Shown here: piece by piece, positions 1-64,000 of the stretch
Position numbering within the stretch: the stretch's first letter is position 1
How the letters are laid out: every line of letters starts with the position of its first letter
Assembly (NCBI GenBank): GCA_004321885.1
Contig: SCQK01000007.1
Coordinates: forward strand, 32,001 to 96,000
Length of the DNA: 64,000 nucleotides
Direction of reading: 5' to 3'
Origin: Patescibacteria group bacterium
GTDB lineage: Bacteria; Patescibacteriota; Patescibacteriia; Magasanikbacterales; GWA2-37-8
Notes under the pieces: generated by a model
Seen by the model: the letters and a program-made list of their open reading frames with translations, nothing else
Database searches by the model: none
Told to the model about the DNA's origin: nothing
Made by a program: the position numbers and the translations under genes

Positions 1-50
1 ATTCGCCTTGGCAATGGCGATTTTGTACTTGGCGCCGTATAGTTTTTTCC

Positions 51-632
51 TTATTTTTTTGTTTCGCATAATTTTTCTAAATATCTGGCTATCACGTCCA
101 CCTCAATATTCACCCTATCCCGGACTTTTATATTTTTCAAATTCGTTATCTCGCGCGTGTGGCTAATGAGCGCCACGCGAAACCGCTCGCCCATGTCCTC
201 GGCAATAGTCAAACTGATGCCGTTTATCGCCACCGTGCCCTTGCGCGCCAAGTAAACGCGCAATTCCGGCGGCGAACTTATCACCAACTCGGCGTACTCG
301 CCGACTGTTTTAATTTCTTCCACCGCGCCCACGCCGTCCACATGCCCCAGCACAAAATGCCCGTCCAGCCGCTCGCCGACTTTTAGCGACTTTTCCAGAT
401 TTACGTCATCTCCAACTTTCAGCGCGGAAAAATTGGTCACGCGAAAGGTCTCGGGCATGATTTCTATTTGAAAACTGTCGCCGTCTAACGCGATTACTGT
501 CGTACACACCCCGTTTACCGCGATGCTGTCGCCGATTTTTATATCCGCCAAAAAATTCTTCACGGTAATCGTAAAGATATGGTTGGAAATTTCTTTTACT
601 ACGCCGACTGTTTCAATAATGCCGGTAAACAT
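51..632 (-). CDS. ribE: Riboflavin synthase alpha subunit. The ORF extends to 677, but the canonical N-terminus MFTGIIETVG begins at 632. The upstream 15 codons (MVDGFPRLSRGNDNC) are a translated copy of a palindromic element.
   Basis: MFTGIIE..VGVVK N-terminus, with two lumazine-binding repeats visible in the translation (..GDS.AVNGVCLTV.. twice). The palindrome cccccgacttagtcggggg lies at 646-664. Confidence 0.8.
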   Translation of the reverse strand: MFTGIIETVGVVKEISNHIFTITVKNFLADIKIGDSIAVNGVCTTVIALDGDSFQIEIMPETFRVTNFSALKVGDDVNLEKSLKVGERLDGHFVLGHVDGVGAVEEIKTVGEYAELVISSPPELRVYLARKGTVAINGISLTIAEDMGERFRVALISHTREITNLKNIKVRDRVNIEVDVIARYLEKLCETKK

Positions 633-677
633 ACAATTGTCATTCCCCCGACTTAGTCGGGGGAATCCATCAACCAT

Positions 678-2264
678 TCAAAACAACGTTCGCTCGGCCC
701 GCTGTTTGCTAAGCTCGGACAAAAACCGGCCCACAAATTCCTGGGGACTGCGGCCAAGCGCCACGAAATCGTATAGCAGAAGCGCCACCACCATGGCCGC
801 GTGAAGCTCTTCCCAGCGCTGTTCTCGCGCGCGCGTCCAGGCCGGATGGCTGGTGTTGATATAGGCCGTGTCTTCAAAAATTCGGCCGAGCTGGTCTTTA
901 TCAGCGCCGGTAAACGGCTCCAGCGCCAGCTTCAGGCCGGGCTTGCTTACCCGCTTTTGCCGCTCGCCATCGGGGTCGGATTTTAGGACTGAATTTTTTT
1001 CCCGCTCGCTATTTTTTTGTGCCGCATCGCCCAAACCCAAACGCAGCGTTTCTTCTTTTCCTTTTTTTTTCGCCTTTGAAGCATCAGCCCCAGCCGCCGC
1101 TTTTACCGTTAAGCGCCTCACACCGATGACGTCTTCCAGCTCCGGAAAATCACCGGCCAGATTTCCCAAAACATCTTCAATGCGCCTGGCTAGGGGTTTC
1201 ATGTTCGCCGGCGCTTTCACCGCGGCCTCGGTCGCGCTGTCTTCACCAAACATTTTAAGGATAGGTAAAATCGCTCCCTGAATCGCTTTACGGAAGCGAT
1301 AGTATTTTTTCAAACTGGCCGCGTCGGTCAAAAAACCGTCCTTGTTGGTGGTAAGCAACGTGGACAAAGCCGGAATTTCCACCAGCCCCACCAACTGATA
1401 GGCTGACTTGGGAGATACGCCCGCCCATTCCCAGCCGGTTTTAATCACTTTGCCGTAGGTGGAAACGGCCAGACCCGAAGCCAGGGAAAGCGGCGCCGGC
1501 TTGCCGCCGGTGATTTTATCCAGCCAGCCCGCCTCGCGGTCTTTGAAGGCGATAAATCCATACCCGATTGGTCTTCTTTGTTTGGGCAGGCGCACTTCAA
1601 ACCATTTGTCATTATGGCGGCCGATGTCATCGGGCAAAACCACGCGCCGGCCGTTCACGAAAAACTCCACGCCTTTTTTGTAAACGTGCCGCAAAATTTT
1701 TTCATTCATCCCATGGTTGAGCAGGGGATAAAAATGTTTGATGATGGCGCGTTCTATGAACCCTTCGCCCAAAATCTTTTCCGTCGGCGAACGCCCGCCG
1801 GCCGGACGAGCAGGTAAAACAATGCTCACGCTGGAGCCGCGCGGGTGCGGAATAGTATCGCTGGAGGGAACAAACTTCCACGGCGCGCGAAACAGACCCG
1901 ACAGCCGCCACTCCGAGGCGCAGCGGCCGCCATGGGGACCGCGCGTTTCCGTCACCACGCTGTCGGCTAAAATCAAAGACAGTTTGGCCCCCACGCCGGC
2001 AAAGCCGATGCCTTCGCCGCGCACTTTGTCCGAAGAAGCGATGTTGTGATATTCGCGAAACTGCGGCCGGCTCATGCCGCGCCCGTTGTCCACGCAGGTA
2101 ACGCGCGCCTGCCCCAGGTCGGTAAAAAAATCCACCCGCGTGGCGCCCGAATCCAGGGCGTTGGCCACTAACTCGGTGATAATCACTTCTTCTATCGGCG
2201 AACTATAGCTGTCGCGGATGTCTTCCAAGAGGTGCTTCAAATTTATCCGTGTTTCATTGGACAT
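678..2264 (-). CDS. GHKL-superfamily ATPase (HATPase_c-like N-terminal domain; MutL/Hsp90/MORC-like) with a long C-terminal region of unknown function. The gene is GC-rich relative to its neighbours.
   Basis: Motifs ELVANALDSGATRVD (N-box), DNGRGMS (G1 box) and IGFAGVGAKLS (G2-like). A 528 aa ORF with no frame conflicts. Confidence 0.6.
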   Translation of the reverse strand: MSNETRINLKHLLEDIRDSYSSPIEEVIITELVANALDSGATRVDFFTDLGQARVTCVDNGRGMSRPQFREYHNIASSDKVRGEGIGFAGVGAKLSLILADSVVTETRGPHGGRCASEWRLSGLFRAPWKFVPSSDTIPHPRGSSVSIVLPARPAGGRSPTEKILGEGFIERAIIKHFYPLLNHGMNEKILRHVYKKGVEFFVNGRRVVLPDDIGRHNDKWFEVRLPKQRRPIGYGFIAFKDREAGWLDKITGGKPAPLSLASGLAVSTYGKVIKTGWEWAGVSPKSAYQLVGLVEIPALSTLLTTNKDGFLTDAASLKKYYRFRKAIQGAILPILKMFGEDSATEAAVKAPANMKPLARRIEDVLGNLAGDFPELEDVIGVRRLTVKAAAGADASKAKKKGKEETLRLGLGDAAQKNSEREKNSVLKSDPDGERQKRVSKPGLKLALEPFTGADKDQLGRIFEDTAYINTSHPAWTRAREQRWEELHAAMVVALLLYDFVALGRSPQEFVGRFLSELSKQRAERTLF

Positions 2265-2312
2265 ATCTCGTTTCTCTTTTTAATTACCAAAAACTGACTC
2301 ATTTCTAATATG

Positions 2313-3116
2313 TTAGAAACTCTGCGCCAATACCTTCCGTACTTCATCAACCAACTCCGAGGCGCTGTAATTAAATCCGAACTTTTTCCAGAGCGCGTCG
2401 CCGGCCGCGCCATTTGCGTAAAGCCCGGCGCCGGCGGCGAGTAGCGGCTCGTTTTTTGCCAATAGTCCCACGATGAGTCCGGAGAGCACATCGCCAGTTC
2501 CGCCTTTGGTCATTCCTTGGTTGCCGATAACATTACACCAAACCTTGCCATTTTGGCAAACATAGCTTTGCCAGCCTTTTAGTACGATGACGCCGGGATA
2601 TTTTTTGGAAATCAGCCGCGCGTTTTGGGCGGTCGCTTTTTTCTTAAACATTGCCTGAAATTCTCCGGCATGCGGGGCAAGCACGCAATTTTTGTGCAGC
2701 AATTTCAAATCCACCACGCGTAAAGCGCCGGCGTCCAGCACAATTTTCTTTTCCGGAAAAGCGCGCAAAATTCCATTGACCAATTTTTTTGTTTTCTCGT
2801 TTGGCATCAGCCCGGGCCCCAGCAGTATCGCATCACTGTTCCACACTGTCATCCCGACTGAGTCGGGATCCCTTTCTTCAACACGAATAAACTCCGCCAA
2901 CCCCTCGCGCAATTTTTTTATCAACGCAAAATTTTCTTTACTCGCATACACATACACCAAATCAACTAACTTGGCCGCCATCGTCGCGCACAAAATTAGA
3001 GAGCCGTGATATTTTTCCGAGCCGGCGGCAATCAAAACAATCCCGTTCTCGCCCTTGCGGCTCTTTCGCGGCGGCTGGTACAATTTTTTCAACCAGTTTT
3101 TATCTATCTTAATCAT
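2313..3116 (-). CDS. nnr: ADP-dependent NAD(P)H-hydrate dehydratase (YjeF C-terminal domain). An in-frame palindromic element gives the insert RDPDSVGMT.
   Basis: GENGIVLIAAGSEKYHGS, APHAGEF and GGTGDVLSG motifs. The element cccgactgagtcggg lies at 2853-2867 inside the CDS. Confidence 0.8.
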   Translation of the reverse strand: MIKIDKNWLKKLYQPPRKSRKGENGIVLIAAGSEKYHGSLILCATMAAKLVDLVYVYASKENFALIKKLREGLAEFIRVEERDPDSVGMTVWNSDAILLGPGLMPNEKTKKLVNGILRAFPEKKIVLDAGALRVVDLKLLHKNCVLAPHAGEFQAMFKKKATAQNARLISKKYPGVIVLKGWQSYVCQNGKVWCNVIGNQGMTKGGTGDVLSGLIVGLLAKNEPLLAAGAGLYANGAAGDALWKKFGFNYSASELVDEVRKVLAQSF

Positions 3117-3122
3117 AACACA

Positions 3123-3155
3123 TTGTCATTCCGGCCCAAGAGCCGGAATCCAGTC
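3123..3155. repeat. Hairpin repeat of the TGTCATTCC..GGAATCC family (intergenic).
   Basis: The sequence cattgtcattccggcccaagagccggaatcc is a perfect stem-loop. Confidence 0.7.
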
Positions 3156-4248
3156 AATTTATTTTTCTCACAACTCCCTTCTCCGCGTCCACCTCCACCA
3201 TATCGCCGTCTTTGAAAACCTGCGTGGCGATTTTGGTGCCGATGACGCAGGGAATGCCGAGTTCGCGCGACAGAACCGCCGCGTGCGACAACACGCCTCC
3301 CTCGTCCGTTACTACTGCCGCGCTGTTTTTCACTATTTCCATCAGTTGAGGATTGGTAGAGCTGGCAACCAGAATATAATTATTTATTGCGATTTTTCCG
3401 GTGTTGTTCTCCAAAAGCAGAACCTTGCCTGCGGCTTTCCCGGCGCAGGCCGGATACCCTTTAATCAACTTCGGCGCTTCTTTTATCTTAAAAAATTCAT
3501 CGTCAATTTTTTTTACCATCGCCGGATTTGAAATAATAAGTTCGCGCTCGCCCCGCTCTACAAATAAATAAAAAAATCCGTTGCGCCGTTTATTCAGCTC
3601 ATTCAGTTCGCCCGCGCTCAATCGCTCTTTATCTAAAAATTTTTTCATTTCCGCGACAGAAAGCAAAGCCAGCAAATCGCCGCTAAACTTCTTTCGCCGC
3701 CCCACATTATTCGCCGCGTCCGCCAGCATTTTTTCTATTTCAGGATAAAATTGAGCCATTTTTTCGCGGTTACGACTAATAGTTTTTATATATTTCGGCA
3801 GGGCCTTTTCGTTATTCCCGACAAAACGCCAAAAACAATTGATAATGCCGATAGCGGCCATAAAATTCGGATACTGCGCGGTCAACGCTTTAAGAAATTT
3901 TTCCGGCCGTGAAGAAATATATCGCCTGTGCTTCAAAATTTCGTTTTGGCATCTGGCAAAAATTCTTTCTGCGGGTTCAAAAGCCATTTTAGTTAATTTG
4001 TCAAAATTCTTTTGCGCAAATTTTTTGGTGCGGTTGATTACTTTCTGCTCATCATACATGGAATGCCAAAAATTCACGCGCCCCTTGCCCGCCACGGCGC
4101 CATACGATATTTTTATCTGCTTTCTTAACAGCTTCGTGTAACCAAGCCCAACGGCGCTTAATGAAAACAACGACATGCATCTTTGAGTGGCAGGCCTCAA
4201 TTTATGCTTTTGAATCAATCTTTTTAGTTGGCCAAAATCAACGGCCAT
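3154..4248 (-). CDS. PEP-utilizing enzyme mobile (swivel phosphohistidine) domain protein. It has no ATP-grasp domain. Paralog 1 of 3.
   Basis: C-terminal motif AAVVTDEGGVLSHAAVLSRELGIPCVIGTK..DGDMVEVDAEKGVV, which matches the PEP-utilizers swivel domain. Confidence 0.65.
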   Translation of the reverse strand: MAVDFGQLKRLIQKHKLRPATQRCMSLFSLSAVGLGYTKLLRKQIKISYGAVAGKGRVNFWHSMYDEQKVINRTKKFAQKNFDKLTKMAFEPAERIFARCQNEILKHRRYISSRPEKFLKALTAQYPNFMAAIGIINCFWRFVGNNEKALPKYIKTISRNREKMAQFYPEIEKMLADAANNVGRRKKFSGDLLALLSVAEMKKFLDKERLSAGELNELNKRRNGFFYLFVERGERELIISNPAMVKKIDDEFFKIKEAPKLIKGYPACAGKAAGKVLLLENNTGKIAINNYILVASSTNPQLMEIVKNSAAVVTDEGGVLSHAAVLSRELGIPCVIGTKIATQVFKDGDMVEVDAEKGVVRKIN

Positions 4249-4278
4249 ATGCCGATAATATACACCACCCTGCTAAAT

Positions 4279-4307
4279 TTGACAAAAACGCGAATTTGTG
4301 CTATAAA
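4279..4307 (+). promoter_or_regulatory. Sigma70-like promoter (TTGACA, 17 bp spacer, TATAAA, with an extended -10 TG) upstream of the high-GC phosphatase gene.
   Basis: ttgacaaaaacgcgaatttgtgctataaa. This is nearly identical in architecture to the promoters at 20513 and 57328. Confidence 0.5.
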
Positions 4308-4552
4308 AAACTGCTTGTTTTGTGTGAATGAAACACCACGGGCTTACGCCCGGGGAACTGCGTTAGAATATTAGCCAATCTTGGCTAACTTTCCCTAAAC
4401 AAGAGCACTTTGAAAAGGGAAAAGTACTCTTGAAAAGCATTTTGATTGTCATTCTTGCCCGTGAGCAGGAATCCAGTCAGGATGCTTTTCAGGAGGATAG
4501 GAACCCCGATTAGTCCGGCAAGGAGCCGGACACCACTGACAAGGAGAGAGAA

Positions 4553-5149
4553 GTGAAGACAATCATCGTTGTGAGGCATCCCGAGAAGGACGGAGACAAG
4601 ATCACGGCACTCGGTGCCATGCAGGCCTTCGCGACCGCGCTGGCGCTCGGCGCCATGTTCCCGAAGATTACCCAGATCCTGTGGTCGGGCGCGAACCGCG
4701 CCTGGCAGGCAGCGATGGTGACCTTGGCCGCGCTCGGTGGCGATGGCCGCTGGCTCAAAGAGAGCCGCGGCTTCCACTTCGAACCGACATTCACGAACGT
4801 CTACGGCAAGGACGCCCCCGCGGCGTTCAAGGCCGAGACGGCCGCCATCAAGGAGCGACTCGGCAAGTCCGCCCTCACCGTCGCCGACGCATTGGAACAC
4901 AGCGAGTACGCGCGCCAGGGCCGAGTGGTTATGACGGACACACTCTTCAAGCTCGCCAGCACGATGAAGGACGACGACGTGGTGCTGGCCGTCAGTCACT
5001 CGCCGTGGTTGGAGCTCGCCGCACTCGACCCGGCGACCATGCCCTACGGCATCGGCGAGGCCGAAGCTGTGGCCTACCACATAGAGGACAGCAAAATCCT
5101 GACCATAGAGCGGGTGTTGTCCTCGCTGGCCGGCAAGGCCAACTGCTGA
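4553..5149 (+). CDS. Histidine phosphatase superfamily protein (phosphoglycerate mutase / SixA-like). It lies in a high-GC patch at about 4380-5260 that is probably horizontally acquired.
   Basis: IIVVRHPEKDGDKITALGAMQA resembles the RHG catalytic motif region. GC content is far above the flanking sequence. The patch splits a tandem paralog family. Confidence 0.55.
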   Translation: MKTIIVVRHPEKDGDKITALGAMQAFATALALGAMFPKITQILWSGANRAWQAAMVTLAALGGDGRWLKESRGFHFEPTFTNVYGKDAPAAFKAETAAIKERLGKSALTVADALEHSEYARQGRVVMTDTLFKLASTMKDDDVVLAVSHSPWLELAALDPATMPYGIGEAEAVAYHIEDSKILTIERVLSSLAGKANC

Positions 5150-5268
5150 CAGCGGACGTCTCCCTCCCTCGCCGGCCCCGCCCGGCGGCCCATTTCCCAA
5201 AACTCAAAGTGCAACGCGCCCACGGTTTCCCGCGGGCGCTTTGTTTTTTTAAAAAATTATCTATCAAT

Positions 5269-5721
5269 TCAGCTTAATCCCAAAGCCGGCTTCATTTTGC
5301 TTACGTCCACTTCCAATTTTTCAACACGCTCTTCCAGTTTCGTGGTCGCGTGGACGGTTAAAGTAAGCTCTTGGTCTTTCTTTTCCATCAGACCAACAAT
5401 CTTATCCAGTGAATTTGATAACTTGCCAATGTCATTCTTGGTCGCCATTGTCTCTTCCATACGTTCCAACCGTTCCGTATGGTCAACAACCGTGCGCGCG
5501 ATTAAATCAAGCCGCTCCTCATGATCCGCGAGTTTTTTATCAATCTTATCAAACCTCTCATCGTGCTCTTTGAATTTGGCATCATGCTCAATGAATTTTT
5601 GGTTAATTTTTCCAAAATTTCCATCATGCTCAACGAGTTTCTGATTCACTTTTTCAAGATTGCCTCCGAGCTCGTTGAGTTTTTGCATTATAGCGTCGGT
5701 CATATGGTCGTATTGTATCAT
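5269..5721 (-). CDS. Coiled-coil repeat protein of unknown function, with internal repeats (KxxEHDxxFxKINQKFIEHD).
   Basis: A 150 aa ORF. The nucleotide-level tandem repeats of about 45 bp at 5520-5660 encode repeated heptad-rich units. Confidence 0.45.
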   Translation of the reverse strand: MIQYDHMTDAIMQKLNELGGNLEKVNQKLVEHDGNFGKINQKFIEHDAKFKEHDERFDKIDKKLADHEERLDLIARTVVDHTERLERMEETMATKNDIGKLSNSLDKIVGLMEKKDQELTLTVHATTKLEERVEKLEVDVSKMKPALGLS

Positions 5722-5782
5722 TCACCAAAAACCGTGTCAAACTTGTCATGCTGAACTTGTTTCAGCATCTCCGTTCGCGGTT

Positions 5783-7258
5783 TCATATTTTTCTCACAAT
5801 CCCCTTCTCCGCGTCCACTTCCACCATATCCCCGTCTTTGAAAATCTTTGTAGCTATTTTTGTAGCAATAACGCACGGCTTTTTCATCTCGCGAGCCACA
5901 ATGGCCGCGTGACAAATGAGACCGCCTTCGTCCGTCACAATGGCGGCCGCCCTTTTCATCGCCGGCACCATATCCGGATCAGTCATGGAACTGACCAAAA
6001 TTTCTCCTTCCAACAAATTCTGCGCTTGGTATTCCATTTTTATCACTCTCACCCTGCCTTTTACTTTTCCGCGATAAGCCACAGCTCCTTTCACTTCCTT
6101 AACTTCTTCATGTCCAAGTCCCAGAAACTTATCAACAAATTTTCTCGCCTTATCTCCGCTGCCATCAACTATTTTTCCCCTACTAAGAAGGCAATAATAA
6201 TAGCCGAACCGTTCATTGATTACTTTTTTCAACCGCGGTCTACTTTTTTCATTCATCAGATAATCTCCCATCTGACGATAATTTAACTGCCGCAAAGATA
6301 TAACATCCATTCCAACTCGGTCGGCAATCGCCTGAAACAAAGGATAGGACCAAAGAATCGCGCGGCTCATTGCCGCCTTTCTGCCGTCGTTTGATATATT
6401 GATTCCTCGTAAATATTCTAAGATATTAAGTTCGGCGCGCGAAAATTTGTATTTTTTTAACAATTTTTGTCTTGCCCGCGAAATTTCACCCGGACCATTC
6501 AAAAGATTTTTCAATTCAACGGAAAAATTATTGTCTGAAAATGTTTTTCTAACCCCGGCGATAGCCAGGTTCAAATTTAAGGGTTGAACATGGTGGCTGA
6601 CCGGAACCCAATCAAAATTTCTAACGTAATTTTCAATTTGGCAATACAAAGCGGGGTGAAAACGTCCCAACTGTTCTATAACTTCTTCGTCGGTTTTTTT
6701 GAACAAAGATTCTAATTCATGTTGACGAACTTTCTTGGCAATATTTAATAAAGCAATCCGCTCGCGATTGTATTCTCCGAGCTCGGTGGAAGAAATCAAA
6801 ATTGACATGTCATCGGCCGGTACCGCGCACTTTAGTATGGTCGGCAATAGTGCACTAATCGCGCCATCCATAATTTTCGGAAAAGGATATAGCCCGAATT
6901 TTGCCGACAATAGCGCGACAAATTTATTAAGCAACCGGCTCAAAACATTTTTGTCAGCTTGGAAGCAATCCCGGAAACGAACTGAATGACAAAACTTAAG
7001 GAGTAGGGAGTCGGCACCTTTAATTACCGCGAGAATACGTGGAATTGAAGTCTTTTTTAACAGCCGCGCAATCCAATTCTTCGCGGCCAAATCATTTTTT
7101 GGATGATAATAAATTGATGTCAACTGCTTGTCCGTAATTGACACCCATCCGTCTAACTTTAAACCAACTCTCAATCCTTGCTCGCGAAAGCCCTTAACAA
7201 AAATGCTCATGTAAAAAGGCATTCTAATTCCGGCGGACATGAATTTTTTCCACTGCAT
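5783..7258 (-). CDS. PEP-utilizing enzyme mobile domain protein, paralog 2 of 3.
   Basis: C-terminus AAIVTDEGGLICHAAIVAREMKKPCVIATKIATKIFKDGDMVEVDAEKGIV. The 3' end shares nucleotide similarity with 3180-3260. Confidence 0.65.
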   Translation of the reverse strand: MQWKKFMSAGIRMPFYMSIFVKGFREQGLRVGLKLDGWVSITDKQLTSIYYHPKNDLAAKNWIARLLKKTSIPRILAVIKGADSLLLKFCHSVRFRDCFQADKNVLSRLLNKFVALLSAKFGLYPFPKIMDGAISALLPTILKCAVPADDMSILISSTELGEYNRERIALLNIAKKVRQHELESLFKKTDEEVIEQLGRFHPALYCQIENYVRNFDWVPVSHHVQPLNLNLAIAGVRKTFSDNNFSVELKNLLNGPGEISRARQKLLKKYKFSRAELNILEYLRGINISNDGRKAAMSRAILWSYPLFQAIADRVGMDVISLRQLNYRQMGDYLMNEKSRPRLKKVINERFGYYYCLLSRGKIVDGSGDKARKFVDKFLGLGHEEVKEVKGAVAYRGKVKGRVRVIKMEYQAQNLLEGEILVSSMTDPDMVPAMKRAAAIVTDEGGLICHAAIVAREMKKPCVIATKIATKIFKDGDMVEVDAEKGIVRKI

Positions 7259-7263
7259 ATTTT

Positions 7264-7932
7264 TTAGATTATTTCCACTGGCACGGTTGCCAGATTCTGA
7301 AATTTCTCGCCTTCTTCTTTGGCACCTATTACTTTATCATTGTAAACAAAATCTCCATAATGAATTGGCATCGCCATTTTTGGATTTATCATGGCCACGG
7401 CTTCGGCCGCTTCCTCGGCCGTCATCGTAAAAACGCCCGAAATCGGCAGCATGGCCACGTCAATGTTTTTTAGATTGGCCATCTCCGGTATTTTATCAGT
7501 ATCCCCGGCCACGTAAATTCGTTTTCCATCCAATTCAACAACGTAACCGACTTTATTTTCCTGGGGCGGATGAAATGGCACACCCGGAGAGCGAAATTTA
7601 TCAATATTATACGCCGGCACAGTCTCTATTTTAATTTTACCCAAGGATAAAAAATCCCCGGGCTTGACGTATTTTATTTCTTTTACCTCGAGACCGACTA
7701 ACTTCTCTTCACATTGCGCGGAAGCGATAACAGTGGTTTCTTCGTCGCAAATCTTTTTAATTTCATCAGGACTGCAGTGATCTTGATGTTCATGGGTGAT
7801 AAAAATATAATCCGCTTTTTCTATTTCCGACTCGGGCAAATTGAACGGGTCAAAAAATATGGTCACTCCTCCCCCTTTAATTTTTACTGCCGCGTGAAAT
7901 ACTTTTTTGATTTCCAATCCTTGATAGTCCAT
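7264..7932 (-). CDS. MBL-fold metallo-hydrolase.
   Basis: HEHQDH metal-binding motif. A 222 aa ORF. Confidence 0.7.
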   Translation of the reverse strand: MDYQGLEIKKVFHAAVKIKGGGVTIFFDPFNLPESEIEKADYIFITHEHQDHCSPDEIKKICDEETTVIASAQCEEKLVGLEVKEIKYVKPGDFLSLGKIKIETVPAYNIDKFRSPGVPFHPPQENKVGYVVELDGKRIYVAGDTDKIPEMANLKNIDVAMLPISGVFTMTAEEAAEAVAMINPKMAMPIHYGDFVYNDKVIGAKEEGEKFQNLATVPVEII

Positions 7933-7966
7933 ATGGGGGATGATTAAATTAATTTAGTATTTTCCT

Positions 7967-8200
7967 CACCACTCCCTTCTCCGCATCCACCCCAGCGCCA
8001 AAACTCGCTTCGCTCATTTGGTGCGGGGCATGCTTCCACCATTACTGTTCTATTCTCTTCACTATACCCTTGTTCGCATCAACTTCAACGAGGTCCCCGT
8101 CCTTAAAAACCTGCGTGGCGATTTTGGTGCCAATGACGCAGGGCTTTTTCATTTCGCGCGCCACAATTGCGGTACGCAAATAGTATACCTTCGTAGCAGT
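7967..8200 (-). pseudogene. Truncated remnant of a third PEP-utilizing swivel-domain paralog (C-terminal fragment only).
   Basis: The minus-strand translation ends ..KKPCVIGTKIATQVFKDGDLVEVDANKGIV. The nucleotide sequence is similar to the 3' ends at 3180-3260 and 5800-5880. There is no complete upstream ORF. Confidence 0.5.
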
Positions 8201-8517
8201 GTTTTTGCAACAAAAAACCGCCTTTACAGACGGCTTTTTGTTAAAAAATCATTGACTTCACAAATGTGACTCCGCCAGAGGCGGATTGATAACTGACACA
8301 AAATTTATTTCGCTTGCGCTCTTAAATTTTGGTCGTTATCAAAAAAACGCACAATGTCTATTCCTTCATCTTTGGCGACTGTTACCGCGATGGATTCCTG
8401 CTTGCGCAGGAATGACAGCGTGGACAATTTGCCAATCGACAGAGTATCACAGTGTTTCCACTGAGTATCTCCAGAAAGGAGGTGATCCATCCACAGCTTC
8501 CGCTACGGATGCCTTGT

Positions 8518-9285
8518 TCATGTTTCTCCCTATGTCGCCATAAGGCACGGACTATATCATCACCCGTTTTGAGAGAATTTTTTGCTTAGCCGGATGCCAT
8601 GAGCCGATAACTCGGATAAAATCTTGGAGCGAATTCGCTCTCACGAATATGCGCCAATAATCCGGGTCAACTCGCTTGCTGGGATTGTGAACTTTCCCGC
8701 AAACGATGCTCATTTTTTTCAACATCTGTTTAAGCTTGCATATCTTGGCTTTATCCTTTTGCACCAATTGTATATACAGCCGCGCTGTAATGTGGTGCGG
8801 AACGCCGCCTTCGGCGTCAAAGAATCCTCGAATATACGCTTTTTGTTCTTCGCGACTTTTTAGCCGCAATGGATCAAAACGGAAATCCAGAAATGACGCT
8901 AATGTTTCAAGAACATGGACATCTCTGTCTTTTCCTTCGCGATACATCCAAGACGAATAGCCAATCTTTTTTAGAAGTCGCTTTAGCGTTTTTAGCCAAC
9001 CGGTTCCCTTTTGTGAAAAACGGAATCTGCGGTTACTGCTAAATGTGCCGTCGTGCAATGCTCCTAAAAGATATGCTTTTATTTCTCCCCTTAACGGGGT
9101 TCGGCGTGTAGTCTCTGAGGGGTCAATCCCGACTAAGTCGGGACGACTTCCCTGCTGATTGACTGCACCGAAAACTTTTTCACTCATACTGCTATAGTGT
9201 AGCACAAGTAGTTTCGGATACACAGTGTTTCCAGCAAACAGCCGAATTTGTTTTTAGCGATTACTCGCTAAGAGTCGCAATTTGT
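8518..9285 (-). mobile_element. Insertion 1 in the 16S gene (near the 3' end, between CCTTGTT and ACGACTT). It carries a LAGLIDADG homing-endonuclease ORF and is probably a self-splicing intron.
   Basis: The exon sequence is interrupted and resumes at about 9285. The ORF 8552-9223 lies inside. Confidence 0.7.
8552..9223 (-). CDS. LAGLIDADG homing endonuclease, intron-encoded.
   Basis: Motifs YLLGALHDGTF and IRGFFDAEGG. An in-frame palindrome (SRPDLVGID) lies near the N-terminus. Confidence 0.75.
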   Translation of the reverse strand: MYPKLLVLHYSSMSEKVFGAVNQQGSRPDLVGIDPSETTRRTPLRGEIKAYLLGALHDGTFSSNRRFRFSQKGTGWLKTLKRLLKKIGYSSWMYREGKDRDVHVLETLASFLDFRFDPLRLKSREEQKAYIRGFFDAEGGVPHHITARLYIQLVQKDKAKICKLKQMLKKMSIVCGKVHNPSKRVDPDYWRIFVRANSLQDFIRVIGSWHPAKQKILSKRVMI

Positions 9286-9696
9286 TTACGACTTTACCCT
9301 AGTCACTGACCCTGCCTTAATTCCCCGAAGGAAACTTTGGGCATTGCCAGCTCCCGTGGTATGACGGGCGGTGAGTACAAGACCCGAGAACGTATTCAAC
9401 GCGCCGTGGCTGATGCGCGTTTACTAGCGATTCCGACTTCATGAAGGCGAGTTGCAGCCTTCAATCTGAACTGGGGCCGGTTTTGATGGGATTGGCTCCG
9501 CCTCGCGGCTTAGCGACCCATTGTACCGGCCATTGTAGCATGTGTGTAGCCCTGGACGTAAGAGCCATGCTGATTTGACGTCGTCCACCCCTTCCTCCCG
9601 GCCCGCTGTTCGCTTGCTTTCGCAAACGCCCAAAGGGCCGGGCGGTCTCGCGTGAATATTTAACACGCGACGTGGGTTGCGCTCGTTTCCCAACTT

Positions 9697-9985
9697 AATG
9701 GTACACCTCCGGATTATTATCTTCACGCAGACTATTCCTTCACCCTTTGCCGACTAAGTCGGCATGAGGGGCTGGCGTATTAGCGGAACTATAAATTCAA
9801 TCACATCCATGAATTCCGCTCTTGGCAAAATGCCTTAGTCGTTACAGGGTCAACCCACGATTTTATTTAAAATCGGGGCGACTTCCCTCGGAGTTCCCAA
9901 ATTCATATGGTATATTTTACCATTTTTACATGAATTTGATAATGAGGTTCTCCGATATGAGCCAGATTTCTCATATCTCTTTTCA
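9697..9985 (-). mobile_element. Insertion 2 in the 16S gene, about 290 bp with no ORF, interrupting the conserved region around position 1070-1100.
   Basis: GGGTTGCGCTCGTT..CCCAACTTAA is followed by about 290 bp of non-rRNA sequence before ATGTTCACGGCACGAGCTGACG resumes. It shares a cgacttccctcgg motif with the other two insertions. Confidence 0.55.
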
Positions 9986-10118
9986 GAGATAGGCCGCGAG
10001 ATGTTCACGGCACGAGCTGACGGCAACCATGCAGCACCTATCTAGCACCCTCGAAGGCGGCGGCCGTTTCCGGCAGCTTGCAGCTAGTAGTTGAGCCCAG
10101 GTAAGGTTCCTCGTTTGT

Positions 10119-10163
<45 letters not shown>

Positions 10164-10290
10164 TATTCCTTTGAGTTTTAACCTTGCGGCCGTACTCCCC
10201 AGGCGGCGCACTTAACGCGTTAGCTTTTTTGAACGGCACTGACAGGGTCGATACTGCCAATACCTAGTGCGCATAGTTTAGGGCGTGGAC

Positions 10291-11320
10291 TACCAGGGTC
10301 ATTTCACTTTACATTTCTGTAAAGATTGGACTATATCATTTTCTGTAAGCTTTCCACTTGCTTTTCTTGAGATTGACATACTCTCGTATTTTTTCCAAAG
10401 AAAAGCCCGTGTTTTTCGCTATTTCAGAAATCCAGCGTTCTTGAAGTTGAACATCGTTATACATCAGAATCACTTTGGGCAAAACTTCTTCAACCTTCGT
10501 ATAAGGCAGAATAATGCGAAGAAGTTTTTTTAGTTCCTCGGTGGAACGCAACCAAATTCTGAAGTATTTTTCTTTTTTTCCATTAACCTTTGTAATGGAT
10601 GCCACTCTGACCTTGATTTTCCAGACTGTTTGAAGATATTTGGCTAAAACTTGCACGGCTTTTTCATCAAAGCCATCGGTGCAGATGACGCCTTTTCTAC
10701 CATTTGAAATGATAGAACCGTCGTCAAACCACCAGATTGCCAGTGATAATGGGCTCATGAAATTTAACCACTTTCTTCGTATTTCCAATCTGTTGTTTTT
10801 ACAGGTCAGATTGTGCATTTCCGTCAATGCTTCCAGGGCCTTGCTTTGATAACGAAGTTTTGCTTGTTTGCTAAACCCGTTATCTTGTTCTTGAAGCCAG
10901 ACCGACTTATCCGAGGATATCTCGGACAGCTGCCTGACCTTCCAGTCAAAGTAGGCTTTCTGAATGACGGAGTGCCTGAAAGAAAATCTGGCGTTTTTGT
11001 ATGGCCGATGGATTTTTAACGACCCGTCGCCCAACAAAGAGCCGAGGATTATTTCTTTCACGCCATTTGACAAAGGCACATTAGAATAATTATTCATAAT
11101 TTATGAATGATAATTAAATGCGCCAACTATCTTTCATCAACTTCATAGTCTCTACGGGGTCGAACCGCATTTGGCGGACGACTTCCCTCGGGATTGTCCA
11201 AACTGATGGTAGTATTTTTTTGTTTGGAGTTTCCCCGATATAGCTGAATGCTCATCTCAACATTGCTGTTGAGAGGGACACCGTTTATGCCGACTTGTTC
11301 CGCCTTAGGCGAACAAGCGA
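10291..11320 (-). mobile_element. Insertion 3 in the 16S gene (around position 790-800), with a LAGLIDADG ORF.
   Basis: The exon breaks after GGACTACCAGGGT and resumes at ATCTAATCCTGTTCGCTCCCCACGC, 11322 onward. Confidence 0.7.
10336..11097 (-). CDS. LAGLIDADG homing endonuclease, intron-encoded.
   Basis: Motifs ILGSLLGDGSL and LAIWWFDDGS. Confidence 0.75.
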   Translation of the reverse strand: MNNYSNVPLSNGVKEIILGSLLGDGSLKIHRPYKNARFSFRHSVIQKAYFDWKVRQLSEISSDKSVWLQEQDNGFSKQAKLRYQSKALEALTEMHNLTCKNNRLEIRRKWLNFMSPLSLAIWWFDDGSIISNGRKGVICTDGFDEKAVQVLAKYLQTVWKIKVRVASITKVNGKKEKYFRIWLRSTEELKKLLRIILPYTKVEEVLPKVILMYNDVQLQERWISEIAKNTGFSLEKIREYVNLKKSKWKAYRK

Positions 11321-12493
11321 CAAAGGATCTATCTAATCCTGTTCGCTCCCCACGCTTTCGTCCATGAGTGTCAGAAACGTACCAGCAAGCTGCCTTCGCC
11401 TTTGGTGTTCTTGCGGATATCAACGCTTATTACGACTACACCCGCAATTCCGCTTGCCTCTTCCGTCCTCAAGTTTGGTAGTTTCAAAGGCAATCTTAGA
11501 GTTAAGCTCTAAGTTTTGACCCCTGACCCGCCAAACCACCTGCGGACGCTTTACGCCCAATAAATCCGGATAACGCTTGAGGTCTCTGTATTACCGCTAC
11601 TGCTGGCACAGAGTTAGTAACCTCTTATTCACGAAGTACCGTCACGAATTCTTCCCTCGTAAAAGCGGTTTACGACCCGAAGGCCTTCATCCCGCACGCG
11701 GCGTCGCTCCATCAGGCTTTCGCCCATTGTGGAATATTCTCGACTGCAGCCTCCCGTAGGAGTCTGGGCAGTGTCTCAGTCCCAGTGAGGCAGGTCACGC
11801 TCTCACGCCTGCTACTGATCATCGCCTTGGTGAGCCATTACCTCACCAACTAGCTAATCAGACATAGGCCCCTCTCCAAGCAGCTTGCGCTTTTAAATGC
11901 GAATGACTTTTGTCCCCGCATTGCCATCGGGTTTTAATTCGCCTTTCGGCGAGCTATCCCCGTCTCGGAGGTAGGTTACCAATGTGTTACTCACCCGTTT
12001 GCCGCTCGTAATTCCCTTGCGGGAACACGTCGCTCGACTTGCATGCCTTAAACACGCCGCCAGCGTTCATCCTGAGCTAGGATCAAACTCTTAAAAAGAG
12101 TTGATCTCGTTCTACCCGACTTCGCCAAAGCTACATCGGGTAAGATGAACGAGTTAATATATACGGATTTATTTATTTATACTCGGTCGCCTCTTCGGCA
12201 GCCGAGTTTCGAATAGACTTTATTTTGTGGTTTTTGTCACGTTTGTGTTGTCAATGAACTTCTTACCCTGTTCGCAGAGTAAGAAAAAAGAGTAATCAAA
12301 TCTTGATTCCTCTTTTCTCTTACCAGTATCCACCGAAGGCGGACTTAGAAGACAAGCTGAATTGTCGGAGGTGCTTTTGCTGAAGGATTTATATTAAATC
12401 TTAGCTTTCGCATTTTATCATATACCAAAATTTTGTCAAGGGGGTGGGTGTGGGCAGAATGTGGATAAAAAAACAATAAAAACCTGCTCTGTA

Positions 12494-12522
12494 TTGACAT
12501 CTGCGCTATTTTGATGTATGTT
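12494..12522 (+). promoter_or_regulatory. Sigma70-like promoter (TTGACA, 17 bp spacer, TATGTT), likely for the NUDIX gene.
   Basis: ttgacatctgcgctattttgatgtatgtt. Confidence 0.4.
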
Positions 12523-12591
12523 TATCGGTCCGCTAAAGTGGCCCACGATTAGCCGCTTGAGCGGCCCAAAACACACAAACAGGAGAACTTC

Positions 12592-13291
12592 TTTGAAAAC
12601 TGCATACGGCTACCCAATCGTAACCACCCGCAACATTCACCTGATTCTCAAGAAGCTTGGCATCAAACCGTGGGAAAAAACGGCCCCGGACACGACACTG
12701 GAAGAATACGCGAAGCGCGATCTGAACGATAAGCAGAGGGCGGAACTGCGCTTCGCGCCAAAACCAGACGTGGTTCGGTTCTACAAGAACCCCGCGACCG
12801 AGGAGCCCTTCACTGGCTTCTGCAATGTGGGGGATCCGTGGCTCACGGTCTTCGCGCTGGTGCCGTGGGACCCCGAGCCGTTGGTCGTCGTCACCGTGGA
12901 GTTCAAGCACGGCTTCGGGAAGGTCGTGCTGGTACCGCCCAGCGGAAACATCTCCCAGAAGGATCGCGGTTCATGGCCTCGCGCGGCCAAACGTGAGTTT
13001 GAGGAAGAGACCGGCTTCAAGCTGGCGCGGATTATCGCCCTCGCAAGTGGTAAGGAACAGGGAGCGAGCGTCCGCCAGTACACCGCGGGAATCTACTCCT
13101 TCCTGGGAATCCTAAAAGACCCGGTGGAGCGCCGGCCATCGCGGCTGGACGACAACGAACTGCTCAAGGTCGTCCTGGTACCCTTGTCGGATTGGCTAGA
13201 TATCATCGACAGAGGGGACACCTACGACATCGCGGCCGTCGTCCCCACCCACCTCGGCGTGCGCAAGCTCCAAAAACTCCGCATGCTATAG
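12592..13291 (+). CDS. NUDIX hydrolase, high-GC and probably horizontally acquired. The ORF opens at 12518, but a TTG start at 12592 preceded by AGGAG is more likely.
   Basis: Nudix box ..REFEEETGF... GC content is much higher than the genomic background. Confidence 0.55.
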
Positions 13292-13368
13292 TAACGCCGC
13301 GCCACTCCCCATACTCCTATGTGTGCTGTCCCCCCGCCGCAAGCGATTCCTCGCCCGGCGGATTTTTT

Positions 13369-14064
13369 TTAAGAAGAATGTCTCTTTCGCCACTCGGCGA
13401 TTTTTTTATGAGCGCCGGAGAGAAGAATTTTCGGCACTTTCCAGCCGTTGAAATCTTCGGGTCTGGTGTACTGCGGGTATTCAATCACTCCTTTAACAAA
13501 AGTTTCTTCCTTGAGAGAATCTTTGTTCCCCAAAACTCCCGGCGTCAAACGCGCGGTCGCTTCCACCACTGCCAGCGCGGCCAACTCGCCGCCGGCCAAA
13601 ACATAGTCCCCCACGGAAATTTTTTCGTCCGCGAGTTTATAGACGCGTTCGTCAAATCCCTCGTAGCGCCCACAAATCAAAATCAGGCGGTCAAGTTTGG
13701 AAAATTTCTCGGCCATCCGCTGGTCAAATTTTTTTCCTGCTGGATCTAAAACGATAATCCGCGTGTCATTGCGAGGAGCGGAGCGACGCGGCAATCCCAT
13801 GGGTTTGCTTCGGCCTTTCAGGCCTCGCAATGACAATGCGCCAATCGCTTTCAGACAATCAAAAATCGGCTGAACCTGTAAAACCATTCCCGCGCCGCCG
13901 CCATAGGGAGAATCGTCCACGTGGCCGTGCTTATCCAAAGTATGGTCGCGAAAATTACGCGCCCGCACCGAAATCGCGCCCGCTTTTTGCGCCCGCCCTA
14001 AAATACTCCGCGAGCAGTAGTCGTTTATTATTTCCGGAAAAATTGTGAGCACGTCAAATTTCAT
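13369..14064 (-). CDS. trmD: tRNA (guanine37-N1)-methyltransferase.
   Basis: MKFDVLTIFPE..YGGGAGMV..LICGRYEGFDERV is the characteristic TrmD signature. It lies downstream of rpsP and the KH gene. Confidence 0.85.
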   Translation of the reverse strand: MKFDVLTIFPEIINDYCSRSILGRAQKAGAISVRARNFRDHTLDKHGHVDDSPYGGGAGMVLQVQPIFDCLKAIGALSLRGLKGRSKPMGLPRRSAPRNDTRIIVLDPAGKKFDQRMAEKFSKLDRLILICGRYEGFDERVYKLADEKISVGDYVLAGGELAALAVVEATARLTPGVLGNKDSLKEETFVKGVIEYPQYTRPEDFNGWKVPKILLSGAHKKIAEWRKRHSS

Positions 14065-14122
14065 ATCTTTCTAACAAAACCGGCCGCCTGAGGCGACCGG
14101 TCTAAATGTCTATTGCTTCAGC

Positions 14123-14437
14123 TTAGATGTTCAAGCTGTCCACAGAGCTGGTGTCCACCGTTTGAGAAACGGGGTTGCGCGACATGCGGCCGCCTTCCGG
14201 TTCGTTGATTTTCAAGTTCACGCGGGCGTTGTTCTTGGCCCCCACGATCTTGAGCAACGTGCGGATGGAACGAGCCGTCTGTCCTTGGCGTCCGATCACG
14301 TATCCCATATCGGCTTGGTTGATGTCCAGAGTTATCAGGACTCCCCGTTCGTCTATGGTTCTCGTGGTCTTGACGTCACCAGGATTGTTGACTATCGCTT
14401 TCACGATTGTCTCCACAAACTGTTGGTCGGTTTCCAT
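14123..14437 (-). CDS. KH-domain RNA-binding protein (YlqC/KhpA-like).
   Basis: VIGRQGQTARSIRTLL carries the GxxG KH motif. It occupies the conserved position between rpsP and trmD. Confidence 0.7.
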   Translation of the reverse strand: METDQQFVETIVKAIVNNPGDVKTTRTIDERGVLITLDINQADMGYVIGRQGQTARSIRTLLKIVGAKNNARVNLKINEPEGGRMSRNPVSQTVDTSSVDSLNI

Positions 14438-14553
14438 AGTGTATCGGTATATCTTTATAATTCGCAGCCTGTCGACATGTGGTCGCCTTAGGCGGCCACC
14501 AGTGCTACTGTATAAAATATTAACACAAAAATTCTTTATCAGTCAATCTTGGT

Positions 14554-14922
14554 TTAAGCGGCCGGCTCGCCCGCCGGAGCTTCAGCGGAGGCGGGAGCGG
14601 CTTTTGGTTCGTTGGCCTTTTTCTTTTCCGCCAATTTGGCCGCACGCTTCTTGGAAATATACACGGCTTTTTTCTTCGGAGCGGCTGTGATTATCCCCTT
14701 GCTCAAAAATAAATTATGCACGGTGTCCGAGGTCTGCGCGCCCTGGCCGAGCCAGTATTTTATCCTGTCGGCTTTGACGACAAAACCATCCTCTTTGTGC
14801 GGATTAAAGTCGCCCAAATTCTCCAAAATTCTGCCCTGCGTGTCGCGGGCCTTTTCGGAAATTATCAGGCGGTATGTCGCGAAGTTTTTCTTTCCCACTC
14901 GTTGTAAACGGATTGTTAACAT
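14554..14922 (-). CDS. rpsP: 30S ribosomal protein S16, with a lysine/alanine-rich C-terminal extension.
   Basis: MLTIRLQRVGKKNFATYRLII is a bS16 N-terminus. Confidence 0.85.
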   Translation of the reverse strand: MLTIRLQRVGKKNFATYRLIISEKARDTQGRILENLGDFNPHKEDGFVVKADRIKYWLGQGAQTSDTVHNLFLSKGIITAAPKKKAVYISKKRAAKLAEKKKANEPKAAPASAEAPAGEPAA

Positions 14923-14930
14923 AAATAAAG

Positions 14931-14962
14931 ATATGGATTCCGGCTCTGCGGCCGGAATGACA
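14931..14962. repeat. GGAATGACA-family hairpin (intergenic).
   Basis: ggattccggctctgcggccggaatgacag. Confidence 0.6.
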
Positions 14963-15016
14963 GACGGAATTTGAGAGCGTGACTATCTTATTACAAAGCC
15001 GCTTGTTTGTCAACTT

Positions 15017-15062
15017 ACCCCTCCCTTACCCTCCCCTTATCAAGGGGAGGGGGCGGGAGGGG
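15017..15062. repeat. GGGGAGGG-family palindromic element overlapping the 3' end of smc.
   Basis: cccctcccttaccctccccttatcaaggggagggggcgggagggg. It supplies the terminal codons ..DTPPAPSP of SMC. Confidence 0.7.
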
Positions 15063-18000
15063 TATCGTATTGCTCGGCTTCTTCCATTTTCACGCTAAGC
15101 AGTTTGGAAACGCCGTCGCTGCCCATCACCACGCCGTAAAGCGCGTCGGCCGCGTGCATGGTCACGCGGTTGTGAGTGATGATAATAAACTGCGACTGCG
15201 ACGACAGTTCAGCCATAATCTGCGCGAAACGGCGAGTGTTGGTTTCGTCCAAAGCCGCCTCCACTTCGTCCAGTACCACAAATGGCGCCGGATTGAAATT
15301 GAGCACCGCGCAAATGAGGGCGATGGAGGCCAGGGTGCGTTCGCCGCCCGACAAAGCGTTGATATTGCGGATTTTTTTACCAGGTGGATTAATCGTGATA
15401 TCTATACCAGTAAGAACTTTTTTCACGCTGGATTCCTGCTCCCTGTTCGGAGCCAGGGACAAGTTTCGCGGGAATGACAATGTTGGGTCGGACTCAACTT
15501 GCCCTACTTCAACTACGTCTGCATTATTTTCTTCCTCGCCATACACTTCTTTCATATCAGCGCTGCCTCCTCCGAACAAGAGCTTCACGTAACGCTCAAA
15601 TTCTTTTCTTATTTTCTTAAACGCGGCGGCGCGTTTCTTTTTCATGATGTCGTCCAGTTCCTCTATCATTTTTTCCAAATCTTCAATAGCCGCGCGCAAA
15701 TCAGTAATCTGGCCGTCCAAAAAGTCAAACTTTTCCTTGGTGTCGGCGTGCTCTTTCACCACTTCCTCATCTATGCCGCCTATCAAACTTAATTGGTATT
15801 TTAATTTTTGTATCTCGGCCAGCGCCTCACCCATTTTTTCCGGCTCAATCTCTGGCGGACGGCGCTCAATCAACGCCTCCACCGACGCGTTCATTTCGGC
15901 GCGCGCCTCGGCAACAATGGCATCCTGGCGCGTGTCCAGTTTGGCCTGTTCTATTTTCAAATCATTACGGGTTGTCAAAATACCGTTAAGGGTATTCTGC
16001 TTTTTTTGCATTTCTTCCTGCAAAGAAAAGACGCGTTGTTTTTTCTCTTCTTCGCTCGCGTTAAATTTAGAAATTTTTTCCGCCAATTTGTCTATCTCAT
16101 CCTGTTTGGCGCTGATTTGCTTATCCAAAGCGGATTTTTCCAGAGACAATCCGGAAACAATCTCGCCATATTCTTTCGGGTCGGCTTCTTGCAGGGCCAA
16201 TTCTTGTTCCAAGCCCGCGATTTCCGCCTCCGCGGCGTTGGTTTCCGCGGCCAAAAGAGCGGCGCGGCCGTCGGCCGCGTCTTTTTTTGTCTGCGATTTG
16301 AGCGCCTCGGCCCGTTCGCTTTCTAGCCGCGTTTCCAGCTCAACCATTTTTTCTTTGGCCATTTTTATTTCCAATTGATATTCCGCGAATCTGTCCGGCC
16401 CCATGTAAAACTTGCGCGAAAAACCCAGCCCGGCCCTTTTCTGCTGGCGCCAGCCGCCCTTCATCACGCCGCTTTTTTCCACCAAATCGCCATCCAAAGT
16501 CGCCATACGCGCCCGGCCCACGCCCACGTGGTTGGCCGTTGCCAAATCATTCACAATAATGGTCTGTCCGAAAACAAAAGAAAAAATTTCGGCGAATTTC
16601 GCTTCGTATCTCACCAATTCGCTGGCCAGTCCCAAAACGCCGGCTTCTCGCAAAATCTTATCATCCGGCGGCGCTTCCCTGCCGGATATTTTTGTCAAAG
16701 GCAAAAAAGTGGCCACGCCCAGCCGGTTGGCGCGCAAAAATTCTATGGCCTGGCGCGCGGTCTCTTCGTCTTCCACTACAATGGCCGAGAGATACGAACC
16801 CGCGGCCACCTCCAAAGCCGGACGGTATTTTTCCTCGGCGCCGCCCAATTCAGAAATTAGCCCGTACACCTTGCCGAATTTATTTTTATTTTCCAAAACC
16901 GCCTGCACAGCCAAGAGGCCGGTGAACTGCCGGTAGTGTTTTTCCGACTGGTCGTCCAGCGCTTGTTTTTCCAGCCGCGTCACTTCCATCTGGGTATCCG
17001 CGCGCTCTTGCGCCAGCGCGTCCAGTTGTTTTTGTTTTTGCAAAAGCGCCCGCAGGGCCGCGGCCGACTCGCCGCGAATGGCGGCCAAGTCCTTGGTCAA
17101 AAAATCTTTTTTCAATTTCAGTTCGGCCAGCTTGTTCCGCAACCAACCCACGTTCTGCTTGCCAGCCAGGTTGTATTGCGCCTGCATCTGGCCTTCCTTG
17201 ATGGCGCGCTGGCGCTCCAAATCATTTTTTTCTTTGAGAACCATTTCGTAGCCGGATTGCAATTCGCCAAAAACTTCCTGACGTGATTTGGTGTGCGCCA
17301 AAGACGCCAGTTCGGTTTGCGCTGTTTCCAATTCACCAAAAGCCCGGCGGTATTCGCTTTCAACCCCGACCAACGAAGCGGCCAGCCGGTCAAGTTCTTT
17401 TTTATTCGCCAGATAAGCCGAGCTGTAATACCGTTCCTGCCACTCGCGCAAAGAGCGCTCCACTTCCTGCCTCTTCTCCAGTTTCTTCACCTGTCTGGAC
17501 AAAATTTTCAAGCGCGGCTCCACCTCTTGCATCAAGCGCCCGGCCTGTTCTATGTTCTCGCGCGTGCGCGCCAATTTAAGTTCGGCCTGGTGCTGTTTGA
17601 TTTGAAATTCTTTTATGCCCGAGGCTTCGTCCAAAAAATCCTTGCGCTCGGCCGGCCCCACGGTAAGCAAGCGGTCTATCATCCCCTGGCCGATGATGCT
17701 GTAAGAATGCTGGGCGAACTGGGCTTTGGCCAAAAGCAAATGCACGTCCAGCAAGCGCGCGGGGCGGTTGTTTATCAGATACTCGCCCTCGCCCGAACGA
17801 AACATCCGGCGCGTGATGGCGATTTCCGGATACTCGGACAATACTTTGCCGTCGCTGTTATCCAAAACCATGGTAACCTCGGCCGCGGATAACTGGCCTT
17901 TGGCTTCCGAACCGCCGAAAATTATGTCTTCATTTTTTTTGCCGCGCAAATTTTTCAAACTCTGTTCGCCCATCACCCAGCGCAAGGCGTCGGAGACATT

Positions 18001-18150
18001 GGACTTGCCGGCGCCGTTGGGGCCCACGATAGCTGTAACGTTGTTTCGCGCAGGCTCCCCAAAAGTGGCGCCAGTGGGCGCCATAAATTCAAAAACAGCC
18101 TTGTCGGCGAAAGACTTAAAACCTTTAATTTCCAGACGTTTCAGATACAT
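15040..18150 (-). CDS. smc: Chromosome segregation protein SMC.
   Basis: N-terminal MYLKRLEIKGFKSF with Walker A GPNGAGKSN, long coiled coils and a hinge. C-terminal LSGGERTLASIAL..VLDEVEAALD signature and Walker B. Confidence 0.9.
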   Translation of the reverse strand: MYLKRLEIKGFKSFADKAVFEFMAPTGATFGEPARNNVTAIVGPNGAGKSNVSDALRWVMGEQSLKNLRGKKNEDIIFGGSEAKGQLSAAEVTMVLDNSDGKVLSEYPEIAITRRMFRSGEGEYLINNRPARLLDVHLLLAKAQFAQHSYSIIGQGMIDRLLTVGPAERKDFLDEASGIKEFQIKQHQAELKLARTRENIEQAGRLMQEVEPRLKILSRQVKKLEKRQEVERSLREWQERYYSSAYLANKKELDRLAASLVGVESEYRRAFGELETAQTELASLAHTKSRQEVFGELQSGYEMVLKEKNDLERQRAIKEGQMQAQYNLAGKQNVGWLRNKLAELKLKKDFLTKDLAAIRGESAAALRALLQKQKQLDALAQERADTQMEVTRLEKQALDDQSEKHYRQFTGLLAVQAVLENKNKFGKVYGLISELGGAEEKYRPALEVAAGSYLSAIVVEDEETARQAIEFLRANRLGVATFLPLTKISGREAPPDDKILREAGVLGLASELVRYEAKFAEIFSFVFGQTIIVNDLATANHVGVGRARMATLDGDLVEKSGVMKGGWRQQKRAGLGFSRKFYMGPDRFAEYQLEIKMAKEKMVELETRLESERAEALKSQTKKDAADGRAALLAAETNAAEAEIAGLEQELALQEADPKEYGEIVSGLSLEKSALDKQISAKQDEIDKLAEKISKFNASEEEKKQRVFSLQEEMQKKQNTLNGILTTRNDLKIEQAKLDTRQDAIVAEARAEMNASVEALIERRPPEIEPEKMGEALAEIQKLKYQLSLIGGIDEEVVKEHADTKEKFDFLDGQITDLRAAIEDLEKMIEELDDIMKKKRAAAFKKIRKEFERYVKLLFGGGSADMKEVYGEEENNADVVEVGQVESDPTLSFPRNLSLAPNREQESSVKKVLTGIDITINPPGKKIRNINALSGGERTLASIALICAVLNFNPAPFVVLDEVEAALDETNTRRFAQIMAELSSQSQFIIITHNRVTMHAADALYGVVMGSDGVSKLLSVKMEEAEQYDTPPAPSP

Positions 18151-18297
18151 AACGCGTTTTATTATACCATAAATGCTTGCTGATAAAAAGGTCTTGTGAT
18201 ATAATATAAACAATGTTTTGCCATACAAAACACTATATCTCTAACTTAATTTTATATGAGAGGTCGTGAATCCGACGGTTTGCCAGGAGAAGAAACA

Positions 18298-18660
18298 ATG
18301 ATAACCAAAAAAGGTGATGACAAAAAGAATCCTTGGAAAAAACCACTAATCGCGGCGGGGATAGCGGCGGCAGGAGCAGCAGGAGCAATTGGCGGAGCGG
18401 AACTACATCGACATAGAGTAGATGCTGCCCATCAGCAAGGATTTCAGGAAGGAATTAAAGCAGGAATAAAACAAGAAAGGGAAGTAGTCGAAAAATCCAA
18501 GCAAGAGGCGGATTTGAAAGCGCTGAAAGAAGCTAACGTTGAAGTACCCTCTACGCGGCCAACTCAAGAAGCCGCCCTTAAAGTTCCTAAAAAAATCAAA
18601 CCCCGCCGCGCAACACCGCGGCCTGATGATGGATACGGTCCCCGCAAGGGTGGCTTGTAA
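18298..18660 (+). CDS. Small membrane-anchored protein of unknown function. An AGGAGA RBS precedes the ATG at 18298.
   Basis: A TM segment LIAAGIAAAGAAGAIGG followed by a charged coiled region. Confidence 0.45.
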   Translation: MITKKGDDKKNPWKKPLIAAGIAAAGAAGAIGGAELHRHRVDAAHQQGFQEGIKAGIKQEREVVEKSKQEADLKALKEANVEVPSTRPTQEAALKVPKKIKPRRATPRPDDGYGPRKGGL

Positions 18661-18671
18661 ACAATCGTTCA

Positions 18672-18712
18672 AAAGACAGCCACAAGCAACTGTGGCTGTC
18701 TTTTATTAACTA
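18672..18712 (+). terminator. Rho-independent terminator.
   Basis: gacagccacaagcaactgtggctgtc stem followed by ttttatt. Confidence 0.6.
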
Positions 18713-18770
18713 AATCACCCTTGACATCCCGCGCCAAGCGTAATATAATGAAAAATTCTGATTGACTTTA

Positions 18771-18804
18771 CCCCCTCTTAATCTCCCCCTTATCAAGGGG
18801 GAGA
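18771..18804. repeat. GGGGAGGG-family palindromic element (intergenic, upstream of the DHH gene).
   Basis: ccccctcttaatctcccccttatcaagggggag. Confidence 0.6.
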
Positions 18805-18817
18805 CAAACGACAAACT

Positions 18818-19807
18818 ATGCAGGCGAAATTTCAAGAACTAAACAATCTACTCCTTAAAGCTGAAAACATAGTTATCGCCATTCACCAAAATCCGGACGG
18901 CGATGCTTTGGGTTCGGCCGCGGCCCTGGCCGAGTATCTCTCTGACAAAGGAAAAAATTTCTCCATATATTGCGCCACCGCGCACCCGGAAAATTTCAAA
19001 TTTTTATCCCACGTCAATGCCATTACCGCGGAGGCCGCGGTTTTAAGCTTGGCTAATTTAATCGTGGTAATGGACTCAGGCGATTTGCGCTACGCCGGTC
19101 TGGATTCCCGCGATGGATTCCGGCTCCTGGGCCGGAATGACAGAAAGGGAGGGGGGAATGACAATCCAAAAATCATTAACATTGACCACCACATCAGCAA
19201 CGAGCAATTCGGATTTTTGAATATCACGGACAGCCAGGCCTCGGCCACGGCGCAGATAGTTTATGATTTTTTTCGCAGTGAGCGCGTGGCGATTTCACCG
19301 GCCATGGCCACGGCGCTACTCACCGGCCTGGTTTGCGATACGGACAACTTTACCAACGGCGGCACCACGCCCGCGTCTCTGGAAGCCGCCGGCCACCTCT
19401 TGCGCTCGGGGGCCAATCTGCCGCTGGTGCACAGATGGGTGATAAAAAATTCCTCGCTCAATCTGCTCAAACTCTGGGGCATTGTGCTGGAGCGGCTGGA
19501 AAAAATTGAGGAAAAAAATCTGGCCTACACCTATATCACCAACGAAGATTACTTGCGCTATGGCATCACCGAGCTAGGGGCCGAAGGCATTGCCAATTTG
19601 CTGAACAAGCTGGGCGGGGTGCAAATCTCCCTGCTTATCCGCGAAACCATGGACGGCAAAATCAAAGGCAGTTTTAGAACCACCTCGGACAATACCGACG
19701 TTTCGGCGCTGGCCAAAAAACTGGGCGGCGGCGGGCATGCCAAGGCGGCCGGTTTTACGACTGAAGGCACCATAGAAGACGTGCTCAACAAAATTTTGAC
19801 GATGTGA
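18818..19807 (+). CDS. nrnA: DHH-family phosphoesterase (NrnA-like oligoribonuclease / pAp phosphatase). It has an in-frame hairpin-repeat insertion (..RDGFRLLGRNDRKGGGND..).
   Basis: NPDGDALGS, DHH and GGGH motifs. The repeat ggattccggctcctgggccggaatgacag at 19116-19144 lies inside the CDS. Confidence 0.75.
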   Translation: MQAKFQELNNLLLKAENIVIAIHQNPDGDALGSAAALAEYLSDKGKNFSIYCATAHPENFKFLSHVNAITAEAAVLSLANLIVVMDSGDLRYAGLDSRDGFRLLGRNDRKGGGNDNPKIINIDHHISNEQFGFLNITDSQASATAQIVYDFFRSERVAISPAMATALLTGLVCDTDNFTNGGTTPASLEAAGHLLRSGANLPLVHRWVIKNSSLNLLKLWGIVLERLEKIEEKNLAYTYITNEDYLRYGITELGAEGIANLLNKLGGVQISLLIRETMDGKIKGSFRTTSDNTDVSALAKKLGGGGHAKAAGFTTEGTIEDVLNKILTM

Positions 19808-19868
19808 TAAAAATCTGCTAAACTAAACTAACGGATTCCCCCGACTAAGTCGGGAGAATGACAATTAT

Positions 19869-20459
19869 ATGGAACCAAAATCCCAATATCTTATCCCCAC
19901 GGTCATAGAAAAAACCCACTACGGCGAGCGGGCCTACGACATCTATTCGCGGCTCTTGCAAGACCGCATTGTTTTTTTGGGCACGCCCATAGACGACGGC
20001 GTGGCCAACACGGTCATTGCCCAGCTCTTGTTTTTGGACAATCAAAGCCCGGAAAAAGACATCAAGCTCTATATCAATTCCCCGGGCGGCTCGGTGACCG
20101 CCGGCATGGCCATCTACGATACGATTCGCTATATCAAAGCCGAGGTTTCCACCATTTGCATTGGCCTGGCCGCCAGCATGGCCTCGGTGATTTTGGCCGC
20201 CGGCGACAAAGGCAAGCGCTTTGCCCTGCCCAACGCCGAAATTATGATGCACCAGGTAATGGGCGGCATGGAAGGCCAGGCCAGCGACATCAAAATCCGT
20301 TCCGAGCGCATTTTGCGCATCAAGGACCGGCTAAACCAAATTTTGGCCAGCCACACCGGCAAAACCATACAGCAAATTGAAAAAGATACGGACCGCGACT
20401 ACTTTATGACGGCCCAAGAGGCCTTAAACTACGGCTTGATTGATAAGGTGATTGAATAG
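19869..20459 (+). CDS. clpP: ATP-dependent Clp protease proteolytic subunit.
   Basis: The catalytic Ser lies in [10 protein letters not shown] and the His in MMHQ. N-terminus [17 protein letters not shown]. Confidence 0.9.
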
Positions 20460-20512
20460 AAACGAATTTTTAGCTAAAATTAGCAAAATTTAAGCATTTC
20501 TGCCCTGCCCCC

Positions 20513-20541
20513 TTGACAAAAATAGCCATTTGTGCTATACT
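20513..20541 (+). promoter_or_regulatory. Near-consensus sigma70 promoter (TTGACA, 17 bp spacer, extended -10 TG with TATACT).
   Basis: ttgacaaaaatagccatttgtgctatact. Confidence 0.6.
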
Positions 20542-20548
20542 GTTTTGT

Positions 20549-20815
20549 TACGTACAATGAAAAGGCGGGTATATGAATTGCCCCGCCAACACAGTCGGAC
20601 ACGGATTTATGCATGCTATCCAGTTGTTCCAGACCCATATAGTATGTATCAACCCGTATCCACGACAAGCATGGAGGTGTGTTAGAGGGTGGCACTGGCG
20701 CAAGCTCGTCTGCTTCTTTAACACATCTTCTTGGATGCGGTTTCTAAGGGGGGGTTTCACTCCCCCAAAAACTATTAAAACCCCGTTGCCTTAATTGGCA
20801 ACGGGGTTTGTTTTC
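20549..20815 (+). ncRNA. Predicted orphan non-coding RNA of about 265 nt, class unknown. It runs from the consensus promoter to a strong intrinsic terminator.
   Basis: There is no credible ORF (only a Cys/Trp-rich 73 aa frame). It is GC-rich and hairpin-rich. The terminator is at 20777-20815. Confidence 0.4.
20777..20815. terminator. Bidirectional rho-independent terminator. It serves the putative ncRNA on the plus strand and the VanW gene on the minus strand.
   Basis: aaaaccccgttgccttaattggcaacggggtttgtttt, with a stem flanked by A and T runs. Confidence 0.65.
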
Positions 20816-20820
20816 GCGCA

Positions 20821-20864
20821 CTATGGCTCCACAGCCCCGACTAAGTCGGGGACTATGGAGCCAG
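20821..20864. repeat. Palindromic element of about 43 bp, identical to the copy at 39904-39944.
   Basis: ctatggctccacagccccgactaagtcggggactatggagccag. Confidence 0.8.
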
Positions 20865-22773
20865 CGGCTGTCGTTCCATCAATCGTACTGGTGGCTCCGC
20901 CAGCCGGCGGATCCGGCCCCACCATGCAAATCTGGGGCAAGGGCCGGTAATAGCTGTCAAACACCCGCTCAATCTGTTCCGAAGACGAGGTGACGCGCGT
21001 GTAAGTAAAACTGGCCACTGCCCCGCGGAACGCGTTCTGGCATTTTTTCTCGCCTGGTTTCAGCTTGTCGCTCTCAACTGTTTGCGGCTCGCCGGCCGGA
21101 ATCCACTTGCTTACCTTGGGGTGGTCATACCAGCCCTTGCGCCCGTCGCTCTTGCCCCACAAAGTAAAAACCAGACGCTGTTTCACATAGTCAATTTCGG
21201 TTTGCAAAAGCAGGTAGCCACCCGTGTCGTTTAAGAACCGAAAATCAATATCCGGCTCGTAAAGCGTGGCGTCCGTGCCCGGATTGCCGTTGACCGGGTC
21301 CGCGTAATAACCCACCACCAGGGAATGGTTGCGCCTTTGCGTTATCGGCATGCCCGAGTTCATGGCCATTCTAAAAAGCGTGGTGCCTATTTGGCACATG
21401 CCGCCGCCGATTTCGTTTTTTATTTCTTTGCCTTTTATCACGGCCTCGGGCAAAAAACCGACCGCGGCCGTGAACGGCCCGGCGAATTTAATGGCGGAAA
21501 ATTCTTCGCCGGGCGCGATGATAACCCCGTTTAGCCGCCGCACTGCCAAGGCGATATTTTTTATCCGGTTGGTGTGGCTGTCGCGAAAAGTGGAGACGCC
21601 GGCGCCGAGCCTGTCGGTGATGCCCAAATTGTTGGCGTCGGAAACTTTTATATCCGGCTCCATGATACTGACCGATAATGTCAGGGTCTGGGCCCGGCCT
21701 GCCCCTTCGTAATTGCGGGCGCGGAAAATAGCGTCAAGTTCGGCGTAGGTTTTTTCCATATCCAGACTGACGCCCGACTGACTGGCCTGAAATTCTTTCA
21801 CTTTGCCGTCCTCCATCAAAAATTTTGCGTTTTTGGCGGCCACATCCACCGCGGGCTTCACAAAATTCTCCAAATAGGCAAAAACCCTTTCTTTATTCAA
21901 GGCAAACACAAACTCATTGTCAGCCGCGCGCGTTTCCAGCCAATCGGCGTAAACGTTGTTTTTTATGTTCCAATCGCGCCGCTCCTTGGTGCGCGAATCA
22001 ATATAGTTCAAATTCAAATCTCCGGCTGTCAAAACCGCCGGTAATTTTGCCAGTATGGATTCCACGTCCGCTTTATTCACCGAGGGAGAAAAACCGCTTT
22101 GTTTTATTTCAATCGGCGCCAGGGTCAGAGCGGCCATTTTTTGCTCCATTTCCGCGCGCGCTTTGGCTATTTCAAAAATGGCGCCTTTTTTGGCCGGAAC
22201 AATTTCATAGGCGAGCGGCGACAGACTCGTAACTTTCACGTTGGCGTCGCGCGGATTTTCGGCCGCCGGGGCCAAATCGCTTTTAAGCTGTTCAACTAAT
22301 TTATTATCCGTCTGAATTTGCGCCTGAATTTTTTCCTTAAAAATCAAAAAAGAAGGCGGCAATAAAAGGTCTTTCCACCACGGCCCGCCCCGCCCGGCGC
22401 CGAACGCCAAGGCGGCGGTTTCGGCGCTTTTGACGCTGGCCAGCTCCACCGAAGAATCGCCGGCCGGCACCGCGTCTATTTTTAAATCAATTTTCTCGCC
22501 GCTTTTGGGATGATAATAAAAAAAATCAATGCCGTCTTTGGCGATTTTGTCGTTGTAAATTTCCAAAAATTCTGTCGCCTTTTCCGCGCTTAGGCCGCCC
22601 AAGTGATATTGGCCGATGTAAACGCCCGGATAAACTTTATTTTTATAAATCTGCTGATAGGCAAAAGCCGAGGCAACCGCAAAGAGCGCCAAACCAACCA
22701 GCGCAATGAGTGCGAACAGCGCGCTTTTGAGCATGGAATTTTTCTTTTCTGCGGGAGGATTTTTTTCAACCAT
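20821..22773 (-). CDS. VanW-family protein with an N-terminal membrane anchor. The C-terminal tail is encoded by a palindromic element.
   Basis: VanW core GGGMCQIGTTLFRMAMNSGMPITQRRNHS. N-terminal TM ALFALIALVGLALFAV. The last 30 codons overlap the element 20821-20864. Confidence 0.7.
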   Translation of the reverse strand: MVEKNPPAEKKNSMLKSALFALIALVGLALFAVASAFAYQQIYKNKVYPGVYIGQYHLGGLSAEKATEFLEIYNDKIAKDGIDFFYYHPKSGEKIDLKIDAVPAGDSSVELASVKSAETAALAFGAGRGGPWWKDLLLPPSFLIFKEKIQAQIQTDNKLVEQLKSDLAPAAENPRDANVKVTSLSPLAYEIVPAKKGAIFEIAKARAEMEQKMAALTLAPIEIKQSGFSPSVNKADVESILAKLPAVLTAGDLNLNYIDSRTKERRDWNIKNNVYADWLETRAADNEFVFALNKERVFAYLENFVKPAVDVAAKNAKFLMEDGKVKEFQASQSGVSLDMEKTYAELDAIFRARNYEGAGRAQTLTLSVSIMEPDIKVSDANNLGITDRLGAGVSTFRDSHTNRIKNIALAVRRLNGVIIAPGEEFSAIKFAGPFTAAVGFLPEAVIKGKEIKNEIGGGMCQIGTTLFRMAMNSGMPITQRRNHSLVVGYYADPVNGNPGTDATLYEPDIDFRFLNDTGGYLLLQTEIDYVKQRLVFTLWGKSDGRKGWYDHPKVSKWIPAGEPQTVESDKLKPGEKKCQNAFRGAVASFTYTRVTSSSEQIERVFDSYYRPLPQICMVGPDPPAGGATSTIDGTTAAGSIVPDLVGAVEP

Positions 22774-22774
22774 A

Positions 22775-23206
22775 CTATTCCCCTATCACCAAAATAGGGA
22801 TTTCGCGCTTGGCGCCGGCCTTGGGCAGGCGCACTGTCAAAACGCCGTTTTTGTATTCGGCTTTGGTCAGTTCCGCCTTCACGTCCACTGGCAAAACAAT
22901 GGTGCGCGAAAATTTTCCCCAATAGCACTCGCGGCAAAAATGCTCGGAACCGGCCGGAGACGGGTCGCGCCGCCAGCCGCGTATAGTAAGCAAATCATTG
23001 TGCAAATGCAACTCTATGTCGCCCGGCTCGGTGCCGGCCATGGTCGCTATTATTACCAGCTCGTCGTCTGTTTGCGCCACGTCCAAGACCAACTGGCCCT
23101 CGCTGTCCTGCTCTTCCCAGGCGCCGCTGTCTGGCGGACGCAAAAGAGAAAGGATGGACAGGTCGTCACCCTCGGCGCTAATCGGCAATTGTTTTTTTTC
23201 AAACAT
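22775..23206 (-). CDS. Hsp20 / alpha-crystallin family small heat-shock protein.
   Basis: Alpha-crystallin domain ..DVAQTDDELVIIATMAG..GVLTVRLPK. Confidence 0.75.
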   Translation of the reverse strand: MFEKKQLPISAEGDDLSILSLLRPPDSGAWEEQDSEGQLVLDVAQTDDELVIIATMAGTEPGDIELHLHNDLLTIRGWRRDPSPAGSEHFCRECYWGKFSRTIVLPVDVKAELTKAEYKNGVLTVRLPKAGAKREIPILVIGE

Positions 23207-23207
23207 A

Positions 23208-24107
23208 TTATTTTTGGCAGTTTCCACAAAAACTCGTTCCCCGGCCCGCAATTTTCCTTTTTTGAATTATACCCTTTTTGCACCGCAGGCACTTCATGCC
23301 CTGGCGGCCGTAGACTTTAAGAAACTCGGTAAACTTGCCTTTTTGCCCGCGCGCGTTCGCGTAATTCCTGAATGTCGTGCCACCGTATTTAAGGGCCTGG
23401 CGCAAAACCGATTTTATCGCCCTAAACAGCGCGGCCTTTTCTTTTTCCGTCAAACTCGCCGCCGGCCTTCCTGGCAAAACACCGGCGCTAAAACATATCT
23501 CATCGGCGTAAATGTTTCCGATGCCGGCGATAAGCGCCTGGTCCAAAAGCGCGGCTTTGAGCAGGGATTTTTCCCGGCCGGCCAGAATCCTCTTAAATTC
23601 CGCTAAATTAAACTTTTTTGAAAACGGCTCAATTCCGTAGGCGCGCTCAACTTTATTTTTCTCGGCTTCACCCGCCAAGCGCAAATAGCCGAAACGTCTC
23701 ATGTCATTAAAATACAACTTGGAGTCGTCGGAAAACACAAACGCGGCGCGCGTGTAAGCCGTTGGCAAAGTGTCCGGATTAATTACCGGCAAATTATGCC
23801 CGCCCCCACACCAAAATTTTTGGTGTGGGGGCCCGCCGGCTACTACTTTCTTCCCTGCCGCGTAGATTAGCTGTCCAGTCATTTTCAAGTGAACCAGCAA
23901 ATATTTTTTGGCCGACAGGCTAAATACCAACAGCTTTCCCAGCCGCTCTATTCTTACAAATTTTTTCCCTTTAATTTCAGAAACAAACTTTTCCGCATTT
24001 CCTTTTACCGGACTTTTTTTTGCAATCTCAATCTGCACGATTTTCTTGTTCAAAATACTCTTTTCCAGACCCTTGCGTATTGTTTCCACTTCGGGCAGTT
24101 CGGGCAT
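23208..24107 (-). CDS. mutM: Formamidopyrimidine-DNA glycosylase. It contains an in-frame palindromic insertion (..GGPPHQKFWCGGGHN..).
   Basis: MPELPEVETIRKGL N-terminus, C-terminal zinc finger CxxC..CxxC. The element cccgcccccacaccaaaatttttggtgtgggggcccgcc at 23796-23832 lies inside the CDS. Confidence 0.8.
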   Translation of the reverse strand: MPELPEVETIRKGLEKSILNKKIVQIEIAKKSPVKGNAEKFVSEIKGKKFVRIERLGKLLVFSLSAKKYLLVHLKMTGQLIYAAGKKVVAGGPPHQKFWCGGGHNLPVINPDTLPTAYTRAAFVFSDDSKLYFNDMRRFGYLRLAGEAEKNKVERAYGIEPFSKKFNLAEFKRILAGREKSLLKAALLDQALIAGIGNIYADEICFSAGVLPGRPAASLTEKEKAALFRAIKSVLRQALKYGGTTFRNYANARGQKGKFTEFLKVYGRQGMKCLRCKKGIIQKRKIAGRGTSFCGNCQK

Positions 24108-24229
24108 ATTTTTTCTGACTATAAGTTTGGCGAGCAAACTCATGTATTCCCGATAACTATATAATATCAAATATTGTTTCTGCCGTAAAGAAAAACTGGT
24201 CGCCTGCGGCGACCAGTTTTTCTTTTAGT

Positions 24230-26917
24230 TTACCAATCTTTCACCAGATAACTCCTCCACACGCTGGACTTGGCTTTGCTCGTCGTAATCACGCTTTGAA
24301 ACAGCGCCAACTGCGACGCAGGCCGGCGGAAGAAACTGGCCACGCGATAAGCGCGCAGTACCTGCTCCTCCACGGCCGGCACGTCAAACTTTTTCAAATT
24401 CGCCTTGTTCAAACCGCTGCGGAGCTGCTTTTCCAAATCCGATGGCACGCTTATCTTGAGCGAATCTTCTATCTGCTCCTGCAGGTTCGCGGCCGCGTCC
24501 CAATTATCCATCACATCGCTCGCGTTCATTTCGTCAAGCCTCACCTTGGCCGCTTCCCTTAAATTTTCAGTCCGGTCTTTCAAATCCTCAAGCAGGGCTT
24601 TCAGCTCGCTGACGTCTTTTTTGCTCTTGGCCAGGCGGTTAATTCTCGCCTCATAGCGCTTGATGGCGGCCGCCAATTTATTCACCGAAGCCTTCAAACT
24701 GGTCATGCCGCGCAAGCCGGACATAGACGCGTCGGCCTCTTGCAGCTTGTCAATAATCTGCTCCTGCACAAAATCAAACGGCTCTTGCTCCAGATAGTCG
24801 TTGGTTTTTAATTTGTCATAGGCCGTGCGCGCCTCGGCGATTTTATCGCCGATGACTTTAAGCTGGGCCTCGGCGTCCACGTTTAATTTTTCCATCAAAA
24901 CAACCACGCGCTTGTATTCTTTCTCGCGCCGCGCGATATTTTGCGTAATCATCGGGGCCACTTTCAGCAAACGGCTAAGCTGTTCCAGCCGCACCAGCCA
25001 TTCGTTCAGGCCGTCAAAAATATCAGCCAATGCTTCGCCGGCATCGCGCGCCTCTTCAAAGGTTTTGGCTTCTTTTATCTGCTCCACCAATTTCTGGCCG
25101 CTGTCCAGCAATTCTTTCAAAGATTGCGGCAGGCTGTAGCCGCGCTTTTCCAAGAGTGTGGCGCGATTTTTAAGCGATATGAATTGCCGCGACACCTCGG
25201 CCATCTTGCGCTTCAATTGCTTCAAGGCCTTCTCCTGCATTTCTCTGTCGCGCTCGGACATGTCGGTGTCGTTGTTGGAAATCAGCTCGTTCTTCAGGTC
25301 GCGCAAAATCTGCACATCGTCGCTAATCGCTTCCAAAGTGTCAAAGGCCGTCATATCCAGGGGCGTATTCTGTATTTTTTCGCGCAAGCCCGTGATTTTA
25401 TCCATGGACGCGGAGTCGCTCAATTTTTTGAACGTGCCCCACAAGGAATCCAATGTTCTGTTTAATGATTTCTTCTTTTGCTCTATGGTTTTAATTTGAT
25501 GCTCGGTTAATAGTTCTTTTACCTCAACCACAGTCTTGCACACGCCCGAAGACGAGCAATAGCCCGTACTGCCCTCGGTTTTATCCAGACACCAGGTGCC
25601 GCCCTTGGCCGCGCAAACCGCGATGGGGTCTTCGGTTTTTACCGGGCAGGCCGTGCCTTCGGTTACCTTTGAGCCATCGGAACAAATAATATAGGTAACG
25701 GGCTTGGGACAGACAGCCGTGCTTTCCACCGAAGAACCATCCGGACAAGTCTTGTAAGTGATGACCGGAATGATTTGAAGACTCGCGGTCGGACAGGCGG
25801 ATAATTTAGTTACCGCAGTGAAGTTATCCGGACAGATCATTTGGCCCGTTGGCGCGGCTTTCATGCAAACACTGCCGGCGCTCATGCACCAGCCGCTCAT
25901 GGCCGTACTACTATAGGTACCGGTAAATTCGCACCAAGTGGCGCCCTTGGCCTTGCAGTCCGTGGAATTAGACGGCGTCATCGGGCAAGCCCCCCAGCTA
26001 TCGGCAAAGCTGTTGTCCCAGCAGGTAACTTTGCCGCTGGGCGCGGCAGGCGCGCAAGTACTACCTTTTGGATTGCAGTAGCCGCCTGAACTCATGGAAC
26101 CGGAATAATTTGATTTGCACCAAACCCCCTGAAATTTTGTACAGTCAGATTCATTGCTGGGCCAGGTCATTGTTTCGTAATTCGTGGGGCATTTGGACCA
26201 GTCTGTCACTTTGGTAACTCCATCGGAACAAGTCATGGTAGTTGCCGGGCATTTAGAGCTGTCGGTTACCTTGGTGCCGTCGGAGCAAGTATAACTGTTG
26301 TCCGGACAAGAACTGCCCGCGGTTTGACACCAGCCCCCGCCATAAGAACTTGTACACCAACTTCGGCCCTTGGCCGTGCAGGTGGCCTGGTCATAAATAG
26401 GACAGGTGGTATTGTTTGTGGCGCACCAGCCAGTGCCGCCGCTGGTGCTCGCGCACCACTCCCCGTTTTGAGCCTTGCAGGACGCTTCATCATTGGCCGG
26501 ACAATTTTCGCCGGTATTCGCGCACCAGCCCGAACCGCCGTAAGAGCTCGTGCACCATTTTCTGCTTTTAGCCACGCAGGTCGCTTCGTCGTTTATCGGG
26601 CACCCATAGCCGCCGGTGGAACACCAGCCGCCCGTGGCCCCGCCGCTGTACGTGCACCATTCGCCGCTTTGGGCCGTGCACGAAGCCGCGTCATAAGCCG
26701 GGCACGGACTGGTGGAATATGAACACCAGCCAGTAACGCCGTCGGAATTCTTGCACCATTTACCATTGCCCGTGGTACAGGTGGTTTCCGGGCTCGTGGT
26801 GGTACCGCTGTTTGTGGAGGTGTCGGTTTGGGCCAAAACTACCCCGACCAAAAAAAGCGCTGACAAAATAAAACTTAGCGATATTAAAAAAAATCGCTTC
26901 CTGATGCCATTGTGCAT
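24230..26917 (-). CDS. Large secreted protein. It has a signal peptide, about 6 tandem Cys-rich repeats (C.A.xG.WC...GG.GWC....CP..D.A.C) and a long coiled-coil C-terminal half.
   Basis: An 895 aa ORF. N-terminal hydrophobic leader. GC-rich repeat region at 25850-26800. Heptad-rich C-terminus. Confidence 0.55.
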   Translation of the reverse strand: MHNGIRKRFFLISLSFILSALFLVGVVLAQTDTSTNSGTTTSPETTCTTGNGKWCKNSDGVTGWCSYSTSPCPAYDAASCTAQSGEWCTYSGGATGGWCSTGGYGCPINDEATCVAKSRKWCTSSYGGSGWCANTGENCPANDEASCKAQNGEWCASTSGGTGWCATNNTTCPIYDQATCTAKGRSWCTSSYGGGWCQTAGSSCPDNSYTCSDGTKVTDSSKCPATTMTCSDGVTKVTDWSKCPTNYETMTWPSNESDCTKFQGVWCKSNYSGSMSSGGYCNPKGSTCAPAAPSGKVTCWDNSFADSWGACPMTPSNSTDCKAKGATWCEFTGTYSSTAMSGWCMSAGSVCMKAAPTGQMICPDNFTAVTKLSACPTASLQIIPVITYKTCPDGSSVESTAVCPKPVTYIICSDGSKVTEGTACPVKTEDPIAVCAAKGGTWCLDKTEGSTGYCSSSGVCKTVVEVKELLTEHQIKTIEQKKKSLNRTLDSLWGTFKKLSDSASMDKITGLREKIQNTPLDMTAFDTLEAISDDVQILRDLKNELISNNDTDMSERDREMQEKALKQLKRKMAEVSRQFISLKNRATLLEKRGYSLPQSLKELLDSGQKLVEQIKEAKTFEEARDAGEALADIFDGLNEWLVRLEQLSRLLKVAPMITQNIARREKEYKRVVVLMEKLNVDAEAQLKVIGDKIAEARTAYDKLKTNDYLEQEPFDFVQEQIIDKLQEADASMSGLRGMTSLKASVNKLAAAIKRYEARINRLAKSKKDVSELKALLEDLKDRTENLREAAKVRLDEMNASDVMDNWDAAANLQEQIEDSLKISVPSDLEKQLRSGLNKANLKKFDVPAVEEQVLRAYRVASFFRRPASQLALFQSVITTSKAKSSVWRSYLVKDW

Positions 26918-27027
26918 ATTTCAATAAGTTAAATAAATACGCGTTCGCGAAAAGCGAACGGATATATTATACCACACTTTCCCGCGGCCTGCATGCAGGG
27001 TCGGATGACCCTGTGGATAAGTTTTAT

Positions 27028-27062
27028 CCCTCCCCTTGATAAGGGGAGGGTTGGGGAGGGGT
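27028..27062. repeat. GGGGAGGG-family palindromic element (intergenic).
   Basis: ccctccccttgataaggggagggttggggaggggt. Confidence 0.6.
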
Positions 27063-27064
27063 AA

Positions 27065-28363
27065 TCAATACCGGTAATGGCCGGGCTTATACGGCCCGTC
27101 CAGCGGCACGCCCAGATAATCGGCCTGCTCTTTCGTCATTTTAGTGAGTTTGACACCGATTTTTTCCAAATGCAAACGCGCCACTTCCTCGTCCATTTCC
27201 TTTGGCAGCATGTGCACGCCGATTTCATATTTTTTAGTCCAGAGTTCTATTTGCGCCAAAACCTGGTTGGAAAAAGAATTGCTCATCACAAAGCTGGGAT
27301 GGCCCGTGGCGCAACCCAAATTCACCAGCCGGCCTTCGGCCAATATATATATGGAATGACCTGGCCCGCCCGCCTTTGGCGGAAAATCATACCTGTCTAC
27401 CTGGGGTTTGATGTTGATTTTTTTCGCGTCCGAAGCGTTCAGTTCCGCCATTTGTATTTCATTATCAAAATGGCCGATGTTGCACACAATGGCCTGGTCT
27501 TTCATTTTTTTAATATGCTCCAGGGTGATGACATCGCGATTGCCCGTGGCCGTAACATAAATGTCGGCGCGGCCGAGCGTGTCTTCCACGGTCGCCACTT
27601 CATAACCCTCCATGGCCGCCTGCAAAGCGCAAATTGGGTCAATCTCGGTCACAATCACTCGGCACCCCTGCCCTCGCAAGGCCTGGGCGCTGCCCTTGCC
27701 CACTTCGCCGAAACCACACACCACCGCCACTTTACCGCCGATCATCACGTCAGTGGCGCGGTTGATGCCGTCTATCAAAGAATGACGACAGCCGTAAATA
27801 TTATCAAATTTGCTTTTAGTAACAGAGTCGTTGACATTAATAGCCGGGAAAAGCAACTTGCCTTGCTCAAAGCGCTGATACAAACGGTGCACGCCCGTGG
27901 TGGTTTCTTCAGACACGCCTTTTATTTCTTTCGCGAGTTCAGGGTGTTTTTCGTGCACAAGCAATGTCACATCGCCCCCATCATCTAAAAGCAAACTCGG
28001 CCCTTTGCCGCCGGTAAATTTCAACGTCTGCTCGGTGCACCACCAATATTCATCCTCGGTTTCACCTTTCCAGGCAAATACCGGCACGCCCGCCTCGGCC
28101 ATAGCCGCGGCCGCGTGGTCTTGGGTGGAAAAAATATTACAGCTGGCCCAGCGTACCTCGGCACCCAGCGCTCGTAGGGTTTCAATCAGCACAGCGGTTT
28201 GGATGGTCATGTGCAAAGAACCGGCAATGCGCGCGTTCGCGAGCGGCTTACTCGCCGAATATTTCTCGCGAATGGCCATCAGCCCGGGCATTTCTTTTTC
28301 CGCCATTTCAATTTCCTTTCTCCCCCACTCGGCCAACGAAATATCTTTTACTTTGTAATCGGA
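27065..28363 (-). CDS. ahcY: Adenosylhomocysteinase (S-adenosyl-L-homocysteine hydrolase).
   Basis: Diagnostic AhcY sequence throughout, including the NAD-binding [13 protein letters not shown] and the C-terminal ..PYKPGHYRY. Confidence 0.9.
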
Positions 28364-28374
28364 CATACGAAATT

Positions 28375-29316
28375 TTATTCTAATTTTAACTCCTCCCCAA
28401 ACGCTTTTTTGTAACGCTCGCAAAATTCTTTTTTGGTAAAATTATGCGCCTGGGTGCCGAAGGTTTCTATGGCGTAGCTGGCGGCCACGGCCCCCATCTG
28501 ACCGCACATTTTCCAGTTGTAGCCGCGCTCAAATCCGACTAAAAATCCGGCGCGATAAGCATCGCCGGCGCCGGTCGGGTCGTCAAACGACAACGGCGGG
28601 CAAGAACCTACTTTCACCTCCTCGCCTTCGGCTGTCTTGATGATAGACCCGCGCTCGCCCAAAGTGACAATCAGCACCTTGGCGTTTTTCAAAATCTCGT
28701 TCGCGTCCCAGCCCGTGCGCTCTTCCAATAATTTTATTTCATAGTCATTGCCAATCACGAAATGCGCCTGGCTGAGCATTTTTTGCAATTCTTCGCCGGT
28801 AAAGGCCGTGATTTGCTGACCCGGGTCAAACATGGCCTTGGCGCCGAAAGTGGCGCATTCGTGCATGTGCTTTTGCATGGCTTCTTTTTGCGTGGGCGAC
28901 ACGATGGCCAGCTCAAACTTTTCTTTCACCGCTTCCAGCGAATCCACGTTGGCCAGTGGGCCGTTGTAAAAAGCAGTAATCTGGTTGTCGTCGGCGTCAG
29001 TGGTGATATAGGCCGAAGCCGTGGATTGTTTTTTATCAATTTTAATATTGGCCGCGTCAATACCGTTTTTTTTCAAATAATCCAAATAATCACTACCGTC
29101 GGCGCCGACAGCCGACACCACCAACGGTTCCGCGCCGAGCAATTTCATGGTGTAAGCAATGTTACCGGCCGTGCCTCCCCAGCTACGTTCCAACCTATCC
29201 ACCACAAAACAAACATTCAAAATATGAATGTTGTCCGGCATGATGTGGTTCTTAAAGCTGTCCGGAAAATTCATGATGTTATCGTAAACCAACGACCCGG
29301 AAACGAGTATGGGCAT
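28375..29316 (-). CDS. PfkB-family carbohydrate/nucleoside kinase. Given the adjacency to ahcY, it is possibly an adenosine kinase.
   Basis: [13 protein letters not shown] PfkB signature 2. [10 protein letters not shown]-terminal motif. Confidence 0.7.
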
Positions 29317-29325
29317 AAATAAAAG

Positions 29326-29526
29326 TTAAGCTACTTTTTCTCCACTTTGCTCCTGCATTTCTTGTTGTGCTCTCCGCAAACGCTCTTGACCTTCAACTCT
29401 CATTTGTCTATCAATCGCTGTCTCGGGCTTCTCTTCCTTATGTCCTTGTTCTTCCGGCTCATGCCAGGCAGCGTCTTTTAACCTTATCCTTCTCATACCT
29501 TCGGGTGTAAATCTTTTTCCTATCAT
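29326..29526 (-). CDS. Small charged hypothetical protein.
   Basis: A 66 aa ORF that fits the gap between genes. No recognisable domain. Confidence 0.3.
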   Translation of the reverse strand: MIGKRFTPEGMRRIRLKDAAWHEPEEQGHKEEKPETAIDRQMRVEGQERLRRAQQEMQEQSGEKVA

Positions 29527-29552
29527 AAAAATTTAAGTTAAAAAATTAATAG

Positions 29553-30926
29553 CTATGGAATCGTAATGTCGCCAGACCAAATATTGTTCGGTCCGTATTC
29601 AAAATACGGCTGTTTGTCGGTCGTCACTTCTATATCAAAATGGTAGGTCTGCCCGGAAACAAACGGGTCAATGACGCGTGGCGCGCCTGAAGAGGACCGG
29701 CCGCGATAAAAGAAAAAAGACTTGGTTGAAAGGCGGTTTATTCTGGCCGCGAAAGTGGCGTCGTAATAATAGCAATCGCCGCACCCGCCATCAATGTCTA
29801 TCACGCCCAAAAAGTCGGCCCCGCCCGCATTACGCAAAATCATTTTTACATTGCCGTATCCCCTCTGCCCGCTAAACGTGCCCGGATTATCCGGCTCCAG
29901 GCGGTCAATAATAATATCCGGCAAAAGCACGCTGACGTAAATTTGACGGGTGACGGTCTGGCCGTAAAAATTTTTGGCGAATAGGCGATAATATCCGCTG
30001 TGGCTGGGACTGACTTCTGTATTGCCTGTGCCGGAAGTCGCCGATGAAGACGAATACACCTCTCTCGCTTCGCCGGCATCCCCAAGCCGGTCTTCTTCTA
30101 CGGCTATGCTTTGCGCGTCTCTCACTTCCCAAGACAAGCGCACCGGCCCGTATTCACGCTCCAACCGCTCGGGACTGGCGGAAAAAGACGCTATGGTCGG
30201 CACCGGATAATCCGGCAAACTGTATTCCTGCGGCGCGACCGCAATCATGAAAACGGCCCCGTCTTTATCATCTTTATCATAAACCGCGGCGGCGGAGGAA
30301 AGGCGCGCGCCAAGGGCCGCGTACCACGGCGATTTCTGGCTTAAAATCTTGCCGCTGTCCGCGCTCACCGCGTATTCTGTCTTGACGCTCCAAGGAATAA
30401 AATAAAACAGCTTAAAAGGTTCTTTGAGCGCCACTTTGTAAACCGGTTTGCCGTTTTGCGCGGCCAAAGACAGGCTGGCCACCTCGGCTTTGGCTTGTCT
30501 GGCTACGGCCAAAGCCCGGGCGTAAAATTCCGGCGGCGCGAGTTTCACCGCCATTTTCTTGCCGTCTTTGGTTAAATAAAGCTTGCCTTTTTCTATGGCC
30601 GCTGTTCCGTCAATCAATACCCCCGCTTCTTTGCCGGCAACATTAAATCGCGCGCTTGTTTGCCCGTTGTTTTTTGACACTGTCATTTCGTAAAACACAT
30701 TTTTATTCTGGGAAAGCAATAACGCCGGCCTGGGGGCTTGAACCGCCGCTACCGGCGCCGCTAACTTGGCCGCGGCTTTGATTTGAGCTCGTATCGGAAC
30801 CAGCGAAGGCGCCTTGGGCGCGAGGGTAATGGCAGACGCCAGACCGGGCGCGAATGCCGCCGCGAAAAATACGGATAAAATTATGATTGTCTGCATATAT
30901 TTTGTATATATCTTATATCTTACCAT
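29553..30926 (-). CDS. Secreted hypothetical protein with a signal peptide.
   Basis: N-terminal IIILSVFFAAAFAPGLASA. A 457 aa ORF. Confidence 0.5.
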   Translation of the reverse strand: MVRYKIYTKYMQTIIILSVFFAAAFAPGLASAITLAPKAPSLVPIRAQIKAAAKLAAPVAAVQAPRPALLLSQNKNVFYEMTVSKNNGQTSARFNVAGKEAGVLIDGTAAIEKGKLYLTKDGKKMAVKLAPPEFYARALAVARQAKAEVASLSLAAQNGKPVYKVALKEPFKLFYFIPWSVKTEYAVSADSGKILSQKSPWYAALGARLSSAAAVYDKDDKDGAVFMIAVAPQEYSLPDYPVPTIASFSASPERLEREYGPVRLSWEVRDAQSIAVEEDRLGDAGEAREVYSSSSATSGTGNTEVSPSHSGYYRLFAKNFYGQTVTRQIYVSVLLPDIIIDRLEPDNPGTFSGQRGYGNVKMILRNAGGADFLGVIDIDGGCGDCYYYDATFAARINRLSTKSFFFYRGRSSSGAPRVIDPFVSGQTYHFDIEVTTDKQPYFEYGPNNIWSGDITIP

Positions 30927-31018
30927 TAAAAGAAAAAATAGGCAAAAGGCGAATTTTGTGGTATATTATAGCCGCTCATTTTAACATATTTATTTCAACA
31001 TATTAAAATATCAATACT

Positions 31019-32671
31019 ATGGGGAGGAAAAAACACGGGGCGTTTGATAATTACAAAAAAATTGTTATTTTGAGCTGTCTGGCAGTGGCTTTAATCGCGG
31101 CGGCGGCCATCGCGACCAGATTTCTGACATACGGCGCCAACGCGAAAAGCGCGGCCGAATTCAGGGCAGCGGCCAACCAATATCTGGAAAGCGGCGACAA
31201 GTCGGCCAATCCGATTAATATCAGATACGGAAAGGCCTTTTATTATTACGTGCCGATACAAGTAAACGGCAAAATTAGTTTGGAATTTCCCGGCATCATG
31301 CTGGACAATAAAGCCAACCCCGTAACCAATGAATTGATTTTAAAAGAATTGTTCAAGTACCCGGCATTGGTGATGGAATTCGCCACTACGTTCAAAAAAT
31401 TTGACGCCGCGGCCAAAAGCAAAACAACGGCGGTCAGGCAATATTGCGGCATTGTCACGCGCGAAAAAATAAAACTCGGAGAAATAGTTTATTCCGGCAA
31501 TGTCGTAGGCGTTCTTTACCAGGGAACCAAACTATCTTTTGACGCCGTTTCTTTGGTTAAAAACGTGCCGGCCGGTTTGGCGGCCTTAGTCAAGGACCTA
31601 GCCAAAAGCGAGGTGCAGGACGCGATTGTTTCGTATTTTGTTCCGGCTGATTCCCGAGCGGCGTTGGACGCGGCTCAGAAAGCGTACGACAGCGCGGAAA
31701 AAGCCGCTAAGGCGTGCGCCGGATTGACTGACGCGTGGAACGTCATGCATTCAACCAGCGGCAAAATTGAAACCTTGAAAGCGGCGCTGGCGGTCCATAA
31801 TTTATCTGCAGTATTCAGCAATGAAGCCGAGGCAATGGCCAACCTGCGCGACGCGCTGGACAAAGTCAATAATTATCCGACTTTAATCACAAAAATAAGC
31901 AAAAAGGACTATGCGGCCGGAATGGCGGCGCTGGACAAATTGATAGAAAAGCTTGAGGCCGAACGGGATTATTGGCAAGCAAGAGACGTGAGCGTCGTCA
32001 GTAACGCCGAAACGTGGAAAGACGAACAATTAAGAAGAATCGCGCCAAAACCGGTCGCGACAGAGTCGAAAGCCGACACTCCTATTTTCCAAACCCCCGC
32101 TTCTCCGCCATCGCCGGTCACTTCTATTTTGAATCTATCCGACGATTATTCAACTTATACATACAGCAAACTGGCCAATTCCTGCTCTTCCTATAAAAAC
32201 AACATCTCTTCGAGCCAAGTGAGTTTGAGATGCGGAAACTCTTCGGCTCATTGGCGCGTGCATTGGGTTAAAAAAATCAACGTGTCCGGCTTTGACAAAC
32301 TGCAAGTAAAGGCCGACCTGGTTTTGGACGACCACACTTCGTTTTTTAGCGAATGCGACGGCCACGGAGTGAAGTATGATAATTATGTTGATTTGATAAT
32401 TGTCAATTCAGACCCCAACGCGACATTGAGCGCGGAATGCAATCGCGTCGTGTCAGACGCGGATTGGCCGAAATGCGCCGTCAATTATATTCATCCAACG
32501 GCGATAACACATTGCGGCGTGCCCAAATGCGGCACGAGCAAAAGCTGCGACTTTGAGGTTGATGTTGCGGGCCGGGACGCGGTGTACCTGGTTTTCTACA
32601 CCACCGACCCCTGGCTGGCTGACATTGAAGGAACCCTCTCTAACGCGAAAATTACTTTGATGTCAAAATAA
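31019..32671 (+). CDS. Membrane-anchored hypothetical protein with a Cys-rich C-terminal region.
   Basis: N-terminal TM IVILSCLAVALIAAAAIA. A 550 aa ORF. Confidence 0.5.
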   Translation: MGRKKHGAFDNYKKIVILSCLAVALIAAAAIATRFLTYGANAKSAAEFRAAANQYLESGDKSANPINIRYGKAFYYYVPIQVNGKISLEFPGIMLDNKANPVTNELILKELFKYPALVMEFATTFKKFDAAAKSKTTAVRQYCGIVTREKIKLGEIVYSGNVVGVLYQGTKLSFDAVSLVKNVPAGLAALVKDLAKSEVQDAIVSYFVPADSRAALDAAQKAYDSAEKAAKACAGLTDAWNVMHSTSGKIETLKAALAVHNLSAVFSNEAEAMANLRDALDKVNNYPTLITKISKKDYAAGMAALDKLIEKLEAERDYWQARDVSVVSNAETWKDEQLRRIAPKPVATESKADTPIFQTPASPPSPVTSILNLSDDYSTYTYSKLANSCSSYKNNISSSQVSLRCGNSSAHWRVHWVKKINVSGFDKLQVKADLVLDDHTSFFSECDGHGVKYDNYVDLIIVNSDPNATLSAECNRVVSDADWPKCAVNYIHPTAITHCGVPKCGTSKSCDFEVDVAGRDAVYLVFYTTDPWLADIEGTLSNAKITLMSK

Positions 32672-32672
32672 T

Positions 32673-34082
32673 TTAATATTCAAACGCCCCGACGTCAAAC
32701 CCGGCGCCGGCCGGACGCGCTTTGCCGGCAAAATCAACCGGCGGCGCGTCTGCGGCCGCTCCCTTGTCTATAGCCGGCGAGCCCGCAAGCAAACGAAAAT
32801 CCGCCGCGGCCGCGTTCACAAACAGCGGGTCGCCTTCAACATAACCGGCGCCCCTCACCTCGTTGTCTTCGGTGTCGGCTTTGTACTCGTGGATTAAATT
32901 ATTTTCCACGATAGTTTTCTGCGCCGCGGCGCTCAGCACGGATATTTCAAACGACCGGTTTTGACTGCATATATTGTTTCTAATGCGCACACCATCAGCC
33001 TCGGCGTTGTCCATCGCGATGCACCCGCCCCACTCGCCGCCGTTGTTGTAAAAAGTGTTGTTCGCGACAATGATGTCTTTCATCGGGTGGGGCCCGCCCT
33101 CGTCGCCGTTGTTCGTCACGGTCAGGCCGCGGAATTTATTGCCGTAGCCGATGTTGTTGTTAAAATTTATATTTTCCAAAAGTCCGCCCATTTCCGAAGC
33201 CACTTGATAGCCGTCGCTGTTGGAAATATTATAAACGACATTGCCGTACACTTTAATATTGTAGGTATGCTTCTCCCAGGCGTCTATATATATACCCGCG
33301 GCCGGTATATTATAAATCACGTTTTTATAAATCTTGCCGTTGCGCGAACCATCCTTTACAGTGATTCCCTCTTTATCTGTCGCAGCCGGAGAATCGTGCA
33401 CCTTATTATTAAAAATCGCGAACCCATCAGCGCCGCTTAGAGAAATCGCTTCCTGCATGGGCCCGACATTTGGTCTTACCACTTCATTGCCGCTGATAGT
33501 GATGTCCTGGCTATCCCACCAAACCCCGATACCCGAGGAGCGAGTATTATAGGTATAATTTTTTTCAATGATGACATGCGCGGAACGGCTGACAAAAATA
33601 CCGTTGCTCTCGTCGTCGCCTTTGGCGTTTATTATTCGCAGGCCAGAAACTTTGATATATGACTTGTCCACAATCTCAAACAATCCGTGCTGGTCCGAGG
33701 GCAGGGTGATGGAGGCGCCGTCTATGGTAACTTTTTCTCCCGGGTACGGCTTATAAGTGATATACTTATCGGCTGTTCCGGAATTTTGCGGCAAAACCCT
33801 TTCTTTATACGTACCTTTTCTGATGAGGACAGTGTCGCCGGCTTTTAGCTTTTTCGCGGCGTACGAAATAGTTTTCCAAGGTTTGGTCTTGGTGCCTGGA
33901 TTGGAATTTTTCCCGCCGGGCGAAACATAGTACGTCTTTCCGGTGGCGGCGACGGCAACCGCGCCGTTGGCCGGTTTGGGCTGCAGCACGAAAGAAAAAT
34001 ACAAAATCCCCAAAACGCCGGCGGCTAACAACGCGACACAAAATATGATGGTCTTTTTTTGCATATGATTGTATCTTATCAC
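32673..34082 (-). CDS. Secreted right-handed parallel beta-helix repeat protein (pectate-lyase-fold / glycoside-hydrolase-like).
   Basis: N-terminal TM/signal. Repeated ..I.NN.....G..I.... beta-helix rungs (ISGNEVV, IFNNKVHD, IYKNVIYN, VYGNVVYN, NFNNNIGYGN, ANNTFYNN, IRNNICSQN). Confidence 0.6.
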   Translation of the reverse strand: MIRYNHMQKKTIIFCVALLAAGVLGILYFSFVLQPKPANGAVAVAATGKTYYVSPGGKNSNPGTKTKPWKTISYAAKKLKAGDTVLIRKGTYKERVLPQNSGTADKYITYKPYPGEKVTIDGASITLPSDQHGLFEIVDKSYIKVSGLRIINAKGDDESNGIFVSRSAHVIIEKNYTYNTRSSGIGVWWDSQDITISGNEVVRPNVGPMQEAISLSGADGFAIFNNKVHDSPAATDKEGITVKDGSRNGKIYKNVIYNIPAAGIYIDAWEKHTYNIKVYGNVVYNISNSDGYQVASEMGGLLENINFNNNIGYGNKFRGLTVTNNGDEGGPHPMKDIIVANNTFYNNGGEWGGCIAMDNAEADGVRIRNNICSQNRSFEISVLSAAAQKTIVENNLIHEYKADTEDNEVRGAGYVEGDPLFVNAAAADFRLLAGSPAIDKGAAADAPPVDFAGKARPAGAGFDVGAFEY

Positions 34083-34153
34083 AGAAGCAAAAAAGAGTAA
34101 ATGTTTCCCGCTTTCATTGACTATCGCCCAATTTTTGCTATAATATCGCCGAT

Positions 34154-34245
34154 GGAGAGGTGGCCGAGTTGGCTGAAGGCGGCAGGTTGCTAACCTGTTG
34201 TAGGGCCTTAAAATCCTACCGTGGGTTCAAATCCCACCCTCTCCG
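34154..34245 (+). tRNA. tRNA-Ser (anticodon GCT), with a long variable arm.
   Basis: Acceptor stem GGAGAGG/CCTCTCC, anticodon loop cagguTGCTAAccug and T-arm GGGTTCAAATCCC. It is 92 nt. Confidence 0.85.
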
Positions 34246-34365
34246 CTCAATGAGATGGAATTGAACGTTTGAGAACAGTGCTTGGAATGCGCGTTTATGC
34301 GCTCTTTCCTGCACTTTCAGCGTCACTGATTGAATAGAGACTGGGACTTCGAACCCACGAGGTGA

Positions 34366-34593
34366 TCAGGGCACTTCATCGAGGAATGGCACCTCTATCT
34401 GTCCACCGTCTGGGCTGATCGCGCCGACGCGCCACCCTTCACGCTTCCTTTTCAACATCCAACGATAGACCCGCACAGCGTCGTAGACGCCCTGTGTGAG
34501 CGGTTTTTCTCCGGAATGTGTGAGTTCTTCAGCCTCGTTCTGTTTGAGCCGAAGGTGAAGATCTATTGCCTTCTTGTCAGTCTTCATGGGCAA
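34366..34593 (-). CDS. Small hypothetical protein within the island.
   Basis: A 75 aa ORF in the high-GC context. Confidence 0.3.
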   Translation of the reverse strand: MPMKTDKKAIDLHLRLKQNEAEELTHSGEKPLTQGVYDAVRVYRWMLKRKREGWRVGAISPDGGQIEVPFLDEVP

Positions 34594-34784
34594 AGACTTC
34601 TCCTAGAGTTATGTAGATCTCTCGATCGTAGTTCCAAGAAGTACCGGAGTCAAGCATATTTGTCACACCGGTGCGCGATGTGCTCCCTTGTGGGGGAGGA
34701 AATGGAACGCGCATGTTCGAAAATGTTCTTGACACATCCAATGCGGTTCCGGTACGGTAATACAAACAACCAAACGGAGGAGTC

Positions 34785-35678
34785 ATGGTCGGCAAGGTCG
34801 CGATCTTCGGGGTGTTTATGGGAACGTTCGCCGCTGGTTGTGGCGAACCGCTCGGCGGGAGCGATGACCAGGACGTCGAACAGGTCGTGCTTCAATATCT
34901 CCGGGATCACGATCCGGGCATCACGCGAGGGTCGCCGGAGTACATGGTCTTCCTTAAGGACATCCTGTGGGGTTTGCACCCCGACCTCTTGAATCACAGT
35001 CGCGGGACGAAGATTGGCGAGTTCGCCGCGGCGTATATTAGCAATGCTGTAGCGCCGCTATTGGATGATGAACAAGCTCCGAGGCCGACCATCCAGTCAC
35101 AGACTTCCGCCCTCACCAGCGGCTTCAACCGCAACGCCGTGGTGAACTATGCATATGCTTGGGCGAGCAACGGCGGCAAGAAAAGAAACGGTGCTTACGT
35201 CAGTTTCGACAATGACTGCACGAATTTCGCCAGTCAGGCGATCAAGGCCGGTGGAGTCCCGGCAATTGGTAGCGGCTCGTGCGGCTATGAGGAGACGACC
35301 TGGGAGTGGTACTCCCAGTTCTCCTTGGCTTGGTGGTGTCTCAAGAAGTGGGCCGTTTCCACCACGTGGGTCAGGGTCTCTGAGTTTTACCAGTACCACG
35401 TGCAGAACAAGCGTAACGCATCGACTGGCCTCTACTACCTTGGCAACCTGAACTCCTTGCGGTCTGCAGCTCGTCCGGGCGACATCATTCAGCTGCAGTT
35501 GGCTTCCAGCGGCACCCTGTTTCACTCGATGGTCGTGACCAAGAAGGACAGCACCGGCGAGATCTATTGCACCTATCACACCGGTCCCAACGGCTACGAT
35601 GTCGTTGACAAGCCGCTGGCCTCCATCGCAGCCAACTACGGGAACACGAGCTACTATCGTCTCAACAGGTTTGACTAG
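34785..35678 (+). CDS. Putative amidase-domain lipoprotein (Amidase_6-like cell-wall hydrolase).
   Basis: Lipobox FAAGCG. NAVVNYAYAWASNG...YVSFDNDCTNFASQAIKAGG is typical of the putative amidase domain. Confidence 0.55.
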   Translation: MVGKVAIFGVFMGTFAAGCGEPLGGSDDQDVEQVVLQYLRDHDPGITRGSPEYMVFLKDILWGLHPDLLNHSRGTKIGEFAAAYISNAVAPLLDDEQAPRPTIQSQTSALTSGFNRNAVVNYAYAWASNGGKKRNGAYVSFDNDCTNFASQAIKAGGVPAIGSGSCGYEETTWEWYSQFSLAWWCLKKWAVSTTWVRVSEFYQYHVQNKRNASTGLYYLGNLNSLRSAARPGDIIQLQLASSGTLFHSMVVTKKDSTGEIYCTYHTGPNGYDVVDKPLASIAANYGNTSYYRLNRFD

Positions 35679-35754
35679 CAAAGCGGCAACAACGCCCGCC
35701 CCGAAGCCCTATTCCACCTGCCCGTCGTCATTGTTTGTAAGTCGCACATATTCT

Positions 35755-36231
35755 ATGACATTTCGTCGTCGCATCGGTATCGTCTTCGTCTGCATCCTGC
35801 TCGGGTTCGTTGTTCTGTTCGTGGCAGGACCCGGTTTCATGGTGGTCGACAACAGGGACATCCGAGCCGCCGATGATGTCTCAGCGGAGGACATGGCCGC
35901 TTGGCTGGGAGATGCTGGCTGGCAGGCGGATGCTACAAAACATTACTATCTCATCAACGTATCGGGAGTTGTGCATTCTCTCTCGCCGCGATCGCTCAAA
36001 TACCTCGAGGCGCGCATCACAAATACCAAGGCGAATCTGCGCGTGTACGCCGTCACACCGTTATTGGGTTTTGTCGTTGAACCGTTTCGACTCGGAACGG
36101 TGAGCCTCCTGTTTCTGATAGAGACACCGGAAGAGCGAGACCTAGCGGACATCATGCGGCAGTTCAGCTTCTGTGTACGTCAAAGTGATCAGAGCGGGCT
36201 ATGTATGCCCGTGTTGTCGGGGACACGTTGA
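35755..36231 (+). CDS. Membrane hypothetical protein within the island.
   Basis: N-terminal TM IGIVFVCILLGFVVLFVAG. Confidence 0.35.
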   Translation: MTFRRRIGIVFVCILLGFVVLFVAGPGFMVVDNRDIRAADDVSAEDMAAWLGDAGWQADATKHYYLINVSGVVHSLSPRSLKYLEARITNTKANLRVYAVTPLLGFVVEPFRLGTVSLLFLIETPEERDLADIMRQFSFCVRQSDQSGLCMPVLSGTR

Positions 36232-37672
36232 ACTGGCCGGCTTCGGAGCGGAGCGACTGATCATACCCCGGCGCCAACGTGATCTGCGGCGATCCGGTGC
36301 TGAGCTCCACCTTGGCGACCACCGCCTCGATCACTGAGCGCCGTGTCACCGGGTCGTCGCTGGCCAGCTTGGCGTTCATGGATTCCACCACCTCAAGCAT
36401 GGTGGCTCCTCGCTCGTCATCCAACAGGTTCTCCGGTCTGTTCACCAAGAACCACTCGGTTGCCCGGATCTGCTGGAGGACTGCGCCGCGCTCCTGATCG
36501 TACTGGCTGTCGTCGACCAGGCCCCTGGCGTACTGACGAGCCAGATCCTTCAGCTTCTCGTCGAGCTCGCGCCGTTGCTGCCTGAGCAGGCGAATCCGCT
36601 CGCCCTGCTCCTTGCTTCTGGTCCGGCGTGCCTGGCGCTCCGCCCGGCGCAGGACAGGGACCATGGTGGCAGGCAAGTCCATTGCCAGCAGGTTGGCGCA
36701 GATCTCATTGTCAAGGTCGGCCGCTCGGGTGCAGAAGCTACAACCCTGCTGGTGGCAACGGTAGTAGTCGTGGATTCTGCCAGACTTCTTGATGTGTCGC
36801 TCGCCGGTCAGCGTCGCGGCGCACCTCGGGCATCTGACCTTGCCGGCCAGGACGAAGACCAGATGCTTCCGGCCGCCTCGCACACTGCCTCCGGCTTTTT
36901 GCCGAAAGACCTCCTGGCACCGGTCGAAGAGCTCTTTGGAAACCAAAGGTGGATGACTGCCCGGGTAGCTCCTGCCCCTGCTCATCATCACGCCGATGTA
37001 GAACGGATTCTTGAGCAGCCGGCACCATTGGTTAACCGGTACTTTCTTGCCGTGGACACCCACCAGGCCGCTGCTGTAGATCGTGTCCGCCAGCTGGCTG
37101 GCTGTCAGCTTTCCCGTAGCCCACAGTTCAAACGCTTCTCTCACCCTCGTTGCCCTCGCCGGATCCAGCACCACACGATCATTTTGCATCAAATAGCCCA
37201 GACAAGGGCGGCCGAACCATTTGCCCCGAAGAAGGCGCTCTTCGAGGCCCTTGCGAACCTCGGCCGAGAGGTTCGCGCTGTAGAACTCTGCTTGTGCTGC
37301 CATAATGTTTTCCAGAAACTCACCCATAGGGGTCGCTTCAAAGGATTCCACCACCGAAAACAGCTTTACTCCATATTCCTTGAGCTGGCCCTTCAAGATG
37401 AGATGATTAAAGACGTTGCGGGACAGCCGGTCGATCTTGTGGACGACGAGGCCACTGATGGACTTGTCCCGTTTGACGTGGCCGATGGCGGCCATGAGCC
37501 CCGGACGCCCGCGCAACTGCCTGCCCGAGCTGACGTCCTGGTACCTGGCGGCCACGATCAAACCACGTTCCTCGGCGTATCGCTGCATCAGCCGAAACTG
37601 AGCCGCGATGGAAAGCTCGCGTTCCGCCTGCCGAGTGGTGGAGACGCGAGCGTACAAAATGACTGCTGACAT
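36164..37672 (-). CDS. Large serine recombinase (resolvase catalytic domain, then a recombinase domain, a zinc ribbon and a coiled coil).
   Basis: N-terminal ILYARVSTTRQ catalytic-serine motif, DRLSRN, and a Cys cluster CPRC..C..C. It is 502 aa. Confidence 0.85.
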   Translation of the reverse strand: MSAVILYARVSTTRQAERELSIAAQFRLMQRYAEERGLIVAARYQDVSSGRQLRGRPGLMAAIGHVKRDKSISGLVVHKIDRLSRNVFNHLILKGQLKEYGVKLFSVVESFEATPMGEFLENIMAAQAEFYSANLSAEVRKGLEERLLRGKWFGRPCLGYLMQNDRVVLDPARATRVREAFELWATGKLTASQLADTIYSSGLVGVHGKKVPVNQWCRLLKNPFYIGVMMSRGRSYPGSHPPLVSKELFDRCQEVFRQKAGGSVRGGRKHLVFVLAGKVRCPRCAATLTGERHIKKSGRIHDYYRCHQQGCSFCTRAADLDNEICANLLAMDLPATMVPVLRRAERQARRTRSKEQGERIRLLRQQRRELDEKLKDLARQYARGLVDDSQYDQERGAVLQQIRATEWFLVNRPENLLDDERGATMLEVVESMNAKLASDDPVTRRSVIEAVVAKVELSTGSPQITLAPGYDQSLRSEAGQFNVSPTTRAYIARSDHFDVHRS

Positions 37673-37847
37673 AGGAGAGGGGTTAAGAGTAACTCCACCT
37701 ATGGTCGCAGCGCCCGAGCTGCTTTACAACCAAAAGAGAAACCACTATAATTGAAGTGTTTTTATGTTACTACATGCGGATAACACGCTGGGAGTCGGAC
37801 AACCGGAAGGAAACAACCGGGTACGAAGGACGTCCCAGAATCCCCGC

Positions 37848-39455
37848 ATGCGCGCAGTTGCAAAAATTTTTCTTCTTCTGGCCGGCTGGCTTATCGTCGT
37901 TTCCATTGTTTCCAATTCGTTTGACAACGACCTGGGCTGGCATTTGCGCTTTGGCCAAGACGCCCTAAGCGGCGATTTTCAGTACACCGACAGTTATACC
38001 TGGGGCTTTGCCGGGCGCGAGTGGGTAAACCACGAATGGGGGGCCGATATTTTATTTTGGATTATTTACAGCCGCGTCGGCTACTTCGCCCTGGCGCTTC
38101 TCATCGGCACGGTAATCTGGGCGGCATTTGTGCTGGCGCCTCTTATTTTTGCGCGTTTCAGTTTAGGCGCTCTCGCGATTTCGCTGCTCATGGCCCTGGC
38201 CGCGGGCTTTACTTTTGTCACGCGCGTCTCCATGGCGGCGCCGCTGTTTTTTGTTTTGCTCTGGTTTTCGCTGGAAAGAAAAAAATATTTTTTCCTGTGG
38301 CCGATTTTATTCTGGGCGTGGTCTTTTCTGCATGGTAGTTGGATACTGGGATTTATTTTAATAAACATTTATTTGGTTGGAGAAATAATTCCCTCCACTA
38401 TTAGAGCCTGCCCTGAACTTGTTTCAGGGGGAGGGACAAAAGGTGGAGTTGGCAAGAAGCTCTGCTGGCAAATCATTTCCGCGGCCGCGATTCTTCTCAA
38501 TCCGTACGGCATAAAACTCTGGCGCGAGGTGCTCTCCTATTTTATATACAGCGACTACAAGCGGCTGATTATTGAATGGCTGCCAAGCTACAGTTACCCC
38601 ATTCGCTGGTGGCCCATAATTATCGCGGGAGCGGCCGGCGTTTTGCTTTACCTGGGGTGGAAAAACAAAAAAGCGTCTTTGACCCACGTATTGTTATTTT
38701 TGGCCATATTTTTAGCCGCCATGCAATACAAGCGCAACAATATTTTGCTGACGCTCGTTTGCGCGCCGATTTTCGCAATAGCTTTGGAAGAAACAAAGAA
38801 GAAACTACTCTCAATTGCCATTCCGAACCCGAAGGGTGAGGAATCCCTTCGCCTTACGAGTAAGTTTAAGGGATTCCTCGCTCCGCTCGGAATGACAACG
38901 GCGATTGTCCTCTTCGCCGTCTCAGCCGTTTATTACCTTCCCCGCCTGCGGGCGCAAAATGACGTCTGGCAGGACAAAAATTTTTTGACCCGGCACGGCT
39001 TTCCGGTCAAAGCCGTTGATTTTGTAAAAAAACTACCGGCCGGAGCGAAAATTTTCAACGAATTCGGCTGGGGCGGTTTTTTTATCTGGCAAACGCCGCA
39101 AGTAAAAATGTATTTTGACGGACGGGGCGCGGCCACCTGGCGCGACGCCAATGGCGAATTCATGCTTAAAAAATATCTGCGCTACCTTGGCGAAAAAAAA
39201 CAGTTGCCCGAATTAAGCAAAACTCCGGCTGAATATATTTTGCTGGAAAAAAACAGGCTGGCCCTGCCGCCGCCCGGCTGGAGCGACAAACTGTTTTTCA
39301 AAAAAGAAAACTTGGCAAAAATAATGGAGCGCAAGCCGCCGTTGCTTGAAACCGACCTGACGAAAAGCAGTGATTGGAAACTGATTTACAGCGACGAGAT
39401 GACGAACATTTGGAAAAGAACCGCGGACATGAATTCCGGCTCAAGCCCGGAATGA
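37848..39455 (+). CDS. Polytopic membrane protein, possibly a GT-C-fold glycosyltransferase. It contains two in-frame palindromic insertions.
   Basis: More than 10 predicted TM segments. The elements at 38395-38445 (..RACPELVSGGGTKGGVG..) and 38866-38905 (..PKGEESLRLTSKFKGF..) are translated in frame. Confidence 0.5.
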   Translation: MRAVAKIFLLLAGWLIVVSIVSNSFDNDLGWHLRFGQDALSGDFQYTDSYTWGFAGREWVNHEWGADILFWIIYSRVGYFALALLIGTVIWAAFVLAPLIFARFSLGALAISLLMALAAGFTFVTRVSMAAPLFFVLLWFSLERKKYFFLWPILFWAWSFLHGSWILGFILINIYLVGEIIPSTIRACPELVSGGGTKGGVGKKLCWQIISAAAILLNPYGIKLWREVLSYFIYSDYKRLIIEWLPSYSYPIRWWPIIIAGAAGVLLYLGWKNKKASLTHVLLFLAIFLAAMQYKRNNILLTLVCAPIFAIALEETKKKLLSIAIPNPKGEESLRLTSKFKGFLAPLGMTTAIVLFAVSAVYYLPRLRAQNDVWQDKNFLTRHGFPVKAVDFVKKLPAGAKIFNEFGWGGFFIWQTPQVKMYFDGRGAATWRDANGEFMLKKYLRYLGEKKQLPELSKTPAEYILLEKNRLALPPPGWSDKLFFKKENLAKIMERKPPLLETDLTKSSDWKLIYSDEMTNIWKRTADMNSGSSPE

Positions 39456-39464
39456 CAATCGCGG

Positions 39465-40262
39465 CTAACCCCTGGCCAAAGTGAGCCAGTAAATTTTTTG
39501 CGCGCCGGCCGCTTTCAGCACGCGCGCGCATTCCTGCATGGTGGCGCCGGTGGTGTAGACATCATCAACCAGCAGAACGTATGCGGGCGCCGGAGCCGGT
39601 CCCTTCCACGCGAACGCGCCGGCCACGTTTTGCGTCCTTTCCTCTTTGCTTAACCTGGCTTGATGAGGAGTGTAGCGGGTGCGAACTAATACCCCCTCCT
39701 CTATCCTCCCCCTAATAGGGGGAGGGTTCTGTGTGAGTCCCTCCCCTTTTAGAGCCTGCCCTGAACTTGTTTCAGGGGGAGGGATACAGGGAGGGGTATT
39801 CAAAGAGTCCAAAAAAATTTTTGCCAACACTTTCGCCTGGTTAAAGCCGCGCTCGCGTTCGCGGCGCGGGTGCAGGGGAACTGGAAGAACTGACCAGCAT
39901 ATTGGCTCCACAGCCCCGACTAAGTCGGGGACTATGGAGCCAGCCACGCTAATTATCGTTCCGACCGAGCAGAGCGAACGGAGGAACCCCTTTTTCTCAC
40001 TTATTATTTTTTCAAAAACATTTTTAATGTCTTTGGCAAAGCCGTATTTGAATTGTTTTATCAGCCTGCCCACGGGCCCGTTTTCTTCATAAACAAAAAA
40101 AGACGCACCTCGGTCCAGGTGCGCGTCCGCGGGCCAAAGCGCGCACTCATTTTGGTGTTTGGCCCGGCAAAGCTTGCACCACCACTCCCCTTCCACGCCG
40201 CAATCCACGCACGAGACCGGGAAAAGAATATCTTTGAACCAGCGCGCGGAGGCGGCCAGCAT
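39465..40262 (-). CDS. comF: ComF-family protein (double zinc ribbon plus phosphoribosyltransferase domain), with two in-frame palindromic-element insertions.
   Basis: N-terminal CVDCG..C..C and C-terminal PRTase motif VLLVDDVYTTGATM. The elements at 39700-39805 and 39904-39944 are translated. Confidence 0.75.
   Translation of the reverse strand: MLAASARWFKDILFPVSCVDCGVEGEWWCKLCRAKHQNECALWPADAHLDRGASFFVYEENGPVGRLIKQFKYGFAKDIKNVFEKIISEKKGFLRSLCSVGTIISVAGSIVPDLVGAVEPICWSVLPVPLHPRRERERGFNQAKVLAKIFLDSLNTPPCIPPPETSSGQALKGEGLTQNPPPIRGRIEEGVLVRTRYTPHQARLSKEERTQNVAGAFAWKGPAPAPAYVLLVDDVYTTGATMQECARVLKAAGAQKIYWLTLARG
39904..39944. repeat. Copy of the 43 bp CCCCGACTAAGTCGGGG element inside comF.
   Basis: Identical to 20823-20864. 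Confidence 0.8.
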
Positions 40263-40263
40263 A

Positions 40264-40866
40264 CTATTGCCAGCTCACGGCGCCGACCAGCCACTCATTG
40301 CCGATTTTAAGCAAATTTACTTTATAGGAAACCTGTTTGGAAGACGTGGCGCCCGCTTTTTCCTCTACGCGCGTGGCCTGCAAAGCCACCCCGGCGCTGG
40401 CGCCGTCCCAGTCGCTAAGCGACGAAGCGATGACCTTGGTTGTAACGCCCAAAAATTCCACGGCCGGTTTTGTATTTTTAAGAGGCGCGCTGATTTTTTG
40501 CCACAAAACATCAGTTACCAAATTTTCCAGCTCGCGAATATTGTCATAATTATTGTCGGTGGAATATGTGCCATAGCGCTCCACGAAAATTTTGGCTATC
40601 TGCCTCACCCCGTTTTTTTGCGCTTCCAGCGACGTCGGTTTTTTCACCACCAGCGGCGTGGTGGTGGCCAAGGGATTTTGCACTCCCGCCGGCGTGCCGT
40701 CCGTGTAAGCCGCGGGTAAAACATTTTCAGTTTTGTTTTCTTCGGCCGGCGGCGCTGTCTCCGATTTTTTCTTTCCGGCATACGTTAAAAAAACGCTGAC
40801 ACCGATAATTATGATAACTATCGCTCCGACGAAAATGAAAATTCTGGCGCGTAGAGGCATATACAA
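40264..40866 (-). CDS. Membrane-anchored hypothetical protein.
   Basis: N-terminal TM IFIFVGAIVIIIIGVSVFL. Confidence 0.45.
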   Translation of the reverse strand: MYMPLRARIFIFVGAIVIIIIGVSVFLTYAGKKKSETAPPAEENKTENVLPAAYTDGTPAGVQNPLATTTPLVVKKPTSLEAQKNGVRQIAKIFVERYGTYSTDNNYDNIRELENLVTDVLWQKISAPLKNTKPAVEFLGVTTKVIASSLSDWDGASAGVALQATRVEEKAGATSSKQVSYKVNLLKIGNEWLVGAVSWQ

Positions 40867-40875
40867 AATTTATTA

Positions 40876-42747
40876 TCACTGATTTTCTTTTTCAAATTCT
40901 TTTTTGGCCGCTTCAATGTCCAGCAACTGCTGGGGATTGGTGGTCACAATCTGGTCTTCGGTGTAGGAGGCCACCACTTTAATGGCCGCGTGCTTGTTGC
41001 CGGCGAAAAAAATCCCCTCACCCACAGCGCTTTCCAAAAGCAGATATTTTTCGCCCTCGGTTAAAATAAACACTTTTTGCACCAAATCAATGGCCGCCGG
41101 CGACTGACGCAACAAAAGTTGCAGGGCCGAGTTCGTCACAATCGCCTGACCGTATTGCGAGCGCAAAAAATCATTCACATCCTGCGTGATGGTGGTAACG
41201 CCCAAAAAATATTTGCGGCAGCGCTTGACCAGGGCGAAAATAAAGCGAGCGCTGTCCTCGTGCTGCATCAGCCACCAGGCCTCGTCTATGGCCAGAATCC
41301 TTTTCTTGCGCTCCGAACGCACAACGTTCCAAATATAGTTGACGATGGCGTAAATGGCCAGGGGGCGCAACTCGTCTTCCAAATCGCGCACCGAAAAAAC
41401 CACCAGCTGATTTTTCACGTCCACGTTGGTGGGCGAATTAAACAGACCGCTAAACGTGCCCTCGGTAAATTTTTTCAATTTCAAGACCAGCTCGTTTGAC
41501 CCTTCCATGCCCTCCAAAATTTCCTCCAAATCCTGCATAATGGGCGGCGTCACCTTGGTCAAATCCGCGTCCGGCGTGATATCTTTTTTGGCGTAAGTTT
41601 CTATGAGCGCGCGGTCAATGATGGAATCCTGCTCGGTGGTAAGCCCGCCCAGCATGATGCGCAACAGCCCCTTCACGGTAATGACCGCCCCGCGGATAAT
41701 ATCATCCACGGAAATTTCCTGACCCACGGGCCGCGGCAAATCAAAGGGGTTCACCTTGCTTTCCGAAGATAAAGAAATATTTATATAGGTGCCGCCCACG
41801 GCATCGCACAAATGCTTGTATTCCATTTCCGGGTCAATCACGATAATGTCCGTGCCCATCATCATGGTGCGCAAAATTTCCAGCTTGATGGCATAACTCT
41901 TGCCGGCGCCGGAAGTGGCGAACACCACCATATTGGCGTTTTGCAAAGAAAAGCGGTCAAACAAAATCAGGCTATTGTTGTGTCGGTTGATGCCGTACAA
42001 GATACCGTCATCCGAGGTGAGCTCGGCGGAAATAAACGGAAAACTGGCCGCGATGGGGCTGGAGTTCATGTTGAAAGCGACCGCGATTTCATCGTTGCAT
42101 AAGGGCAGGGTGGAATTAAAACCCTGCTCGGACTGATAAAAAACCTTGCGCGAATAAATGAGCTTGCCGCCAAAAACATTTTCAATGTCTTCGCAGGTCT
42201 GGTCCAGCTCTTCTTTGGTTTTGGCGTAAACCGTAACATAAAACGCAAACTGAAAAAAATGCTCGGTGCCCTGGGTGAGATTGTCGCGCAGTTCTTCTAT
42301 GTCGCGCAGGGCGGTTTCGCGAATCGGGTCGCGCGGCGCGCCTTTTTCCGCGTCGGCGTTTATCTGCGCTTCCAGGGCGCCGACTTTATTGCGCAACTGC
42401 TTCAAAATTATAGCTGACTTGACCGGATAAAAAAACATGCCGATGTCCATGGTCACGGACATATTAAGAATGGGCGAACTCCAGCCCACCGAAATATAGC
42501 GCGGATAGGTGATGACAAAAATGGTGCGGCAAAAAATATCGCCCAGCTTCACGAAGCCGGTCTCCACGTTGAAAGCCGAGGGCGCGATGATGTCCTTAAT
42601 GGAAACCGTGCCCTCGCGATAAGCCCGCTCTTCGGCCAAAATCATGGTCTCGGCCGCGGCTTTCTTTTTTACCGCCTCTTCTTCTTTGCGCAGGCGGCTC
42701 TCGTCGGGCTGGCCGGTTGGTTTTACGATTTTTGGTGCAAAAGCCAT
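40876..42747 (-). CDS. virB4: VirB4/TrbE-family type IV secretion ATPase.
   Basis: Walker A VVFATSGAGKSY, with DUF87-like architecture. Confidence 0.75.
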   Translation of the reverse strand: MAFAPKIVKPTGQPDESRLRKEEEAVKKKAAAETMILAEERAYREGTVSIKDIIAPSAFNVETGFVKLGDIFCRTIFVITYPRYISVGWSSPILNMSVTMDIGMFFYPVKSAIILKQLRNKVGALEAQINADAEKGAPRDPIRETALRDIEELRDNLTQGTEHFFQFAFYVTVYAKTKEELDQTCEDIENVFGGKLIYSRKVFYQSEQGFNSTLPLCNDEIAVAFNMNSSPIAASFPFISAELTSDDGILYGINRHNNSLILFDRFSLQNANMVVFATSGAGKSYAIKLEILRTMMMGTDIIVIDPEMEYKHLCDAVGGTYINISLSSESKVNPFDLPRPVGQEISVDDIIRGAVITVKGLLRIMLGGLTTEQDSIIDRALIETYAKKDITPDADLTKVTPPIMQDLEEILEGMEGSNELVLKLKKFTEGTFSGLFNSPTNVDVKNQLVVFSVRDLEDELRPLAIYAIVNYIWNVVRSERKKRILAIDEAWWLMQHEDSARFIFALVKRCRKYFLGVTTITQDVNDFLRSQYGQAIVTNSALQLLLRQSPAAIDLVQKVFILTEGEKYLLLESAVGEGIFFAGNKHAAIKVVASYTEDQIVTTNPQQLLDIEAAKKEFEKENQ

Positions 42748-42752
42748 AGGTA

Positions 42753-43433
42753 TTATTCTACCTGCATCTGATTCGCCGGCGCCAGGTATTGGCTAAACGC
42801 CACGTCCGGATTATACGTTGAATAAAATAATTCTATCAGGGATTGCGTGTCCAGGCGCGCCACTTCCAGGTTCATTGAAGCCAAACCCCCTTCCACCTGG
42901 CGCACGCGCGCGTCTAAATCTTTTTTTCTCTGCAAAAACCGGTCTTCTTTGAGAGTGATGATAGTAGCCGGATTAATCGTCTCCATCGCGCGCGGCCAAA
43001 AGCCGCGTTTTTTGTTAGAAAGCGGGTCGTAGGGCACAATCACGAAAAACTGTTTGCTCATGATTTTGCCGAGCGACACCAGCTCGGTGATAAACGAGCG
43101 GTAATCGGCCGTCTGCGCGCGTAAAAGCTCGTTGCTTTGCTCGCGCTCTTTGGTTAGTAATTTTTCCAGATAGGGCTTGATATATAACTGACGCGATTGC
43201 ACCACCACCTGCAGGGGAAAATCCAGGGAGTTCAAAAAAGAAACATACGACGACACCAGCGCGTTTTGCTCTTCCTCGCTTTTGAGCGCGAAATTAACGC
43301 TGGAAACCATCAGCAGGGCGCGCAGGGTGCCGTCTTTCATGACAACAGTGTCTGATTTGATTTCAGAAAAAGGCAGATGATTCTGCGCGGACGGAATAGC
43401 TCTTTTTTTGGCCAGCGTTTTTTTATTTTGCAT
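42753..43433 (-). CDS. Hypothetical protein immediately upstream of VirB4 (possibly a split VirB4 N-terminal domain or a T4SS accessory protein).
   Basis: A 226 aa ORF tightly coupled to virB4. Confidence 0.4.
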   Translation of the reverse strand: MQNKKTLAKKRAIPSAQNHLPFSEIKSDTVVMKDGTLRALLMVSSVNFALKSEEEQNALVSSYVSFLNSLDFPLQVVVQSRQLYIKPYLEKLLTKEREQSNELLRAQTADYRSFITELVSLGKIMSKQFFVIVPYDPLSNKKRGFWPRAMETINPATIITLKEDRFLQRKKDLDARVRQVEGGLASMNLEVARLDTQSLIELFYSTYNPDVAFSQYLAPANQMQVE

Positions 43434-43441
43434 ATGTTTTT

Positions 43442-43476
43442 CCCTCCCCTTGCGAAGGGGAGGGTTAGGGAGGGGT
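43442..43476. repeat. GGGGAGGG-family palindromic element (intergenic).
   Basis: ccctccccttgcgaaggggagggttagggagggg. Confidence 0.6.
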
Positions 43477-43477
43477 C

Positions 43478-43906
43478 TTACTCGGGTTTGTAATATCCCC
43501 CGGTATTCACAATCAAAGACAAATCCCTGATTCTGTTATACGACAATCGCGGCATGGCCTTGGCCGCTTCTTCTATTTTTTTCTCCGCGTTCGCTTCGCG
43601 CAATTTTTTCAAATCGGCGTTGGAATATTTTTTCTGCCAGATGCGCAGGCTGGGCCGGCGCGCGGTGCCGGCGATATTTAGGATAAAATAATGAAACGGC
43701 TGGCCGTTGATTTTGACAAAAGCGAAGGTCAGCGACAAGCCGCCGAAAAGCGCGGTGAGGAAAATAAACAAAGCCATGTCGGCCAATTTGAAAGACAAAA
43801 ATATCAACAGACTGCCTGCGAGCAAAATGATAAACTGCCTGGTGGTGATGGGCCCAAAAATTTTGTCTTCCACGTCTATGAATTGCGGCACCGTGAATTG
43901 ATCCAT
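43478..43906 (-). CDS. PrgI/VirB3-like small membrane protein of conjugative type IV secretion systems.
   Basis: MDQFTVPQFIDVEDKIFGPITTRQFIILLAG followed by two TM helices resembles PrgI-family proteins. Confidence 0.55.
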   Translation of the reverse strand: MDQFTVPQFIDVEDKIFGPITTRQFIILLAGSLLIFLSFKLADMALFIFLTALFGGLSLTFAFVKINGQPFHYFILNIAGTARRPSLRIWQKKYSNADLKKLREANAEKKIEEAAKAMPRLSYNRIRDLSLIVNTGGYYKPE

Positions 43907-43907
43907 A

Positions 43908-45038
43908 CTATAATTCTTTCTCCATCGCCACTATCGCTTTTATTTCTTCTATCTTTATCCCGCCTTTTTCCGTCGCTGTCTGCGCCAGGGTTTTTCTGTC
44001 GGCCAACGCGCCGCACACCGCGTCCATGTATTCCAAATAAAGAGGGCTCTGTTTCCAGGCGGCCTGCGCGTCCATATATAATAGGTAGGATTCGTCGCGC
44101 AGGTTGATGAATTTTTGTTTCAGGCGCTGGCCCGCCTCGGCGCAGTTTTGCGCCAAACGGCGAAAATCCGTCAGACTAATATATTTTACCTCATCTATGG
44201 GTCCCATTTCAACAGGCGGAGCGGAAATATCCCGCATGCTCTGTTTTACCGGCGCGCTTCCTAACTTGAACGACGAGGATTGTGTAGCCCCCTCCCCTCT
44301 TAGGGAAACCGTCATCTTCCCCTCCCCTTGATAAGGGGAGGGCTCGCCACCACACCAAAATTTTTGGTGTGGTGGCGAGGGAGGGGCAGTCGCAACCGGC
44401 TTCTCTTCAGGCGCCAAAAGCGCGTGCAAAAGCTCGTTGGCTTTTTTCTTGCTCTCGGGCACAGTTGGTCCCCCCCCTCCTTTAGAAGGAGGGGGCAAGG
44501 GGGTGGTCTTGACCTTTTCTGAATGTTCAAACGGGTTAAACGGAGTTGCTGTCGCCGGCAACAATACCTCTTCGCACGCTCCCGCCGCTTTCTCGGCCTG
44601 ATTGGCCGTAAAACCCATGCCACCGTCTTTTATGGAACGCAATAAAATATTTTTCGTTTCTTCGGGCGAGCGCACGTCTTTGAGGCGCAACTGAATAATA
44701 CTGCGCAAGCGATTGATAAAGTTGGGCGGCACTGGAAAATTTATTTTTTTGAGCGCCTGGTCCACCTGGCTTAGGCGCGGCTCGCTCAATTTCGGCGCGT
44801 CGCCCTTGGCCGGCGCCGGCTCTTCCAAAGGCGACCGAAAATCATTATTCGCTTTCTTCGTTCCCATCATCGGCGCCGTGGGATACGGCGGTCGTTTTGG
44901 CGCTACTTTCACTCCCTCCCCTTTTAGGGGAGGGGCAGGGAGTGGGGTATTGTGCGCCGCTTGTCTTACCTGCGACAAAGGCATGCGCACAAAACTGCCG
45001 TCGGCCTTTTTTACCAAAATTGTTGGTTCGTTTGGCAT
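43908..45038 (-). CDS. Proline-rich hypothetical protein carrying at least four in-frame palindromic-element insertions.
   Basis: Translated elements: PLPAPPLKGEGVKV, PLPPPSKGGGGPT and SPPHQKFWCGGEPSPYQGEG. The ORF extends to 45101 through a further element. Confidence 0.45.
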   Translation of the reverse strand: MPNEPTILVKKADGSFVRMPLSQVRQAAHNTPLPAPPLKGEGVKVAPKRPPYPTAPMMGTKKANNDFRSPLEEPAPAKGDAPKLSEPRLSQVDQALKKINFPVPPNFINRLRSIIQLRLKDVRSPEETKNILLRSIKDGGMGFTANQAEKAAGACEEVLLPATATPFNPFEHSEKVKTTPLPPPSKGGGGPTVPESKKKANELLHALLAPEEKPVATAPPSPPHQKFWCGGEPSPYQGEGKMTVSLRGEGATQSSSFKLGSAPVKQSMRDISAPPVEMGPIDEVKYISLTDFRRLAQNCAEAGQRLKQKFINLRDESYLLYMDAQAAWKQSPLYLEYMDAVCGALADRKTLAQTATEKGGIKIEEIKAIVAMEKEL

Positions 45039-45093
45039 ATTATTTACCCCTGCCTCCCTCCCCCTTAAATAAAGGGGGGGACAGGAGGGGGTA

Positions 45094-46425
45094 TTATTCA
45101 CTAACTAATTTTAAGTCTTTCGCCACCTGCGCGGCCAAGGATTCCACGCTGTCAAATTTTTTGGGCAGGCGCAAATAACGTTCGGTGCGCGCTTCTATTT
45201 TTTTTCCATACAAATCGCCCGCAAAATTCAAAACATGAACTTCCAGGCAGTCTTTTTTTGTTAAAGAATTATATCCATAATATAGCAAGCCGGAATACCC
45301 CTTCCCCTGCCCCTCCCCTAAAAGGGGAGGGTGGCTATCGGTGGTTCCTCCCCTTTTTAGGGGGAGGACAAAGGAGGGGGTATTCGCAATGAAAGCGACG
45401 GAGCACGTATACAATCCCCTGGGCAAATTTTTGGCCAGCGCCACGTCCAAGTTGGCCGTGTGAATCCCTACTTTATCCCCTTGTCCATAGCCGGGCAAAA
45501 CCGCGCCGGCCACCACGCGCGAACGGTGTAAAAACACAATTCTGGTTACGGCCGCCGCCAGCGCCGCCGCTCCCAAAATTTGCGTGGCCGATAACGCGTT
45601 GCCATTTAAATAATAATCCAAAATAATGGCGGACACGGGCCAGGACAGCTCGCACAAAGTCGCCACCGAAGCGGTGATTTTTTTCAGGCCGAAATAGTAC
45701 AAAAACATGGCCGCGGCTCCGGATGTAAAAACTATAATGATTAAAGTCGTCCACTGGGCCGCGCCCACCGACGGCAGAGAGGAAAAATAGCGCGCCGCCG
45801 GAATCGCCATAATCAAAACCGTGAGCCCAAAGCGCAAAGCCGCCAGCAGGCCATAGCTGATATTTTTTAGGGAATATTTTCCAAAGGTGGTGGCCGAACC
45901 CCAGGCAAACGCGGCCAGCATGGAAAAACCGGCGGCAATGGGAACAGCCGACATCGCGCTAGAAACCGCGAACGGATTTTTGAAAGTAACAAAATATCCC
46001 GCGACCAGCGCGAGCGGGGCGTAAAAATAAAACGAGCGCGGAAATCGCTCGCGTAAAAATATGGCGGCCAAGATAATCGCGAAAATCGGCTGAAATTTTT
46101 GCAAAAGAATCACTACGGAAATATCTTTGAAGCCCGTGGCAAACAAGGCCTTGGTGATAAAAATCGTGCCCAAAGCCCCGCCAAACAAGGCCACCCAAAA
46201 AATTGCGACCCACTCTTTGCGTTTTATCAGTTTTAACTGGGCGCGGTAAACAACCAAAAACGGCAACAAGGCGACAAAACCGAGCAGGTGCTCCAAAAAC
46301 ACCAGCAAGGCCGGTTGCAAGGAATACAAACGGGGTCGCAAAAAAGTGCCGTCCAAACTCCACAGCAGAGCGGCCAGCGCCACGGCCATTGCCCCGATAA
46401 TCACGCTATTTTTTTTCATAATCAT
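45094..46425 (-). CDS. Putative fusion of an EamA/DMT-family 10-TM transporter with a C-terminal riboflavin kinase domain. The kinase domain carries an in-frame palindromic insertion.
   Basis: About 300 aa of paired EamA-like TM repeats, then GQGDKVGIHTANL...GLYTCSV..EVHVLNFAGDLYGKKIEARTERYLR (RFK motifs). The element at 45298-45385 encodes ..TTDSHPPLLGEGQGKGYSGL... Confidence 0.55.
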   Translation of the reverse strand: MIMKKNSVIIGAMAVALAALLWSLDGTFLRPRLYSLQPALLVFLEHLLGFVALLPFLVVYRAQLKLIKRKEWVAIFWVALFGGALGTIFITKALFATGFKDISVVILLQKFQPIFAIILAAIFLRERFPRSFYFYAPLALVAGYFVTFKNPFAVSSAMSAVPIAAGFSMLAAFAWGSATTFGKYSLKNISYGLLAALRFGLTVLIMAIPAARYFSSLPSVGAAQWTTLIIIVFTSGAAAMFLYYFGLKKITASVATLCELSWPVSAIILDYYLNGNALSATQILGAAALAAAVTRIVFLHRSRVVAGAVLPGYGQGDKVGIHTANLDVALAKNLPRGLYTCSVAFIANTPSFVLPLKRGGTTDSHPPLLGEGQGKGYSGLLYYGYNSLTKKDCLEVHVLNFAGDLYGKKIEARTERYLRLPKKFDSVESLAAQVAKDLKLVSE

Positions 46426-46481
46426 TTGTCATGCTGAACCACCAGCTGGCGGTTGTTTCAGCATCTTCGCTTTCTTCGTCA

Positions 46482-46593
46482 CCCCACTGTCATTCCGAGC
46501 GGAGCGAGGAATCCCTTATACTACGTTAACAGTTTCTATATCCCCCTTCTTCAAATGCAACACAATCGCCAGCGCCTCGCACAGCCACGAGGC
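46482..46593. repeat. 112 bp direct repeat (copy 1). It includes a MITE-like hairpin and a duplicated 3' gene tail.
   Basis: About 90 percent identical to 47237-47348. On the minus strand it encodes ..EALAIVLHLKKGDIETVNVV with a stop, as a remnant. Confidence 0.75.
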
Positions 46594-46723
46594 GCGTTGT
46601 CTCACACATTAATAATGATTGTGAATAAAAACTGTGGACAAAACGCCTTGACAAAAAACTCTTTTCTTGATATATTAGATTCGGATAGTAACGATGAAAA
46701 GACCCTCGTAAGAAGATACGTGC

Positions 46724-47218
46724 TTACGGGGTGCTTTTTTTATACTCAACTTTATTCCTCAAATCACTAACAAAACTAATTTTGCCGCCGGCCACTTTCC
46801 GCAATAAGTACGAGCAACTGGACGGCGCGGGCGCGATCAAGTGGCAAAACTTATTTTGTTTTCGCAAATAGTCAACTAAACAATGAAAATCACCATCGCC
46901 GCTGACAATTACGGCCTGATCATAATTCTGATATTCTATCATCGTGTGTAAAACCAATTCGGCGTCACAATTCCCTTTTACTTCACCGTCTTTCAATATT
47001 AGAGTTGGTTTAAATATCAAAATGTAACCAACCTCCTGAAGAAATTTATACAACTCCTCATTGCCAAATAAAAAACCAATGAACATAAACGCCTTCGCGA
47101 CGCTATATTTGTCTTTCAAATACCTGCGAAAACGAAAATAATCCAGCTTCCAACCAATGCGCTGCATACTGAAATATAGATTCTGACTGTCTATAAACGC
47201 GAAATTGTTTTCTTTCAT
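46724..47218 (-). CDS. NYN-domain (PIN-like, LabA-type) protein.
   Basis: AFIDSQNLY, DAELVLHTM and VIVSGDGDFHCLV motifs. Confidence 0.65.
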   Translation of the reverse strand: MKENNFAFIDSQNLYFSMQRIGWKLDYFRFRRYLKDKYSVAKAFMFIGFLFGNEELYKFLQEVGYILIFKPTLILKDGEVKGNCDAELVLHTMIEYQNYDQAVIVSGDGDFHCLVDYLRKQNKFCHLIAPAPSSCSYLLRKVAGGKISFVSDLRNKVEYKKSTP

Positions 47219-47236
47219 ACTTCGTTTCCCTCCCCG

Positions 47237-47348
47237 CCCCACTGTCATTCTGAGCGGAGCGAGGAATCCCTTACACTACGTTAACAGTTTCTATATCCCC
47301 TTTTTTCAAATGCAACACTATCGCCAGCGCCTCGCGCAGCCAAGAGGC
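47237..47348. repeat. 112 bp direct repeat (copy 2), overlapping the authentic 3' end of the gene 47271-48254.
   Basis: See copy 1. Confidence 0.75.
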
Positions 47349-48254
47349 ATAAGCCTCGCGCTCCTCTTGTCCGCGATAAATATTCTGCAAGAATTTTTCC
47401 GCCTCCAAAATTGCCGTGTCCTGATTGTAGCCACGGCCGGAAAAATCTTTGAGCAAAACCGATAATTTTCTGCTTTCATCTCCGGCATCGCTCGTCGGCA
47501 CGCTCTCGTTGCTTTGCTCCAACGATTGTATGATGTTCCGGCTCATGGCGTCAAAATCCGCGTCGCTCTTGCCGCCCAAAAATTCCCCCAGATAAAATCG
47601 CGCCGGCACGCCGGTCACGATGGCGCTATAAAAATAATTCTGCAATAAAAATTGTCTTTCATTCGCGCCAAACTGGCCAAACATCTTCCACACCGCCTGC
47701 AAGAGCATGGAAAAAATAAAAGCGTCATCCCAAAAATATTGTTTTTTAATATCTTCTGATTTCGAAACAGCGGGTAGTGTGCGCACAAACATTTCGCCGA
47801 TTTCTTTATCCGCGCCATTTCGCAAAAAATCCCCGAGCGTCGCCACAAAAACCAAATCATTATAAAATCCGCCTTCGCCTTTCAAAATAATTTTCAATTC
47901 TTCTTTTTCGTATGGCTTGACGCCAGCGCCCAAACCCAGAGCCGCTGAAATAAACGATAGCTGTAGCGCCAATGCGCCGGCGATTTCGCTATCGTCTGGC
48001 TTATCCATAAATTCGGCGACCAATTCGGAATCCAAAAACAAAATTATTTCTTTTTCAATCACGTCCATTGCTCCGGATAACTCTTCCTTAGTCGCTCGCG
48101 CGCCAATTTGCGAAGCGTAATCAAACATTTTCTCGTTTGCGCCCTTGGCAATCAAATCCGCTTTGGCTTTTTCCAATTCCAAAAACGCCTCGCGAACATC
48201 CTGCCACGAACACCTTCTAAACTCGCATACTTTGCGCCTGCCGAGGGTGAACAT
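47271..48254 (-). CDS. Hypothetical protein.
   Basis: A 327 aa ORF with no recognisable domain. Confidence 0.45.
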   Translation of the reverse strand: MFTLGRRKVCEFRRCSWQDVREAFLELEKAKADLIAKGANEKMFDYASQIGARATKEELSGAMDVIEKEIILFLDSELVAEFMDKPDDSEIAGALALQLSFISAALGLGAGVKPYEKEELKIILKGEGGFYNDLVFVATLGDFLRNGADKEIGEMFVRTLPAVSKSEDIKKQYFWDDAFIFSMLLQAVWKMFGQFGANERQFLLQNYFYSAIVTGVPARFYLGEFLGGKSDADFDAMSRNIIQSLEQSNESVPTSDAGDESRKLSVLLKDFSGRGYNQDTAILEAEKFLQNIYRGQEEREAYASWLREALAIVLHLKKGDIETVNVV

Positions 48255-48263
48255 AAAGCAATT

Positions 48264-48578
48264 TTATTCCTCTCCTTCGTCAGATTTATCAAAAAAATTT
48301 TCAACCAACTCTGACAAATCAAGACGCCTTCTTTCTTCTGCACTCTTTTTATTAAATTCTAAAACAGAATGCAAATCTTGTTGTTGCCTTGATGTCAAAT
48401 TTCGACTCTCCAGTTCTTTAACGACCAGTTCCGTCGGCGCCTTCAAATTATCATATATGTATCTTTCATTACTATTCGGGGCTACACGCGCGCATAACAT
48501 TCTAAAAACATCCTTAGTTGTATTTTTTTTGAGCTCTGATTTAAAATACCCTTCATTTTCTTTTGTATCGATAGTCAT
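48264..48578 (-). CDS. Small acidic hypothetical protein.
   Basis: A 104 aa ORF. Confidence 0.35.
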   Translation of the reverse strand: MTIDTKENEGYFKSELKKNTTKDVFRMLCARVAPNSNERYIYDNLKAPTELVVKELESRNLTSRQQQDLHSVLEFNKKSAEERRRLDLSELVENFFDKSDEGEE

Positions 48579-48600
48579 AATTATTTTTCATCTATAACTT

Positions 48601-49794
48601 TCAAGCAAGTGGTTGCGCGAAATTACTAAAAATAAAATCTTTCTTCTTTTCGTCAAAATATAATAATGGCTCTCCGGATTTATAATAATCCATATAAATA
48701 TCATTCACTTGCAGCAAATTTGAAAATAAAGGTTCGCTGTGGTAATCCGTTCCGTCCAATTTAATAACGGATTTAATGTAGGCCGCCGCCTGTTCGGCTG
48801 ACACCTTCGCGAACCATTTCTTTAAATTCCGCGTGTCTTCATCCGTAAGGGGAACATGCAAAATGGCATACGTTATGTCCGCAGTCAGATTTGATTTTGT
48901 TATATCAATGTTATTTATGTCAATCCCAATAATGCTTCCGTTCATTATATGCAAATATAACTTCAAGATAATTCCGATTATCAGGCCGTCCGCTTCGCTG
49001 GTCAAATTAAAATATTTATCATTACTCAAAAAATCTAAAAGTTGCATTTCGTTCAAATCCGACTGTGCAAAATTAACAAAGATGGTAATCCAAAAATGAA
49101 TCGTATATAAATCCATTTCATTCTGCGGACCGATTATTGTCTGATTGTCCAACAGAAAACCAGCTAATTCCAAACTGCGTTTGGTTCGAACATCAAACAA
49201 ACTGGAGTCGCTCTTAAGCATGTCCGCCAAAATCGCTTCAATATCAAACCCGATTTCAATCGCCAAGACGATCAAACTGCTATGTAAAAAATAATCTTGT
49301 TCCGTAGAATTAAGCCGGCCAAAAAAATAACAGCATAAAACGACATAAATCCGCCGCAAGAACGCGGCCAGTTCCGCATCTATTCCTTCAAAAAATAACC
49401 CGGCTGCGGAATTTTTTGCCAGCTGGCGTAATAAAATCAAAACCTCATTCTGCTTGCCGAAATTTATCGCTACATAAACCGTGCGAATTAATTTATCGCG
49501 CTGAAGCGAATCCTTCGTGTCGGTCGGTTTGAATTTTTTTATTTCTTCCAATGTCAATTCACCGACCGCGGGATTTCGGCCGCGCATTGTTTTTACCAGA
49601 TTTTCACAATCGCCAAAATTTTCCTTTTTCGTCGTGGAGGTCAGCGGATAAAACTGATACGCCAAAGCTTCTTCCCAGGGAAGTAAATCAAAACCTTTGA
49701 TTAGTTGCTCAAATTCGCTCTTGTCTTTCGCTGAAATATTAAGCAAACTAACAAAGGAAGACAGCGTAAAATTTTCTCTGACAATTTTAGCCAT
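48601..49794 (-). CDS. Hypothetical protein.
   Basis: A 397 aa ORF. Confidence 0.45.
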   Translation of the reverse strand: MAKIVRENFTLSSFVSLLNISAKDKSEFEQLIKGFDLLPWEEALAYQFYPLTSTTKKENFGDCENLVKTMRGRNPAVGELTLEEIKKFKPTDTKDSLQRDKLIRTVYVAINFGKQNEVLILLRQLAKNSAAGLFFEGIDAELAAFLRRIYVVLCCYFFGRLNSTEQDYFLHSSLIVLAIEIGFDIEAILADMLKSDSSLFDVRTKRSLELAGFLLDNQTIIGPQNEMDLYTIHFWITIFVNFAQSDLNEMQLLDFLSNDKYFNLTSEADGLIIGIILKLYLHIMNGSIIGIDINNIDITKSNLTADITYAILHVPLTDEDTRNLKKWFAKVSAEQAAAYIKSVIKLDGTDYHSEPLFSNLLQVNDIYMDYYKSGEPLLYFDEKKKDFIFSNFAQPLA

Positions 49795-49801
49795 AAATTA
49801 A

Positions 49802-51649
49802 TTATTTTCTCTTTCGCGATTTCGGCTTTTTAGGAGGCGTTTGAACTTTAATATTATCTAACAATTGCCTCTTGGCTTCCGCGGAAAATAATTTTAACAT
49901 CTTAATAATTGCACCAATGCCCTCCGGCGGGCTCAATTGCGATACGCGCAGTATTAAACTGTCGTCGGCCTTGCCCAATAATTTTTCCAGGTATTCTTCC
50001 AAAACATAACGCTGGTTGTCTATGGTAATTTCCCCGGCCACTCCTTTTTCAAAATAAATCTCGGCCGCTTGCGCCGCATCATCGCCGAATAGCTTATTGA
50101 ATAGCCCGGTAAAATTTGTTAGCAGCTCATGGGATAAACTTTTAATTTCTTCTTCGCCTGCCTGTTCCTCGCCTTCTTCTCCCTCCTCCAACGCCTCTCT
50201 GGCCTGCTCCTCATCAGTGGCGCCCTTATGTTCCACCATGGCCGCCGCGTCCTTAATATCTCCCATTTTTACCCTCGCGTTTAAATAGGCGACGAGCTCT
50301 TTAATGTTATAAAAATATTGTTCTTCCACCGGAAAGCCTTCTCTTTCTTTTTTCAAATTCCTGCATCTTATCTTTAAGCATATTTTTTTATTCCCCCAGT
50401 CAAATCTCTCGTTGATCGCTTCGCCAGCAGTGAAAAAATCAGTGCCAGCGGCCTTGGCCAAGCACATCAGCCAATCGCGCGGATTATTGTATAAAAAAGG
50501 CGCGATAATATCCGTAAATATTTTATCATCGGCTTCATCCTGCTCAAGACCATAGCCCCTTATATCTCTTAAGGCTTCGTCATACGTGCTGTGCAGGCCT
50601 TGATAAATCTGACCGCGACGATTATTTCCAATGTCAATGATACGATAATCTTCTTTCGGGCCGTTTGTCCCGTCTTCCTTCGGCCTTTCCAATTTTTGCG
50701 TATAAACGACAAAATTTTCCTTTGGCCCCAGGGCCACGGCCGCGTTCTGAGTGCGGGCGAGGGTTCTCTCATGCTGTCTTTCGTTGGAAATATTTTTCCT
50801 GTGCATTTGCAATAATGGCAATTCAAATTCCACCGTGGTGCCGGTATATTCGTTAAATTTCCCTATCTCGTGCACGTGGCCTTCGGCCAAAAATGGAATG
50901 CCTTTTTTTCTAAGATCGGTCCGAGCATCATTTTTGGACATGGTCTCGCAAACCGGCAGCCATAAAAATTCAGCCGCTCCGTTCACCTTGGTTTCTCCGC
51001 TGGCAAGAAATAACGTATGCGAAGCATTTTCAATGTGGTGCTTATCCAAAGCGCTATCGCGCAAGCCGCCAATGTACTGAAAGCCAATCTGATTTGCCCT
51101 GATTTTATCCAGATACCCCTGTGTATCAAAATCAACCAAAGTGTCAAGCGGACATTTTTCGCGCAGGTCAATCGGCCCTTTTTTTGATTGCACGACGAGC
51201 TCTTCACCGTTAAAATATTTTTCTATTAGCGTCTGGTCGTTAATCTTGTTCAGTCCAAGCATTCTATTCATTTCTCTTATGCACGCAAGCTGGGCCAATT
51301 GGCGCAGGTCTGCTTTTAGCTTTTTGCCCGCGACCTCAATCTTTACCGTCATTTCAGCTTTGTCGGCAATGCCTTGATATATATCCGCGGGGTTGTAGCC
51401 GCCGCGCCAGATTTCGTTCGCTTCTAAAAAGTCGCGCATGCGATGGTGCTCCACCAAAAAATCCGAATCATAGCCGGTCATTGATAATAATTCAACATCA
51501 GCCACTTTCGCCGTATCCGAGGTGGCGTTTTTCCAGCCTATTTTTTCGCCCAACTTATGATAAATATGGTCCATGATGGAACCGGTTTTCCCTTCCGATG
51601 CCGGGCGCTGTTTTTTTTCAACTTCTGGGTTATGTATTTCGCTAGCCAT
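49802..51649 (-). CDS. Hypothetical protein with an acidic Glu-rich C-terminal segment. A possible metallophosphoesterase-like GHVHE motif is low confidence.
   Basis: A 615 aa ORF, translationally coupled to the VirB6-like gene. Confidence 0.45.
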   Translation of the reverse strand: MASEIHNPEVEKKQRPASEGKTGSIMDHIYHKLGEKIGWKNATSDTAKVADVELLSMTGYDSDFLVEHHRMRDFLEANEIWRGGYNPADIYQGIADKAEMTVKIEVAGKKLKADLRQLAQLACIREMNRMLGLNKINDQTLIEKYFNGEELVVQSKKGPIDLREKCPLDTLVDFDTQGYLDKIRANQIGFQYIGGLRDSALDKHHIENASHTLFLASGETKVNGAAEFLWLPVCETMSKNDARTDLRKKGIPFLAEGHVHEIGKFNEYTGTTVEFELPLLQMHRKNISNERQHERTLARTQNAAVALGPKENFVVYTQKLERPKEDGTNGPKEDYRIIDIGNNRRGQIYQGLHSTYDEALRDIRGYGLEQDEADDKIFTDIIAPFLYNNPRDWLMCLAKAAGTDFFTAGEAINERFDWGNKKICLKIRCRNLKKEREGFPVEEQYFYNIKELVAYLNARVKMGDIKDAAAMVEHKGATDEEQAREALEEGEEGEEQAGEEEIKSLSHELLTNFTGLFNKLFGDDAAQAAEIYFEKGVAGEITIDNQRYVLEEYLEKLLGKADDSLILRVSQLSPPEGIGAIIKMLKLFSAEAKRQLLDNIKVQTPPKKPKSRKRK

Positions 51650-51650
51650 A

Positions 51651-54600
51651 TTATGTTAATTTTTTCAATTGTTCGCTGTCCAATCCTCTAATTAGCTTGA
51701 ATAGCTCCTGAATGTTCTTGATTCCCTGATCCCTTAGCCCCTGATCGTTTTGGGCGTTATTACGGTGCTGAAGTTCAATTTTACTGGACTCCGTCACATT
51801 AAATTCTTTAATATGCCTGACCGCCTCGGCCCCAAGATTATATTTTTGCAAGAAACCTTTAATGGCGGCGGCTTGTTCGTTATTAAGCAACGTAGCGCTG
51901 GCCCGCATTGTTTTGCGCACGCTTTCAATTACTTGTTGCGCTTCTCCACCAAAAGTAGTAGCGACTTCCTGCGCCAGCATATTCATTGTGGCGTCATCAA
52001 TCCAACTTTGTTCAAATAAGCCTTTCAAAATTGTCTGGGCCACCATTTTATCTTCCCAGGTCTGCTTGCCTTTCCCTTTAAGTGTAACATGGTTCATATG
52101 CCCGCGATGCGCCTGGAGCAACTGGTCGTAATTCATGTCCTTGAAATTCTTGAAAAATCCTTCCACCACGGCTTCTTCGGCGGCGGTGTTTGGCACATCA
52201 ATGCCCATATTGCCCCAAATATTCGCTTGCCCGGCCTTAGAAATCATGTCCTGGCGCGTGCCGCGATACAAAGTGTATTGATGATCGCGCAAGGCCAGCT
52301 GATGAGCCGCGTAAAGAGCGGGGTTGGCCGCGCCAGCTTTTCCCCAAACCGCGCTTAATTGTCCGCGCGACTGGGTGAGCGATCCCGACAAAGACTTGCC
52401 GATTTCTTCGACATTAGCCGCCGATCCGGCTTGCCGGAGCTGGCCCAATATTTGCTGTAATACATTGATTTCGGTTTTGGCTAAAAAATTTTCATCCATT
52501 TGCTGTTTGCCAAAAAGGACCTTAAAATTATTTTCAAGAGCGGTACCTTTCGTTGAACTAAGAAATGCTTGCGCGGCTGTTGCGTCAATTTTGCCGCCGA
52601 CTTTAATTTTTTCCATTGCCTTTGTCAGAGTTTCCAAACTCGCGGCCAATTCCTGTATTTTTTGTTGATTGGCGCCGCCGCTAAAAATACCGGCCGCGCT
52701 TTCCATCCCCTTCAATTTATTTTCATCAGCTTCTATTTCAGATTCTAAATTTCCAATCTCGTCAGCCAGCCTAACCCCTCTTTCAGTTTCATCGTCCGTC
52801 GGATTCGCTTTATTATTCAATACACCATACTCTCTTTTCATTTCTTCTAATGCACTCTTTTTAGAATCCAGACCAGTTCTCATTCCTTCAGCTTTTTCCC
52901 CGGCCGCCAACGCGGAAGCCACGCCCTGCAAAGATTGAATTCGCGTTTCGATGGGAGCCGATTCCGCTTCCAGCTTTCCCTTCCCTTTTTCATTTAACGC
53001 GCTTTGCGCGGCCAAAAGATTCTTCTCCTCTTCCGAACTTAATCCTTCTTGTTCAGACTTACTGCGCGCCAAGGCGCTAACATATTGTTCGCCCTGACTG
53101 GTATTTATCAGCCCGCCCCTAACGCTCGCTTCAATAAATTTAATCAGCTCCTCGGCAATTTGCCCGCCCAGTTCGCCCATTTTTTTAGCTTCCACTGTGT
53201 GCCGAAATCTTTGGAAAAACGCCGCCCTATTTCTCTTCGCTCCCATTTCTTCCAACCCGATTTCCGCCTCGGCCCGCGCTTTATGCGCCTGAATTTGTTC
53301 GCTGACTGTTCCCAAACCATATTTGTCTTTTTCACCAATTTGGAATTCGCCGTTCTTAAATCGCGCATTGCCTTTCACCGCGCGGCGGCCGTATGCCTTG
53401 TATTCGGTGGTTTTTTCTTCCGAACGCGCTTGTTCTGCCTCAAGCATGCCCTTTTCTATGCGATCCAACGCGTTAATGGACGGCCCTTCAAAGGCCTGAA
53501 ATAAATATTTTGGATCGGCGCTGATTCTTTTGTCCATCAATTCTTCGCGCACCTTGGCGAACTCCTGCACTCTCTTCAATTGTTTCCGGCTGCGCAAAAG
53601 CTTTTCGTGCCTCCCATGGAAGAAACGCTGAAACGGACCGCGACCCTCGTCAACGACCTGCTCTGTGTACCATTCATCCCCCTCTCGCACAAGCTTCGCG
53701 CCTTTTTTAATATCGGCCGCGGCCGCTTTTTTCGCCTCCTCTTCTGTCGCCACGGCTACTCCGCTTTTGTCGGTAATAAGATTTTTTTTCTTCTTAAAAT
53801 CATACTTCATCTGCGTTATCGCCTTACCATTCTCATCATATAATTTTCCGCTCTCATCGGCTGTTACACGAGCATTTTGTTCATCTTCGGTCAAAGCGTC
53901 TTTAGAATCTACTATTTTATTATTCTCGTCACGCTTAACTTTATGCCATGCTTTGCTTTTTTCGTCATATTCCATCTTATAACCCATCAATTCTTCATTT
54001 CTGGACAACCTGGATTTAATGTTCAATTCTTCCTCCTTCGTTTCCAACCGCGGCCCGCCGGCACGCCAGGCTCGCCAGCCCTCCACAATTGACCTTTGCA
54101 AATCGCCTTTGATTCTTTCAACTCTATTAGCCAATAAACCCTGATACAATCCTTTTCCTGTTAATTTTGCCAAACCAATCCCCGCTTTCTTAGCCCCCTC
54201 AACCCCCTTTTTCGCCGCCCAGCGCGCCGCGGTGTACCCGCTCGCCACCGCCGCCACCTTCTTGCCGAAGTCCGTCACTTTGCCCATCATGGCCCCGCCG
54301 GTTACGCCCAGCGCCTGGGTCACTTTCGCCCCAATCAAAAGCATGCCAATGGCAATGGCGAAGTTGGCCATGGCCGGCCATGTCATTGCCGCCGTAATTC
54401 CGGCGCTCTGGCCGCCAACTTTAATGTTTGACGCGCCCGCTGATTCAATGCCCTCATCGGTAATTTGAACCGGAACCGAATTATTGCTGGGGTCAGCTAT
54501 CTCTTTGCTTACTGTCCCGGACCCCACCACGGCAAAAGACAACCAAAGAAAAAACGCCAAAATCGGCCCGACAATCACGTGATTGCCAAACTCGGTCCAC

Positions 54601-55415
54601 CACTGGCTGGCGTATTTTTGCGTTTGCGGTATGACATTCAAAACAAAAGCCAAAGGGGATAAAATGATAAGCACCCAAAGCACAATCATACGCGCCAAAA
54701 GAATCACCAGATAAACACCCATGGTCACCATAGCCATCCCCGCAAAAGCGACTGCGGCAACCGAAGCCATAAATATGCCGGACATCTTGTAATTCTCCGG
54801 TTGCGTGCCGCCGGCAAATCTTTGTATATCATTAAAATTGAAGGCGTTTATAAGATTGCCGCCGGCCGTGGCCGCCACGCCATTGATAAAAGTTATCATC
54901 ACCACCTGGGCCAGGTCTATAATCAACCCGGCAATGGTGCGGCTGAAATTTACAAGTATCGCGGCAAACAATAATTTCACCAGTAATTTTTTGTATTCAT
55001 ATTGCTCTATGCCCAAAATTGTGCCAAAGGCGATAACGAGCAGGATAATTACAAAAAACATGTTGGTAACATCGCGCACCAACACCCACCCAGTAGTTAC
55101 CGCCGTTGAATCTATAAATCCATTGTATCCCCCAATTTGAATGGTAAAACGCAGAATGAAAATTGTAATCTTCATGAACAACGCCGCCATCCACATGGTA
55201 AAAGTAGTGCCGGCGCTCATTATGGCATCAAAAAATCCATCAGCCTGCGCCACTTCGGCGCCCATCACCCACATCAACAAAACAGTCGTGGCCACCATCA
55301 CAAACGAAACCATGCCCAACTTCCTGCTGGGTTTCAAAAATCGCAAAACAGCGCTCGCGGCCGCGCGCGCTTTTACGCAAACTTTACTCGCCTTTTTCCA
55401 AAGGGAGACAAGCAT
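51651..55415 (-). CDS. Giant VirB6/TrbL-like polytopic membrane protein with a long C-terminal coiled-coil domain (1254 aa).
   Basis: The N-terminal region of about 450 aa has more than 8 TM helices, followed by about 800 aa that are heptad-rich. Confidence 0.55.
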   Translation of the reverse strand: MLVSLWKKASKVCVKARAAASAVLRFLKPSRKLGMVSFVMVATTVLLMWVMGAEVAQADGFFDAIMSAGTTFTMWMAALFMKITIFILRFTIQIGGYNGFIDSTAVTTGWVLVRDVTNMFFVIILLVIAFGTILGIEQYEYKKLLVKLLFAAILVNFSRTIAGLIIDLAQVVMITFINGVAATAGGNLINAFNFNDIQRFAGGTQPENYKMSGIFMASVAAVAFAGMAMVTMGVYLVILLARMIVLWVLIILSPLAFVLNVIPQTQKYASQWWTEFGNHVIVGPILAFFLWLSFAVVGSGTVSKEIADPSNNSVPVQITDEGIESAGASNIKVGGQSAGITAAMTWPAMANFAIAIGMLLIGAKVTQALGVTGGAMMGKVTDFGKKVAAVASGYTAARWAAKKGVEGAKKAGIGLAKLTGKGLYQGLLANRVERIKGDLQRSIVEGWRAWRAGGPRLETKEEELNIKSRLSRNEELMGYKMEYDEKSKAWHKVKRDENNKIVDSKDALTEDEQNARVTADESGKLYDENGKAITQMKYDFKKKKNLITDKSGVAVATEEEAKKAAAADIKKGAKLVREGDEWYTEQVVDEGRGPFQRFFHGRHEKLLRSRKQLKRVQEFAKVREELMDKRISADPKYLFQAFEGPSINALDRIEKGMLEAEQARSEEKTTEYKAYGRRAVKGNARFKNGEFQIGEKDKYGLGTVSEQIQAHKARAEAEIGLEEMGAKRNRAAFFQRFRHTVEAKKMGELGGQIAEELIKFIEASVRGGLINTSQGEQYVSALARSKSEQEGLSSEEEKNLLAAQSALNEKGKGKLEAESAPIETRIQSLQGVASALAAGEKAEGMRTGLDSKKSALEEMKREYGVLNNKANPTDDETERGVRLADEIGNLESEIEADENKLKGMESAAGIFSGGANQQKIQELAASLETLTKAMEKIKVGGKIDATAAQAFLSSTKGTALENNFKVLFGKQQMDENFLAKTEINVLQQILGQLRQAGSAANVEEIGKSLSGSLTQSRGQLSAVWGKAGAANPALYAAHQLALRDHQYTLYRGTRQDMISKAGQANIWGNMGIDVPNTAAEEAVVEGFFKNFKDMNYDQLLQAHRGHMNHVTLKGKGKQTWEDKMVAQTILKGLFEQSWIDDATMNMLAQEVATTFGGEAQQVIESVRKTMRASATLLNNEQAAAIKGFLQKYNLGAEAVRHIKEFNVTESSKIELQHRNNAQNDQGLRDQGIKNIQELFKLIRGLDSEQLKKLT

Positions 55416-55428
55416 TCCAGTGTGATTA

Positions 55429-55791
55429 TTATGCGACTATATTATACCACAAAAAAAGCTCCGTAACAACGAAGCTGGGGATAAAAATACACGGGAAGCA
55501 GCCCGAGAGCTGAATGGGAGACGAGCCGTCGTTCCAGTCAATCTTTACATCTCGTATGGGCATCTGGTTCATGTCGGCATAAGCGTAAAATTTGAGGGTA
55601 ACGCGGGAGGGAGAGACGGGTATTGTTACGTCAGCGCTGGTTTTGTCGTTGATGGTGAGGCCTTCGGCGCCCTCAAAACAGATGCCGTTCCGGCAATTTA
55701 CCGCATCCAAGCTGTATACATTGTTTAATTTGGCAAACAAATAATTCAAATCGTTAAACAACCCTTTTTCCACCTGGCACTGGCTTTGCAC
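55429..55791 (-). pseudogene. Internally deleted fragment of the Cys-rich secreted paralog family.
   Basis: ..EKGLFNDLNYLFAKLNNVYSLD[deletion]AVNCRNGICFEGAEGLTINDKTSADV.IPVSPSRVTLKFYAYADMNQMPIRDVKIDWNDGSSPIQLSG is nearly identical to a segment of 58457-59842 but lacks both ends. Confidence 0.6.
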
Positions 55792-55885
55792 GCAGAGGTT
55801 GTTTCTACAAATACCGGTGATGATGTCACGATCGGATTTGCTTTTTTGAAAAAATAATGTATAGTATAATTACTGTTAAAATTTT

Positions 55886-56284
55886 ATGACTGATTTAGCC
55901 AGGCAACTGGAATTTTGGCTTTCGTCGGCCTCAAAAAATTGGCAGACCGCACTTTCTCTGTATAAATTAGGCCATTATGACATGTGCTTATTTTGCTGTC
56001 ATTTGACTTTAGAGAAAAAACTTAAAGCTATTATTGTCTACCTATTGAAAAAAGTACCACCGCCGATTCACGATTTAAATCGTTTAGCGCAAATCGCGGG
56101 GTTAAATGTTTCTCTCACACAACAAGAACAGCTTAATGAAATAACGAAATTTAATATCCAAGCCCGTTACGATGATATAAAATTGGCTTTTTACAAAAAA
56201 GCTACCAAATTATTCGCAAAAAAATATTTGGAAATAACACAAGAATTAATTTTATGGCTGGAAAAAAAATCGGGCGAGAAGTAA
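55886..56284 (+). CDS. HEPN-domain protein, the toxin-like partner of a HEPN/MNT pair.
   Basis: A 132 aa ORF. It overlaps the downstream nucleotidyltransferase gene. HEPN-like helical content with ..ARYDD.. near the C-terminus. Confidence 0.55.
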   Translation: MTDLARQLEFWLSSASKNWQTALSLYKLGHYDMCLFCCHLTLEKKLKAIIVYLLKKVPPPIHDLNRLAQIAGLNVSLTQQEQLNEITKFNIQARYDDIKLAFYKKATKLFAKKYLEITQELILWLEKKSGEK

Positions 56285-56592
56285 TGGAAAAAGTCGGTAA
56301 ATTAAAAAAATCTATTGAAGCGGACGGCATAAAAGTGCACAGTATATTTGTGTATGGCTCGTATGCGAAAGGGAATGCGCACAAATGGAGCGACATAGAT
56401 GTTTGTGTCGTTTCAAAAAATTTTGGGACAAAAATTAAAGAGCCGCAGAATTATTTATGGTCTAAGCGCGTAGTTTTACACGATTATTCTTTAGAACCGA
56501 TTGGATTTAGCTATAAAGATTTTAGATTTAGTAATTCACCTTTAATTAGCGAGGTACGTCGTACTGGCGTAAATATCGGCGATAAGGTATGA
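56254..56592 (+). CDS. Minimal nucleotidyltransferase (MNT) domain protein. The start may be at 56284.
   Basis: VYGSYAKG..SDIDV NTase motif. Confidence 0.6.
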   Translation: MAGKKIGREVMEKVGKLKKSIEADGIKVHSIFVYGSYAKGNAHKWSDIDVCVVSKNFGTKIKEPQNYLWSKRVVLHDYSLEPIGFSYKDFRFSNSPLISEVRRTGVNIGDKV

Positions 56593-56752
56593 ATCAACAA
56601 TTCTTGCGCCAGGTAATGATTGGCAGGGGCGACGGCTCGACACCGGTTCAACTTGACGGCTGCTTCCTCAATCATCTGTGGAAATTTATCCACCGAAATT
56701 ATGTATAGGCTAAGATACTCCCAAAATTCACAACCTCGTCAGACTTTTATTT

Positions 56753-56950
56753 TTGACGGAACTCCACATACCGCAGTATATCAAGTGTCAAATTGAGGAT
56801 TTAAATCCGCATTATCTTATACCTCGTTATCCTGATTTGGAATTCAAACCAAAATTTAGTTTTACCCACAACGAAAAGAACGCGAAAAAAATAATTAATT
56901 CCGCCGAAAAAATTGTAGTATGTCTAAAAAGCAAGTTAGAAAGATACTAA
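56753..56950 (+). pseudogene. C-terminal fragment of a second HEPN gene (N-terminus missing).
   Basis: Only 65 aa, with ..YLIPRYPD.. HEPN-like C-terminal motif, immediately upstream of a second MNT gene. Confidence 0.4.
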
Positions 56951-57249
56951 CAAAATTTGAAAATGAATTATCCAAAAAAATCAAAGTGGATAATATTTTT
57001 ATTTTTGGCAGCGCTGCCAGAGGCGAAATGACCAGAGACAGTGACTTGGATTTAATTGTCATTTCCAACAATTTCGACAAAATGGACTTCATGAAACGGT
57101 TGCAATTATTGTCGCGGGCCAGCGCGTGCTGCGCCGACAAGATTGCGATGGACGTGGTTGGATACACAATCAAAGAATTTAGGGACATGGACAAAGTTGA
57201 ATCGTTATCCTTAAAGAGAATCATGCGCGAAGGATATTTTGTGCGATGA
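56920..57249 (+). CDS. Minimal nucleotidyltransferase (MNT) domain protein, second copy.
   Basis: IFGSAARGEMTRDSDLDLIV. Confidence 0.6.
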   Translation: MSKKQVRKILTKFENELSKKIKVDNIFIFGSAARGEMTRDSDLDLIVISNNFDKMDFMKRLQLLSRASACCADKIAMDVVGYTIKEFRDMDKVESLSLKRIMREGYFVR

Positions 57250-57327
57250 GATAAGTTGTGAAACTCATTAAAAAACTTATCCACTCTTTTTTCTTGACAC
57301 CGCTTGGCTAAAAATGCGACAATACCC

Positions 57328-57356
57328 TTGACAAAAGGGTGTTTTTGTGTTATGTT
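57328..57356 (+). promoter_or_regulatory. Sigma70-like promoter (TTGACA, 17 bp spacer, TATGTT) within the left inverted-repeat arm.
   Basis: ttgacaaaagggtgtttttgtgttatgtt. A mirrored copy lies on the minus strand near 60560-60595. Confidence 0.45.
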
Positions 57357-57432
57357 GTATGGTTCTTTCACAAAGTGCTAAGTAGGCCAGTATATGGCCT
57401 GGTTAGCCACAAAAGAAGGTTTGGGTAAAGAG

Positions 57433-57572
57433 TGTCATTGCGAGAAGGGAGCGTAAGCGACCGACGCCTGTCCGCCTCTGGCGGAAAGCAATCCCAGTCA
57501 ATTACGAAAGGCCTGCCTGTCGGCAGGCAGGGATTGCCGCGTCGCTCACTGCGTTCGCTCCTCGCAATGACA
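57433..57572. repeat. MITE-like element of about 140 bp with imperfect terminal inverted repeats of about 30 bp (TGTCATTGCGAG...CTCGCAATGACA), in the 5' leader of a lipoprotein gene.
   Basis: tgtcattgcgagaagggagcgtaagcgac ... gtcgctcactgcgttcgctcctcgcaatgaca. A second copy lies at 60357-60496. Confidence 0.7.
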
Positions 57573-57613
57573 AACAACGTTTTTCCCCGCTTCGGCGGGG
57601 AAGGAGAAAGTCC

Positions 57614-58009
57614 ATGCTGAAGAAATTGATCGCCACCCTCCTCTGCGTCGCGTTCGCGATGCTCGCCGCGTCCTGCGGCGATGATGGCAAGACCCCGCCC
57701 CCGTCCGACGCGCGGGTCTCGCCCGAACTCCGCGCGGACGGTTGTCCGCCCGGACGAAAAAGGGACAACGTGTCCGGCGAGTGCGTGCTCGCCGACGGGC
57801 TTGTGCCAGACACGAAGAAACCCACGCCGGATACGGGTGTGTGCCCCACACTGCCGAAGGAGGAGGTTGCGTGCAAATTGGGCAAAACCACTGTCGTCAG
57901 TTGCACACTGACAAAGTGGAAACCTGGTGGCTGTGTCGACGTGTGGTGCGCGTGCAACACCGACCCTGGTTGTAACGGGTGGTGGCGCCGCGCTGACTGC
58001 GGCCTCTAA
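57614..58009 (+). CDS. Small Cys-rich lipoprotein (variant A), high-GC.
   Basis: MLKKLIATLLCVAFAMLAASCGDD with a lipobox. 13 Cys in the mature part. Confidence 0.6.
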   Translation: MLKKLIATLLCVAFAMLAASCGDDGKTPPPSDARVSPELRADGCPPGRKRDNVSGECVLADGLVPDTKKPTPDTGVCPTLPKEEVACKLGKTTVVSCTLTKWKPGGCVDVWCACNTDPGCNGWWRRADCGL

Positions 58010-58089
58010 CCTTCAAAAACTGCACTGAGCAAGACGTTCGGTGCAGTAAAAATTGTATTCTTTAAAAGAAGAACCTAAAAAGAAGAAAC

Positions 58090-58455
58090 TTACAAGACGA
58101 ACTTTAAAAGATTTTTTAATTCTTTTTCCTCTTCTATAAACTTTTTTTTCATCCTGCGAGCGGCGGCATAGCTGATTTGAAAGTCATTTTTTAATTGACG
58201 GGCGGTGTAATTTGAATCGCTTAAATAATTTTCAAACGCGGATAACCATTTTACCAAAGGTATTCTTGTCTTGTGGAATACTACCTCGGAGATGTCGGAA
58301 AATCTCCTTAAACAATTTTGACAAGTGTATTTTTTTATTTTCCTTTTATCTCTAATGGTGTAAACTCTCTTTGAGAAACAATCAGGACAAACCAGACCGC
58401 GAGGCCAATTCATTCTGCGCAGTGCCTGAAGGATTTGCGTTTCAGAATATATCAT
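58090..58455 (-). pseudogene. N-terminal fragment of an IS1595-family transposase (zinc-ribbon plus HTH only; DDE domain absent).
   Basis: CPDCFSKRVY....YTCQNCLRRFS zinc ribbon followed by PLVKWLSAFENYLSDSNYTARQLKNDFQISYAAARRM, typical of the IS1595 N-terminal region. It is only 121 aa. Confidence 0.5.
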
Positions 58456-58456
58456 A

Positions 58457-59842
58457 TCATTTCGGAGCTACAATGATGGATTTGGGAGAGGAGCCGCCGA
58501 AGGGGGTCCAGGCACCACTATCTAAAGGAAAACATTCATCATCGTAAGTATTCCCGGTGATTTGTCTTCTATCATAACACCCCGTCTTCCCCGGGCTATT
58601 CGCGTCACCGCACACCCCATTACACCACCCCCAATTATCCTTGACCTGTACCTTGGGGGTGTATTTGCAACAGCCTTCTTTGAAAGCGAGGTCGGACGGG
58701 CATTGAGAAGCCGGAACAAAGTTGGCGCTGTCTTTGACGCACTGATAGGAATAGTCGGCGCGGAAGTACGCGTTGTCGCAGGTTTTGTCCACAATCTGGC
58801 CGAAGTTGGGGGCGATGTTTTCCGGCAGGCATTGGTCTATGTTTTTGCAGTCATTCACTGACTGGCACTCTTTGTTTGTTGGTTTCTCAGTACCATACAC
58901 TTCTTTGTGCGTCACGGTATTATAAGAAGCTGTTTTTATATAGCAATATTTCTTGGCGTTAAATTCCCCGCCAACGGATTGGAAATCGCATTTCGTGCCT
59001 GTGGTTTTGCCTCGGTGATTGCGGAAGTAGCCCGAGAGCTGAATGGGAGACGAACCATCGCCCCAGTCAATTTTTACATCTCGTATGGGCATCTGGTTCA
59101 TGTCGGCATAAGCGTAAAATTTGAGGGTAACGCGGGAGGGAGAGACCGGTATTTTCACGTCATCACTGGTTTTGTCGTTGATGGTGAGGCCTTCGGTGCC
59201 CTCAAAACAAATGCCATTCCGGCAATTTACCGCTAAAATTTTCGGAGCCAAAGCCGCAGAAGATTGCTCGGTCGCATTGAAAAGATTATTTTGCGAAGAA
59301 ACGCGCGCCTGATAAACTCCAGCCTCATCCAAGCTGTATACATTGTTTAATTTGGCAAACAAATAATTCAAATCGTTAAACATCCCTTTTTCTATCTGGC
59401 TGTCCGAAAGCTGGCTTAGCAGCGGAGGCGCCGGCCTGGAAAAATCAAGCGTGCCGTCCACGGCGCCGCTCGCGGTCTTGTTCGTCTGCCCGCCTGGATT
59501 GATATTTTTGGAACTGTAAGGCGCGCCGGTCACAGTTTGGCTGGTGTTTTGCTGGCGAGGGCCGTACAGTAATTTAATATCTTCCTTATCCGTTAAAGGA
59601 GGATTAGTGATATTTAGACTGCCAAACGGAGACATCAGGGTTTTGAAAATATAGTCGGCCAATTTATCCACACCTGTCGGCGAGGTATGCAAATTAACAG
59701 TAAAATTTCCGCCTTCCCAAATTCTGTTTGTTTTGGCCGTATTGGCCCTGTAAGCCGCGTCCGCGATTTGCATAAATTTTCTTAAAGTAGTATTGCGTAT
59801 TCTCTTGAAAAGAGAAGGGATTCTCTGCTCAAGGGAACGCAC
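58457..59842 (-). CDS. Cys-rich secreted protein, a member of a paralogous family that also includes 60699-64000 and the fragment 55429-55791.
   Basis: It shares a C-terminal stretch of about 60 identical residues (NIAPNFGQIVDKTCDNAYFRADYSYQCVKDSANFVPASQCPSDLAFKEGCCKYTPKVQVKDNWGWCNG) with the large paralog. Confidence 0.6.
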   Translation of the reverse strand: MRSLEQRIPSLFKRIRNTTLRKFMQIADAAYRANTAKTNRIWEGGNFTVNLHTSPTGVDKLADYIFKTLMSPFGSLNITNPPLTDKEDIKLLYGPRQQNTSQTVTGAPYSSKNINPGGQTNKTASGAVDGTLDFSRPAPPLLSQLSDSQIEKGMFNDLNYLFAKLNNVYSLDEAGVYQARVSSQNNLFNATEQSSAALAPKILAVNCRNGICFEGTEGLTINDKTSDDVKIPVSPSRVTLKFYAYADMNQMPIRDVKIDWGDGSSPIQLSGYFRNHRGKTTGTKCDFQSVGGEFNAKKYCYIKTASYNTVTHKEVYGTEKPTNKECQSVNDCKNIDQCLPENIAPNFGQIVDKTCDNAYFRADYSYQCVKDSANFVPASQCPSDLAFKEGCCKYTPKVQVKDNWGWCNGVCGDANSPGKTGCYDRRQITGNTYDDECFPLDSGAWTPFGGSSPKSIIVAPK

Positions 59843-59893
59843 CGCGAGGCGATGCGTGAGAAGGTTAGGATGGGTGGGCGAGGTGGGGCGACG

Positions 59894-60316
59894 TCACTGC
59901 TTGGTGCAGGTGACATACTTGTCAGCTGTTTGACAAGATGTCGACTGTGCCGAAGCACAGGGAGCAACCGCCCCCCCCCCGTTCGTACAAGGGAAACGAC
60001 AGCCAGAGCCGTCTTTGTTCTCTGTCCCATCTGGAGAACATTGACGGATTTCTGATCCGGTGCACACCCACGTACCACCTTTCGGGCACTTCCCAGACGT
60101 GGTGTCCGGCGTGGGCGTTCCCTTGTCGCACTTCCCCTGCGCCGAGACGACGCAGGTAGGAAACGAGTCGCCGACGAGCCCGTCGGCGCGGAGAGTGTCC
60201 GCAATGCGCGCGTCGGACGGGGGGGCGGAGCCGGTGTCATCGCCGCAGGACGCGGCGAGCGTCGCGAACGCGACGAGCGTCGCGCAAAGGAGGATAGCGT
60301 TCAATTTCTTCAGCAT
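59894..60316 (-). CDS. Small Cys-rich lipoprotein (variant B), high-GC.
   Basis: MLKKLNAILLCATLVAFATLAASCGDD. The leader and 5' UTR mirror variant A, while the mature region is divergent. Confidence 0.6.
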   Translation of the reverse strand: MLKKLNAILLCATLVAFATLAASCGDDTGSAPPSDARIADTLRADGLVGDSFPTCVVSAQGKCDKGTPTPDTTSGKCPKGGTWVCTGSEIRQCSPDGTENKDGSGCRFPCTNGGGAVAPCASAQSTSCQTADKYVTCTKQ

Positions 60317-60356
60317 GTTCCTTCTCCTTCCCCACCGAAGCGGGGGTTTCGTTGTT

Positions 60357-60496
60357 TGTCATTGCGAGGAGCGAACGTAGTGAGCGACGCGGCAATCCCT
60401 GCCTGTCGACAGGCAGGCTTTTCGTAATTGACTTGGATTGCTTTCCGCCAGAGGCGGACAGGCGTCGGTCGCTTACGCTCCCTTCTCGCAATGACA
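60357..60496. repeat. Second copy of the MITE-like element of about 140 bp, in inverted orientation.
   Basis: tgtcattgcgaggagcgaacgtagtgagcgac ... ctcccttctcgcaatgaca. Confidence 0.7.
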
Positions 60497-60698
60497 CCCA
60501 TTACCCAAACCTTCTTTTTGTGGCTAACCAGGCCATATACTGGCCTACTTAGCACTTTGTGAAAGAACCACACCTTATACCACAAAACTGGGGTTTTGTC
60601 AACCTCGCCAAGAGGCCCCGCCTCCGGCAGGGTCAAGGGTATTGTCGCATGGCGGAGTGAACTCGTCAAGAAAAGATGTGATAAGTGACGATGTTTTT

Positions 60699-63600
60699 TT
60701 ATTTGGGAGCCACGATGATGGATTTGGAGAAAGAAGTAAATGCACCAGTATCATCTGTACACTCATCTTTTCCTCCATTCCAAAAACCCTGATAACACCC
60801 CCCGTCCTTCCCACCCGGACAACTCCCGTTACACCACCCCCAGTTATCCTTGACCTGCACCTTGGGGGTGTATTTGCAACAACCTTCTTTGAAAGCGAGG
60901 TCGGACGGGCATTGAGAAGCCGGGACAAAGTTAGCACTGTCTTTGACGCACTGGTAGGAATAATCAGCTCGGAAGTAGGCGTTGTCGCAGGTTTTGTCCA
61001 CAATCTGGCCAAAGTTGGGGGCGATGTTTTCCGGCAGGCATTGGTCGATGTTTTTGCAGTCGGTATCAGAACCGACTGTCTGGCAGGTTTTCGTCATGGG
61101 CCTCCTTATCTCGTGTTTATCTTCCGGCTGCACATAGGCGTCGGTTACAATGGTGCAGCGATTTTCTTTCACATCCTGATTAAGCGGATTGGGTACACTC
61201 TCACATTTGCCATCCACCTTCCCTCGGTGATTGCGGAAGTATCCATCAAGGACAACCGGCGCCGAGCCATCGTTCCAGTCTATCTTTACATTCCTGATGG
61301 GCATTTGGTTCATATCGGCATAGCCGTAAAATTTGAGGGTAACGCGGGAGGGAGAGACCGGTATTTTTACGTCAGCGCTGGTTTTGTCGTTGAGGGTGAT
61401 GCCGGCTGGCCCTTCGGTGCAAATGCCGCCCTGACAGTTGACAGACAGGACTTTGGGGGCTTTGAGAAAATTACTTAATGTCTCGGTGCGGTTAATTCCT
61501 TTGACTTCGTATGCATCTGAATTATATCGCTTATATATACCGAGATTATCTAGAGCAAATAAATTGTTGACTTTGGCGAATAGACTGTCAAGACGCGACA
61601 CGGAATTTATGCCTGCCGGCAAACCCGCGGGGGCTGGTTTGGTGAAATCAAGAGTGCCGTCCGGATTGCCACTAATTGTTCTGTTGACATAGCCGCCCGC
61701 ACCTGTGCTGCTTTTCGCGCCATACGGAGCGCCCACAATGCTCTGGATGGCATTCTGCTGGCGCGGGCCATAAAGTAACCGCAGGTCTTCTTTTTCCAAA
61801 GAAGGAGGATTGTTGATGTTGAGAGAGCCAAATGGTTCGGTGAGAGTTTTGAAGATGTAATCCGAGCCAGAGCCGGAAAAAGAGACGGAATATTTGCTTC
61901 CCTCCCAAATCCGGTTGGTCCAGGCCGTGCTCTGCCTGTCGGCAACATCGGCGATTTGGTCGCAGTATTCTCTTAATCGCGCCGTCACTTTTATATTTAT
62001 TGGAAAATAAGATTGGCCCGACTGCTCCTCATTTGGCCACCAGCCAGGACCGCCGCCGGCCAAACATTTTGCCACACCGACTTTAATCAGCTTTTTGTCT
62101 TTGTCAAACACCAAAACCACTTCCAAAGATTGCTGTCTGTCTTCTTTGCCGTTATCGCACAAATCGCCGGCGTCTTTGGCGGTCACCTGCATAACACTGT
62201 CTTTCAAACTATCTCCGTATTCGGGAAAAAATCCGGACTGGTCTTTAATGTAGTCGCGTTGCAGAACCCCGGCTCCCGCGTCCCGGTTATCGGAGAAAAA
62301 TCTCATTATGGTGTAATCGTTAAATTGTTTGATGCGCGTTTCCGCCAGCGGCGGCCGCGTGTTGATGGGTTTCTCAAATATTAAAGAATGTTCTTTTTCC
62401 GTATCACACAGTTCGGTTGAGTTGTAAGCGTCTCCTTTCAGCGAACCATCCGCGTTTTCTTCCGCCACCACGCATCCTGATTTGCCCGCCTGGTCAATGT
62501 AATTTTTTCCGTACAATGTTCTGACCCGTTTCGTAATATCGCTCTTGGCGCCATTACGGATAATATATGTGCCGCGCACCACATTATTGTCACCGCCGAT
62601 ATTTATGAACATGTCGGCCTCAATTTCCACCTGGTCTATATCATACAAATGAATGTCGTAATCAGCCACTTGTGAAAAAGTAACTCTGTTAAATAGACTG
62701 CCATATTTCCAAGACGCGGGATTGGGGTCTTTATGGCCGGGAAAATTAAACTCCTGCGGGTCATCTGCTTTGGCGAACGGCGTATAACCGACCATTTTTG
62801 ATGAAACAGAACCTGGTTTGATTATCGTCTCTGCCTTCAATGAATAAACAATGCCCTGGGGCACGAGTGTTCTGCTAAACGGAGACGGCATCAATGGCAA
62901 AAGAGACACGCCATAGCATTCTGACGGGTCGCAAAAATAATGTGCGTCATCGCTATTTGTAAAATATTGACGCGGCTGTTGGTCGCTGCCGGGGACTTGA
63001 TTATAGAGCGACTCTCCGATTTTTGGATTCACAGTGCTATTGATTGTAAGGTCGTTGGAATAAAAGGCGACTATTTGGCCTACTACACTTTTATAAATAG
63101 TGGCGCATCTTTGAATCTTTTCCTTGCTACAAAACCTTCCAAAAAAAGTCGGATAAGCGCTGTAATCGCCCCTATTCCCCGCTTCTCTGGCGCAATAATA
63201 CCGTCCATAGGCCGCGGGCTTGTAGCCGGCTTCGTCAAACTGGTTGTCCACGTCCAATGCCCCATTCAAGGTCTGCACCGGCAGCCAGGACAGGCACTGA
63301 AAGTTGGTCTGCTCGGAATTTATCGGGCGAGACATATCTTTTTCCAGACAAAAACCACGCCAGCCGATGAAGCGGTTTTCTTTTTTCTTGATTTCGCAAG
63401 TGCCGGATGTCTGGCCCGCGCAATCATCGTCAGTCGCGCAGGGCTTGGTGTCATAAGAGCCGCCCAGACAATAGCCCTGGGGCACGGCATTACCTTTGTT
63501 CGGATTGGTGTAGCCCCAGTATTTTACAGTGCTGTCTCCGTAATTTACCTTCGTGTAATCGCATTCGCAGGCAGAAGCGGTTTTGGTGTCCGTGGTTTCA

Positions 63601-64000
63601 ATAGCGCCGCTCTCATTGCACTTGTTGGCATTGACAAAGGCCTGGGATTTTACCAGATTGGCGGTGTTGGGATAGGGCGATTCTTTTTCCGGATAGGCGC
63701 GGCAGGTGTGGTTGGGCGCCTGGTCCATGATATTGCTGTCCGGGCCAGACGGGCTTTGCATACAGAGGTTGTTTTTGCAAATGCCGGCGCTGTTTTTGCC
63801 GCAGGGTTTGTTGTTGGCGCCCTGGGCGCAATTATAATCATTTGGCTTGGCCGGGTCTTTGCAGTTTAGCCCGCCGCAAGGAATCATTTTCACCAAACGC
63901 CAGTCCGGATTTTTGCTGTCGCCTAAATTGCGCTGGTCCAATTCTTCGGGCGGATACAAGCCCAGCAAACTAAAACCAGAATAGTCCAGTCCCTTCCACG
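60699..64000 (-). CDS. Large Cys-rich secreted protein of the same paralog family. The N-terminus lies beyond the window edge, so the CDS is partial.
   Basis: More than 1089 aa with no upstream stop before position 64000. The C-terminal domain is near-identical to 58457-59842. Confidence 0.6.
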   Translation of the reverse strand, partial: WKGLDYSGFSLLGLYPPEELDQRNLGDSKNPDWRLVKMIPCGGLNCKDPAKPNDYNCAQGANNKPCGKNSAGICKNNLCMQSPSGPDSNIMDQAPNHTCRAYPEKESPYPNTANLVKSQAFVNANKCNESGAIETTDTKTASACECDYTKVNYGDSTVKYWGYTNPNKGNAVPQGYCLGGSYDTKPCATDDDCAGQTSGTCEIKKKENRFIGWRGFCLEKDMSRPINSEQTNFQCLSWLPVQTLNGALDVDNQFDEAGYKPAAYGRYYCAREAGNRGDYSAYPTFFGRFCSKEKIQRCATIYKSVVGQIVAFYSNDLTINSTVNPKIGESLYNQVPGSDQQPRQYFTNSDDAHYFCDPSECYGVSLLPLMPSPFSRTLVPQGIVYSLKAETIIKPGSVSSKMVGYTPFAKADDPQEFNFPGHKDPNPASWKYGSLFNRVTFSQVADYDIHLYDIDQVEIEADMFINIGGDNNVVRGTYIIRNGAKSDITKRVRTLYGKNYIDQAGKSGCVVAEENADGSLKGDAYNSTELCDTEKEHSLIFEKPINTRPPLAETRIKQFNDYTIMRFFSDNRDAGAGVLQRDYIKDQSGFFPEYGDSLKDSVMQVTAKDAGDLCDNGKEDRQQSLEVVLVFDKDKKLIKVGVAKCLAGGGPGWWPNEEQSGQSYFPINIKVTARLREYCDQIADVADRQSTAWTNRIWEGSKYSVSFSGSGSDYIFKTLTEPFGSLNINNPPSLEKEDLRLLYGPRQQNAIQSIVGAPYGAKSSTGAGGYVNRTISGNPDGTLDFTKPAPAGLPAGINSVSRLDSLFAKVNNLFALDNLGIYKRYNSDAYEVKGINRTETLSNFLKAPKVLSVNCQGGICTEGPAGITLNDKTSADVKIPVSPSRVTLKFYGYADMNQMPIRNVKIDWNDGSAPVVLDGYFRNHRGKVDGKCESVPNPLNQDVKENRCTIVTDAYVQPEDKHEIRRPMTKTCQTVGSDTDCKNIDQCLPENIAPNFGQIVDKTCDNAYFRADYSYQCVKDSANFVPASQCPSDLAFKEGCCKYTPKVQVKDNWGWCNGSCPGGKDGGCYQGFWNGGKDECTDDTGAFTSFSKSIIVAPK

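Follow-up and report, generated by a model that had tools for sequence, protein, structure and literature searches.

The window analysed here, 64 kb of DNA from a small-genome Patescibacteria/CPR bacterium, holds some 30 copies of very short repeats that form hairpins, spread over 47 kb; more than half of the copies lie in frame within intact housekeeping genes or at their ends. Single units are ~20-50 nt long and nested composites reach ~100 nt, with some elements sitting within other elements, and members of the same DNA families are found between genes, in coding sequence, in an intron and in rRNA. We consider it probable (roughly 0.78) that several families of selfish or semi-domesticated dispersed hairpin repeats, of the REP, Ssn-related motif (SRM) or small-dispersed-repeat kind, have multiplied in this genome and survive in frame within coding sequence. 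They would then be small selfish repeats of partly known classes, tolerated in the coding sequence of a CPR genome much as Rickettsia palindromic elements (RPEs) are tolerated in theirs. An earlier note on this DNA had described palindromes placed within many protein-coding genes with the frame kept, a description borne out by open frames and by inserts missing in orthologs; it had also thought the behaviour not commonly described for CPR, which stands as far as it can be checked, because our literature search found no paper tying such elements to CPR.

Perfect hairpins with stems of at least 8 number 46, against 11.1 +/- 3.2 in shuffled sequence (4-fold), and those with stems of at least 10 number 14, against 0.6 in shuffles (23-fold). 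Folded as DNA, every representative element formed a hairpin, as had been expected, with z-scores of -5.9 to -10.8 for single units. Across the 11 B copies 98% of stem positions are paired, and 7 of 10 pairs have changed on both sides, a result matched by 0 of 500 shuffles. Families A, B and C recur as first proposed: with up to 2 mismatches tolerated, family A (CCCGACTAAGTCGGG) gave 13 strand-matches at 7 sites (0.07 expected), the family B core (CCCTCCCC..GGGGAGGG) gave 6 exact matches (0 expected) and ~12 copies once variants were allowed, and family C was found at 2 sites (0.09 expected), one with a 15-bp stem (GCCCCCACACCAAAA) and one with an 18-bp stem (CTCGCCACCACACCAAAA). Family D is a genuine hairpin family in another form than the one proposed; TGTCATTCC..GGAATGACA, with 0 matches, had wrongly joined two strands, whereas the true unit is the asymmetric TGTCATTCC-stem-loop-GGAATCCA, and the pattern GTCATYC-N4-34-GRATYC matched 13 times (0.42 expected). 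Coding sequence holds about half of the D copies. E-long, a 47-nt family, has two near-identical copies (38390-38436 and 39738-39784) whose host genes run on opposite strands, so that the pair would be translated in different frames. Asymmetric, non-palindromic flanks are conserved as well (TGTCAT.. / ..CCAG, and the B tail TTAGGGTGGGGTAA) and are common to several phyla.

Reading frames are uninterrupted across the elements in Nnr, SMC, DHH/NrnA, VanW, Fpg, the membrane protein 37764-39455, ComF, ORF 43908-45101 and the EamA-flavokinase protein, and the host genes are intact and conserved, with Pfam matches and, for ORF397, 1689 homologs. In-gene copies occur in both orientations relative to transcription, and the family consensuses leave 3 to 6 of the six frames open. 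In Fpg, a perfect 31-nt palindrome of family C (23802-23832) gives a 33-nt in-frame insertion (11 aa, GPPHQKFWCGG) that is missing in all 18 full-length homologs aligned, making the PPHQKFWCGG segment the clean insert it had been taken for. It was modelled as a loop with pLDDT <50 (residues 91-107), after the strand at E87-90 and beside a confidently folded core, which for this protein agrees with the proposal that inserts occupy surface loops. Among 119 Patescibacteria-type Fpg homologs, about 20 have internal inserts of their own, two of which, checked in DNA, are B-type hairpins at other positions; this in-gene behaviour is general in the clade.

The hairpin insert claimed for the DHH phosphoesterase (DHH/NrnA) was likewise confirmed: two nested family D elements (DGFRLLGRNDRKGGGNDN; 19101-19163, minus strand) add a net 36 nt (12 codons) relative to the closest relative, which is 81% identical at the DNA level and shows a clean 36-nt gap. 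A family B hairpin with its left tail lies in the DHH promoter region (18768-18804), with flanks that do not align with those of this relative, and the DHH-clpP spacer holds an SRM/NTS-type hairpin with an A core (19831-19863, minus strand; strict SRM pattern) that is lacking from the relative's shorter spacer. ComF contains a composite (39690-39798) in which a B hairpin, the E-long copy at 39738-39784 and a B tail form a ~25-aa insertion (NTPPCIPPPETSSGQALKGEGLTQNPPPIRGR), and further on a 42-nt A-long element (39903-39944); alignment with orthologs showed two inserts, in keeping with the original claim. The flavokinase domain of 45094-46425, also said to hold an insert, has ~20 residues more than human riboflavin kinase, for which a structure is solved, and contains a composite B element with outer arms round two inner hairpins (45296-45385).

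Elements also supply the ends of coding sequences. At the end of SMC, a complete 49-nt family B double hairpin (15016-15064; TACCCCTCCC-3-CCCTCCCCTT-3-AAGGGGAGGG-3-GGGAGGGGTA) is the source of the final ~8 residues (DTPPAPSP) and of the TGA stop, which lies in a loop; the alignment with Bacillus subtilis SMC stops short of this tail. In the SMC head domain, a long family D element (SFPRNLSLAPNREQESS; 15429-15479, minus strand) is part of a ~37-aa insertion, with 46 residues between two aligned blocks versus 9 in the B. subtilis protein, likewise of solved structure. The VanW-domain protein takes its final 14 residues (AGSIVPDLVGAVEP) from an A-long element (20824-20865), with the stop codon directly after. 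The membrane protein 37764-39455 carries the E-long copy at 38390-38436 (plus strand; IPSTIRACPELVSGGGTKG), a B-type jacket round an E core, then a 38-nt hairpin joined directly to family D sequence (GTCATTCCGAGCGGAGCGAGGAATCC; 38840-38897, minus strand) and a family D hairpin (39429-39457, minus strand) that gives its final 8 codons and TGA stop. The attribution of terminal residues to elements thus held for SMC and VanW and failed for RibE, where an SRM/NTS-type hairpin with an A core (TGTCATTCC-CCCGACTTAGTCGGG-GGAATCCAT; 638-670, plus strand; strict SRM pattern) lies upstream of the real start (M16 at 632), between it and the stop of 678-2264; the start, MFTGII, is canonical and the Lum_binding domain is present. 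At this element a Logan contig from the same strain breaks off.

Other assignments to proteins changed on inspection. Nnr/Carb_kinase (2313-3116, minus strand) does contain an SRM-type hairpin with an A-like core (2847-2872, plus strand; encoding RDPDSVGMT) in an open frame, but its status as an insertion is unproven, because Nnr has no extra length relative to distant PDB homologs. The copy at 9127-9143, formerly placed in the homing endonuclease of the 16S intron, is a peripheral stem of the intron RNA: the whole element (A core with SRM-like flanks, GTCGT-CCCGACTTAGTCGGG-ATTGAC; 9121-9149, minus strand) is a stem-loop of the group I intron and falls in a variable 20-nt stretch of the intron alignment, and the LAGLIDADG domain of the endonuclease ORF begins only at residue 126. 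An A-like palindrome, GCCGACTAAGTCGGC (9746-9766), lies within a 298-nt insertion of the 16S rRNA gene, and a family D hairpin (8389-8418, minus strand) just 3' of the intron on the minus strand, in the 16S region. In the proline-rich ORF 43908-45038 we located a composite (44286-44388) made of a B remnant, a B hairpin (44320-44342) and family C (44343-44379), the last nested between that hairpin and its tail; a B-like hairpin with tail in a variable linker (TTPLPPPSKGGGGPT; 44470-44505); and a B hairpin with tail in the N-terminal variable region (TPLPAPPLKGEGVKV; 44911-44947). The first B copy once counted in this ORF, a B-like element at 45045-45089, lies between the EamA-flavokinase stop (45094) and the start of the next gene, for which homologs support M22 (45038). 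None of three sites once read as protein, the intron stem and those 5' of RibE and of the true start of ORF397, is demonstrably coding.

Intergenic family D hairpins were found at 3123-3153 (plus strand, SRM-like, between the Nnr start and the stop of 3154-4248), at 14932-14963 (minus strand, upstream of the 122-aa ORF 14554-14922) and at 46487-46515 (plus strand, GTCATTCCGAGCGGAGCGAGGAATCC), and an SRM jacket (GTCAT..ATC) surrounds an E core (GCTGAACTTGTTTCAGC) at 5745-5772 (plus strand), between 5269-5721 and 5783-7258. Two plus-strand D copies touch genes, one in the doubtfully coding ORF 4385-5200, which has no Pfam match (4447-4475), and one, the window's final element, at the start of the NYN-domain gene 46724-47248 (47243-47270). 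Plus-strand family B hairpins with tails lie 1 nt beyond the stop of ORF 27065-28423 (27028-27063, tail G-rich) and, between genes, immediately past the stop codon of the PrgI-family gene 43478-43906 (43442-43477). The earlier note did not have the copies at 15429-15479 in SMC, 38840-38897, 4447-4475, 46487-46515, 47243-47270 and 8389-8418, nor either E-long copy.

Copies directly at gene ends (after SMC, 27065-28423 and PrgI, and in the DHH-clpP spacer) would fit hairpins kept for a host RNA or DNA function, as terminators, mRNA stabilisers or Ssn-mediated controls of transformation or recombination, their presence in coding sequence being incidental. Stems maintained by compensatory change agree with this, as do the ComF and the VirB4/TraG-like ATPase encoded in the window and the modulation of transformation by NTS and SsnA in Neisseria meningitidis (PMC11893778). 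We nevertheless regard it as unlikely: no T-run follows any B or C copy, a permissive terminator scan flags 3 members with weak tails, and more than half of the copies lie within genes in either orientation relative to transcription. A host function would also be compatible with a selfish origin and no replacement for it.

Recent spread, and with it the recent mobility suggested earlier, is supported by an identical pair in two unrelated genes: 20824-20865 in VanW and 39903-39944 in ComF match over their whole length, 42 nt and not 43 bp as first given, and encode the same peptide, AGSIVPDLVGAVEP. We give little credence to the idea that the palindromes instead arise locally, through intrastrand template switching or foldback repair at short quasi-palindromes, with each copy perfected in place. 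It would explain why copies of one family differ in their arms yet are each perfectly self-complementary (the 15-bp and 18-bp stems of family C), and why 7 of 10 B stem pairs show compensatory change; it would also suit elements at which no target-site duplication can be defined and no transposase was found. A local origin, however, cannot yield identical 42-nt or near-identical 47-nt copies in unrelated genes, and it leaves unexplained the conserved asymmetric flanks shared among phyla. Once an element has inserted, local template switching may still help its two arms to stay complementary.

Translation could also skip the stable GC-rich hairpins that lie within genes, either because they are cut out of the mRNA or because the ribosome jumps over them, as with Magnusiomyces mitochondrial byp elements or the T4 gene 60 gap. 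Bypassed or spliced elements would face no length constraint, however, and the in-gene copies with defined boundaries measure 33, 36 and 42 nt, each divisible by three, while every internal copy in a confirmed gene preserves the frame and is stop-free; we therefore hold this to be very improbable. An assembly artefact or chimeric joining of the metagenome at palindromes is scarcely credible, even though short-read contigs of the strain break exactly at palindromes, for frames are preserved, isolate genomes from other phyla contain the same families, and the one other sample on which the same-strain comparison rests (SRR8426592) is 100% identical over 2812 nt, with a contig that starts exactly at the Fpg palindrome.

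Multiplication of selfish or semi-domesticated hairpin repeats would account for these observations as follows. With very little intergenic DNA in the genome, insertions would fall into genes, and arms composed of C or G runs, or otherwise stop-free, would leave most of the six frames open. Coding insertions could therefore survive where they add whole codons, bring in a loop free of stops and occupy a surface loop, linker or terminus. Surviving copies are predicted from the DNA to be read as 4-21-aa peptides or as replacement final codons with a stop, and both existing elements and the peripheral stems of structural RNAs would serve as further landing sites. As the 64-kb window encodes no Ssn/GIY-YIG enzyme, Y1 (RAYT/IS200) transposase or other plausible mobilising enzyme, we infer how the elements move: tentatively, the GTCAT..GGAATCC-jacketed families (D and part of A/E) might be single-stranded hairpins recognised by a trans-acting small GIY-YIG nuclease of Ssn type encoded elsewhere in the genome.

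Ssn-related motifs, which include Neisseria NTS/dRS3 and are bound by small GIY-YIG ssDNA nucleases, were described in 2025 in a text that mentions Patescibacteria 0 times (PMC11893778). They have the same oriented architecture as family D, (C/T)GTCATTCC - variable stem-loop - GGAATC(C)(A/G)G (PMC11893778); the D flanks equal those of NTS (CGTCATTCC..GGAATCYRG), and A and E copies with a D-type jacket share this arrangement. Of ~14 D copies in all, most have stems (GGCC...) that fail the strict published SRM pattern, which 2 copies match against 0.18 expected, and, unlike that system, the window has no ssn gene and about half of its D copies are coding. The D subtype is common in metagenomes, and on one metagenome contig six GTCAT..GGAATCC-type hairpins, 4 of them the exact subtype, stand on both sides of a 96-codon GIY-YIG ORF. 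The family B core with its G-rich tail also occurs in cyanobacteria, proteobacteria, Bacteroidota, Nitrospinota and other Patescibacteria, so neither family is peculiar to this lineage. Cyanobacterial small dispersed repeats (Elhai et al. 2008) are reportedly mobile, hairpin-capable, 21-27 nt long and inserted into each other and into genes; the B core and tail are abundant in Nostoc and other cyanobacteria, and at the non-CPR loci sampled B is mostly intergenic, with a median open frame across it of 71 codons.

REP/REPIN sequences with RAYT are likewise abundant hairpin repeats of small size in which the base of the stem and the flank are conserved. They form clusters and mosaics, and a single-copy enzyme that acts on ssDNA hairpins is believed to mobilise them in trans; they are extragenic by definition, whereas here there is neither a RAYT in the window nor a GTAG-type motif (PMC3116915). 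Intragenic MITEs of the ERIC/BOX/Correia type are also small non-autonomous repeats with occasional in-frame ORF fusions, but exceed 100 bp and have terminal inverted repeats and target-site duplications, whereas the present elements are much shorter and have no definable duplication (PMC10969869). The likeness drawn to RPEs (Ogata et al. 2000) is one of behaviour, and the earlier note was right to see it in inserts that lie in frame in intact genes and are absent from orthologs. As summarised in PMC10969869, RPEs are palindromic repeats of ~100-150 bp, against ~20-50 nt here, that likewise form several families, lie in frame in unrelated functional housekeeping genes of a reduced-genome host and add peptide segments tolerated by the fold; by comparison, the elements of this Patescibacteria/CPR host are often nested and also give C-termini and stop codons.

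The hairpin repeats of the window fall into five families, A to E, whose real units were defined by aligning copies together with their flanks. The family A core occurs at 7 sites (13 strand-matches against 0.07 expected), family C at 2 sites (0.09 expected) and the family B core as 6 exact matches (0 expected), bearing out the recurrence that an earlier note, made from the sequence alone, had described for these three. The symmetric pattern that it had given for D found no match in the window, and D was therefore redefined from flank alignments; the relaxed pattern GTCATYC-N4-34-GRATYC has 13 matches in the window against 0.42 expected. Perfect hairpins were also in excess over dinucleotide shuffles of the window, with 46 of stem at least 8 (11.1 +/- 3.2 in shuffles) and 14 of stem at least 10 (0.6 in shuffles).

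A-long, the extended A unit, measures 42 nt and is identical at 20824-20865 and 39903-39944, a pair previously recognised as identical and given as 43 bp. B is a double hairpin, TACCCCTCCC-3 nt-CCCTCCCCTT-3 nt-AAGGGGAGGG-3 nt-GGGAGGGGTA, complete at 15016-15064; the other copies mostly comprise the inner hairpin and a single G-rich tail. C is perfectly palindromic, at 31 or 37 nt, D is asymmetric (TGTCATTCC-stem-loop-GGAATCCA(G/T)), and E-long, the extended E unit, is 47 nt long with two copies that differ by 2 mismatches. A bias in the orientation of D relative to host gene or strand was considered and dropped, as copies occur in both orientations. Units range from 26 to 49 nt, with 90-109 nt reached only by nested composites. 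Single units fold as DNA hairpins, as had been proposed, with z-scores of -5.9 to -10.8. Across 11 B copies, stem positions were paired at 98% with both-sided changes in 7 of 10 pairs, a result reached by none of 500 shuffles; palindromic symmetry is therefore kept despite sequence drift. At gathering thresholds, the Rfam matches in the window were 16S, group I intron and tRNA only, with the hairpins covered by no family.

Local self-templating, by which palindromes arise in place, accounts for the perfectly matched arms but leaves the identical copies and the conserved asymmetric flanks unaccounted for. A role as terminators is not supported: a permissive scan for GC-rich hairpins followed by a T-run picked out just 3 copies, of A or D and with weak tails, and none of B or C, and separate genuine-looking terminators lie at 18671-18704, 20778-20809 and 24187-24225.

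About 60% of the copies in the window overlap confirmed coding sequence. Pfam identified the host proteins as Carb_kinase/Nnr, SMC, DHH-DHHA1 (the phosphoesterase NrnA), VanW, Fpg, ComF and an EamA-flavokinase fusion, and ortholog alignments show inserts in Fpg, NrnA, ComF, SMC and the flavokinase, upholding the central proposal of the earlier note that genes are colonised in frame in the manner of Rickettsia palindromic elements (RPEs). In Fpg, Geobacillus MutM aligns on either side of an unmatched stretch, and in an alignment of 18 full-length Patescibacteria-type homologs the peptide GPPHQKFWCGG between ..VAG and GHNLP was found in the window protein alone. This insert is exactly 11 aa or 33 nt, equal to a 31-nt palindrome plus 2 nt, with predicted junction peptides ...VVAGGPPHQK and FWCGGGHNLPVINPDTLPTAYTR. 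An AlphaFold model of Fpg (mean pLDDT 84) has residues 91-107 as a loop with pLDDT <50 after strand E87-90, which fits a surface loop but is no proof of one; low pLDDT is expected here because the insert has no alignment depth. In NrnA, the closest relative (locus L124; 73% amino acid and 81% DNA identity) has a clean 36-nt gap opposite GGATTCCCGCGATGGATTCCGGCTCCTGGGCCGGAA of the window, and its NrnA-clpP spacer is around 29 nt shorter, without the hairpin of window 19831-19863.

ComF carries two inserts relative to 19 homologs, the first being the A-long peptide AGSIVPDLVGAVEP and the second a stretch of around 25 aa whose DNA is a composite of B, E-long and B tail; a predicted junction peptide of ComF is ...AGSIVPDLVGAVEPICWSVLPVPLHPR. 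Between two well-aligned blocks, the SMC head counts 46 residues against 9 in B. subtilis SMC, the D-encoded SFPRNLSLAPNREQESS among them; at the C terminus the B. subtilis alignment stops 8 residues short, and a B element encodes both this tail and the TGA stop. At a composite B element the flavokinase domain exceeds human riboflavin kinase by around 20 residues, and the VanW protein and the membrane protein 37764-39455 both terminate within elements. Supply of terminal residues, claimed for SMC, VanW and RibE, thus stands for the first two; the copy at 638-670 lies upstream of the canonical RibE start MFTGII. Nnr, also cited for an insert, has no extra length relative to its T. maritima or B. 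subtilis homologs, and an insertion there is possible rather than demonstrated. ORF 43908-45101 belongs to a widespread, real family (1689 homologs, true start M22), with elements in its variable Pro-rich linkers. Where boundaries are definable, inserts are 33, 36 and 42 nt, and none of the in-gene copies breaks the frame, a perfect preservation that contradicts bypass or splicing out of the inserts. As for target-site duplications, one of 2 nt (GG) at the Fpg site is possible but ambiguous, and none is visible at the DHH site. Altogether, around 10 of the window's roughly 50 genes bear repeat-derived peptides.

Arms are without a stop codon in most frames, with 3 to 6 of six frames open per consensus. 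Both A-long copies (20824-20865 and 39903-39944) share the reading frame of AGSIVPDLVGAVEP though 3 are open, both C copies (23802-23832 and 44343-44379) share that of PPHQKFWCGG though 6 are open, and the three A-core copies within genes all translate as PD(L/S)VG. With so few copies, these shared frames may reflect chance or a preference of frame or orientation.

Other copies occupy structural RNA, spacers and one another. The A copy at 9127-9143, formerly read as an insert in a homing endonuclease, corresponds to a variable peripheral stem in the group I intron alignment, and in the overlapping ORF the LAGLIDADG domain begins only at residue 126; the copy is an element within structural RNA rather than a demonstrated protein insert. 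An A-like palindrome (9749-9763) lies within a 298-nt insertion of 16S rRNA. In NrnA, an inner D unit is nested in an outer D unit (19101-19163), and in ORF 43908-45101 a C palindrome is placed precisely within the 3-nt spacer separating the B hairpin from the B tail. Cores and their jackets, the sequences that flank them, are modular: in E-long a B-type jacket encloses the core CCCTGAACTTGTTTCAGGG, at 5745-5772 a GTCAT..ATC jacket holds a core nearly identical to it, GCTGAACTTGTTTCAGC, and the A core occurs both in that jacket (638, 2847 and 19831) and in the GGCTCCA/TGGAGCC jacket of A-long. Elements evidently land by preference in the loops of hairpins and in spacers.

The window holds a tRNA-Ser and around 50 genes in tight succession, the majority of them on the minus strand. 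Its 16S rRNA gene (minus, 8528-12098) is at least 2.86 kb long and is broken, all on the minus strand, by a group I intron near the 3' end (8528-9297, with a LAGLIDADG_3 ORF at 8552-9223), a 36-nt expansion (~9590-9630), the 298-nt insertion (~9700-10000) and a further insertion with a LAGLIDADG_2 ORF (10336-11097). Because cmscan sets the 3' end at 9238, inside the intron span, the true 3' exon probably lies below 8528. The neighbouring genes 3154-4248 and 5783-7258 each have a C-terminal PEP-utilising-enzyme mobile domain as their only recognised domain, and the last ~25 residues of their products are nearly identical (KIATQVFKDGDMVEVDAEKGVVRKIN and KIATKIFKDGDMVEVDAEKGIVRKI). Between them, around 1 kb (4249-5268) holds only overlapping ORFs on both strands, without Pfam match, and one D hairpin (4447-4475). 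The product of the single ORF 45094-46425 begins as an EamA-type transporter of the 10-TM drug/metabolite family, ends in a flavokinase domain and looks like an unusual transporter-riboflavin kinase fusion. A serine recombinase (36164-37672; Resolvase, Recombinase and Zn_ribbon_recom) occupies the most G+C-rich part of the window (0.586) near a VirB4/TraG-like ATPase (40876-42747) and a PrgI-family protein (43478-43906), which together point to an integrated element, or to a module that serves conjugation or resembles type IV secretion. Around 30 elements lie in the first 47 kb and none after 47270. The remainder, 47300-64000, has lower G+C (0.39-0.48 over much of it), ORFs of 1254, 1089 and 615 aa without Pfam match and a 121-aa ORF annotated Zn_ribbon_IS1595, and may be a recently acquired, still uncolonised island.

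An independent contig, identical and extending into the Fpg palindrome, contradicts the view that assembly created the elements. Same-strain short-read contigs (L001 and L126; Logan SRR8426592) match the window at 100% identity, and their ends coincide exactly with palindromes, at 23831 inside fpg and at ~640, 5' of ribE. Palindromes break de Bruijn assemblies, leading to truncated gene-caller proteins such as P0001, an Fpg fragment starting just after the insert, and because of them short-read assemblies of these genomes break inside genes.

Insertion into genes extends to relatives within the clade. Fpg, ComF and NrnA have their closest full-length homologs among proteins of Parcubacteria or Magasanikbacteria type (40-73% identity), and about one in six Patescibacteria-type Fpg homologs (~20 of 119) has a private internal insert of at least 7 aa, at several positions. 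The two inserts checked at the DNA level were both B-type hairpins, one in P0036 (..CCTCACCCCGGCCCTCTCCTTGCCAAGAAGAGGG..) and one in P0049 (70 nt; folding energy -54 kcal/mol).

Family B reaches much further. A scan of one genome per species with the 20 specified bases of the B core returned at least 120 stretches, the matches listed including Nostoc, Pseudanabaena, Microcoleus, Cellvibrio, Alphaproteobacteria, Hyphomicrobiales, Bacteroidota, Nitrospinota, Turneriella and Patescibacteria. Throughout the listed matches the flanks follow one oriented architecture, the hairpin followed by TTA and GGGTGGGGTAA. Most of these loci are non-CPR, and in them B generally stands between genes (the open frame that spans it has a median of 71 codons); now and then a copy lies convincingly within a gene, for instance at the Patescibacteria loci L058 and L120. 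The G-rich arm and tail (for example GGGGAGGGTTAGGGTGGGG; window 27043-27063, 43457-43477 and 15042-15064, and loci L002-L121) contain four G-runs, which we read as a canonical G-quadruplex-type motif; judged by its sequence, the element could alternate between hairpin and quadruplex. Clustering the ORFs of the 120 listed loci revealed no protein family enriched beside B, only generic families such as ABC ATPases. Viral contigs rarely contain B (6 stretches) or D (5 stretches), and the 38-nt core of A-long had no match in a metagenome scan. To our knowledge, no partner enzyme has been described for B, C or A-long, and B is conserved from cyanobacteria to CPR.

For family D a link to a known system emerged. 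In Neisseria, the NTS (CGTCATTCCCGCGMAVGCGGGAATCYRG) is a longer, oriented form of dRS3, generalised as 'Ssn-related motifs' (SRMs); SsnA, a small GIY-YIG protein, binds the NTS hairpin and cuts single-stranded DNA upstream of it, ssn genes are typically flanked by the motif, and in N. meningitidis 2% of NTS copies lie within genes (PMC11893778). D has the oriented SRM architecture, with an HGTCWY 5' flank, a hairpin and an RNCYNB 3' flank. Two window copies (638-670 and 19831-19863) match the published pattern HGTCWYN(0-2)YYVSBRHN(0-5)WNVSBRGN(0-2)RNCYNB, against 0.18 in shuffles; the others keep the SRM flanks, and their GGCC-type stems fail the strict pattern on stem letters alone. The D sequence TTGTCATTCCCGCGAAAGCGGGAATCCAG is also present in an alphaproteobacterium, and the D subtype of the window has at least 134 copies in metagenomes, those listed being flanked by C/T at -1 and by A and G at +1 and +2, as in NTS. 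On metagenome contig L142, a 96-codon GIY-YIG ORF (YYVYILANKQNGTLYTGVTNDLVRRVNEHR...) has two GTCAT..GGAATCC-type hairpins upstream and four exact-D-subtype copies downstream, the published NTS-ssn-NTS arrangement. Among the listed metagenome matches with enough flank, 9 of 91 D copies (~10%) lie in long open frames, some in plausible proteins.

ORFs of a Hainich groundwater contig (L181) and of loci L242 and L257 carry D-type peptides in tandem (VIPANEPES..LDSRLRGNDNRGGGNDN) that closely resemble the NrnA insert RLLGRNDRKGGGNDN, together with the jacketed E-core peptide PWILNQVQDD; the same composites therefore occur inside genes of other groundwater organisms. On another Parcubacteria contig (L123), an fpg with a 70-nt hairpin insert is directly preceded by a gene (111-350) for a single-domain GIY-YIG protein of 79 aa; no GTCAT-type hairpin flanks this upstream gene, and NCBIfam gave no useful subfamily for the protein.

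We infer that these repeats, dispersed through genes, spacers, an intron and rRNA, inserted relative to orthologs, nested, and surviving in genes only in frame, would spread as DNA via a single-stranded hairpin intermediate. In a genome almost without spacer DNA, selection would then retain stop-free, multiple-of-three copies in tolerant loops or termini. For the GTCAT-jacketed families, the best candidate partner would be an Ssn-type nuclease encoded outside the window: the 64 kb contain no cd10448-type GIY-YIG ssn gene, tblastn with a Parcubacteria GIY-YIG protein and a motif regex both returned no GIY-YIG match there, and Pfam on around 40 window ORFs found no Y1_Tnp/RAYT transposase and no GIY-YIG, the recombinase- or endonuclease-type ORFs being the large serine recombinase 36164-37672 and two LAGLIDADG ORFs only.

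The finding is real, and the elements are less new than the earlier note supposed, since D shares the oriented architecture of SRM/NTS and B occurs across many phyla. What is new is the behaviour and the host, CPR: a literature search found no paper tying palindromic elements, REP or MITEs to CPR/Patescibacteria, and the published SRM work reports near-exclusion from genes (PMC11893778). We consider it possible, with a probability of roughly 0.3, that streamlined CPR genomes are broadly colonised by cross-phylum 20-50 nt hairpins, comprising an Ssn/NTS-like family and the unnamed C-rich/G-rich family B with its G-quadruplex-capable tail and no known mobilising enzyme, which insert in protein loops, introns, rRNA and each other. 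If so, they would be a major unrecognised source of lineage-specific protein loops and new C termini, perhaps also of the rRNA expansion segments typical of CPR, and the Ssn-hairpin system would be tied to the DNA-uptake lifestyle of these bacteria. For CPR proteomes, repeat-derived peptides also affect how proteins align, how their families are modelled and how their structures are predicted.

Among known systems, RPEs resemble these elements in behaviour, being palindromes in frame in functional protein genes, as here in Fpg, DHH, ComF, SMC and the flavokinase. The window adds a second, independent case of protein-coding palindromes, with selfish palindromes tolerated in essential proteins. 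An RPE unit is ~100-150 bp with a conserved peptide of ~30-50 aa, whereas the window units measure 26-49 nt, and because they are far smaller the origin of new loops and termini is easier to test. MITEs have terminal inverted repeats and a target-site duplication; here the palindrome spans the whole unit. REP/REPIN-RAYT elements are extragenic, unlike the ~60% of window elements over confirmed coding sequence. NTS copies in Neisseria are almost excluded from genes, whereas D in the window occurs within coding sequence; the host range of NTS/SRM-like hairpins, and by inference of Ssn nucleases, thus reaches CPR, including the inside of coding sequence.

Follow-up and report, generated by a model that had tools for sequence, protein, structure and literature searches.

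Dikinase modules of an ultra-small CPR bacterium are the probable substrate-binding and phosphate-carrying half of a rifampin-phosphotransferase-type kinase

INTRODUCTION

HpeHI of Rhodococcus, CreHI of Corynebacterium, and the phenylphosphate synthase PpsAB of Thauera are characterized two-component dikinases, each made up of an ATP-grasp subunit and a RIF-binding-like/swivel subunit; HpeH alone catalyzes phosphotransfer between substrates (PMC12167813). These systems have one H subunit (about 600 aa) per ATP-grasp subunit and are encoded in aromatic-catabolism operons. In rifampin phosphotransferase (RPH-Lm; PDB 5HV1 and 5FBS; PMC4844700), by contrast, the ATP-grasp domain (residues 1 to 314) is fused to the N terminus of a single 867-aa chain. 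PEP synthase (PpsA) and PPDK carry a homologous swivel phosphohistidine domain in a central position, between an N-terminal ATP-grasp domain and a C-terminal PEP/pyruvate-binding domain.

Here, we describe dikinase modules that are probably the substrate-binding and phosphate-carrying half of a rifampin-phosphotransferase-type kinase, encoded by an ultra-small CPR bacterium. By "the window" we mean the whole 64-kb stretch of DNA that was analyzed.

RESULTS

Two intact modules resemble part of RPH

The window contains two intact module genes and two stumps, among the following features.

3154-4248 (-), copy 1, a short-form dikinase module (open reading frame, 364 aa)
4279-4307 (+), putative sigma-70-like promoter, TTGACA-17 nt-TATAAA, near consensus and read by eye
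4553-5149 (+), histidine-phosphatase-superfamily (branch 1) gene, 198 aa, GTG start with AAGGAG upstream
5206-5249 (+), terminator-like hairpin with U-run (dG -22.5 kcal/mol, z -3.49)
5269-5721 (-), coiled-coil protein gene (open reading frame, 150 aa), between copy 2 and the phosphatase gene
5783-7258 (-), copy 2, a long-form dikinase module (open reading frame, 491 aa)
7264-7932 (-), MBL-fold metal-dependent hydrolase gene, 222 aa, same strand as copy 2 and immediately upstream of it
7949-8017 (-), smaller second stump, a module's last 13 codons (VDAEKGVVRKILN and stop), from the open reading frame list
8042-8179 (-), third-module remnant, the last 45 codons (ending in AIVAREMKKPCVIGTKIATQVFKDGDLVEVDANKGIVKRIEQ and stop)
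8208-8243 (-), terminator hairpin, perfect over 16 bp (dG -20.8 kcal/mol, z -6.8)

Copies 1 and 2 had been singled out from the sequence in an earlier note as swivel-domain proteins, and both open reading frames were confirmed. In each, the sole Pfam match is a C-terminal PF00391 (PEP-utilizers mobile domain), with E values of 5.7e-23 for copy 1 (residues 290 to 358) and 1.5e-25 for copy 2. Their 41% identity is confined to the C-terminal 177 aa. In each module, a predicted substrate-binding domain precedes the phosphohistidine swivel domain at the C terminus. Copy 2 has a RIF-binding-like helical domain (about residues 1 to 380) followed by the swivel domain, in which the catalytic His450 lies within GGLICHAAIVAR (codon at about 5909-5911), and its predicted structure is confident along the full length. 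It thus corresponds to the part of RPH made up of the RIF-binding-like and swivel domains, a likeness that the earlier note had raised. Copy 1 begins with a distinct N-terminal domain of about 180 aa, continues with the final helices of a RIF-binding-like domain, and ends in the swivel domain, with catalytic His322 within GGVLSHAAVLSR (codon at about 3283-3285). When compared with the long form by hhalign, copy 1 aligned only over columns 181 to 370, and no similarity between its N-terminal 180 or so aa and the RIF-binding-like domain was detectable; its family profile aligns to residues 703 to 866 of the RPH chain (5fbs numbering). Copy 1 belongs to a conserved family of 360 to 373 aa in CPR and DPANN genomes and is 97 to 100% covered by full-length homologues.

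The swivel histidine and the GG..(C/S)HAA motif are invariant across both module families. In place of the SHAA and VIGTK first ascribed to all three loci, copy 2 reads CHAA and VIATK. Two residues before the catalytic histidine, the consensus and PEP synthases have Thr, copy 1 has Leu, and copy 2 has Ile. A family motif, N-[E/D]-x-R-K, in which R293 is invariant, aligns with R666-E667..K670 of RPH, the second-phosphotransfer motif of that enzyme (residue roles: PMC4844700).

The modules share with HpeHI, CreHI, and PpsAB the same split, a RIF-binding-like substrate domain ahead of a C-terminal swivel domain, and a catalytic histidine in GGxx(C/S)HAA, and in relatives an ATP-grasp gene adjoins the module genes. 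They differ in being 364 and 491 aa long, in the absence of an ATP-grasp gene from the window, in their number (two here and as many as 14 or more in relatives, for at most one ATP-grasp gene), and in belonging to CPR and DPANN genomes, with a phosphatase gene alongside and no aromatic-catabolism context. Identity to RPH-Lm is only 17%, the NCBIfam RIF_Ptrans_rph model gives 63.6 bits, its cut-off being 999, and nothing points to rifamycin as the substrate. The swivel domain is highly similar to that of PpsA and PPDK (8a8e, E = 4e-24), but the modules lack the N-terminal ATP-grasp and C-terminal PEP/pyruvate-binding domains, and their swivel domain is terminal rather than central.

Relatives place an ATP-grasp gene beside, or fused to, module arrays

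The modules had been described as devoid of ATP-grasp and PEP-binding domains, with a cryptic ATP-grasp domain named as the thing to look for. Domain and profile searches bore out the description: neither an ATP-grasp (PPDK_N) gene nor a PEP-binding domain was found in the modules or anywhere in the 64 kb. CPR and DPANN relatives carry arrays of up to 14 modules per 21 kb, often with a stand-alone PPDK_N gene on the flank; genes of this kind (315 to 328 aa) sit at the array edge in loci L002, L003/L086, L004, L013, L017, L045, L050, and L053. Among the 43 loci with at least two modules, a stand-alone PPDK_N lies within about 10 kb in 11 and PPDK_N is fused in 8; 24 have none in the locus DNA examined. 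A Woesearchaeote locus (L024) holds a single stop-free open reading frame of 3768 codons composed of PF01326 and eight PF00391 units, each with its own GGxT[CS]HAA motif. Elsewhere, PPDK_N is fused to two modules (L020), or a full 859-aa RPH-like gene is followed by five modules without ATP-grasp (L046). Identity within arrays is about 55% between swivel domains, whereas between N-domains its median is 4 to 16% and its maximum 26%. In a phmmer search of 1.84 billion representatives, the copy 2 N-domain had 64 matches at E ≤ 1e-3. Genes for phosphate handling (His_Phos_1, HAD, LMWPc, HD, and MBL) recur in the arrays.

By analogy with the characterized systems, we consider it likely that copies 1 and 2 represent "H-type" subunits of two-component small-molecule dikinases of the RPH kind, and that one ATP-grasp protein, common to the modules, charges them in trans. 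The phosphodonor had been called unclear; the likeness to RPH leads us to read it as ATP, supplied, as in HpeHI, CreHI, and PpsAB, through an ATP-grasp subunit with a gene of its own, although that gene is indeed absent from the window. Because of that absence, we infer trans-charging in the source genome from other genomes. In the proposed reaction, a separately encoded stand-alone PPDK_N protein (about 315 aa) would bind ATP, and His322 (copy 1) or His450 (copy 2) would attack the beta-phosphate to give a pyrophosphorylated swivel histidine. The gamma-phosphate would then be hydrolyzed off, and the swivel domain would bring the remaining phosphate to the module's N-terminal domain and onto a bound small molecule, for a predicted net reaction of ATP + X + H2O -> X-P + AMP + Pi. 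Several diverged modules would share one ATP-grasp protein, with the acceptor differing from module to module. The histidine-phosphatase-fold protein may belong to the same phosphate economy, either resetting phosphohistidine modules or hydrolyzing the phosphorylated product.

A GC-rich phosphatase gene recurs beside module arrays

The modules and the gene at 4553-5149 are on opposite strands. As previously noted, the gene lies in a GC-rich segment: GC at 4401-5300 is 0.665, the highest 600-nt value of the window (mean 0.494, SD 0.054), in which four other segments reach at least 0.60. The gene itself has a GC of 0.645 and a GC3 of 0.864, compared with 0.42 to 0.44 in the flanking genes. Its assignment as a histidine phosphatase was upheld. 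Although the window protein falls below every Pfam and NCBIfam threshold, PF00300 is matched by 6 of 10 family members. The AF2 model (pLDDT 90.9) matches, among the Foldseek hits listed against the PDB, histidine-phosphatase-fold proteins with a probability of 1.0. As in branch 1 (SixA, PhoE, PGAM5, RosC, and phosphoserine phosphatase), the N-terminal Arg-His (R8 and H9, in VRHPEK) and H149 (in SHSP) are invariant and R49 is nearly so; E95 and R121 are also invariant. In contrast to branch 1, the protein has RHP instead of RHG, and its family is very small, with extreme GC3 in AT-rich genomes and a place beside module arrays. The putative promoter, also as previously claimed, points at this gene from about 245 nt 5' of its start; a promoter scan missed it because position 6 of its -10 hexamer is A. 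Downstream, the hairpin at 5206-5249 faces the coiled-coil gene, which is convergent, at that gene's 3' end; none of 200 shuffles was as stable.

The earlier note saw here a horizontally acquired island that had inserted between paralogues and split the family, which we regard as unlikely. Its base composition, opposite strand, and own promoter-like site, ribosome-binding site, and terminator would suit such an origin, as would the family's size, just 10 homologues among 5.8 billion proteins. The note looked to uniform GC in relatives as evidence against transfer; the spike recurs in four of five other loci (GC3 0.79 to 0.86), so transfer is not refuted on that count. Homologues of the gene, however, lie in or beside the same type of array in all five of these independent loci, each time on the opposite strand, and all five family members with readable surroundings, like that of the window, adjoin dikinase-module arrays. 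Arrays also hold further GC-rich genes: L007 and L025 have His_Phos_1 genes, and L045 has one whose family is uncertain. Between loci, the phosphatase (34 to 84% identity) has diverged roughly as much as neighboring modules (27 to 64%) and PPDK_N (55 to 62%), with no near-identical copies, which argues against a recent one-off insertion. A DNA repeat search found no direct repeats flanking the gene, and no high-GC donor homologue was found among the 5.8 billion proteins. Thus, the gene is probably not a one-off insertion but a recurrent companion of the arrays; repeated re-acquisition is possible but less parsimonious.

Module stumps mark partial decay of the array

A 120-nt DNA repeat is present in three copies with 77% identity (3160-3279, 5786-5905, and 8051-8170), and a fourth copy of 34 nt (7958-7991) is 91% identical to the end of the first. 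A family profile matched the six-frame translation of the 64 kb exactly three times, and its match in the remnant at 8042-8179 covers only HMM positions 454 to 493. The third locus had been taken for one truncated copy ending in the full swivel motif. Its DNA is similar and truncated, but it comprises two nested stumps of 45 and 13 codons, and the larger starts just past the position of the catalytic histidine; without VTDEGG..(S/C)HAA, it cannot be functional. Neither sequence comparison nor the family profile found module-like sequence upstream of this remnant in the six-frame translation of the 64 kb. Immediately upstream of it, and downstream of the 16S rRNA gene (3' end GGATCACCTCCTTTCT at about 8478-8493), the hairpin at 8208-8243 marks the point at which the third module is cut off. 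Both stumps may be debris of array turnover, the terminator of the 16S rRNA gene being where the third module was truncated.

The window array is thus small and partly decayed, with 2 intact modules compared with 5 to 14 in relatives. One could suppose that the intact modules, too, are orphans that have lost their ATP-grasp partner and are becoming pseudogenes like the stumps beside them; the missing PPDK_N and the Leu or Ile in place of the consensus Thr agree with this. We find it quite improbable, since both open reading frames are full length for their families (97 to 100% coverage) and retain all invariant residues including the catalytic histidine, and the structure predicted for copy 2 is confident over its whole length. 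Moreover, another paralogue in the same assembly, EPN28_03310, is on a different contig; the module system is therefore dispersed in the genome, and the partner gene may be as well.

Alternative roles for the modules

In L001 and L003, there are paralogues (563 aa) fused to an XRE-type HTH, a hint that some modules are regulatory and not catalytic. Together with the recurrence of the phosphatase gene, its weak PDB sequence matches to the protein phosphatases PGAM5 and Sts-1, and the JGI name "phosphohistidine phosphatase SixA" for one family member, they would fit a phosphohistidine relay in which ATP-grasp is the kinase, swivel domains are receiver-like carriers on varied outputs, and a SixA-like phosphatase resets them. 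As an account of the arrays this is very improbable: HTH is the sole output domain seen, and the long-form N-domain is homologous to the substrate-binding domain of an enzyme and has retained an equivalent of that domain's phosphotransfer motif. Annotation of the phosphatase family in the source databases is automatic, and the Foldseek matches listed mix small-molecule phosphatases (RosC, phosphoserine phosphatase, TIGAR, and PhoE) with the protein phosphatase PGAM5 and so do not discriminate the type of target. It is barely credible that the modules are split fragments like PEP synthase, PPDK, or PTS enzyme I with PEP as donor via a separately encoded PEP-binding domain, because, although PEP synthases are the top sequence matches of the swivel domain and databases use the names "PEP-utilizing enzyme" and "pyruvate, water dikinase," a PEP/pyruvate-binding profile built on 17 canonical PpsA proteins matched neither the window (best E = 4.2) nor any of the multi-module loci, the fusions are all to PPDK_N and never to that domain, the NCBIfam PEP-synthase score is 119 bits against a cut-off of 598, and the swivel domain stands at the C terminus, as it does in RPH, whereas it is central in PpsA and PPDK (PMC4844700).

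Neighboring genes

Two further genes had been placed between copy 2 and the third locus; the MBL gene is there, but the coiled-coil gene lies between copies 1 and 2. The coiled-coil protein has only weak coiled-coil-type matches in Pfam and NCBIfam, and its gene contains a 42-nt tandem repeat (D6, 5573-5656). L045 also holds a coiled-coil gene in the analogous position, with no significant sequence similarity to that of the window. The MBL gene matches PF13483 (E = 7e-27) and PF12706 (E = 3e-22), as well as NCBIfam PRK00685 (E = 1.4e-31, under the curated cut-off), and its homologues adjoin arrays in L040, L050, and L041.

Organization of the locus

The window belongs to a Patescibacteria (CPR) assembly. 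Its two intact modules lie in a cluster in which the minus strand carries every gene of interest bar one, the 198-aa high-GC gene.

Features around the two modules (window coordinates, strand, description)
to ~8478, minus: 16S rRNA gene, interrupted by a LAGLIDADG-bearing insertion and by a group I intron
8208-8243, minus: perfect 16-bp terminator hairpin
8042-8179, minus: module remnant, 45 codons
7949-8017, minus: second stump, 13 codons
7264-7932, minus: MBL-fold hydrolase
5783-7258, minus: copy 2 (long form), 491 aa
5269-5721, minus: coiled-coil protein
4553-5149, plus: 198-aa high-GC gene, predicted phosphatase
3154-4248, minus: copy 1 (short form), 364 aa
2313-3116, minus: NAD(P)HX dehydratase

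The proteins encoded by copy 1, copy 2, and the phosphatase gene have 100% identical NCBI entries, all from one contig of 214,539 bp and two of them tagged EPN28_01660 and EPN28_01675, and a further module paralogue (P0216) of the same organism is found on another contig. The coiled-coil gene, which an earlier note on this DNA had placed between copy 2 and the third copy, in fact lies between copies 1 and 2; it has no recurrent homologue across 86 loci and no significant similarity to the analogous gene of L045, a related array locus. The best promoter-like site of the region (TTGACA-17-TACAAT, extended TG, 11/12) is at 5712-5740(-). Because the -10 hexamer of this site and the first ATG of the coiled-coil ORF (5721) overlap, the gene may start at a downstream Met.

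A family profile search of the 64 kb matched at exactly three places, namely, copy 1, copy 2, and the larger stump. At the DNA level, the repeat comprises three 120-nt copies at 77% identity and a fourth copy of 34 nt at 91%. The third copy is truncated, as the earlier note had said, although it consists of two nested stumps and not of a single locus. The larger stump starts just past the catalytic His and lacks VTDEGG..HAA, so the full swivel motif that had been ascribed to it is not there; the rest of the earlier description of the copies and the repeat was correct. Short swivel-only fragments also occur within other arrays (e.g., 6483-6713 and 17120-17320 of L007, a Nealsonbacteria contig), and we therefore regard the two stumps as ordinary array debris. 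Recent gene conversion of the module 3' ends was considered and left no strong signal, identical codons accounting for just 50 to 64% of the residues that are identical across the final 39 codons. A phage origin of the modules was set aside as well, since viral contigs contained no relatives.

Several neighboring genes were noted in passing. Two genes from copy 1, a 528-aa protein (678-2264, minus strand) combines an N-terminal HATPase_c_3 (GHKL ATPase) domain with a long C-terminal region. Homologues of the MBL-fold hydrolase directly adjoin arrays in three DPANN loci (L040 8792-9439, L050 249-1025, and L041 1875-2552; E values among the three of 2e-15, 1e-14, and 3e-7), and a homologue of the window's riboflavin synthase gene (51-677) sits inside the L046 array (13019-13624).

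Domain content of copies 1 and 2

PF00391, the phosphohistidine swivel domain, was the sole Pfam domain of both intact copies, where it is C-terminal (E about 1e-23 to 1e-25). By BLASTP, the copies are 41% identical across their final 177 residues and unrelated upstream. They belong to two large conserved families that are almost confined to CPR bacteria and DPANN archaea, a long form of ~480 to 510 aa and a short form of ~360 to 373 aa, and PF00391 is the only Pfam domain throughout both. The swivel catalytic His of the motif GGxT(S/C)HAA is invariant (His322 in copy 1 and His450 in copy 2), and, in place of the Thr of this motif, copy 1 has Leu and copy 2 has Ile.

An AlphaFold model of copy 2 opens at the N terminus with a small beta/alpha segment, continues as a long helical domain (residues 54 to 350), and ends in the swivel domain (353 to 490). 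The 491-aa ORF is supported by this model, in which confidence is high from the very start of the chain (pLDDT 89.8), and by 22 homologues that cover 97 to 100% of its length; the public annotation (EPN28_01675) starts at Met130 and gives 362 aa. Genes of L002, a Falkowbacteria contig, are likewise shortened at the N terminus, with calls of 195, 422, 357, and 394 aa versus ORFs of 512, 504, 500, and 538 aa. The label "PEP synthase" or "pyruvate, water dikinase" is also widely and wrongly attached to module genes, whose starts are often called incorrectly.

The long-form family profile aligned to residues 551 to 866 of rifampin phosphotransferase (RPH) (E 2e-26), which span the second half of its substrate (RIF-binding) domain and its swivel domain. 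Within this alignment, Arg666-Glu667..Lys670 of RPH falls on the long-form motif N-[E/D]-x-R-K, in which the Arg (R293) does not vary. In RPH, Arg666 and Glu667 are critical in the second phosphotransfer and Lys670 belongs to a hydrogen-bond network around the phosphate (Stogios et al., PMC4844700). The short-form profile aligned to RPH residues 703 to 866, and hhalign confined its similarity to the long form to the last 188 columns of the short form. As judged from these alignments, the first ~180 residues of copy 1 constitute a predicted domain that is different from that of the long form.

Relationship to known swivel-domain enzymes

Pfam searches detected neither a PF01326 ATP-grasp (PPDK_N) domain nor a PEP/pyruvate-binding domain in copy 1 or copy 2, and a tblastn search of the window for the ATP-grasp domain found nothing. 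An ATP-grasp profile built from five PPDK_N sequences and run with --max against the six-frame translation reached a best E of 3.9. Similarly, a profile of the PEP/pyruvate-binding domain from 17 canonical PpsA C-termini gave a best E of 4.2 in the window and no match in any array locus. The earlier observation that the copies have neither domain was thus borne out, and it extends to the whole 64 kb.

PEP synthase and PPDK share the swivel domain with the window modules, whereas their ATP-grasp and PEP/pyruvate-binding domains are missing from these modules; with two of three defining domains absent, the modules are not PEP synthases. They are also not single-chain RPHs, in which ATP-grasp, RIF-binding, and C-terminal swivel domains are fused, because their chains contain no ATP-grasp domain and because, against the NCBIfam RPH equivalog NF041857, copy 2 scores 63.6 bits and copy 1 scores 50.2 bits, far under the cut-off of 999. 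No NCBIfam model came near its cut-off with either copy.

HpeHI, CreHI, and PpsAB are two-component dikinases in which one subunit is the ATP-grasp part and the second corresponds to the RIF-binding and swivel domains of RPH (Dexter et al., PMC12167813). This second, H-type subunit (HpeH, CreH, or PpsA-alpha) has a RIF-binding-like domain and a C-terminal swivel domain without an ATP-grasp domain, which is the architecture of copy 2 too; for copy 1, the match covers only the C-terminal ~190 aa. On the basis of alignments and predicted structure, the window modules would fit the H-type subunit in architecture, a likeness that is drawn through RPH: PDB searches returned no H-subunit structure among their matches, and the published HpeH structure is an AlphaFold model (PMC12167813). 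Characterized two-component dikinases normally have a separate ATP-grasp gene next door, whereas the 64 kb of the window contain none. The arrays differ further from the characterized systems in having many modules per ATP-grasp gene, in being restricted to CPR and DPANN, and in a setting that has an accompanying phosphatase and no aromatic-catabolism context. Full-text literature searches found no description of this CPR/DPANN expansion; a survey of the CPR resistome tallies "rph" genes, with their architecture not described (PMC8651080).

Modules occur in old arrays

Tandem arrangement of these modules is the rule in these lineages, and the window is a small example.

Representative module arrays (locus, content)
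L007, Nealsonbacteria contig: 14 swivel domains in 21 kb
L001, Paceibacterota contig: 15 called PF00391 genes in 21 kb; 13 swivel domains by census
P0013 contig: 8 modules in about 16 kb
Several Woesearchaeota, Taylorbacteria, and Falkowbacteria loci: 8 to 10 modules each

Within an array, swivel domains are ~55% identical, whereas N-domains share a median of 4 to 16% and at most 26%. This combination of similar swivel domains and strongly diverged N-domains indicates that the arrays are old. With the N-domain of copy 2, phmmer found 64 matches at E <= 1e-3 among 1.84 billion representative proteins. The pattern suggests that a phosphate carrier was conserved while the putative acceptor-binding domain diversified. 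Two 563-aa paralogues (L001 15838-17529 and L003 2894-4585) fuse an XRE-type HTH (HTH_19, HTH_26) to the swivel domain, which raises the possibility of a regulatory, DNA-binding role for some modules.

An ATP-grasp partner accompanies modules in relatives

In L002, a 320-aa gene whose only domain is PF01326 comes immediately after a run of five modules, and a stand-alone PPDK_N gene also adjoins arrays in L003/L086 (two contigs of one locus), L004, L013, L017, L045, L050, and L053. L045 shares an NAD(P)HX-dehydratase neighbor with the window (E 1.6e-86), and its five-module array ends in PPDK_N. A local HMM census covered 85 sequences, that is, the window and 84 related loci (L001 to L084), 79 of which are from GTDB representative genomes. 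At least two modules were present in 43 of the 85; within the DNA examined, PPDK_N was stand-alone in 11 of these 43 and fused in 8.

The fusions provide Rosetta-stone evidence on the missing half. The largest is a stop-free 3768-codon ORF in a Woesearchaeote (L024 6206-17509, plus strand; JAFGGS010000004.1) that encodes one PF01326 and eight PF00391 domains, with a GGxT[CS]HAA motif in every module and no stop codons between modules. L020 has PPDK_N fused to two modules, and in L046 a complete 859-aa RPH-like gene precedes five modules without ATP-grasp. Two-module proteins of ~800 aa exist in both orders, short plus long and long plus short.

A high-GC phosphatase gene recurs in the arrays

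The 198-aa high-GC ORF is a real gene, as indicated by a ribosome-binding site and GTG start, a terminator hairpin (z -3.5), and its GC content by codon position (0.61, 0.46, and 0.86). An antisense ORF over the island (4385-5200, minus strand) was rejected as a gene: it has no Pfam match, and the antisense ORFs in L002 are discontinuous. It arises without stops because its first codon position is the GC-rich third position of the sense gene.

Ten homologues of the encoded protein were found among 5.8 billion proteins. PF00300 was matched by six of the 10 family members (best E 7e-7), with no match for the window protein even at E <= 10. R8, H9, E95, R121, and H149 do not vary across the 10 homologues, and R49 hardly does; an Arg-His at the end of the N-terminal strand, a second Arg, and a second His reproduce the pattern of histidine phosphatase superfamily branch 1. 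An AF2 model (pLDDT 90.9) yielded, among the 50 Foldseek PDB matches listed, only histidine-phosphatase folds (probability 1.0, E from 1e-6). By these conserved residues and its modeled structure, the protein is assigned a histidine-phosphatase fold. The label "SixA-type" is a JGI automatic name on one homologue, and the fold matches do not discriminate at this level.

A metagenome scan added one new phosphatase locus (L085) and a longer contig of a known one (L086). Counting instances with readable surroundings, all six independent instances (window, L002, L003/L086, L004, L005, and L085) are in or beside a module array, with gene and modules on opposite strands in 6/6. In two of the loci, L003/L086 and L004, the gene separates PPDK_N from the modules. 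Its GC3 is 0.79 to 0.86 in five of the six loci (overall GC 0.36 to 0.49) and 0.54 versus 0.34 in the sixth. Between loci, the phosphatase is 34 to 84% identical, of the same order as the neighboring modules (27 to 64%) and PPDK_N (55 to 62%). At such divergence, synonymous sites should match host composition, so the high GC3 has been maintained or the gene has been repeatedly reacquired. For these reasons, we do not accept the earlier proposal of a single island inserted between copies 1 and 2; the gene is instead a recurrent companion of arrays, and no direct repeats flank the GC island. Rare-codon throttling of an enzyme opposing the kinases is one idea that might account for the high GC3.

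Comparable genes are present in other arrays. L007 has a PF00300 gene (E 1e-11; GC3 0.79) that shares the orientation of the modules and is a distant relative of the window phosphatase family (hhalign probability 90%), and L025 has one (E 2e-8; GC3 0.87) on the opposite strand that adjoins PPDK_N. The His_Phos_1 gene of the L001 array is not GC-rich, and other array genes on either strand (HD, HAD, GIY-YIG, FGase, and LMWPc) have GC3 of at most 0.46. In L045, a 267-aa gene (12031-12834, minus strand; GC3 0.84 at a locus GC of 0.37) lies on the opposite strand after a coiled-coil gene (11322-11855, plus strand). This locus repeats the layout of the window (module, coiled-coil gene, opposite-strand GC-island gene) and then continues into PPDK_N. 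The coiled-coil and 267-aa proteins of L045 have no detectable similarity to their counterparts in the window; the 267-aa protein gave a weak PmrG-like match (E 0.033) and an hhalign probability of 2.6% to the A3 family.

A proposed charging mechanism and its alternatives

The mechanism that we favor, and think reasonably probable, is phosphorylation of small molecules by modules that are charged in trans. A trans-acting ATP-grasp subunit would present ATP; the swivel His of each module would be pyrophosphorylated and then trimmed to phospho-His; and the swivel domain would pass the phosphate on to a small-molecule acceptor that occupies the N-domain of the same module. The products would be AMP and Pi, which RPH and HpeHI are known to form. 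The analysis itself establishes the domain content, the fold, the conservation of catalytic motifs, and, in relatives, the adjacency or fusion of the genes. The 64 kb contain no ATP-grasp gene, and we therefore infer charging in trans for the organism of the window from its relatives. That one charger serves many modules, that the acceptors are small molecules, and what the phosphatase acts on are likewise conditional parts of this model.

Alternatively, the modules of this genome could be decaying orphans, which we consider unlikely; the window does contain two stumps, and both intact copies retain the catalytic His. Slightly less likely still is a phospho-His regulatory relay, which would be in keeping with the HTH-fused paralogues and with a possibly SixA-like phosphatase. 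A PEP-dependent split PpsA is very improbable, as a stand-alone PEP-binding domain is absent from the window and the arrays by the 17-sequence profile.

Beyond charging in trans itself, we tentatively entertain, at somewhat less than even odds, a broader reading in which CPR and DPANN share a modular phosphotransfer system with one charger, many acceptor modules, and an antagonistic phosphatase, of which the window is a small, partly eroded example. A single ATP-grasp "charger" would then serve up to 14 or more diverged modules (in one Woesearchaeote, a set of 8 in covalent fusion). These modules would phosphorylate many small molecules, trapping host-scavenged metabolites or inactivating host compounds, and the phosphatase GC3 of ~0.8 to 0.87 in AT-rich genomes could be a conserved codon de-optimization that throttles expression.

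In CPR bacteria and DPANN archaea, genome size is ~1 Mb and metabolism is minimal, and the wider question is how such cells obtain and keep host metabolites. Arrays of 8 to 14 diverged modules span 15 to 20 kb, on the order of 2% of a ~1-Mb genome, which is an unexpected investment. If each module phosphorylates a different compound and all share one ATP-grasp, such an array would amount to a "phosphorylate-and-trap" or detoxification toolkit that is both compact and evolvable. Two-component dikinases, recognized in 2025 only in aromatic catabolism, would then extend to a one-to-many architecture, with natural fusion proteins available for structural study. The GC-rich phosphatase gene is a separate puzzle, in that its codon composition persists despite genomic mutational bias.

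Other features of the window

The 16S rRNA gene (8475-12098, minus strand) is interrupted twice. One insertion contains a LAGLIDADG_2 ORF (10336-11097), and a group I intron (RF00028, 8528-9297) with a LAGLIDADG_3 ORF (8552-9223) lies near the 3' end. The Rfam 16S match ends at 9238, and the true 3' end (GGATCACCTCCTTTCT) is on the downstream side of the intron, at ~8478-8493.

Ten copies of a dispersed REP-like hairpin, GTCATTC-N8-16-GGAATC, are present in the window versus 0 expected (639-667, 3125-3150, 4448-4473, 46489-46513, and 47244-47268 and, on the minus strand, 8393-8416, 14936-14961, 19116-19141, 19834-19862, and 38872-38896). The inner stems vary between copies while self-complementarity is kept. 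The phosphatase gene has one hairpin in its 5' region, and another lies a short way downstream of copy 1. Apart from the GC island, four segments (36001-37300, 12701-13400, 57401-58000, and 59801-60500) have GC of at least 0.60 (up to 0.64; window mean, 0.494).

What the first reader, a model, noticed from the sequence alone, without database searches (positions are those of the whole stretch)
3123..60496. GGAATGACA hairpin and MITE family ranging from stem-loops of about 30 bp to elements of about 140 bp with TIRs
Short hairpins ending in GGAATGACA (or starting TGTCATTCC) occur at 3123, 4440, 8393, 14931, 19116, 38873, 39430, 46488 and 47243. Two larger elements (57433-57572 and 60357-60496) have terminal inverted repeats of about 30 bp that begin with the same TGTCATTGCGAG. 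The short forms may be deletion derivatives of a MITE. Several sit exactly at gene boundaries or inside genes, and two flank the duplicated promoter arms. This implicates them in local rearrangements.
Basis: seen in the sequence. Interest (0 to 1): 0.5.

Follow-up and report, generated by a model that had tools for sequence, protein, structure and literature searches.

The report
TGTC-tagged hairpin repeats in a CPR genome
The repeated GGAATGACA hairpins are real, but they are a known bacterial repeat type (the "CGTC-tagged REP" or "Ssn-related motif" family, which includes Neisseria dRS3/NTS and Rickettsia RPE-4/6), seen here in a candidate-phyla-radiation (CPR) bacterium where some copies sit in frame inside essential genes.

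Summary
The motif is real and far from chance: GGAATGACA occurs 10 times against 0.5 expected. I count about 15 single units and 3 doublets in a 64-kb piece of a Patescibacteria (CPR) MAG.

Class 1 has 11 loci. Each has an unpaired TGTC tag, a 7-11 bp stem that always starts A-T/T-A, and a CC(A) tail. The inner stem shows compensatory changes. This matches the published CGTC-tagged REP superfamily (Di Nocera 2013), which includes Neisseria dRS3 and Rickettsia RPE-4/6. It also matches the NTS/SRM hairpins bound and cut as ssDNA by the small GIY-YIG nuclease Ssn (Chenal 2025).

I found 96-aa ssn-like genes in other CPR genomes, bracketed by such hairpins with the tags pointing outward. About 70% of 80 metagenomic ssn loci show a hairpin on each given side. 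The window itself has no ssn gene.

Class 2 (TGTCATTGCGAG…) covers the two 140-bp elements, a 72-bp doublet in frame in trmD, and three singles. It shares the termini but folds only arm against arm, and it is not enriched near ssn.

This is a new host lineage for a known kind of repeat, of modest interest.

The parts
638..670 (+). Class 1 unit TGTC|ATTCCCCCGAC-TTA-GTCGGGGGAAT|CCAT. It fills the 45-nt gap between the HATPase gene stop (678) and the refined ribE start (632), and ends 5 nt before that ATG.
   Evidence: (11-bp stem, z -6.1). One of the 2 copies that match the published SRM regex.
2847..2872 (+). Class 1 stem variant TGTC|ATCCCGAC-TGA-GTCGGGAT|CCC inside the NAD(P)H-hydrate dehydratase gene. 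It encodes RDPDSVGMT.
   Evidence: (z -3.1)
3124..3151 (+). Class 1 unit TGTC|ATTCCGGC-CCAAGA-GCCGGAAT|CC, 2 nt after the stop of PEP-utiliser paralogue A and 7 nt before the next gene's start.
   Evidence: (z -4.7)
4447..4474 (+). Degenerate class 1 unit TGTC|ATTCTTGC…GCAGGAAT|CC. It is 78% identical, over 46 nt, to the 3124 junction.
   Evidence: D11; weak, z -1.75
5744..5770 (+). Class 1 stem variant TGTC|ATGCTGAA-CTTGT-TTCAGCAT|CT, 12 nt after the stop of PEP-utiliser paralogue B.
   Evidence: (z -4.1). Near-identical variants (ATCCTGAACTTGTTTCAGGAT) occur in other phyla.
8390..8417 (-). Class 1 unit TGTC|ATTCCTGC-GCAA-GCAGGAAT|CCAT, intergenic, 110 nt from the rRNA/intron block.
   Evidence: (z -4.5)
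14935..14962 (-). Class 1 unit between smc and rpsP, 12 nt upstream of the rpsP start and downstream of a TTGACA-17-TAAGAT promoter-like site.
   Evidence: (z -3.5)
15430..15479 (-). Long, interrupted class 1 unit in frame inside smc (peptide LSFPRNLSLAPNREQES). It lies within a roughly 36-aa insertion relative to solved SMC heads.
19102..19163 (-). Cluster in frame inside the DHH/NrnA-like gene: a 3' half unit, a full unit at 19115-19142, and a 5' half unit at 19151-19163. It encodes GLDSRDGFRLLGRNDRKGGGND, about 16 aa more than in the aligned solved phosphodiesterase (TmPDE, PDB 5o1u), lying upstream of the conserved DHH motif.
   Evidence: (z -3.8)
19831..19863 (-). Class 1 unit, one stem base different from the 638 copy. 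It ends 5 nt before the clpP ATG, the same position relative to a start codon as 638.
   Evidence: (z -3.7)
39430..39457 (-). Class 1 unit TGTC|ATTCCGG-GCTTGAG-CCGGAAT|TCA. Its GGAATGACA end supplies the TGA stop of the 563-aa ORF.
   Evidence: (z -2.5)
38836..38897 (-). Class 2 single TGTCATTCCGAGCGGAGCGAGGAATCCC plus a truncated inverted partner (12-bp stem GAGGAATCCCTT/AAGGGATTCCTC), in frame in the 563-aa ORF.
   Evidence: (z -3.5)
46488..46515 (+). Class 2 single (no hairpin by itself), part of a 129-nt segmental duplicate of the 47220-47348 junction.
   Evidence: (D6)
47243..47270 (+). Class 2 single immediately after the stop of the 327-aa ORF. The ATG inside GAATGACA is picked up by ORF callers.
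13764..13835 (.). Class 2 doublet (72 bp = 24 codons; tags outward; arms meet at CCCATGGG) in frame in trmD. It encodes LSLRGLKGRSKPMGLPRRSAPRND, about 21 residues more than the aligned region of a solved TrmD.
   Evidence: (z -3.1). The same site and type occur in another CPR trmD (L252).
57433..57572 (.). Class 2 doublet (140 bp, imperfect TIR from TGTCATTGCGAG) in the 5' leader of a lipoprotein gene, inside the left arm of an inverted duplication.
   Evidence: (z -6.9)
60357..60496 (.). Paralogous copy of the 140-bp doublet in the right arm (96% identical including 22 nt and 7 nt of flank).

Best explanation
The TGTCATTCC…GGAATCC hairpins are members of the CGTC/TGTC-tagged REP superfamily, also called Ssn-related motifs (SRM). 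This is the same kind of element as Neisseria dRS3/NTS and Rickettsia RPE-4/6.

Each unit is a DNA hairpin that forms when the strand is single-stranded. A small single-domain GIY-YIG nuclease (Ssn, about 95 aa) recognises the stem and the C just 3' of it, and cuts a few bases upstream of the GTC tag.

The ssn gene normally sits between two such hairpins with the tags pointing outward. Gene-less pairs in the same geometry (doublets) and single units are scattered through the genome.

In this compact CPR genome they occupy the tiny gaps between genes. Where the protein tolerates it, they occupy surface loops of proteins, and there they are read through in frame.

What is shown: the anatomy, the non-randomness, the stem covariation, the intragenic in-frame positions, and the ssn-hairpin linkage in other CPR and metagenomic loci.

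What is inferred: that this genome encodes an Ssn, that Ssn or its cassette is what multiplies the repeats, and any role in limiting incoming ssDNA as in Neisseria.

The TGTCATTGCGAG elements (72 and 140 bp) share the tag and tail but are a separate TIR-type subclass whose partner is unknown.
For: Anatomy. All full units have an unpaired TGTC tag, stem positions 1-2 are always A-T/T-A, and the tail is CC(A). Positions 3 and 5-8 of the stem change on both sides while staying paired: 97 of 100 cells are Watson-Crick or G-T. A tag-plus-hairpin search finds 9 in the window against 0.24 in Markov shuffles.

Match to published definitions. [quoted passage not shown] Chenal 2025 gives NTS as CGTCATTCCCGCG…CGCGGGAATCYRG. 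In that work the C after the palindrome is critical for binding and the 3 nt before it for cleavage, and ssnA is flanked by these motifs.

Our own data.
- In 288 units from 120 loci of many phyla, the tag is TGTC in 246 and CGTC in 40. The base after the stem is C in 283.
- Ssn-like single-domain GIY-YIG ORFs of 96 aa lie next to such hairpins in CPR contigs L174, L242 and L249, in MAG nzgw370 (L209), and in a viral contig L060.
- Among 80 metagenomic ssn loci, 51 of 73 have a unit within 150 nt upstream (46 tag-outward). 55 of 76 have one downstream (47 tag-outward), and 37 have both.
- Neighbouring unit pairs are tag-outward in 82 of 108 cases.
- The catalytic residue spacing Y8-Y19-E66 equals the Y6-Y17-E64 of N. 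meningitidis SsnA.

In-frame inserts in TrmD, DHH and SMC are shown by alignment to solved structures. SRM doublets also occur in trmD of two other CPR lineages.
Against: - There is no ssn or other GIY-YIG ORF in the 64-kb window. The rest of the MAG could not be reached.
- The published degenerate SRM pattern matches only 2 window copies.
- One genome carries many different stems, while Chenal 2025 report that changing the stem sequence abolishes SsnA activity.
- No transposition by Ssn has ever been shown.
- No close relative was available, so I have no presence/absence polymorphism that would prove mobility.
- The class 2 elements are not enriched near ssn (0.021 against 0.024 per kb), and their arms do not fold alone.
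- CDD family cd10448 membership of the CPR proteins was not testable.
Confidence: 0.75

Rival explanations
1. First reader's model. All copies are one MITE family derived from, and moved by, a DDE transposon such as the IS1595 element whose fragment lies at 58090-58455. The short hairpins are internally deleted MITEs.
For: The doublets have imperfect TIRs. A Zn_ribbon_IS1595 ORF lies between the two 140-bp copies.
Against: - The ORF has only the zinc ribbon. No DDE domain occurs in any ORF of 100 aa or more between the two 140-bp elements.
- No target-site duplications flank any copy.
- The two 140-bp copies are part of a roughly 415-bp inverted duplication of a promoter-leader-signal-peptide region, not transposon ends.
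- The short units are the canonical monomer found in many phyla, next to GIY-YIG genes rather than IS1595.
- No recurring transposase ORF occurs between class 2 arms in 120 viral-contig loci.
Confidence: 0.04
2. They are classical REP/REPIN elements multiplied by a RAYT (IS200/IS605-like HUH tyrosine transposase).
For: The general look is the same: a short tagged hairpin, frequent inverted doublets, no TSD, and location just after stop codons. Di Nocera 2013 treats both as sister superfamilies.
Against: - The tag is TGTC/CGTC, not GTAG.
- Di Nocera 2013 found no RAYT flanked by CGTC repeats.
- No Y1 transposase domain occurs among 53 window ORFs scanned with Pfam.
- The gene found between such hairpins is a GIY-YIG nuclease.
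Confidence: 0.05
3. Their main role is at the RNA level, as terminators, 3'-end stabilisers or translational regulators. Their spread reflects selection for that role rather than an enzyme-driven process. This is not exclusive of the best explanation.
For: - Most intergenic copies lie 2-23 nt from a stop or start codon.
- The copies at 638 and 19831 both end 5 nt before an ATG and carry a GGGGGA/GGGAGA stretch.
- The 140-bp copies sit in a strongly structured, highly conserved leader.
- REPs are known to act on mRNA (Di Nocera 2013).
Against: - No T-tract follows most units. Only 3 meet a loose terminator scan, and 2 of those are on the wrong strand.
- Copies occur in both orientations relative to transcription and inside coding sequences.
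- The conserved features (tag, AT, 3' C) are those needed for Ssn binding and cutting of ssDNA, not for an RNA hairpin.
Confidence: 0.15
4. The class 2 elements (TGTCATTGCGAG… and TGTCATTCCGAGCGGAGCGAGG…) are an independent non-autonomous element family with its own, still unknown, partner. They resemble the Ssn hairpins only at the terminal 7-9 bases.
For: - The arms do not fold alone (z +1.2 to -2.8) but fold arm against arm.
- They are not enriched near ssn, whereas GTCATTCC is enriched about 4-fold.
- The arm consensus TGTCATTGCGAGGAGCGAAGCGACGTGGCAATC is conserved across 151 copies in viral contigs, with a partner most often 80-100 bp away.
- No paper in the held library contains the sequence.
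Against: - They share the tag TGTC, the ATTSC…GSAAT closing pairs and the CC tail with class 1.
- The two classes occupy the same trmD loop in different CPR lineages.
- A class 2 fragment abuts the class 1 hairpin upstream of a Doudnabacteria ssn gene.
Confidence: 0.35

Closest known systems
CGTC-tagged REP superfamily (Di Nocera, De Gregorio & Rocco 2013, BMC Genomics 14:522; PMC3733652)
   Same: It shares the unpaired CGTC/TGTC tag, the stem starting A-T/T-A, a short loop, the CCA tail, frequent inverted dimers, location within 20 nt of ORF ends, and in-frame intragenic copies that are often dimers encoding 20-30 aa.
   Different: [quoted passage not shown] Here the stems are 7-11 bp and the loops 3-7 nt, with several stem variants in one 64-kb stretch. 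The class 2 TIR-type elements are not among its four families as far as I could read.
Neisseria dRS3 / NTS and 'Ssn-related motifs' with the SsnA GIY-YIG ssDNA nuclease (Chenal et al. 2025, Nat Commun 16:2388; PMC11893778)
   Same: The NTS sequence CGTCATTCCCGCG…CGCGGGAATCYRG has the same GTCATTCC…GGAATCC frame. The functionally critical bases (3 nt before the stem, C after it) are the invariant ones here. Genes for GIY-YIG proteins of about 95 aa are bracketed by the hairpins, including in CPR contigs.
   Different: There is no ssn gene in the window, and only 2 of about 12 units match the published SRM pattern. That paper does not mention CPR or intragenic copies. In Neisseria the units cluster in intergenic arrays (NIMEs), whereas here most are single and fill minimal intergenic gaps or protein loops.
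Rickettsia palindromic elements RPE-4/RPE-6 (Ogata et al. 2000; equated with CGTC-4/CGTC-1 by Di Nocera 2013)
   Same: These are palindromic repeats inserted in frame into conserved protein-coding genes, at positions where the protein tolerates extra residues.
   Different: The host lineage is different. I did not compare the RPE sequences directly. The equivalence rests on Di Nocera 2013.
REPIN/RAYT systems (Bertels & Rainey 2011)
   Same: An inverted doublet of tagged hairpins acts as the likely replicating unit. A single-copy partner gene is bracketed by the same hairpins. There are no TSDs.
   Different: The tag is GTAG and the partner is an HUH tyrosine transposase. Here the tag is TGTC and the candidate partner is a GIY-YIG nuclease that has not been shown to transpose anything.

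Membership tests
CGTC-tagged REP superfamily | Unpaired 5' tetranucleotide tag CGTC (variants TGTC, CCTC) | tested here: met
   TGTC precedes the stem in every full unit and stays unpaired in the MFE folds.
CGTC-tagged REP superfamily | Stem of about 8-9 bp whose first two pairs are A-T and T-A | tested here: met
   10 of 10 window units have A-T then T-A. Stems are 7-11 bp.
CGTC-tagged REP superfamily | Short unpaired tail, consensus CCA | tested here: met
   The tails are CCAT, CCAG, CCGT, CCCT and CTCC, with one TCA.
CGTC-tagged REP superfamily | Loop of 4-5 nt | tested here: inconclusive
   Loops here are 3-7 nt. The paper itself notes exceptions.
CGTC-tagged REP superfamily | High copy number, dispersed, often as inverted dimers | tested here: inconclusive
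   The window has about 21 unit-equivalents in 64 kb, including 3 doublets. In other genomes 82 of 108 neighbouring pairs are tag-outward. A whole-genome count for this MAG was not possible.
Ssn-related motif (SRM) / Ssn system | Hairpin with conserved upstream GTCAT and a C immediately 3' of the palindrome | tested here: met
   compared
Ssn-related motif (SRM) / Ssn system | Match to the published degenerate pattern HGTCWYN(0-2)YYVSBRHN(0-5)WNVSBRGN(0-2)RNCYNB | tested here: not met
   Only 638-670 and 19831-19863 match (2 against 0.2 expected). The other stems violate the R/S positions of a pattern that was derived from 29 genomes.
Ssn-related motif (SRM) / Ssn system | An ssn gene (single-domain GIY-YIG of about 94 aa, CDD cd10448) in the same genome, typically bracketed by the motifs | not testable with these tools
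   None is present in the window. The source contig is not in the look-up index, and a lineage-specific repeat is absent from the JGI metagenome contigs. The linkage is shown only in other CPR contigs and in 80 metagenomic loci.
Ssn-related motif (SRM) / Ssn system | Strand-specific binding and cleavage of the motif as ssDNA by the cognate Ssn | not testable with these tools
   This needs biochemistry.
MITE of an IS1595-type DDE transposon | TIRs matching those of a full-length IS with a DDE transposase, plus target-site duplications | tested here: not met
   There is only a zinc-ribbon ORF and no DDE domain, no TSDs, and no parent ORF between arms in 120 further loci.
REP/REPIN-RAYT | GTAG tag and an associated HUH tyrosine transposase | tested here: not met
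   The tag is TGTC, and no Y1 transposase domain occurs in the window ORFs.
Intrinsic terminators | GC-rich stem followed by a T-run on the transcribed strand | tested here: not met
   Only 3 units pass a loose scan, and only one (14937-14958) is in the right orientation.

The most novel reading that the evidence does not exclude
In CPR bacteria the ssn cassette (tagged hairpin, 95-aa GIY-YIG gene, inverted tagged hairpin) may be an active or recently active mobile element of a new mechanistic type, a GIY-YIG-driven ssDNA element.

Its gene-less doublets would then behave as MITEs that colonise and persist in loops of essential proteins. One example is the same trmD site occupied in lineages whose TrmD proteins are only 59% identical.

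The TGTCATTGCGAG TIR doublets would be an undescribed second non-autonomous family with an unknown partner. They are spread across many phyla and onto viral contigs.
Probability: 0.2. Interest if true: 0.6.

Novelty: new member of a known kind. Interest (0 to 1): 0.3.

Why it matters
For annotation: these units create spurious ORFs, false starts (ATG) and false stops (TGA), all inside GGAATGACA. They also add peptides such as SLRG…RND and LDSR…GND to real CPR proteins, so recognising them improves gene calls and alignments for a poorly annotated phylum.

For biology: the finding extends the Ssn/SRM repeat system to CPR genomes. Di Nocera 2013 concluded that these repeats lacked a dedicated transposase, and Chenal 2025 then linked them to Ssn. 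The consistent ends-outward geometry around ssn genes and in gene-less doublets gives a concrete, testable model for how the repeats multiply. None of this is unexpected enough to rank high.

Tried and rejected
- Neisseria origin: no DUS, no dRS3 exact pattern and no Correia ends. The window is a Patescibacteria MAG.
- Retrieving the rest of the source genome: exact-protein look-ups failed for three window proteins. A lineage-specific 29-mer was absent from the JGI metagenomes.
- Empty-site comparison: the closest TrmD is only 71% identical, and blastn of the window against all fetched loci found only conserved genes. Presence/absence analysis was therefore impossible.
- Literature search by the encoded peptides (VIPAKAGIQ, SFPRKRES, and others) and by the class 2 DNA words gave nothing relevant.
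- GIY-YIG genes in 120 viral loci found by regex: none at first. One was later found by tblastn (L060).
- A parent element for class 2: arm pairs 250-3500 bp apart in viral contigs enclose phage-like ORFs, with no recurring enzyme.
- Rfam: no family matches the 140-bp element or its leader.
- Solved structures: none exists for the Ssn-like protein by sequence.
- Strand bias relative to replication: 7 plus against 8 minus, so no bias. Relative to transcription, about 12 of 15 units have the TGTC strand as the template strand. That is suggestive only, given the small number.
- A 2026 bioRxiv preprint that mentions SsnA and repetitive hairpins could not be opened.

Full report
**Source of the window.** The window comes from a Patescibacteria (CPR) metagenome-assembled genome. 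Its TrmD is 100% identical to an NCBI protein from a 'Patescibacteria group bacterium' on a 214,539-bp contig, and the nearest other TrmD is 71% identical. The 16S rRNA gene carries large insertions with LAGLIDADG ORFs and a group I intron. rRNA-gene insertions are reported to be frequent in CPR (abstract of PMC11270868).

**The observation.** GGAATGACA occurs 10 times against 0.5 expected. TGTCATTGCGAG with up to one mismatch occurs 8 times against 0.32 expected. The additions are 638-670, 15430-15479, 19831-19863, a half unit at 19151-19163, two units with different stems but the same tag (2847-2872 and 5744-5770), and a 72-bp doublet at 13764-13835. In total I count about 15 single units and 3 doublets.

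**Anatomy of class 1.** Class 1 comprises 11 loci and reads TGTC | AT-stem-loop-stem-AT | CC(A).
- As ssDNA, the stem always begins directly after TGTC. The tag and tail stay unpaired, and 10 of 14 single units fold with z below -3.
- Stem positions 1-2 are invariably A-T and T-A. Positions 3 and 5-8 change on both sides while staying paired (C-G, G-C, T-A and A-T types), and 97 of 100 cells pair.
- A search for 'GTCAT followed at once by a hairpin' finds 9 in the window against 0.24 in shuffles. Other pentamers ending in AT give 0-4.

**Anatomy of class 2.** Class 2 has the same TGTCATT start and AATCC(C) end, but the interior (GCGAGGAGCGGAGCGACGCGGC, or CCGAGCGGAGCGAGG) is not a palindrome.
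- The arms do not fold by themselves (z +1.2 to -2.8; the 46488 and 47243 copies).
- They fold arm against arm as a doublet: the 72-bp element has z -3.1 and the 140-bp element has z -6.9.

**Genomic context.**
- Intergenic units fill very short gaps. Unit 3124 lies 2 nt after one stop and 7 nt before the next start.
- Units 638 and 19831, which differ by one stem base, both end 5 nt before an ATG (ribE and clpP).
- Unit 39430 supplies the TGA stop of a 563-aa ORF. Unit 47243 supplies a spurious ATG.

**Intragenic copies.** Five genes carry units in frame.
- trmD carries a 72-bp doublet encoding LSLRGLKGRSKPMGLPRRSAPRND, about 21 residues more than the aligned region of a solved TrmD.
- A DHH/NrnA-like gene carries a cluster encoding GLDSRDGFRLLGRNDRKGGGND, about 16 aa more than in a solved phosphodiesterase.
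- smc carries SFPRNLSLAPNREQES within a roughly 36-aa insertion in the head domain.
- The NAD(P)H-hydrate dehydratase gene carries DPDSVGMT.
- The 563-aa ORF carries two units.

**Not all copies are independent.**
- Units 46488 and 47243 lie in a 129-nt segmental duplication that also carries the 3' end of a gene.
- The two 140-bp elements are 96% identical. Each sits inside an arm of a roughly 415-bp inverted duplication, and each arm is a promoter (TTGACA-17-TATGTT), a 250-nt leader and the lipoprotein signal peptide of one of two convergent paralogues.
- The 140-bp elements are therefore internal to the arms, not at their borders.

**What it is: literature.** Two papers in the library describe this architecture.
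- Di Nocera et al. 2013 (PMC3733652) define a 'CGTC-tagged' REP superfamily. [quoted passage not shown] - The same authors equate CGTC-1 with Neisseria dRS3, and CGTC-1 and CGTC-4 with Rickettsia RPE-6 and RPE-4. They concluded that these repeats 'apparently lack a dedicated transposase'.
- Chenal et al. 2025 (PMC11893778) show that the extended dRS3, NTS = CGTCATTCCCGCGMAVGCGGGAATCYRG, is bound and cut as ssDNA on one strand only. The enzyme is SsnA, a 94-aa single-domain GIY-YIG protein.
- In that work the C just after the palindrome is critical for binding, and the three bases before it are critical for cleavage. The ssnA homologues across phyla are flanked by such 'Ssn-related motifs' (71% with at least one, 42% on both sides).
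- Neither paper mentions CPR (five phyla listed).

**What it is: tests with sequence collections.**
The hits include about 43 loci from many CPR lineages, plus Delta- and Gammaproteobacteria, Chloroflexi, Bacteroidota, Firmicutes, Elusimicrobia and others.
- In those loci I found 288 tagged hairpins. The tag is TGTC in 246 and CGTC in 40, and the base after the stem is C in 283. Several of the window's other stem variants recur there.
- Neighbouring units are tag-outward in 82 of 108 pairs.
- Two loci carry a 96-aa single-domain GIY-YIG ORF (Pfam PF01541, E 4e-14 and 7.5e-16) right next to the hairpins. One is a Kerfeldbacteria (CPR) contig. In the other (MAG nzgw370) the gene is bracketed by arrays of units. 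A third such gene sits on a viral contig.
- This protein family has over 4,400 members at E ≤ 1e-10, including named Patescibacteria and Doudnabacteria proteins.
- In two further CPR contigs, a unit ends just upstream of the ssn start codon (6-7 nt in the sequence shown), and an inverted unit follows the stop.
- In 80 metagenomic ssn loci, 51 of 73 have a unit within 150 nt upstream (46 tag-outward). 55 of 76 have one downstream (47 tag-outward), and 37 have both. This reproduces the published association on independent data.
- The conserved Y8, Y19 and E66 residues have the same spacing as the residues mutated in N. meningitidis SsnA, Y6, Y17 and E64.

**Other CPR trmD genes.** Among 120 TrmD homologues, many carry inserts at two loop hot spots with repeat-derived peptides. 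At the DNA level, L252 has a class 2 doublet at exactly the window's site (AIGA|LSLRG…ARND) plus a class 1 doublet at the second site. L253 has a class 1 doublet at the first site. Doublets are therefore the usual intragenic form, as reported for Rickettsia.

**Limits.**
- The window has no ssn gene, and I could not reach the rest of the genome.
- The published SRM pattern matches only 2 window units.
- No relative is close enough for presence/absence tests.
- Class 2 words are not enriched near ssn genes (0.021 against 0.024 per kb), while GTCATTCC is enriched about 4-fold.
- A scan of viral contigs shows a conserved class 2 arm, TGTCATTGCGAGGAGCGAAGCGACGTGGCAATC, with a partner most often 80-100 bp away. 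No recurring enzyme lies between distant arms, and no paper in the library contains the sequence.
- Class 2 is therefore best described as a TIR-type, MITE-like relative with an unknown partner.

- The family and its shared termini are real, and 'MITE-like' fits the doublets.
- The IS1595 ORF has only a zinc ribbon and no DDE domain, and there are no TSDs.
- The 140-bp elements do not delimit the duplication.
- The short hairpins are the canonical monomer of a known superfamily. Whether singles are decayed doublets, as argued for REPINs, cannot be decided here.
- A terminator role is not supported in general. RNA-level effects of individual copies remain possible, for example the copies in the structured, highly conserved leaders.

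**Verdict.** This is a real, strongly non-random repeat family. It is a new host lineage (CPR) for a known kind of element, the CGTC/TGTC-tagged REPs or Ssn-related motifs. It shows the known habit of in-frame insertion into housekeeping genes. One less-characterised TIR subclass accompanies it. Interest is modest.

Noticed in passing
window 8528-12098 (-): The 16S rRNA gene spans 2861 nt for a 1533-nt model. It has a LAGLIDADG_2 ORF (10336-11097) inside it. At its 3' end there is an Rfam group I intron hit (8528-9297) that contains a LAGLIDADG_3 ORF (8552-9223). rRNA-gene insertions are reported to be common in CPR.
   Followed up: partly
window 15024-15063, 27023-27062, 39699-39738, 43437-43476, 44315-44354, 44468-44507, 44907-44946, 45341-45380: A second hairpin repeat family, CCCTCCCCTT-NNN-AAGGGGAGGG followed by GGGAGGGG-like sequence. 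Several copies lie inside ORFs. The matching peptides (for example PSIPPLKGEGRGE) also appear as inserts in TrmD of other CPR bacteria.
   Followed up: partly
window 20824-20865 and 39903-39944: Two identical 42-nt palindromic copies, TGGCTCCACAGCCCCGACTAAGTCGGGGACTATGGAGCCAGC. Their CCCGAC-NNN-GTCGGG core is the same as the stem of tagged units 638, 19831 and 2847, but in different flanks. The 29-mer core was absent from the JGI metagenome contigs.
   Followed up: partly
window 23802-23832 and 44343-44379: A third hairpin type built on CACACCAAA-ATT-TTTGGTGTG, with 14-17 bp perfect stems. A related CACCAAA…TTTGGTG hairpin lies downstream of the third PEP-utiliser paralogue fragment near 7990-8030.
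   Followed up: no
window 57328-57741 and 60180-60602: An inverted duplication of a promoter, a 250-nt leader and a lipoprotein signal peptide, driving two convergent paralogues. The leader is 96-100% identical while the coding part is about 80% identical. The leader RNA folds strongly (z -8.5) and a CCCCGC-TTCG-GCGGGG hairpin overlaps the Shine-Dalgarno sequence. It matches no Rfam family.
   Followed up: partly
window 34154-37672: A tRNA-Ser(GCT) gene is followed by a GC-richer block (0.54-0.59) that ends in a large serine recombinase gene (36164-37672, minus strand). This is probably an integrated element.
   Followed up: no
window 3154-4248, 5783-7258, 8048-8194: Three paralogous copies of a PEP-utilising-enzyme mobile-domain C-terminus, the third only a fragment. 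Paralogues A and B each have a tagged hairpin right after the stop, but with different stems.
   Followed up: partly
window 55494-55704, 59023-59233, 61235-61445; 58616-58852, 60825-61061: Direct repeats at 78-94% identity link the 120-aa, 461-aa and 1089-aa ORFs, which have no Pfam hits. This points to a paralogous family of large proteins of unknown function in the 55-64 kb region.
   Followed up: no
window 40876-43906: Type IV secretion or conjugation-like genes: a TraG/VirB4-like P-loop ATPase (40876-42747) and a PrgI family protein (43478-43906).
   Followed up: no
loci L121-L240 (genome contigs): Identical 22-nt stem-loop variants of the tagged hairpin (for example ATTCCGGCCTCCGAGCCGGAAT, present in 46 loci) recur in more than ten phyla. 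The same set of variants co-occurs in unrelated MAGs. Chenal 2025 nevertheless report that changing the stem sequence abolishes SsnA activity.
   Followed up: partly
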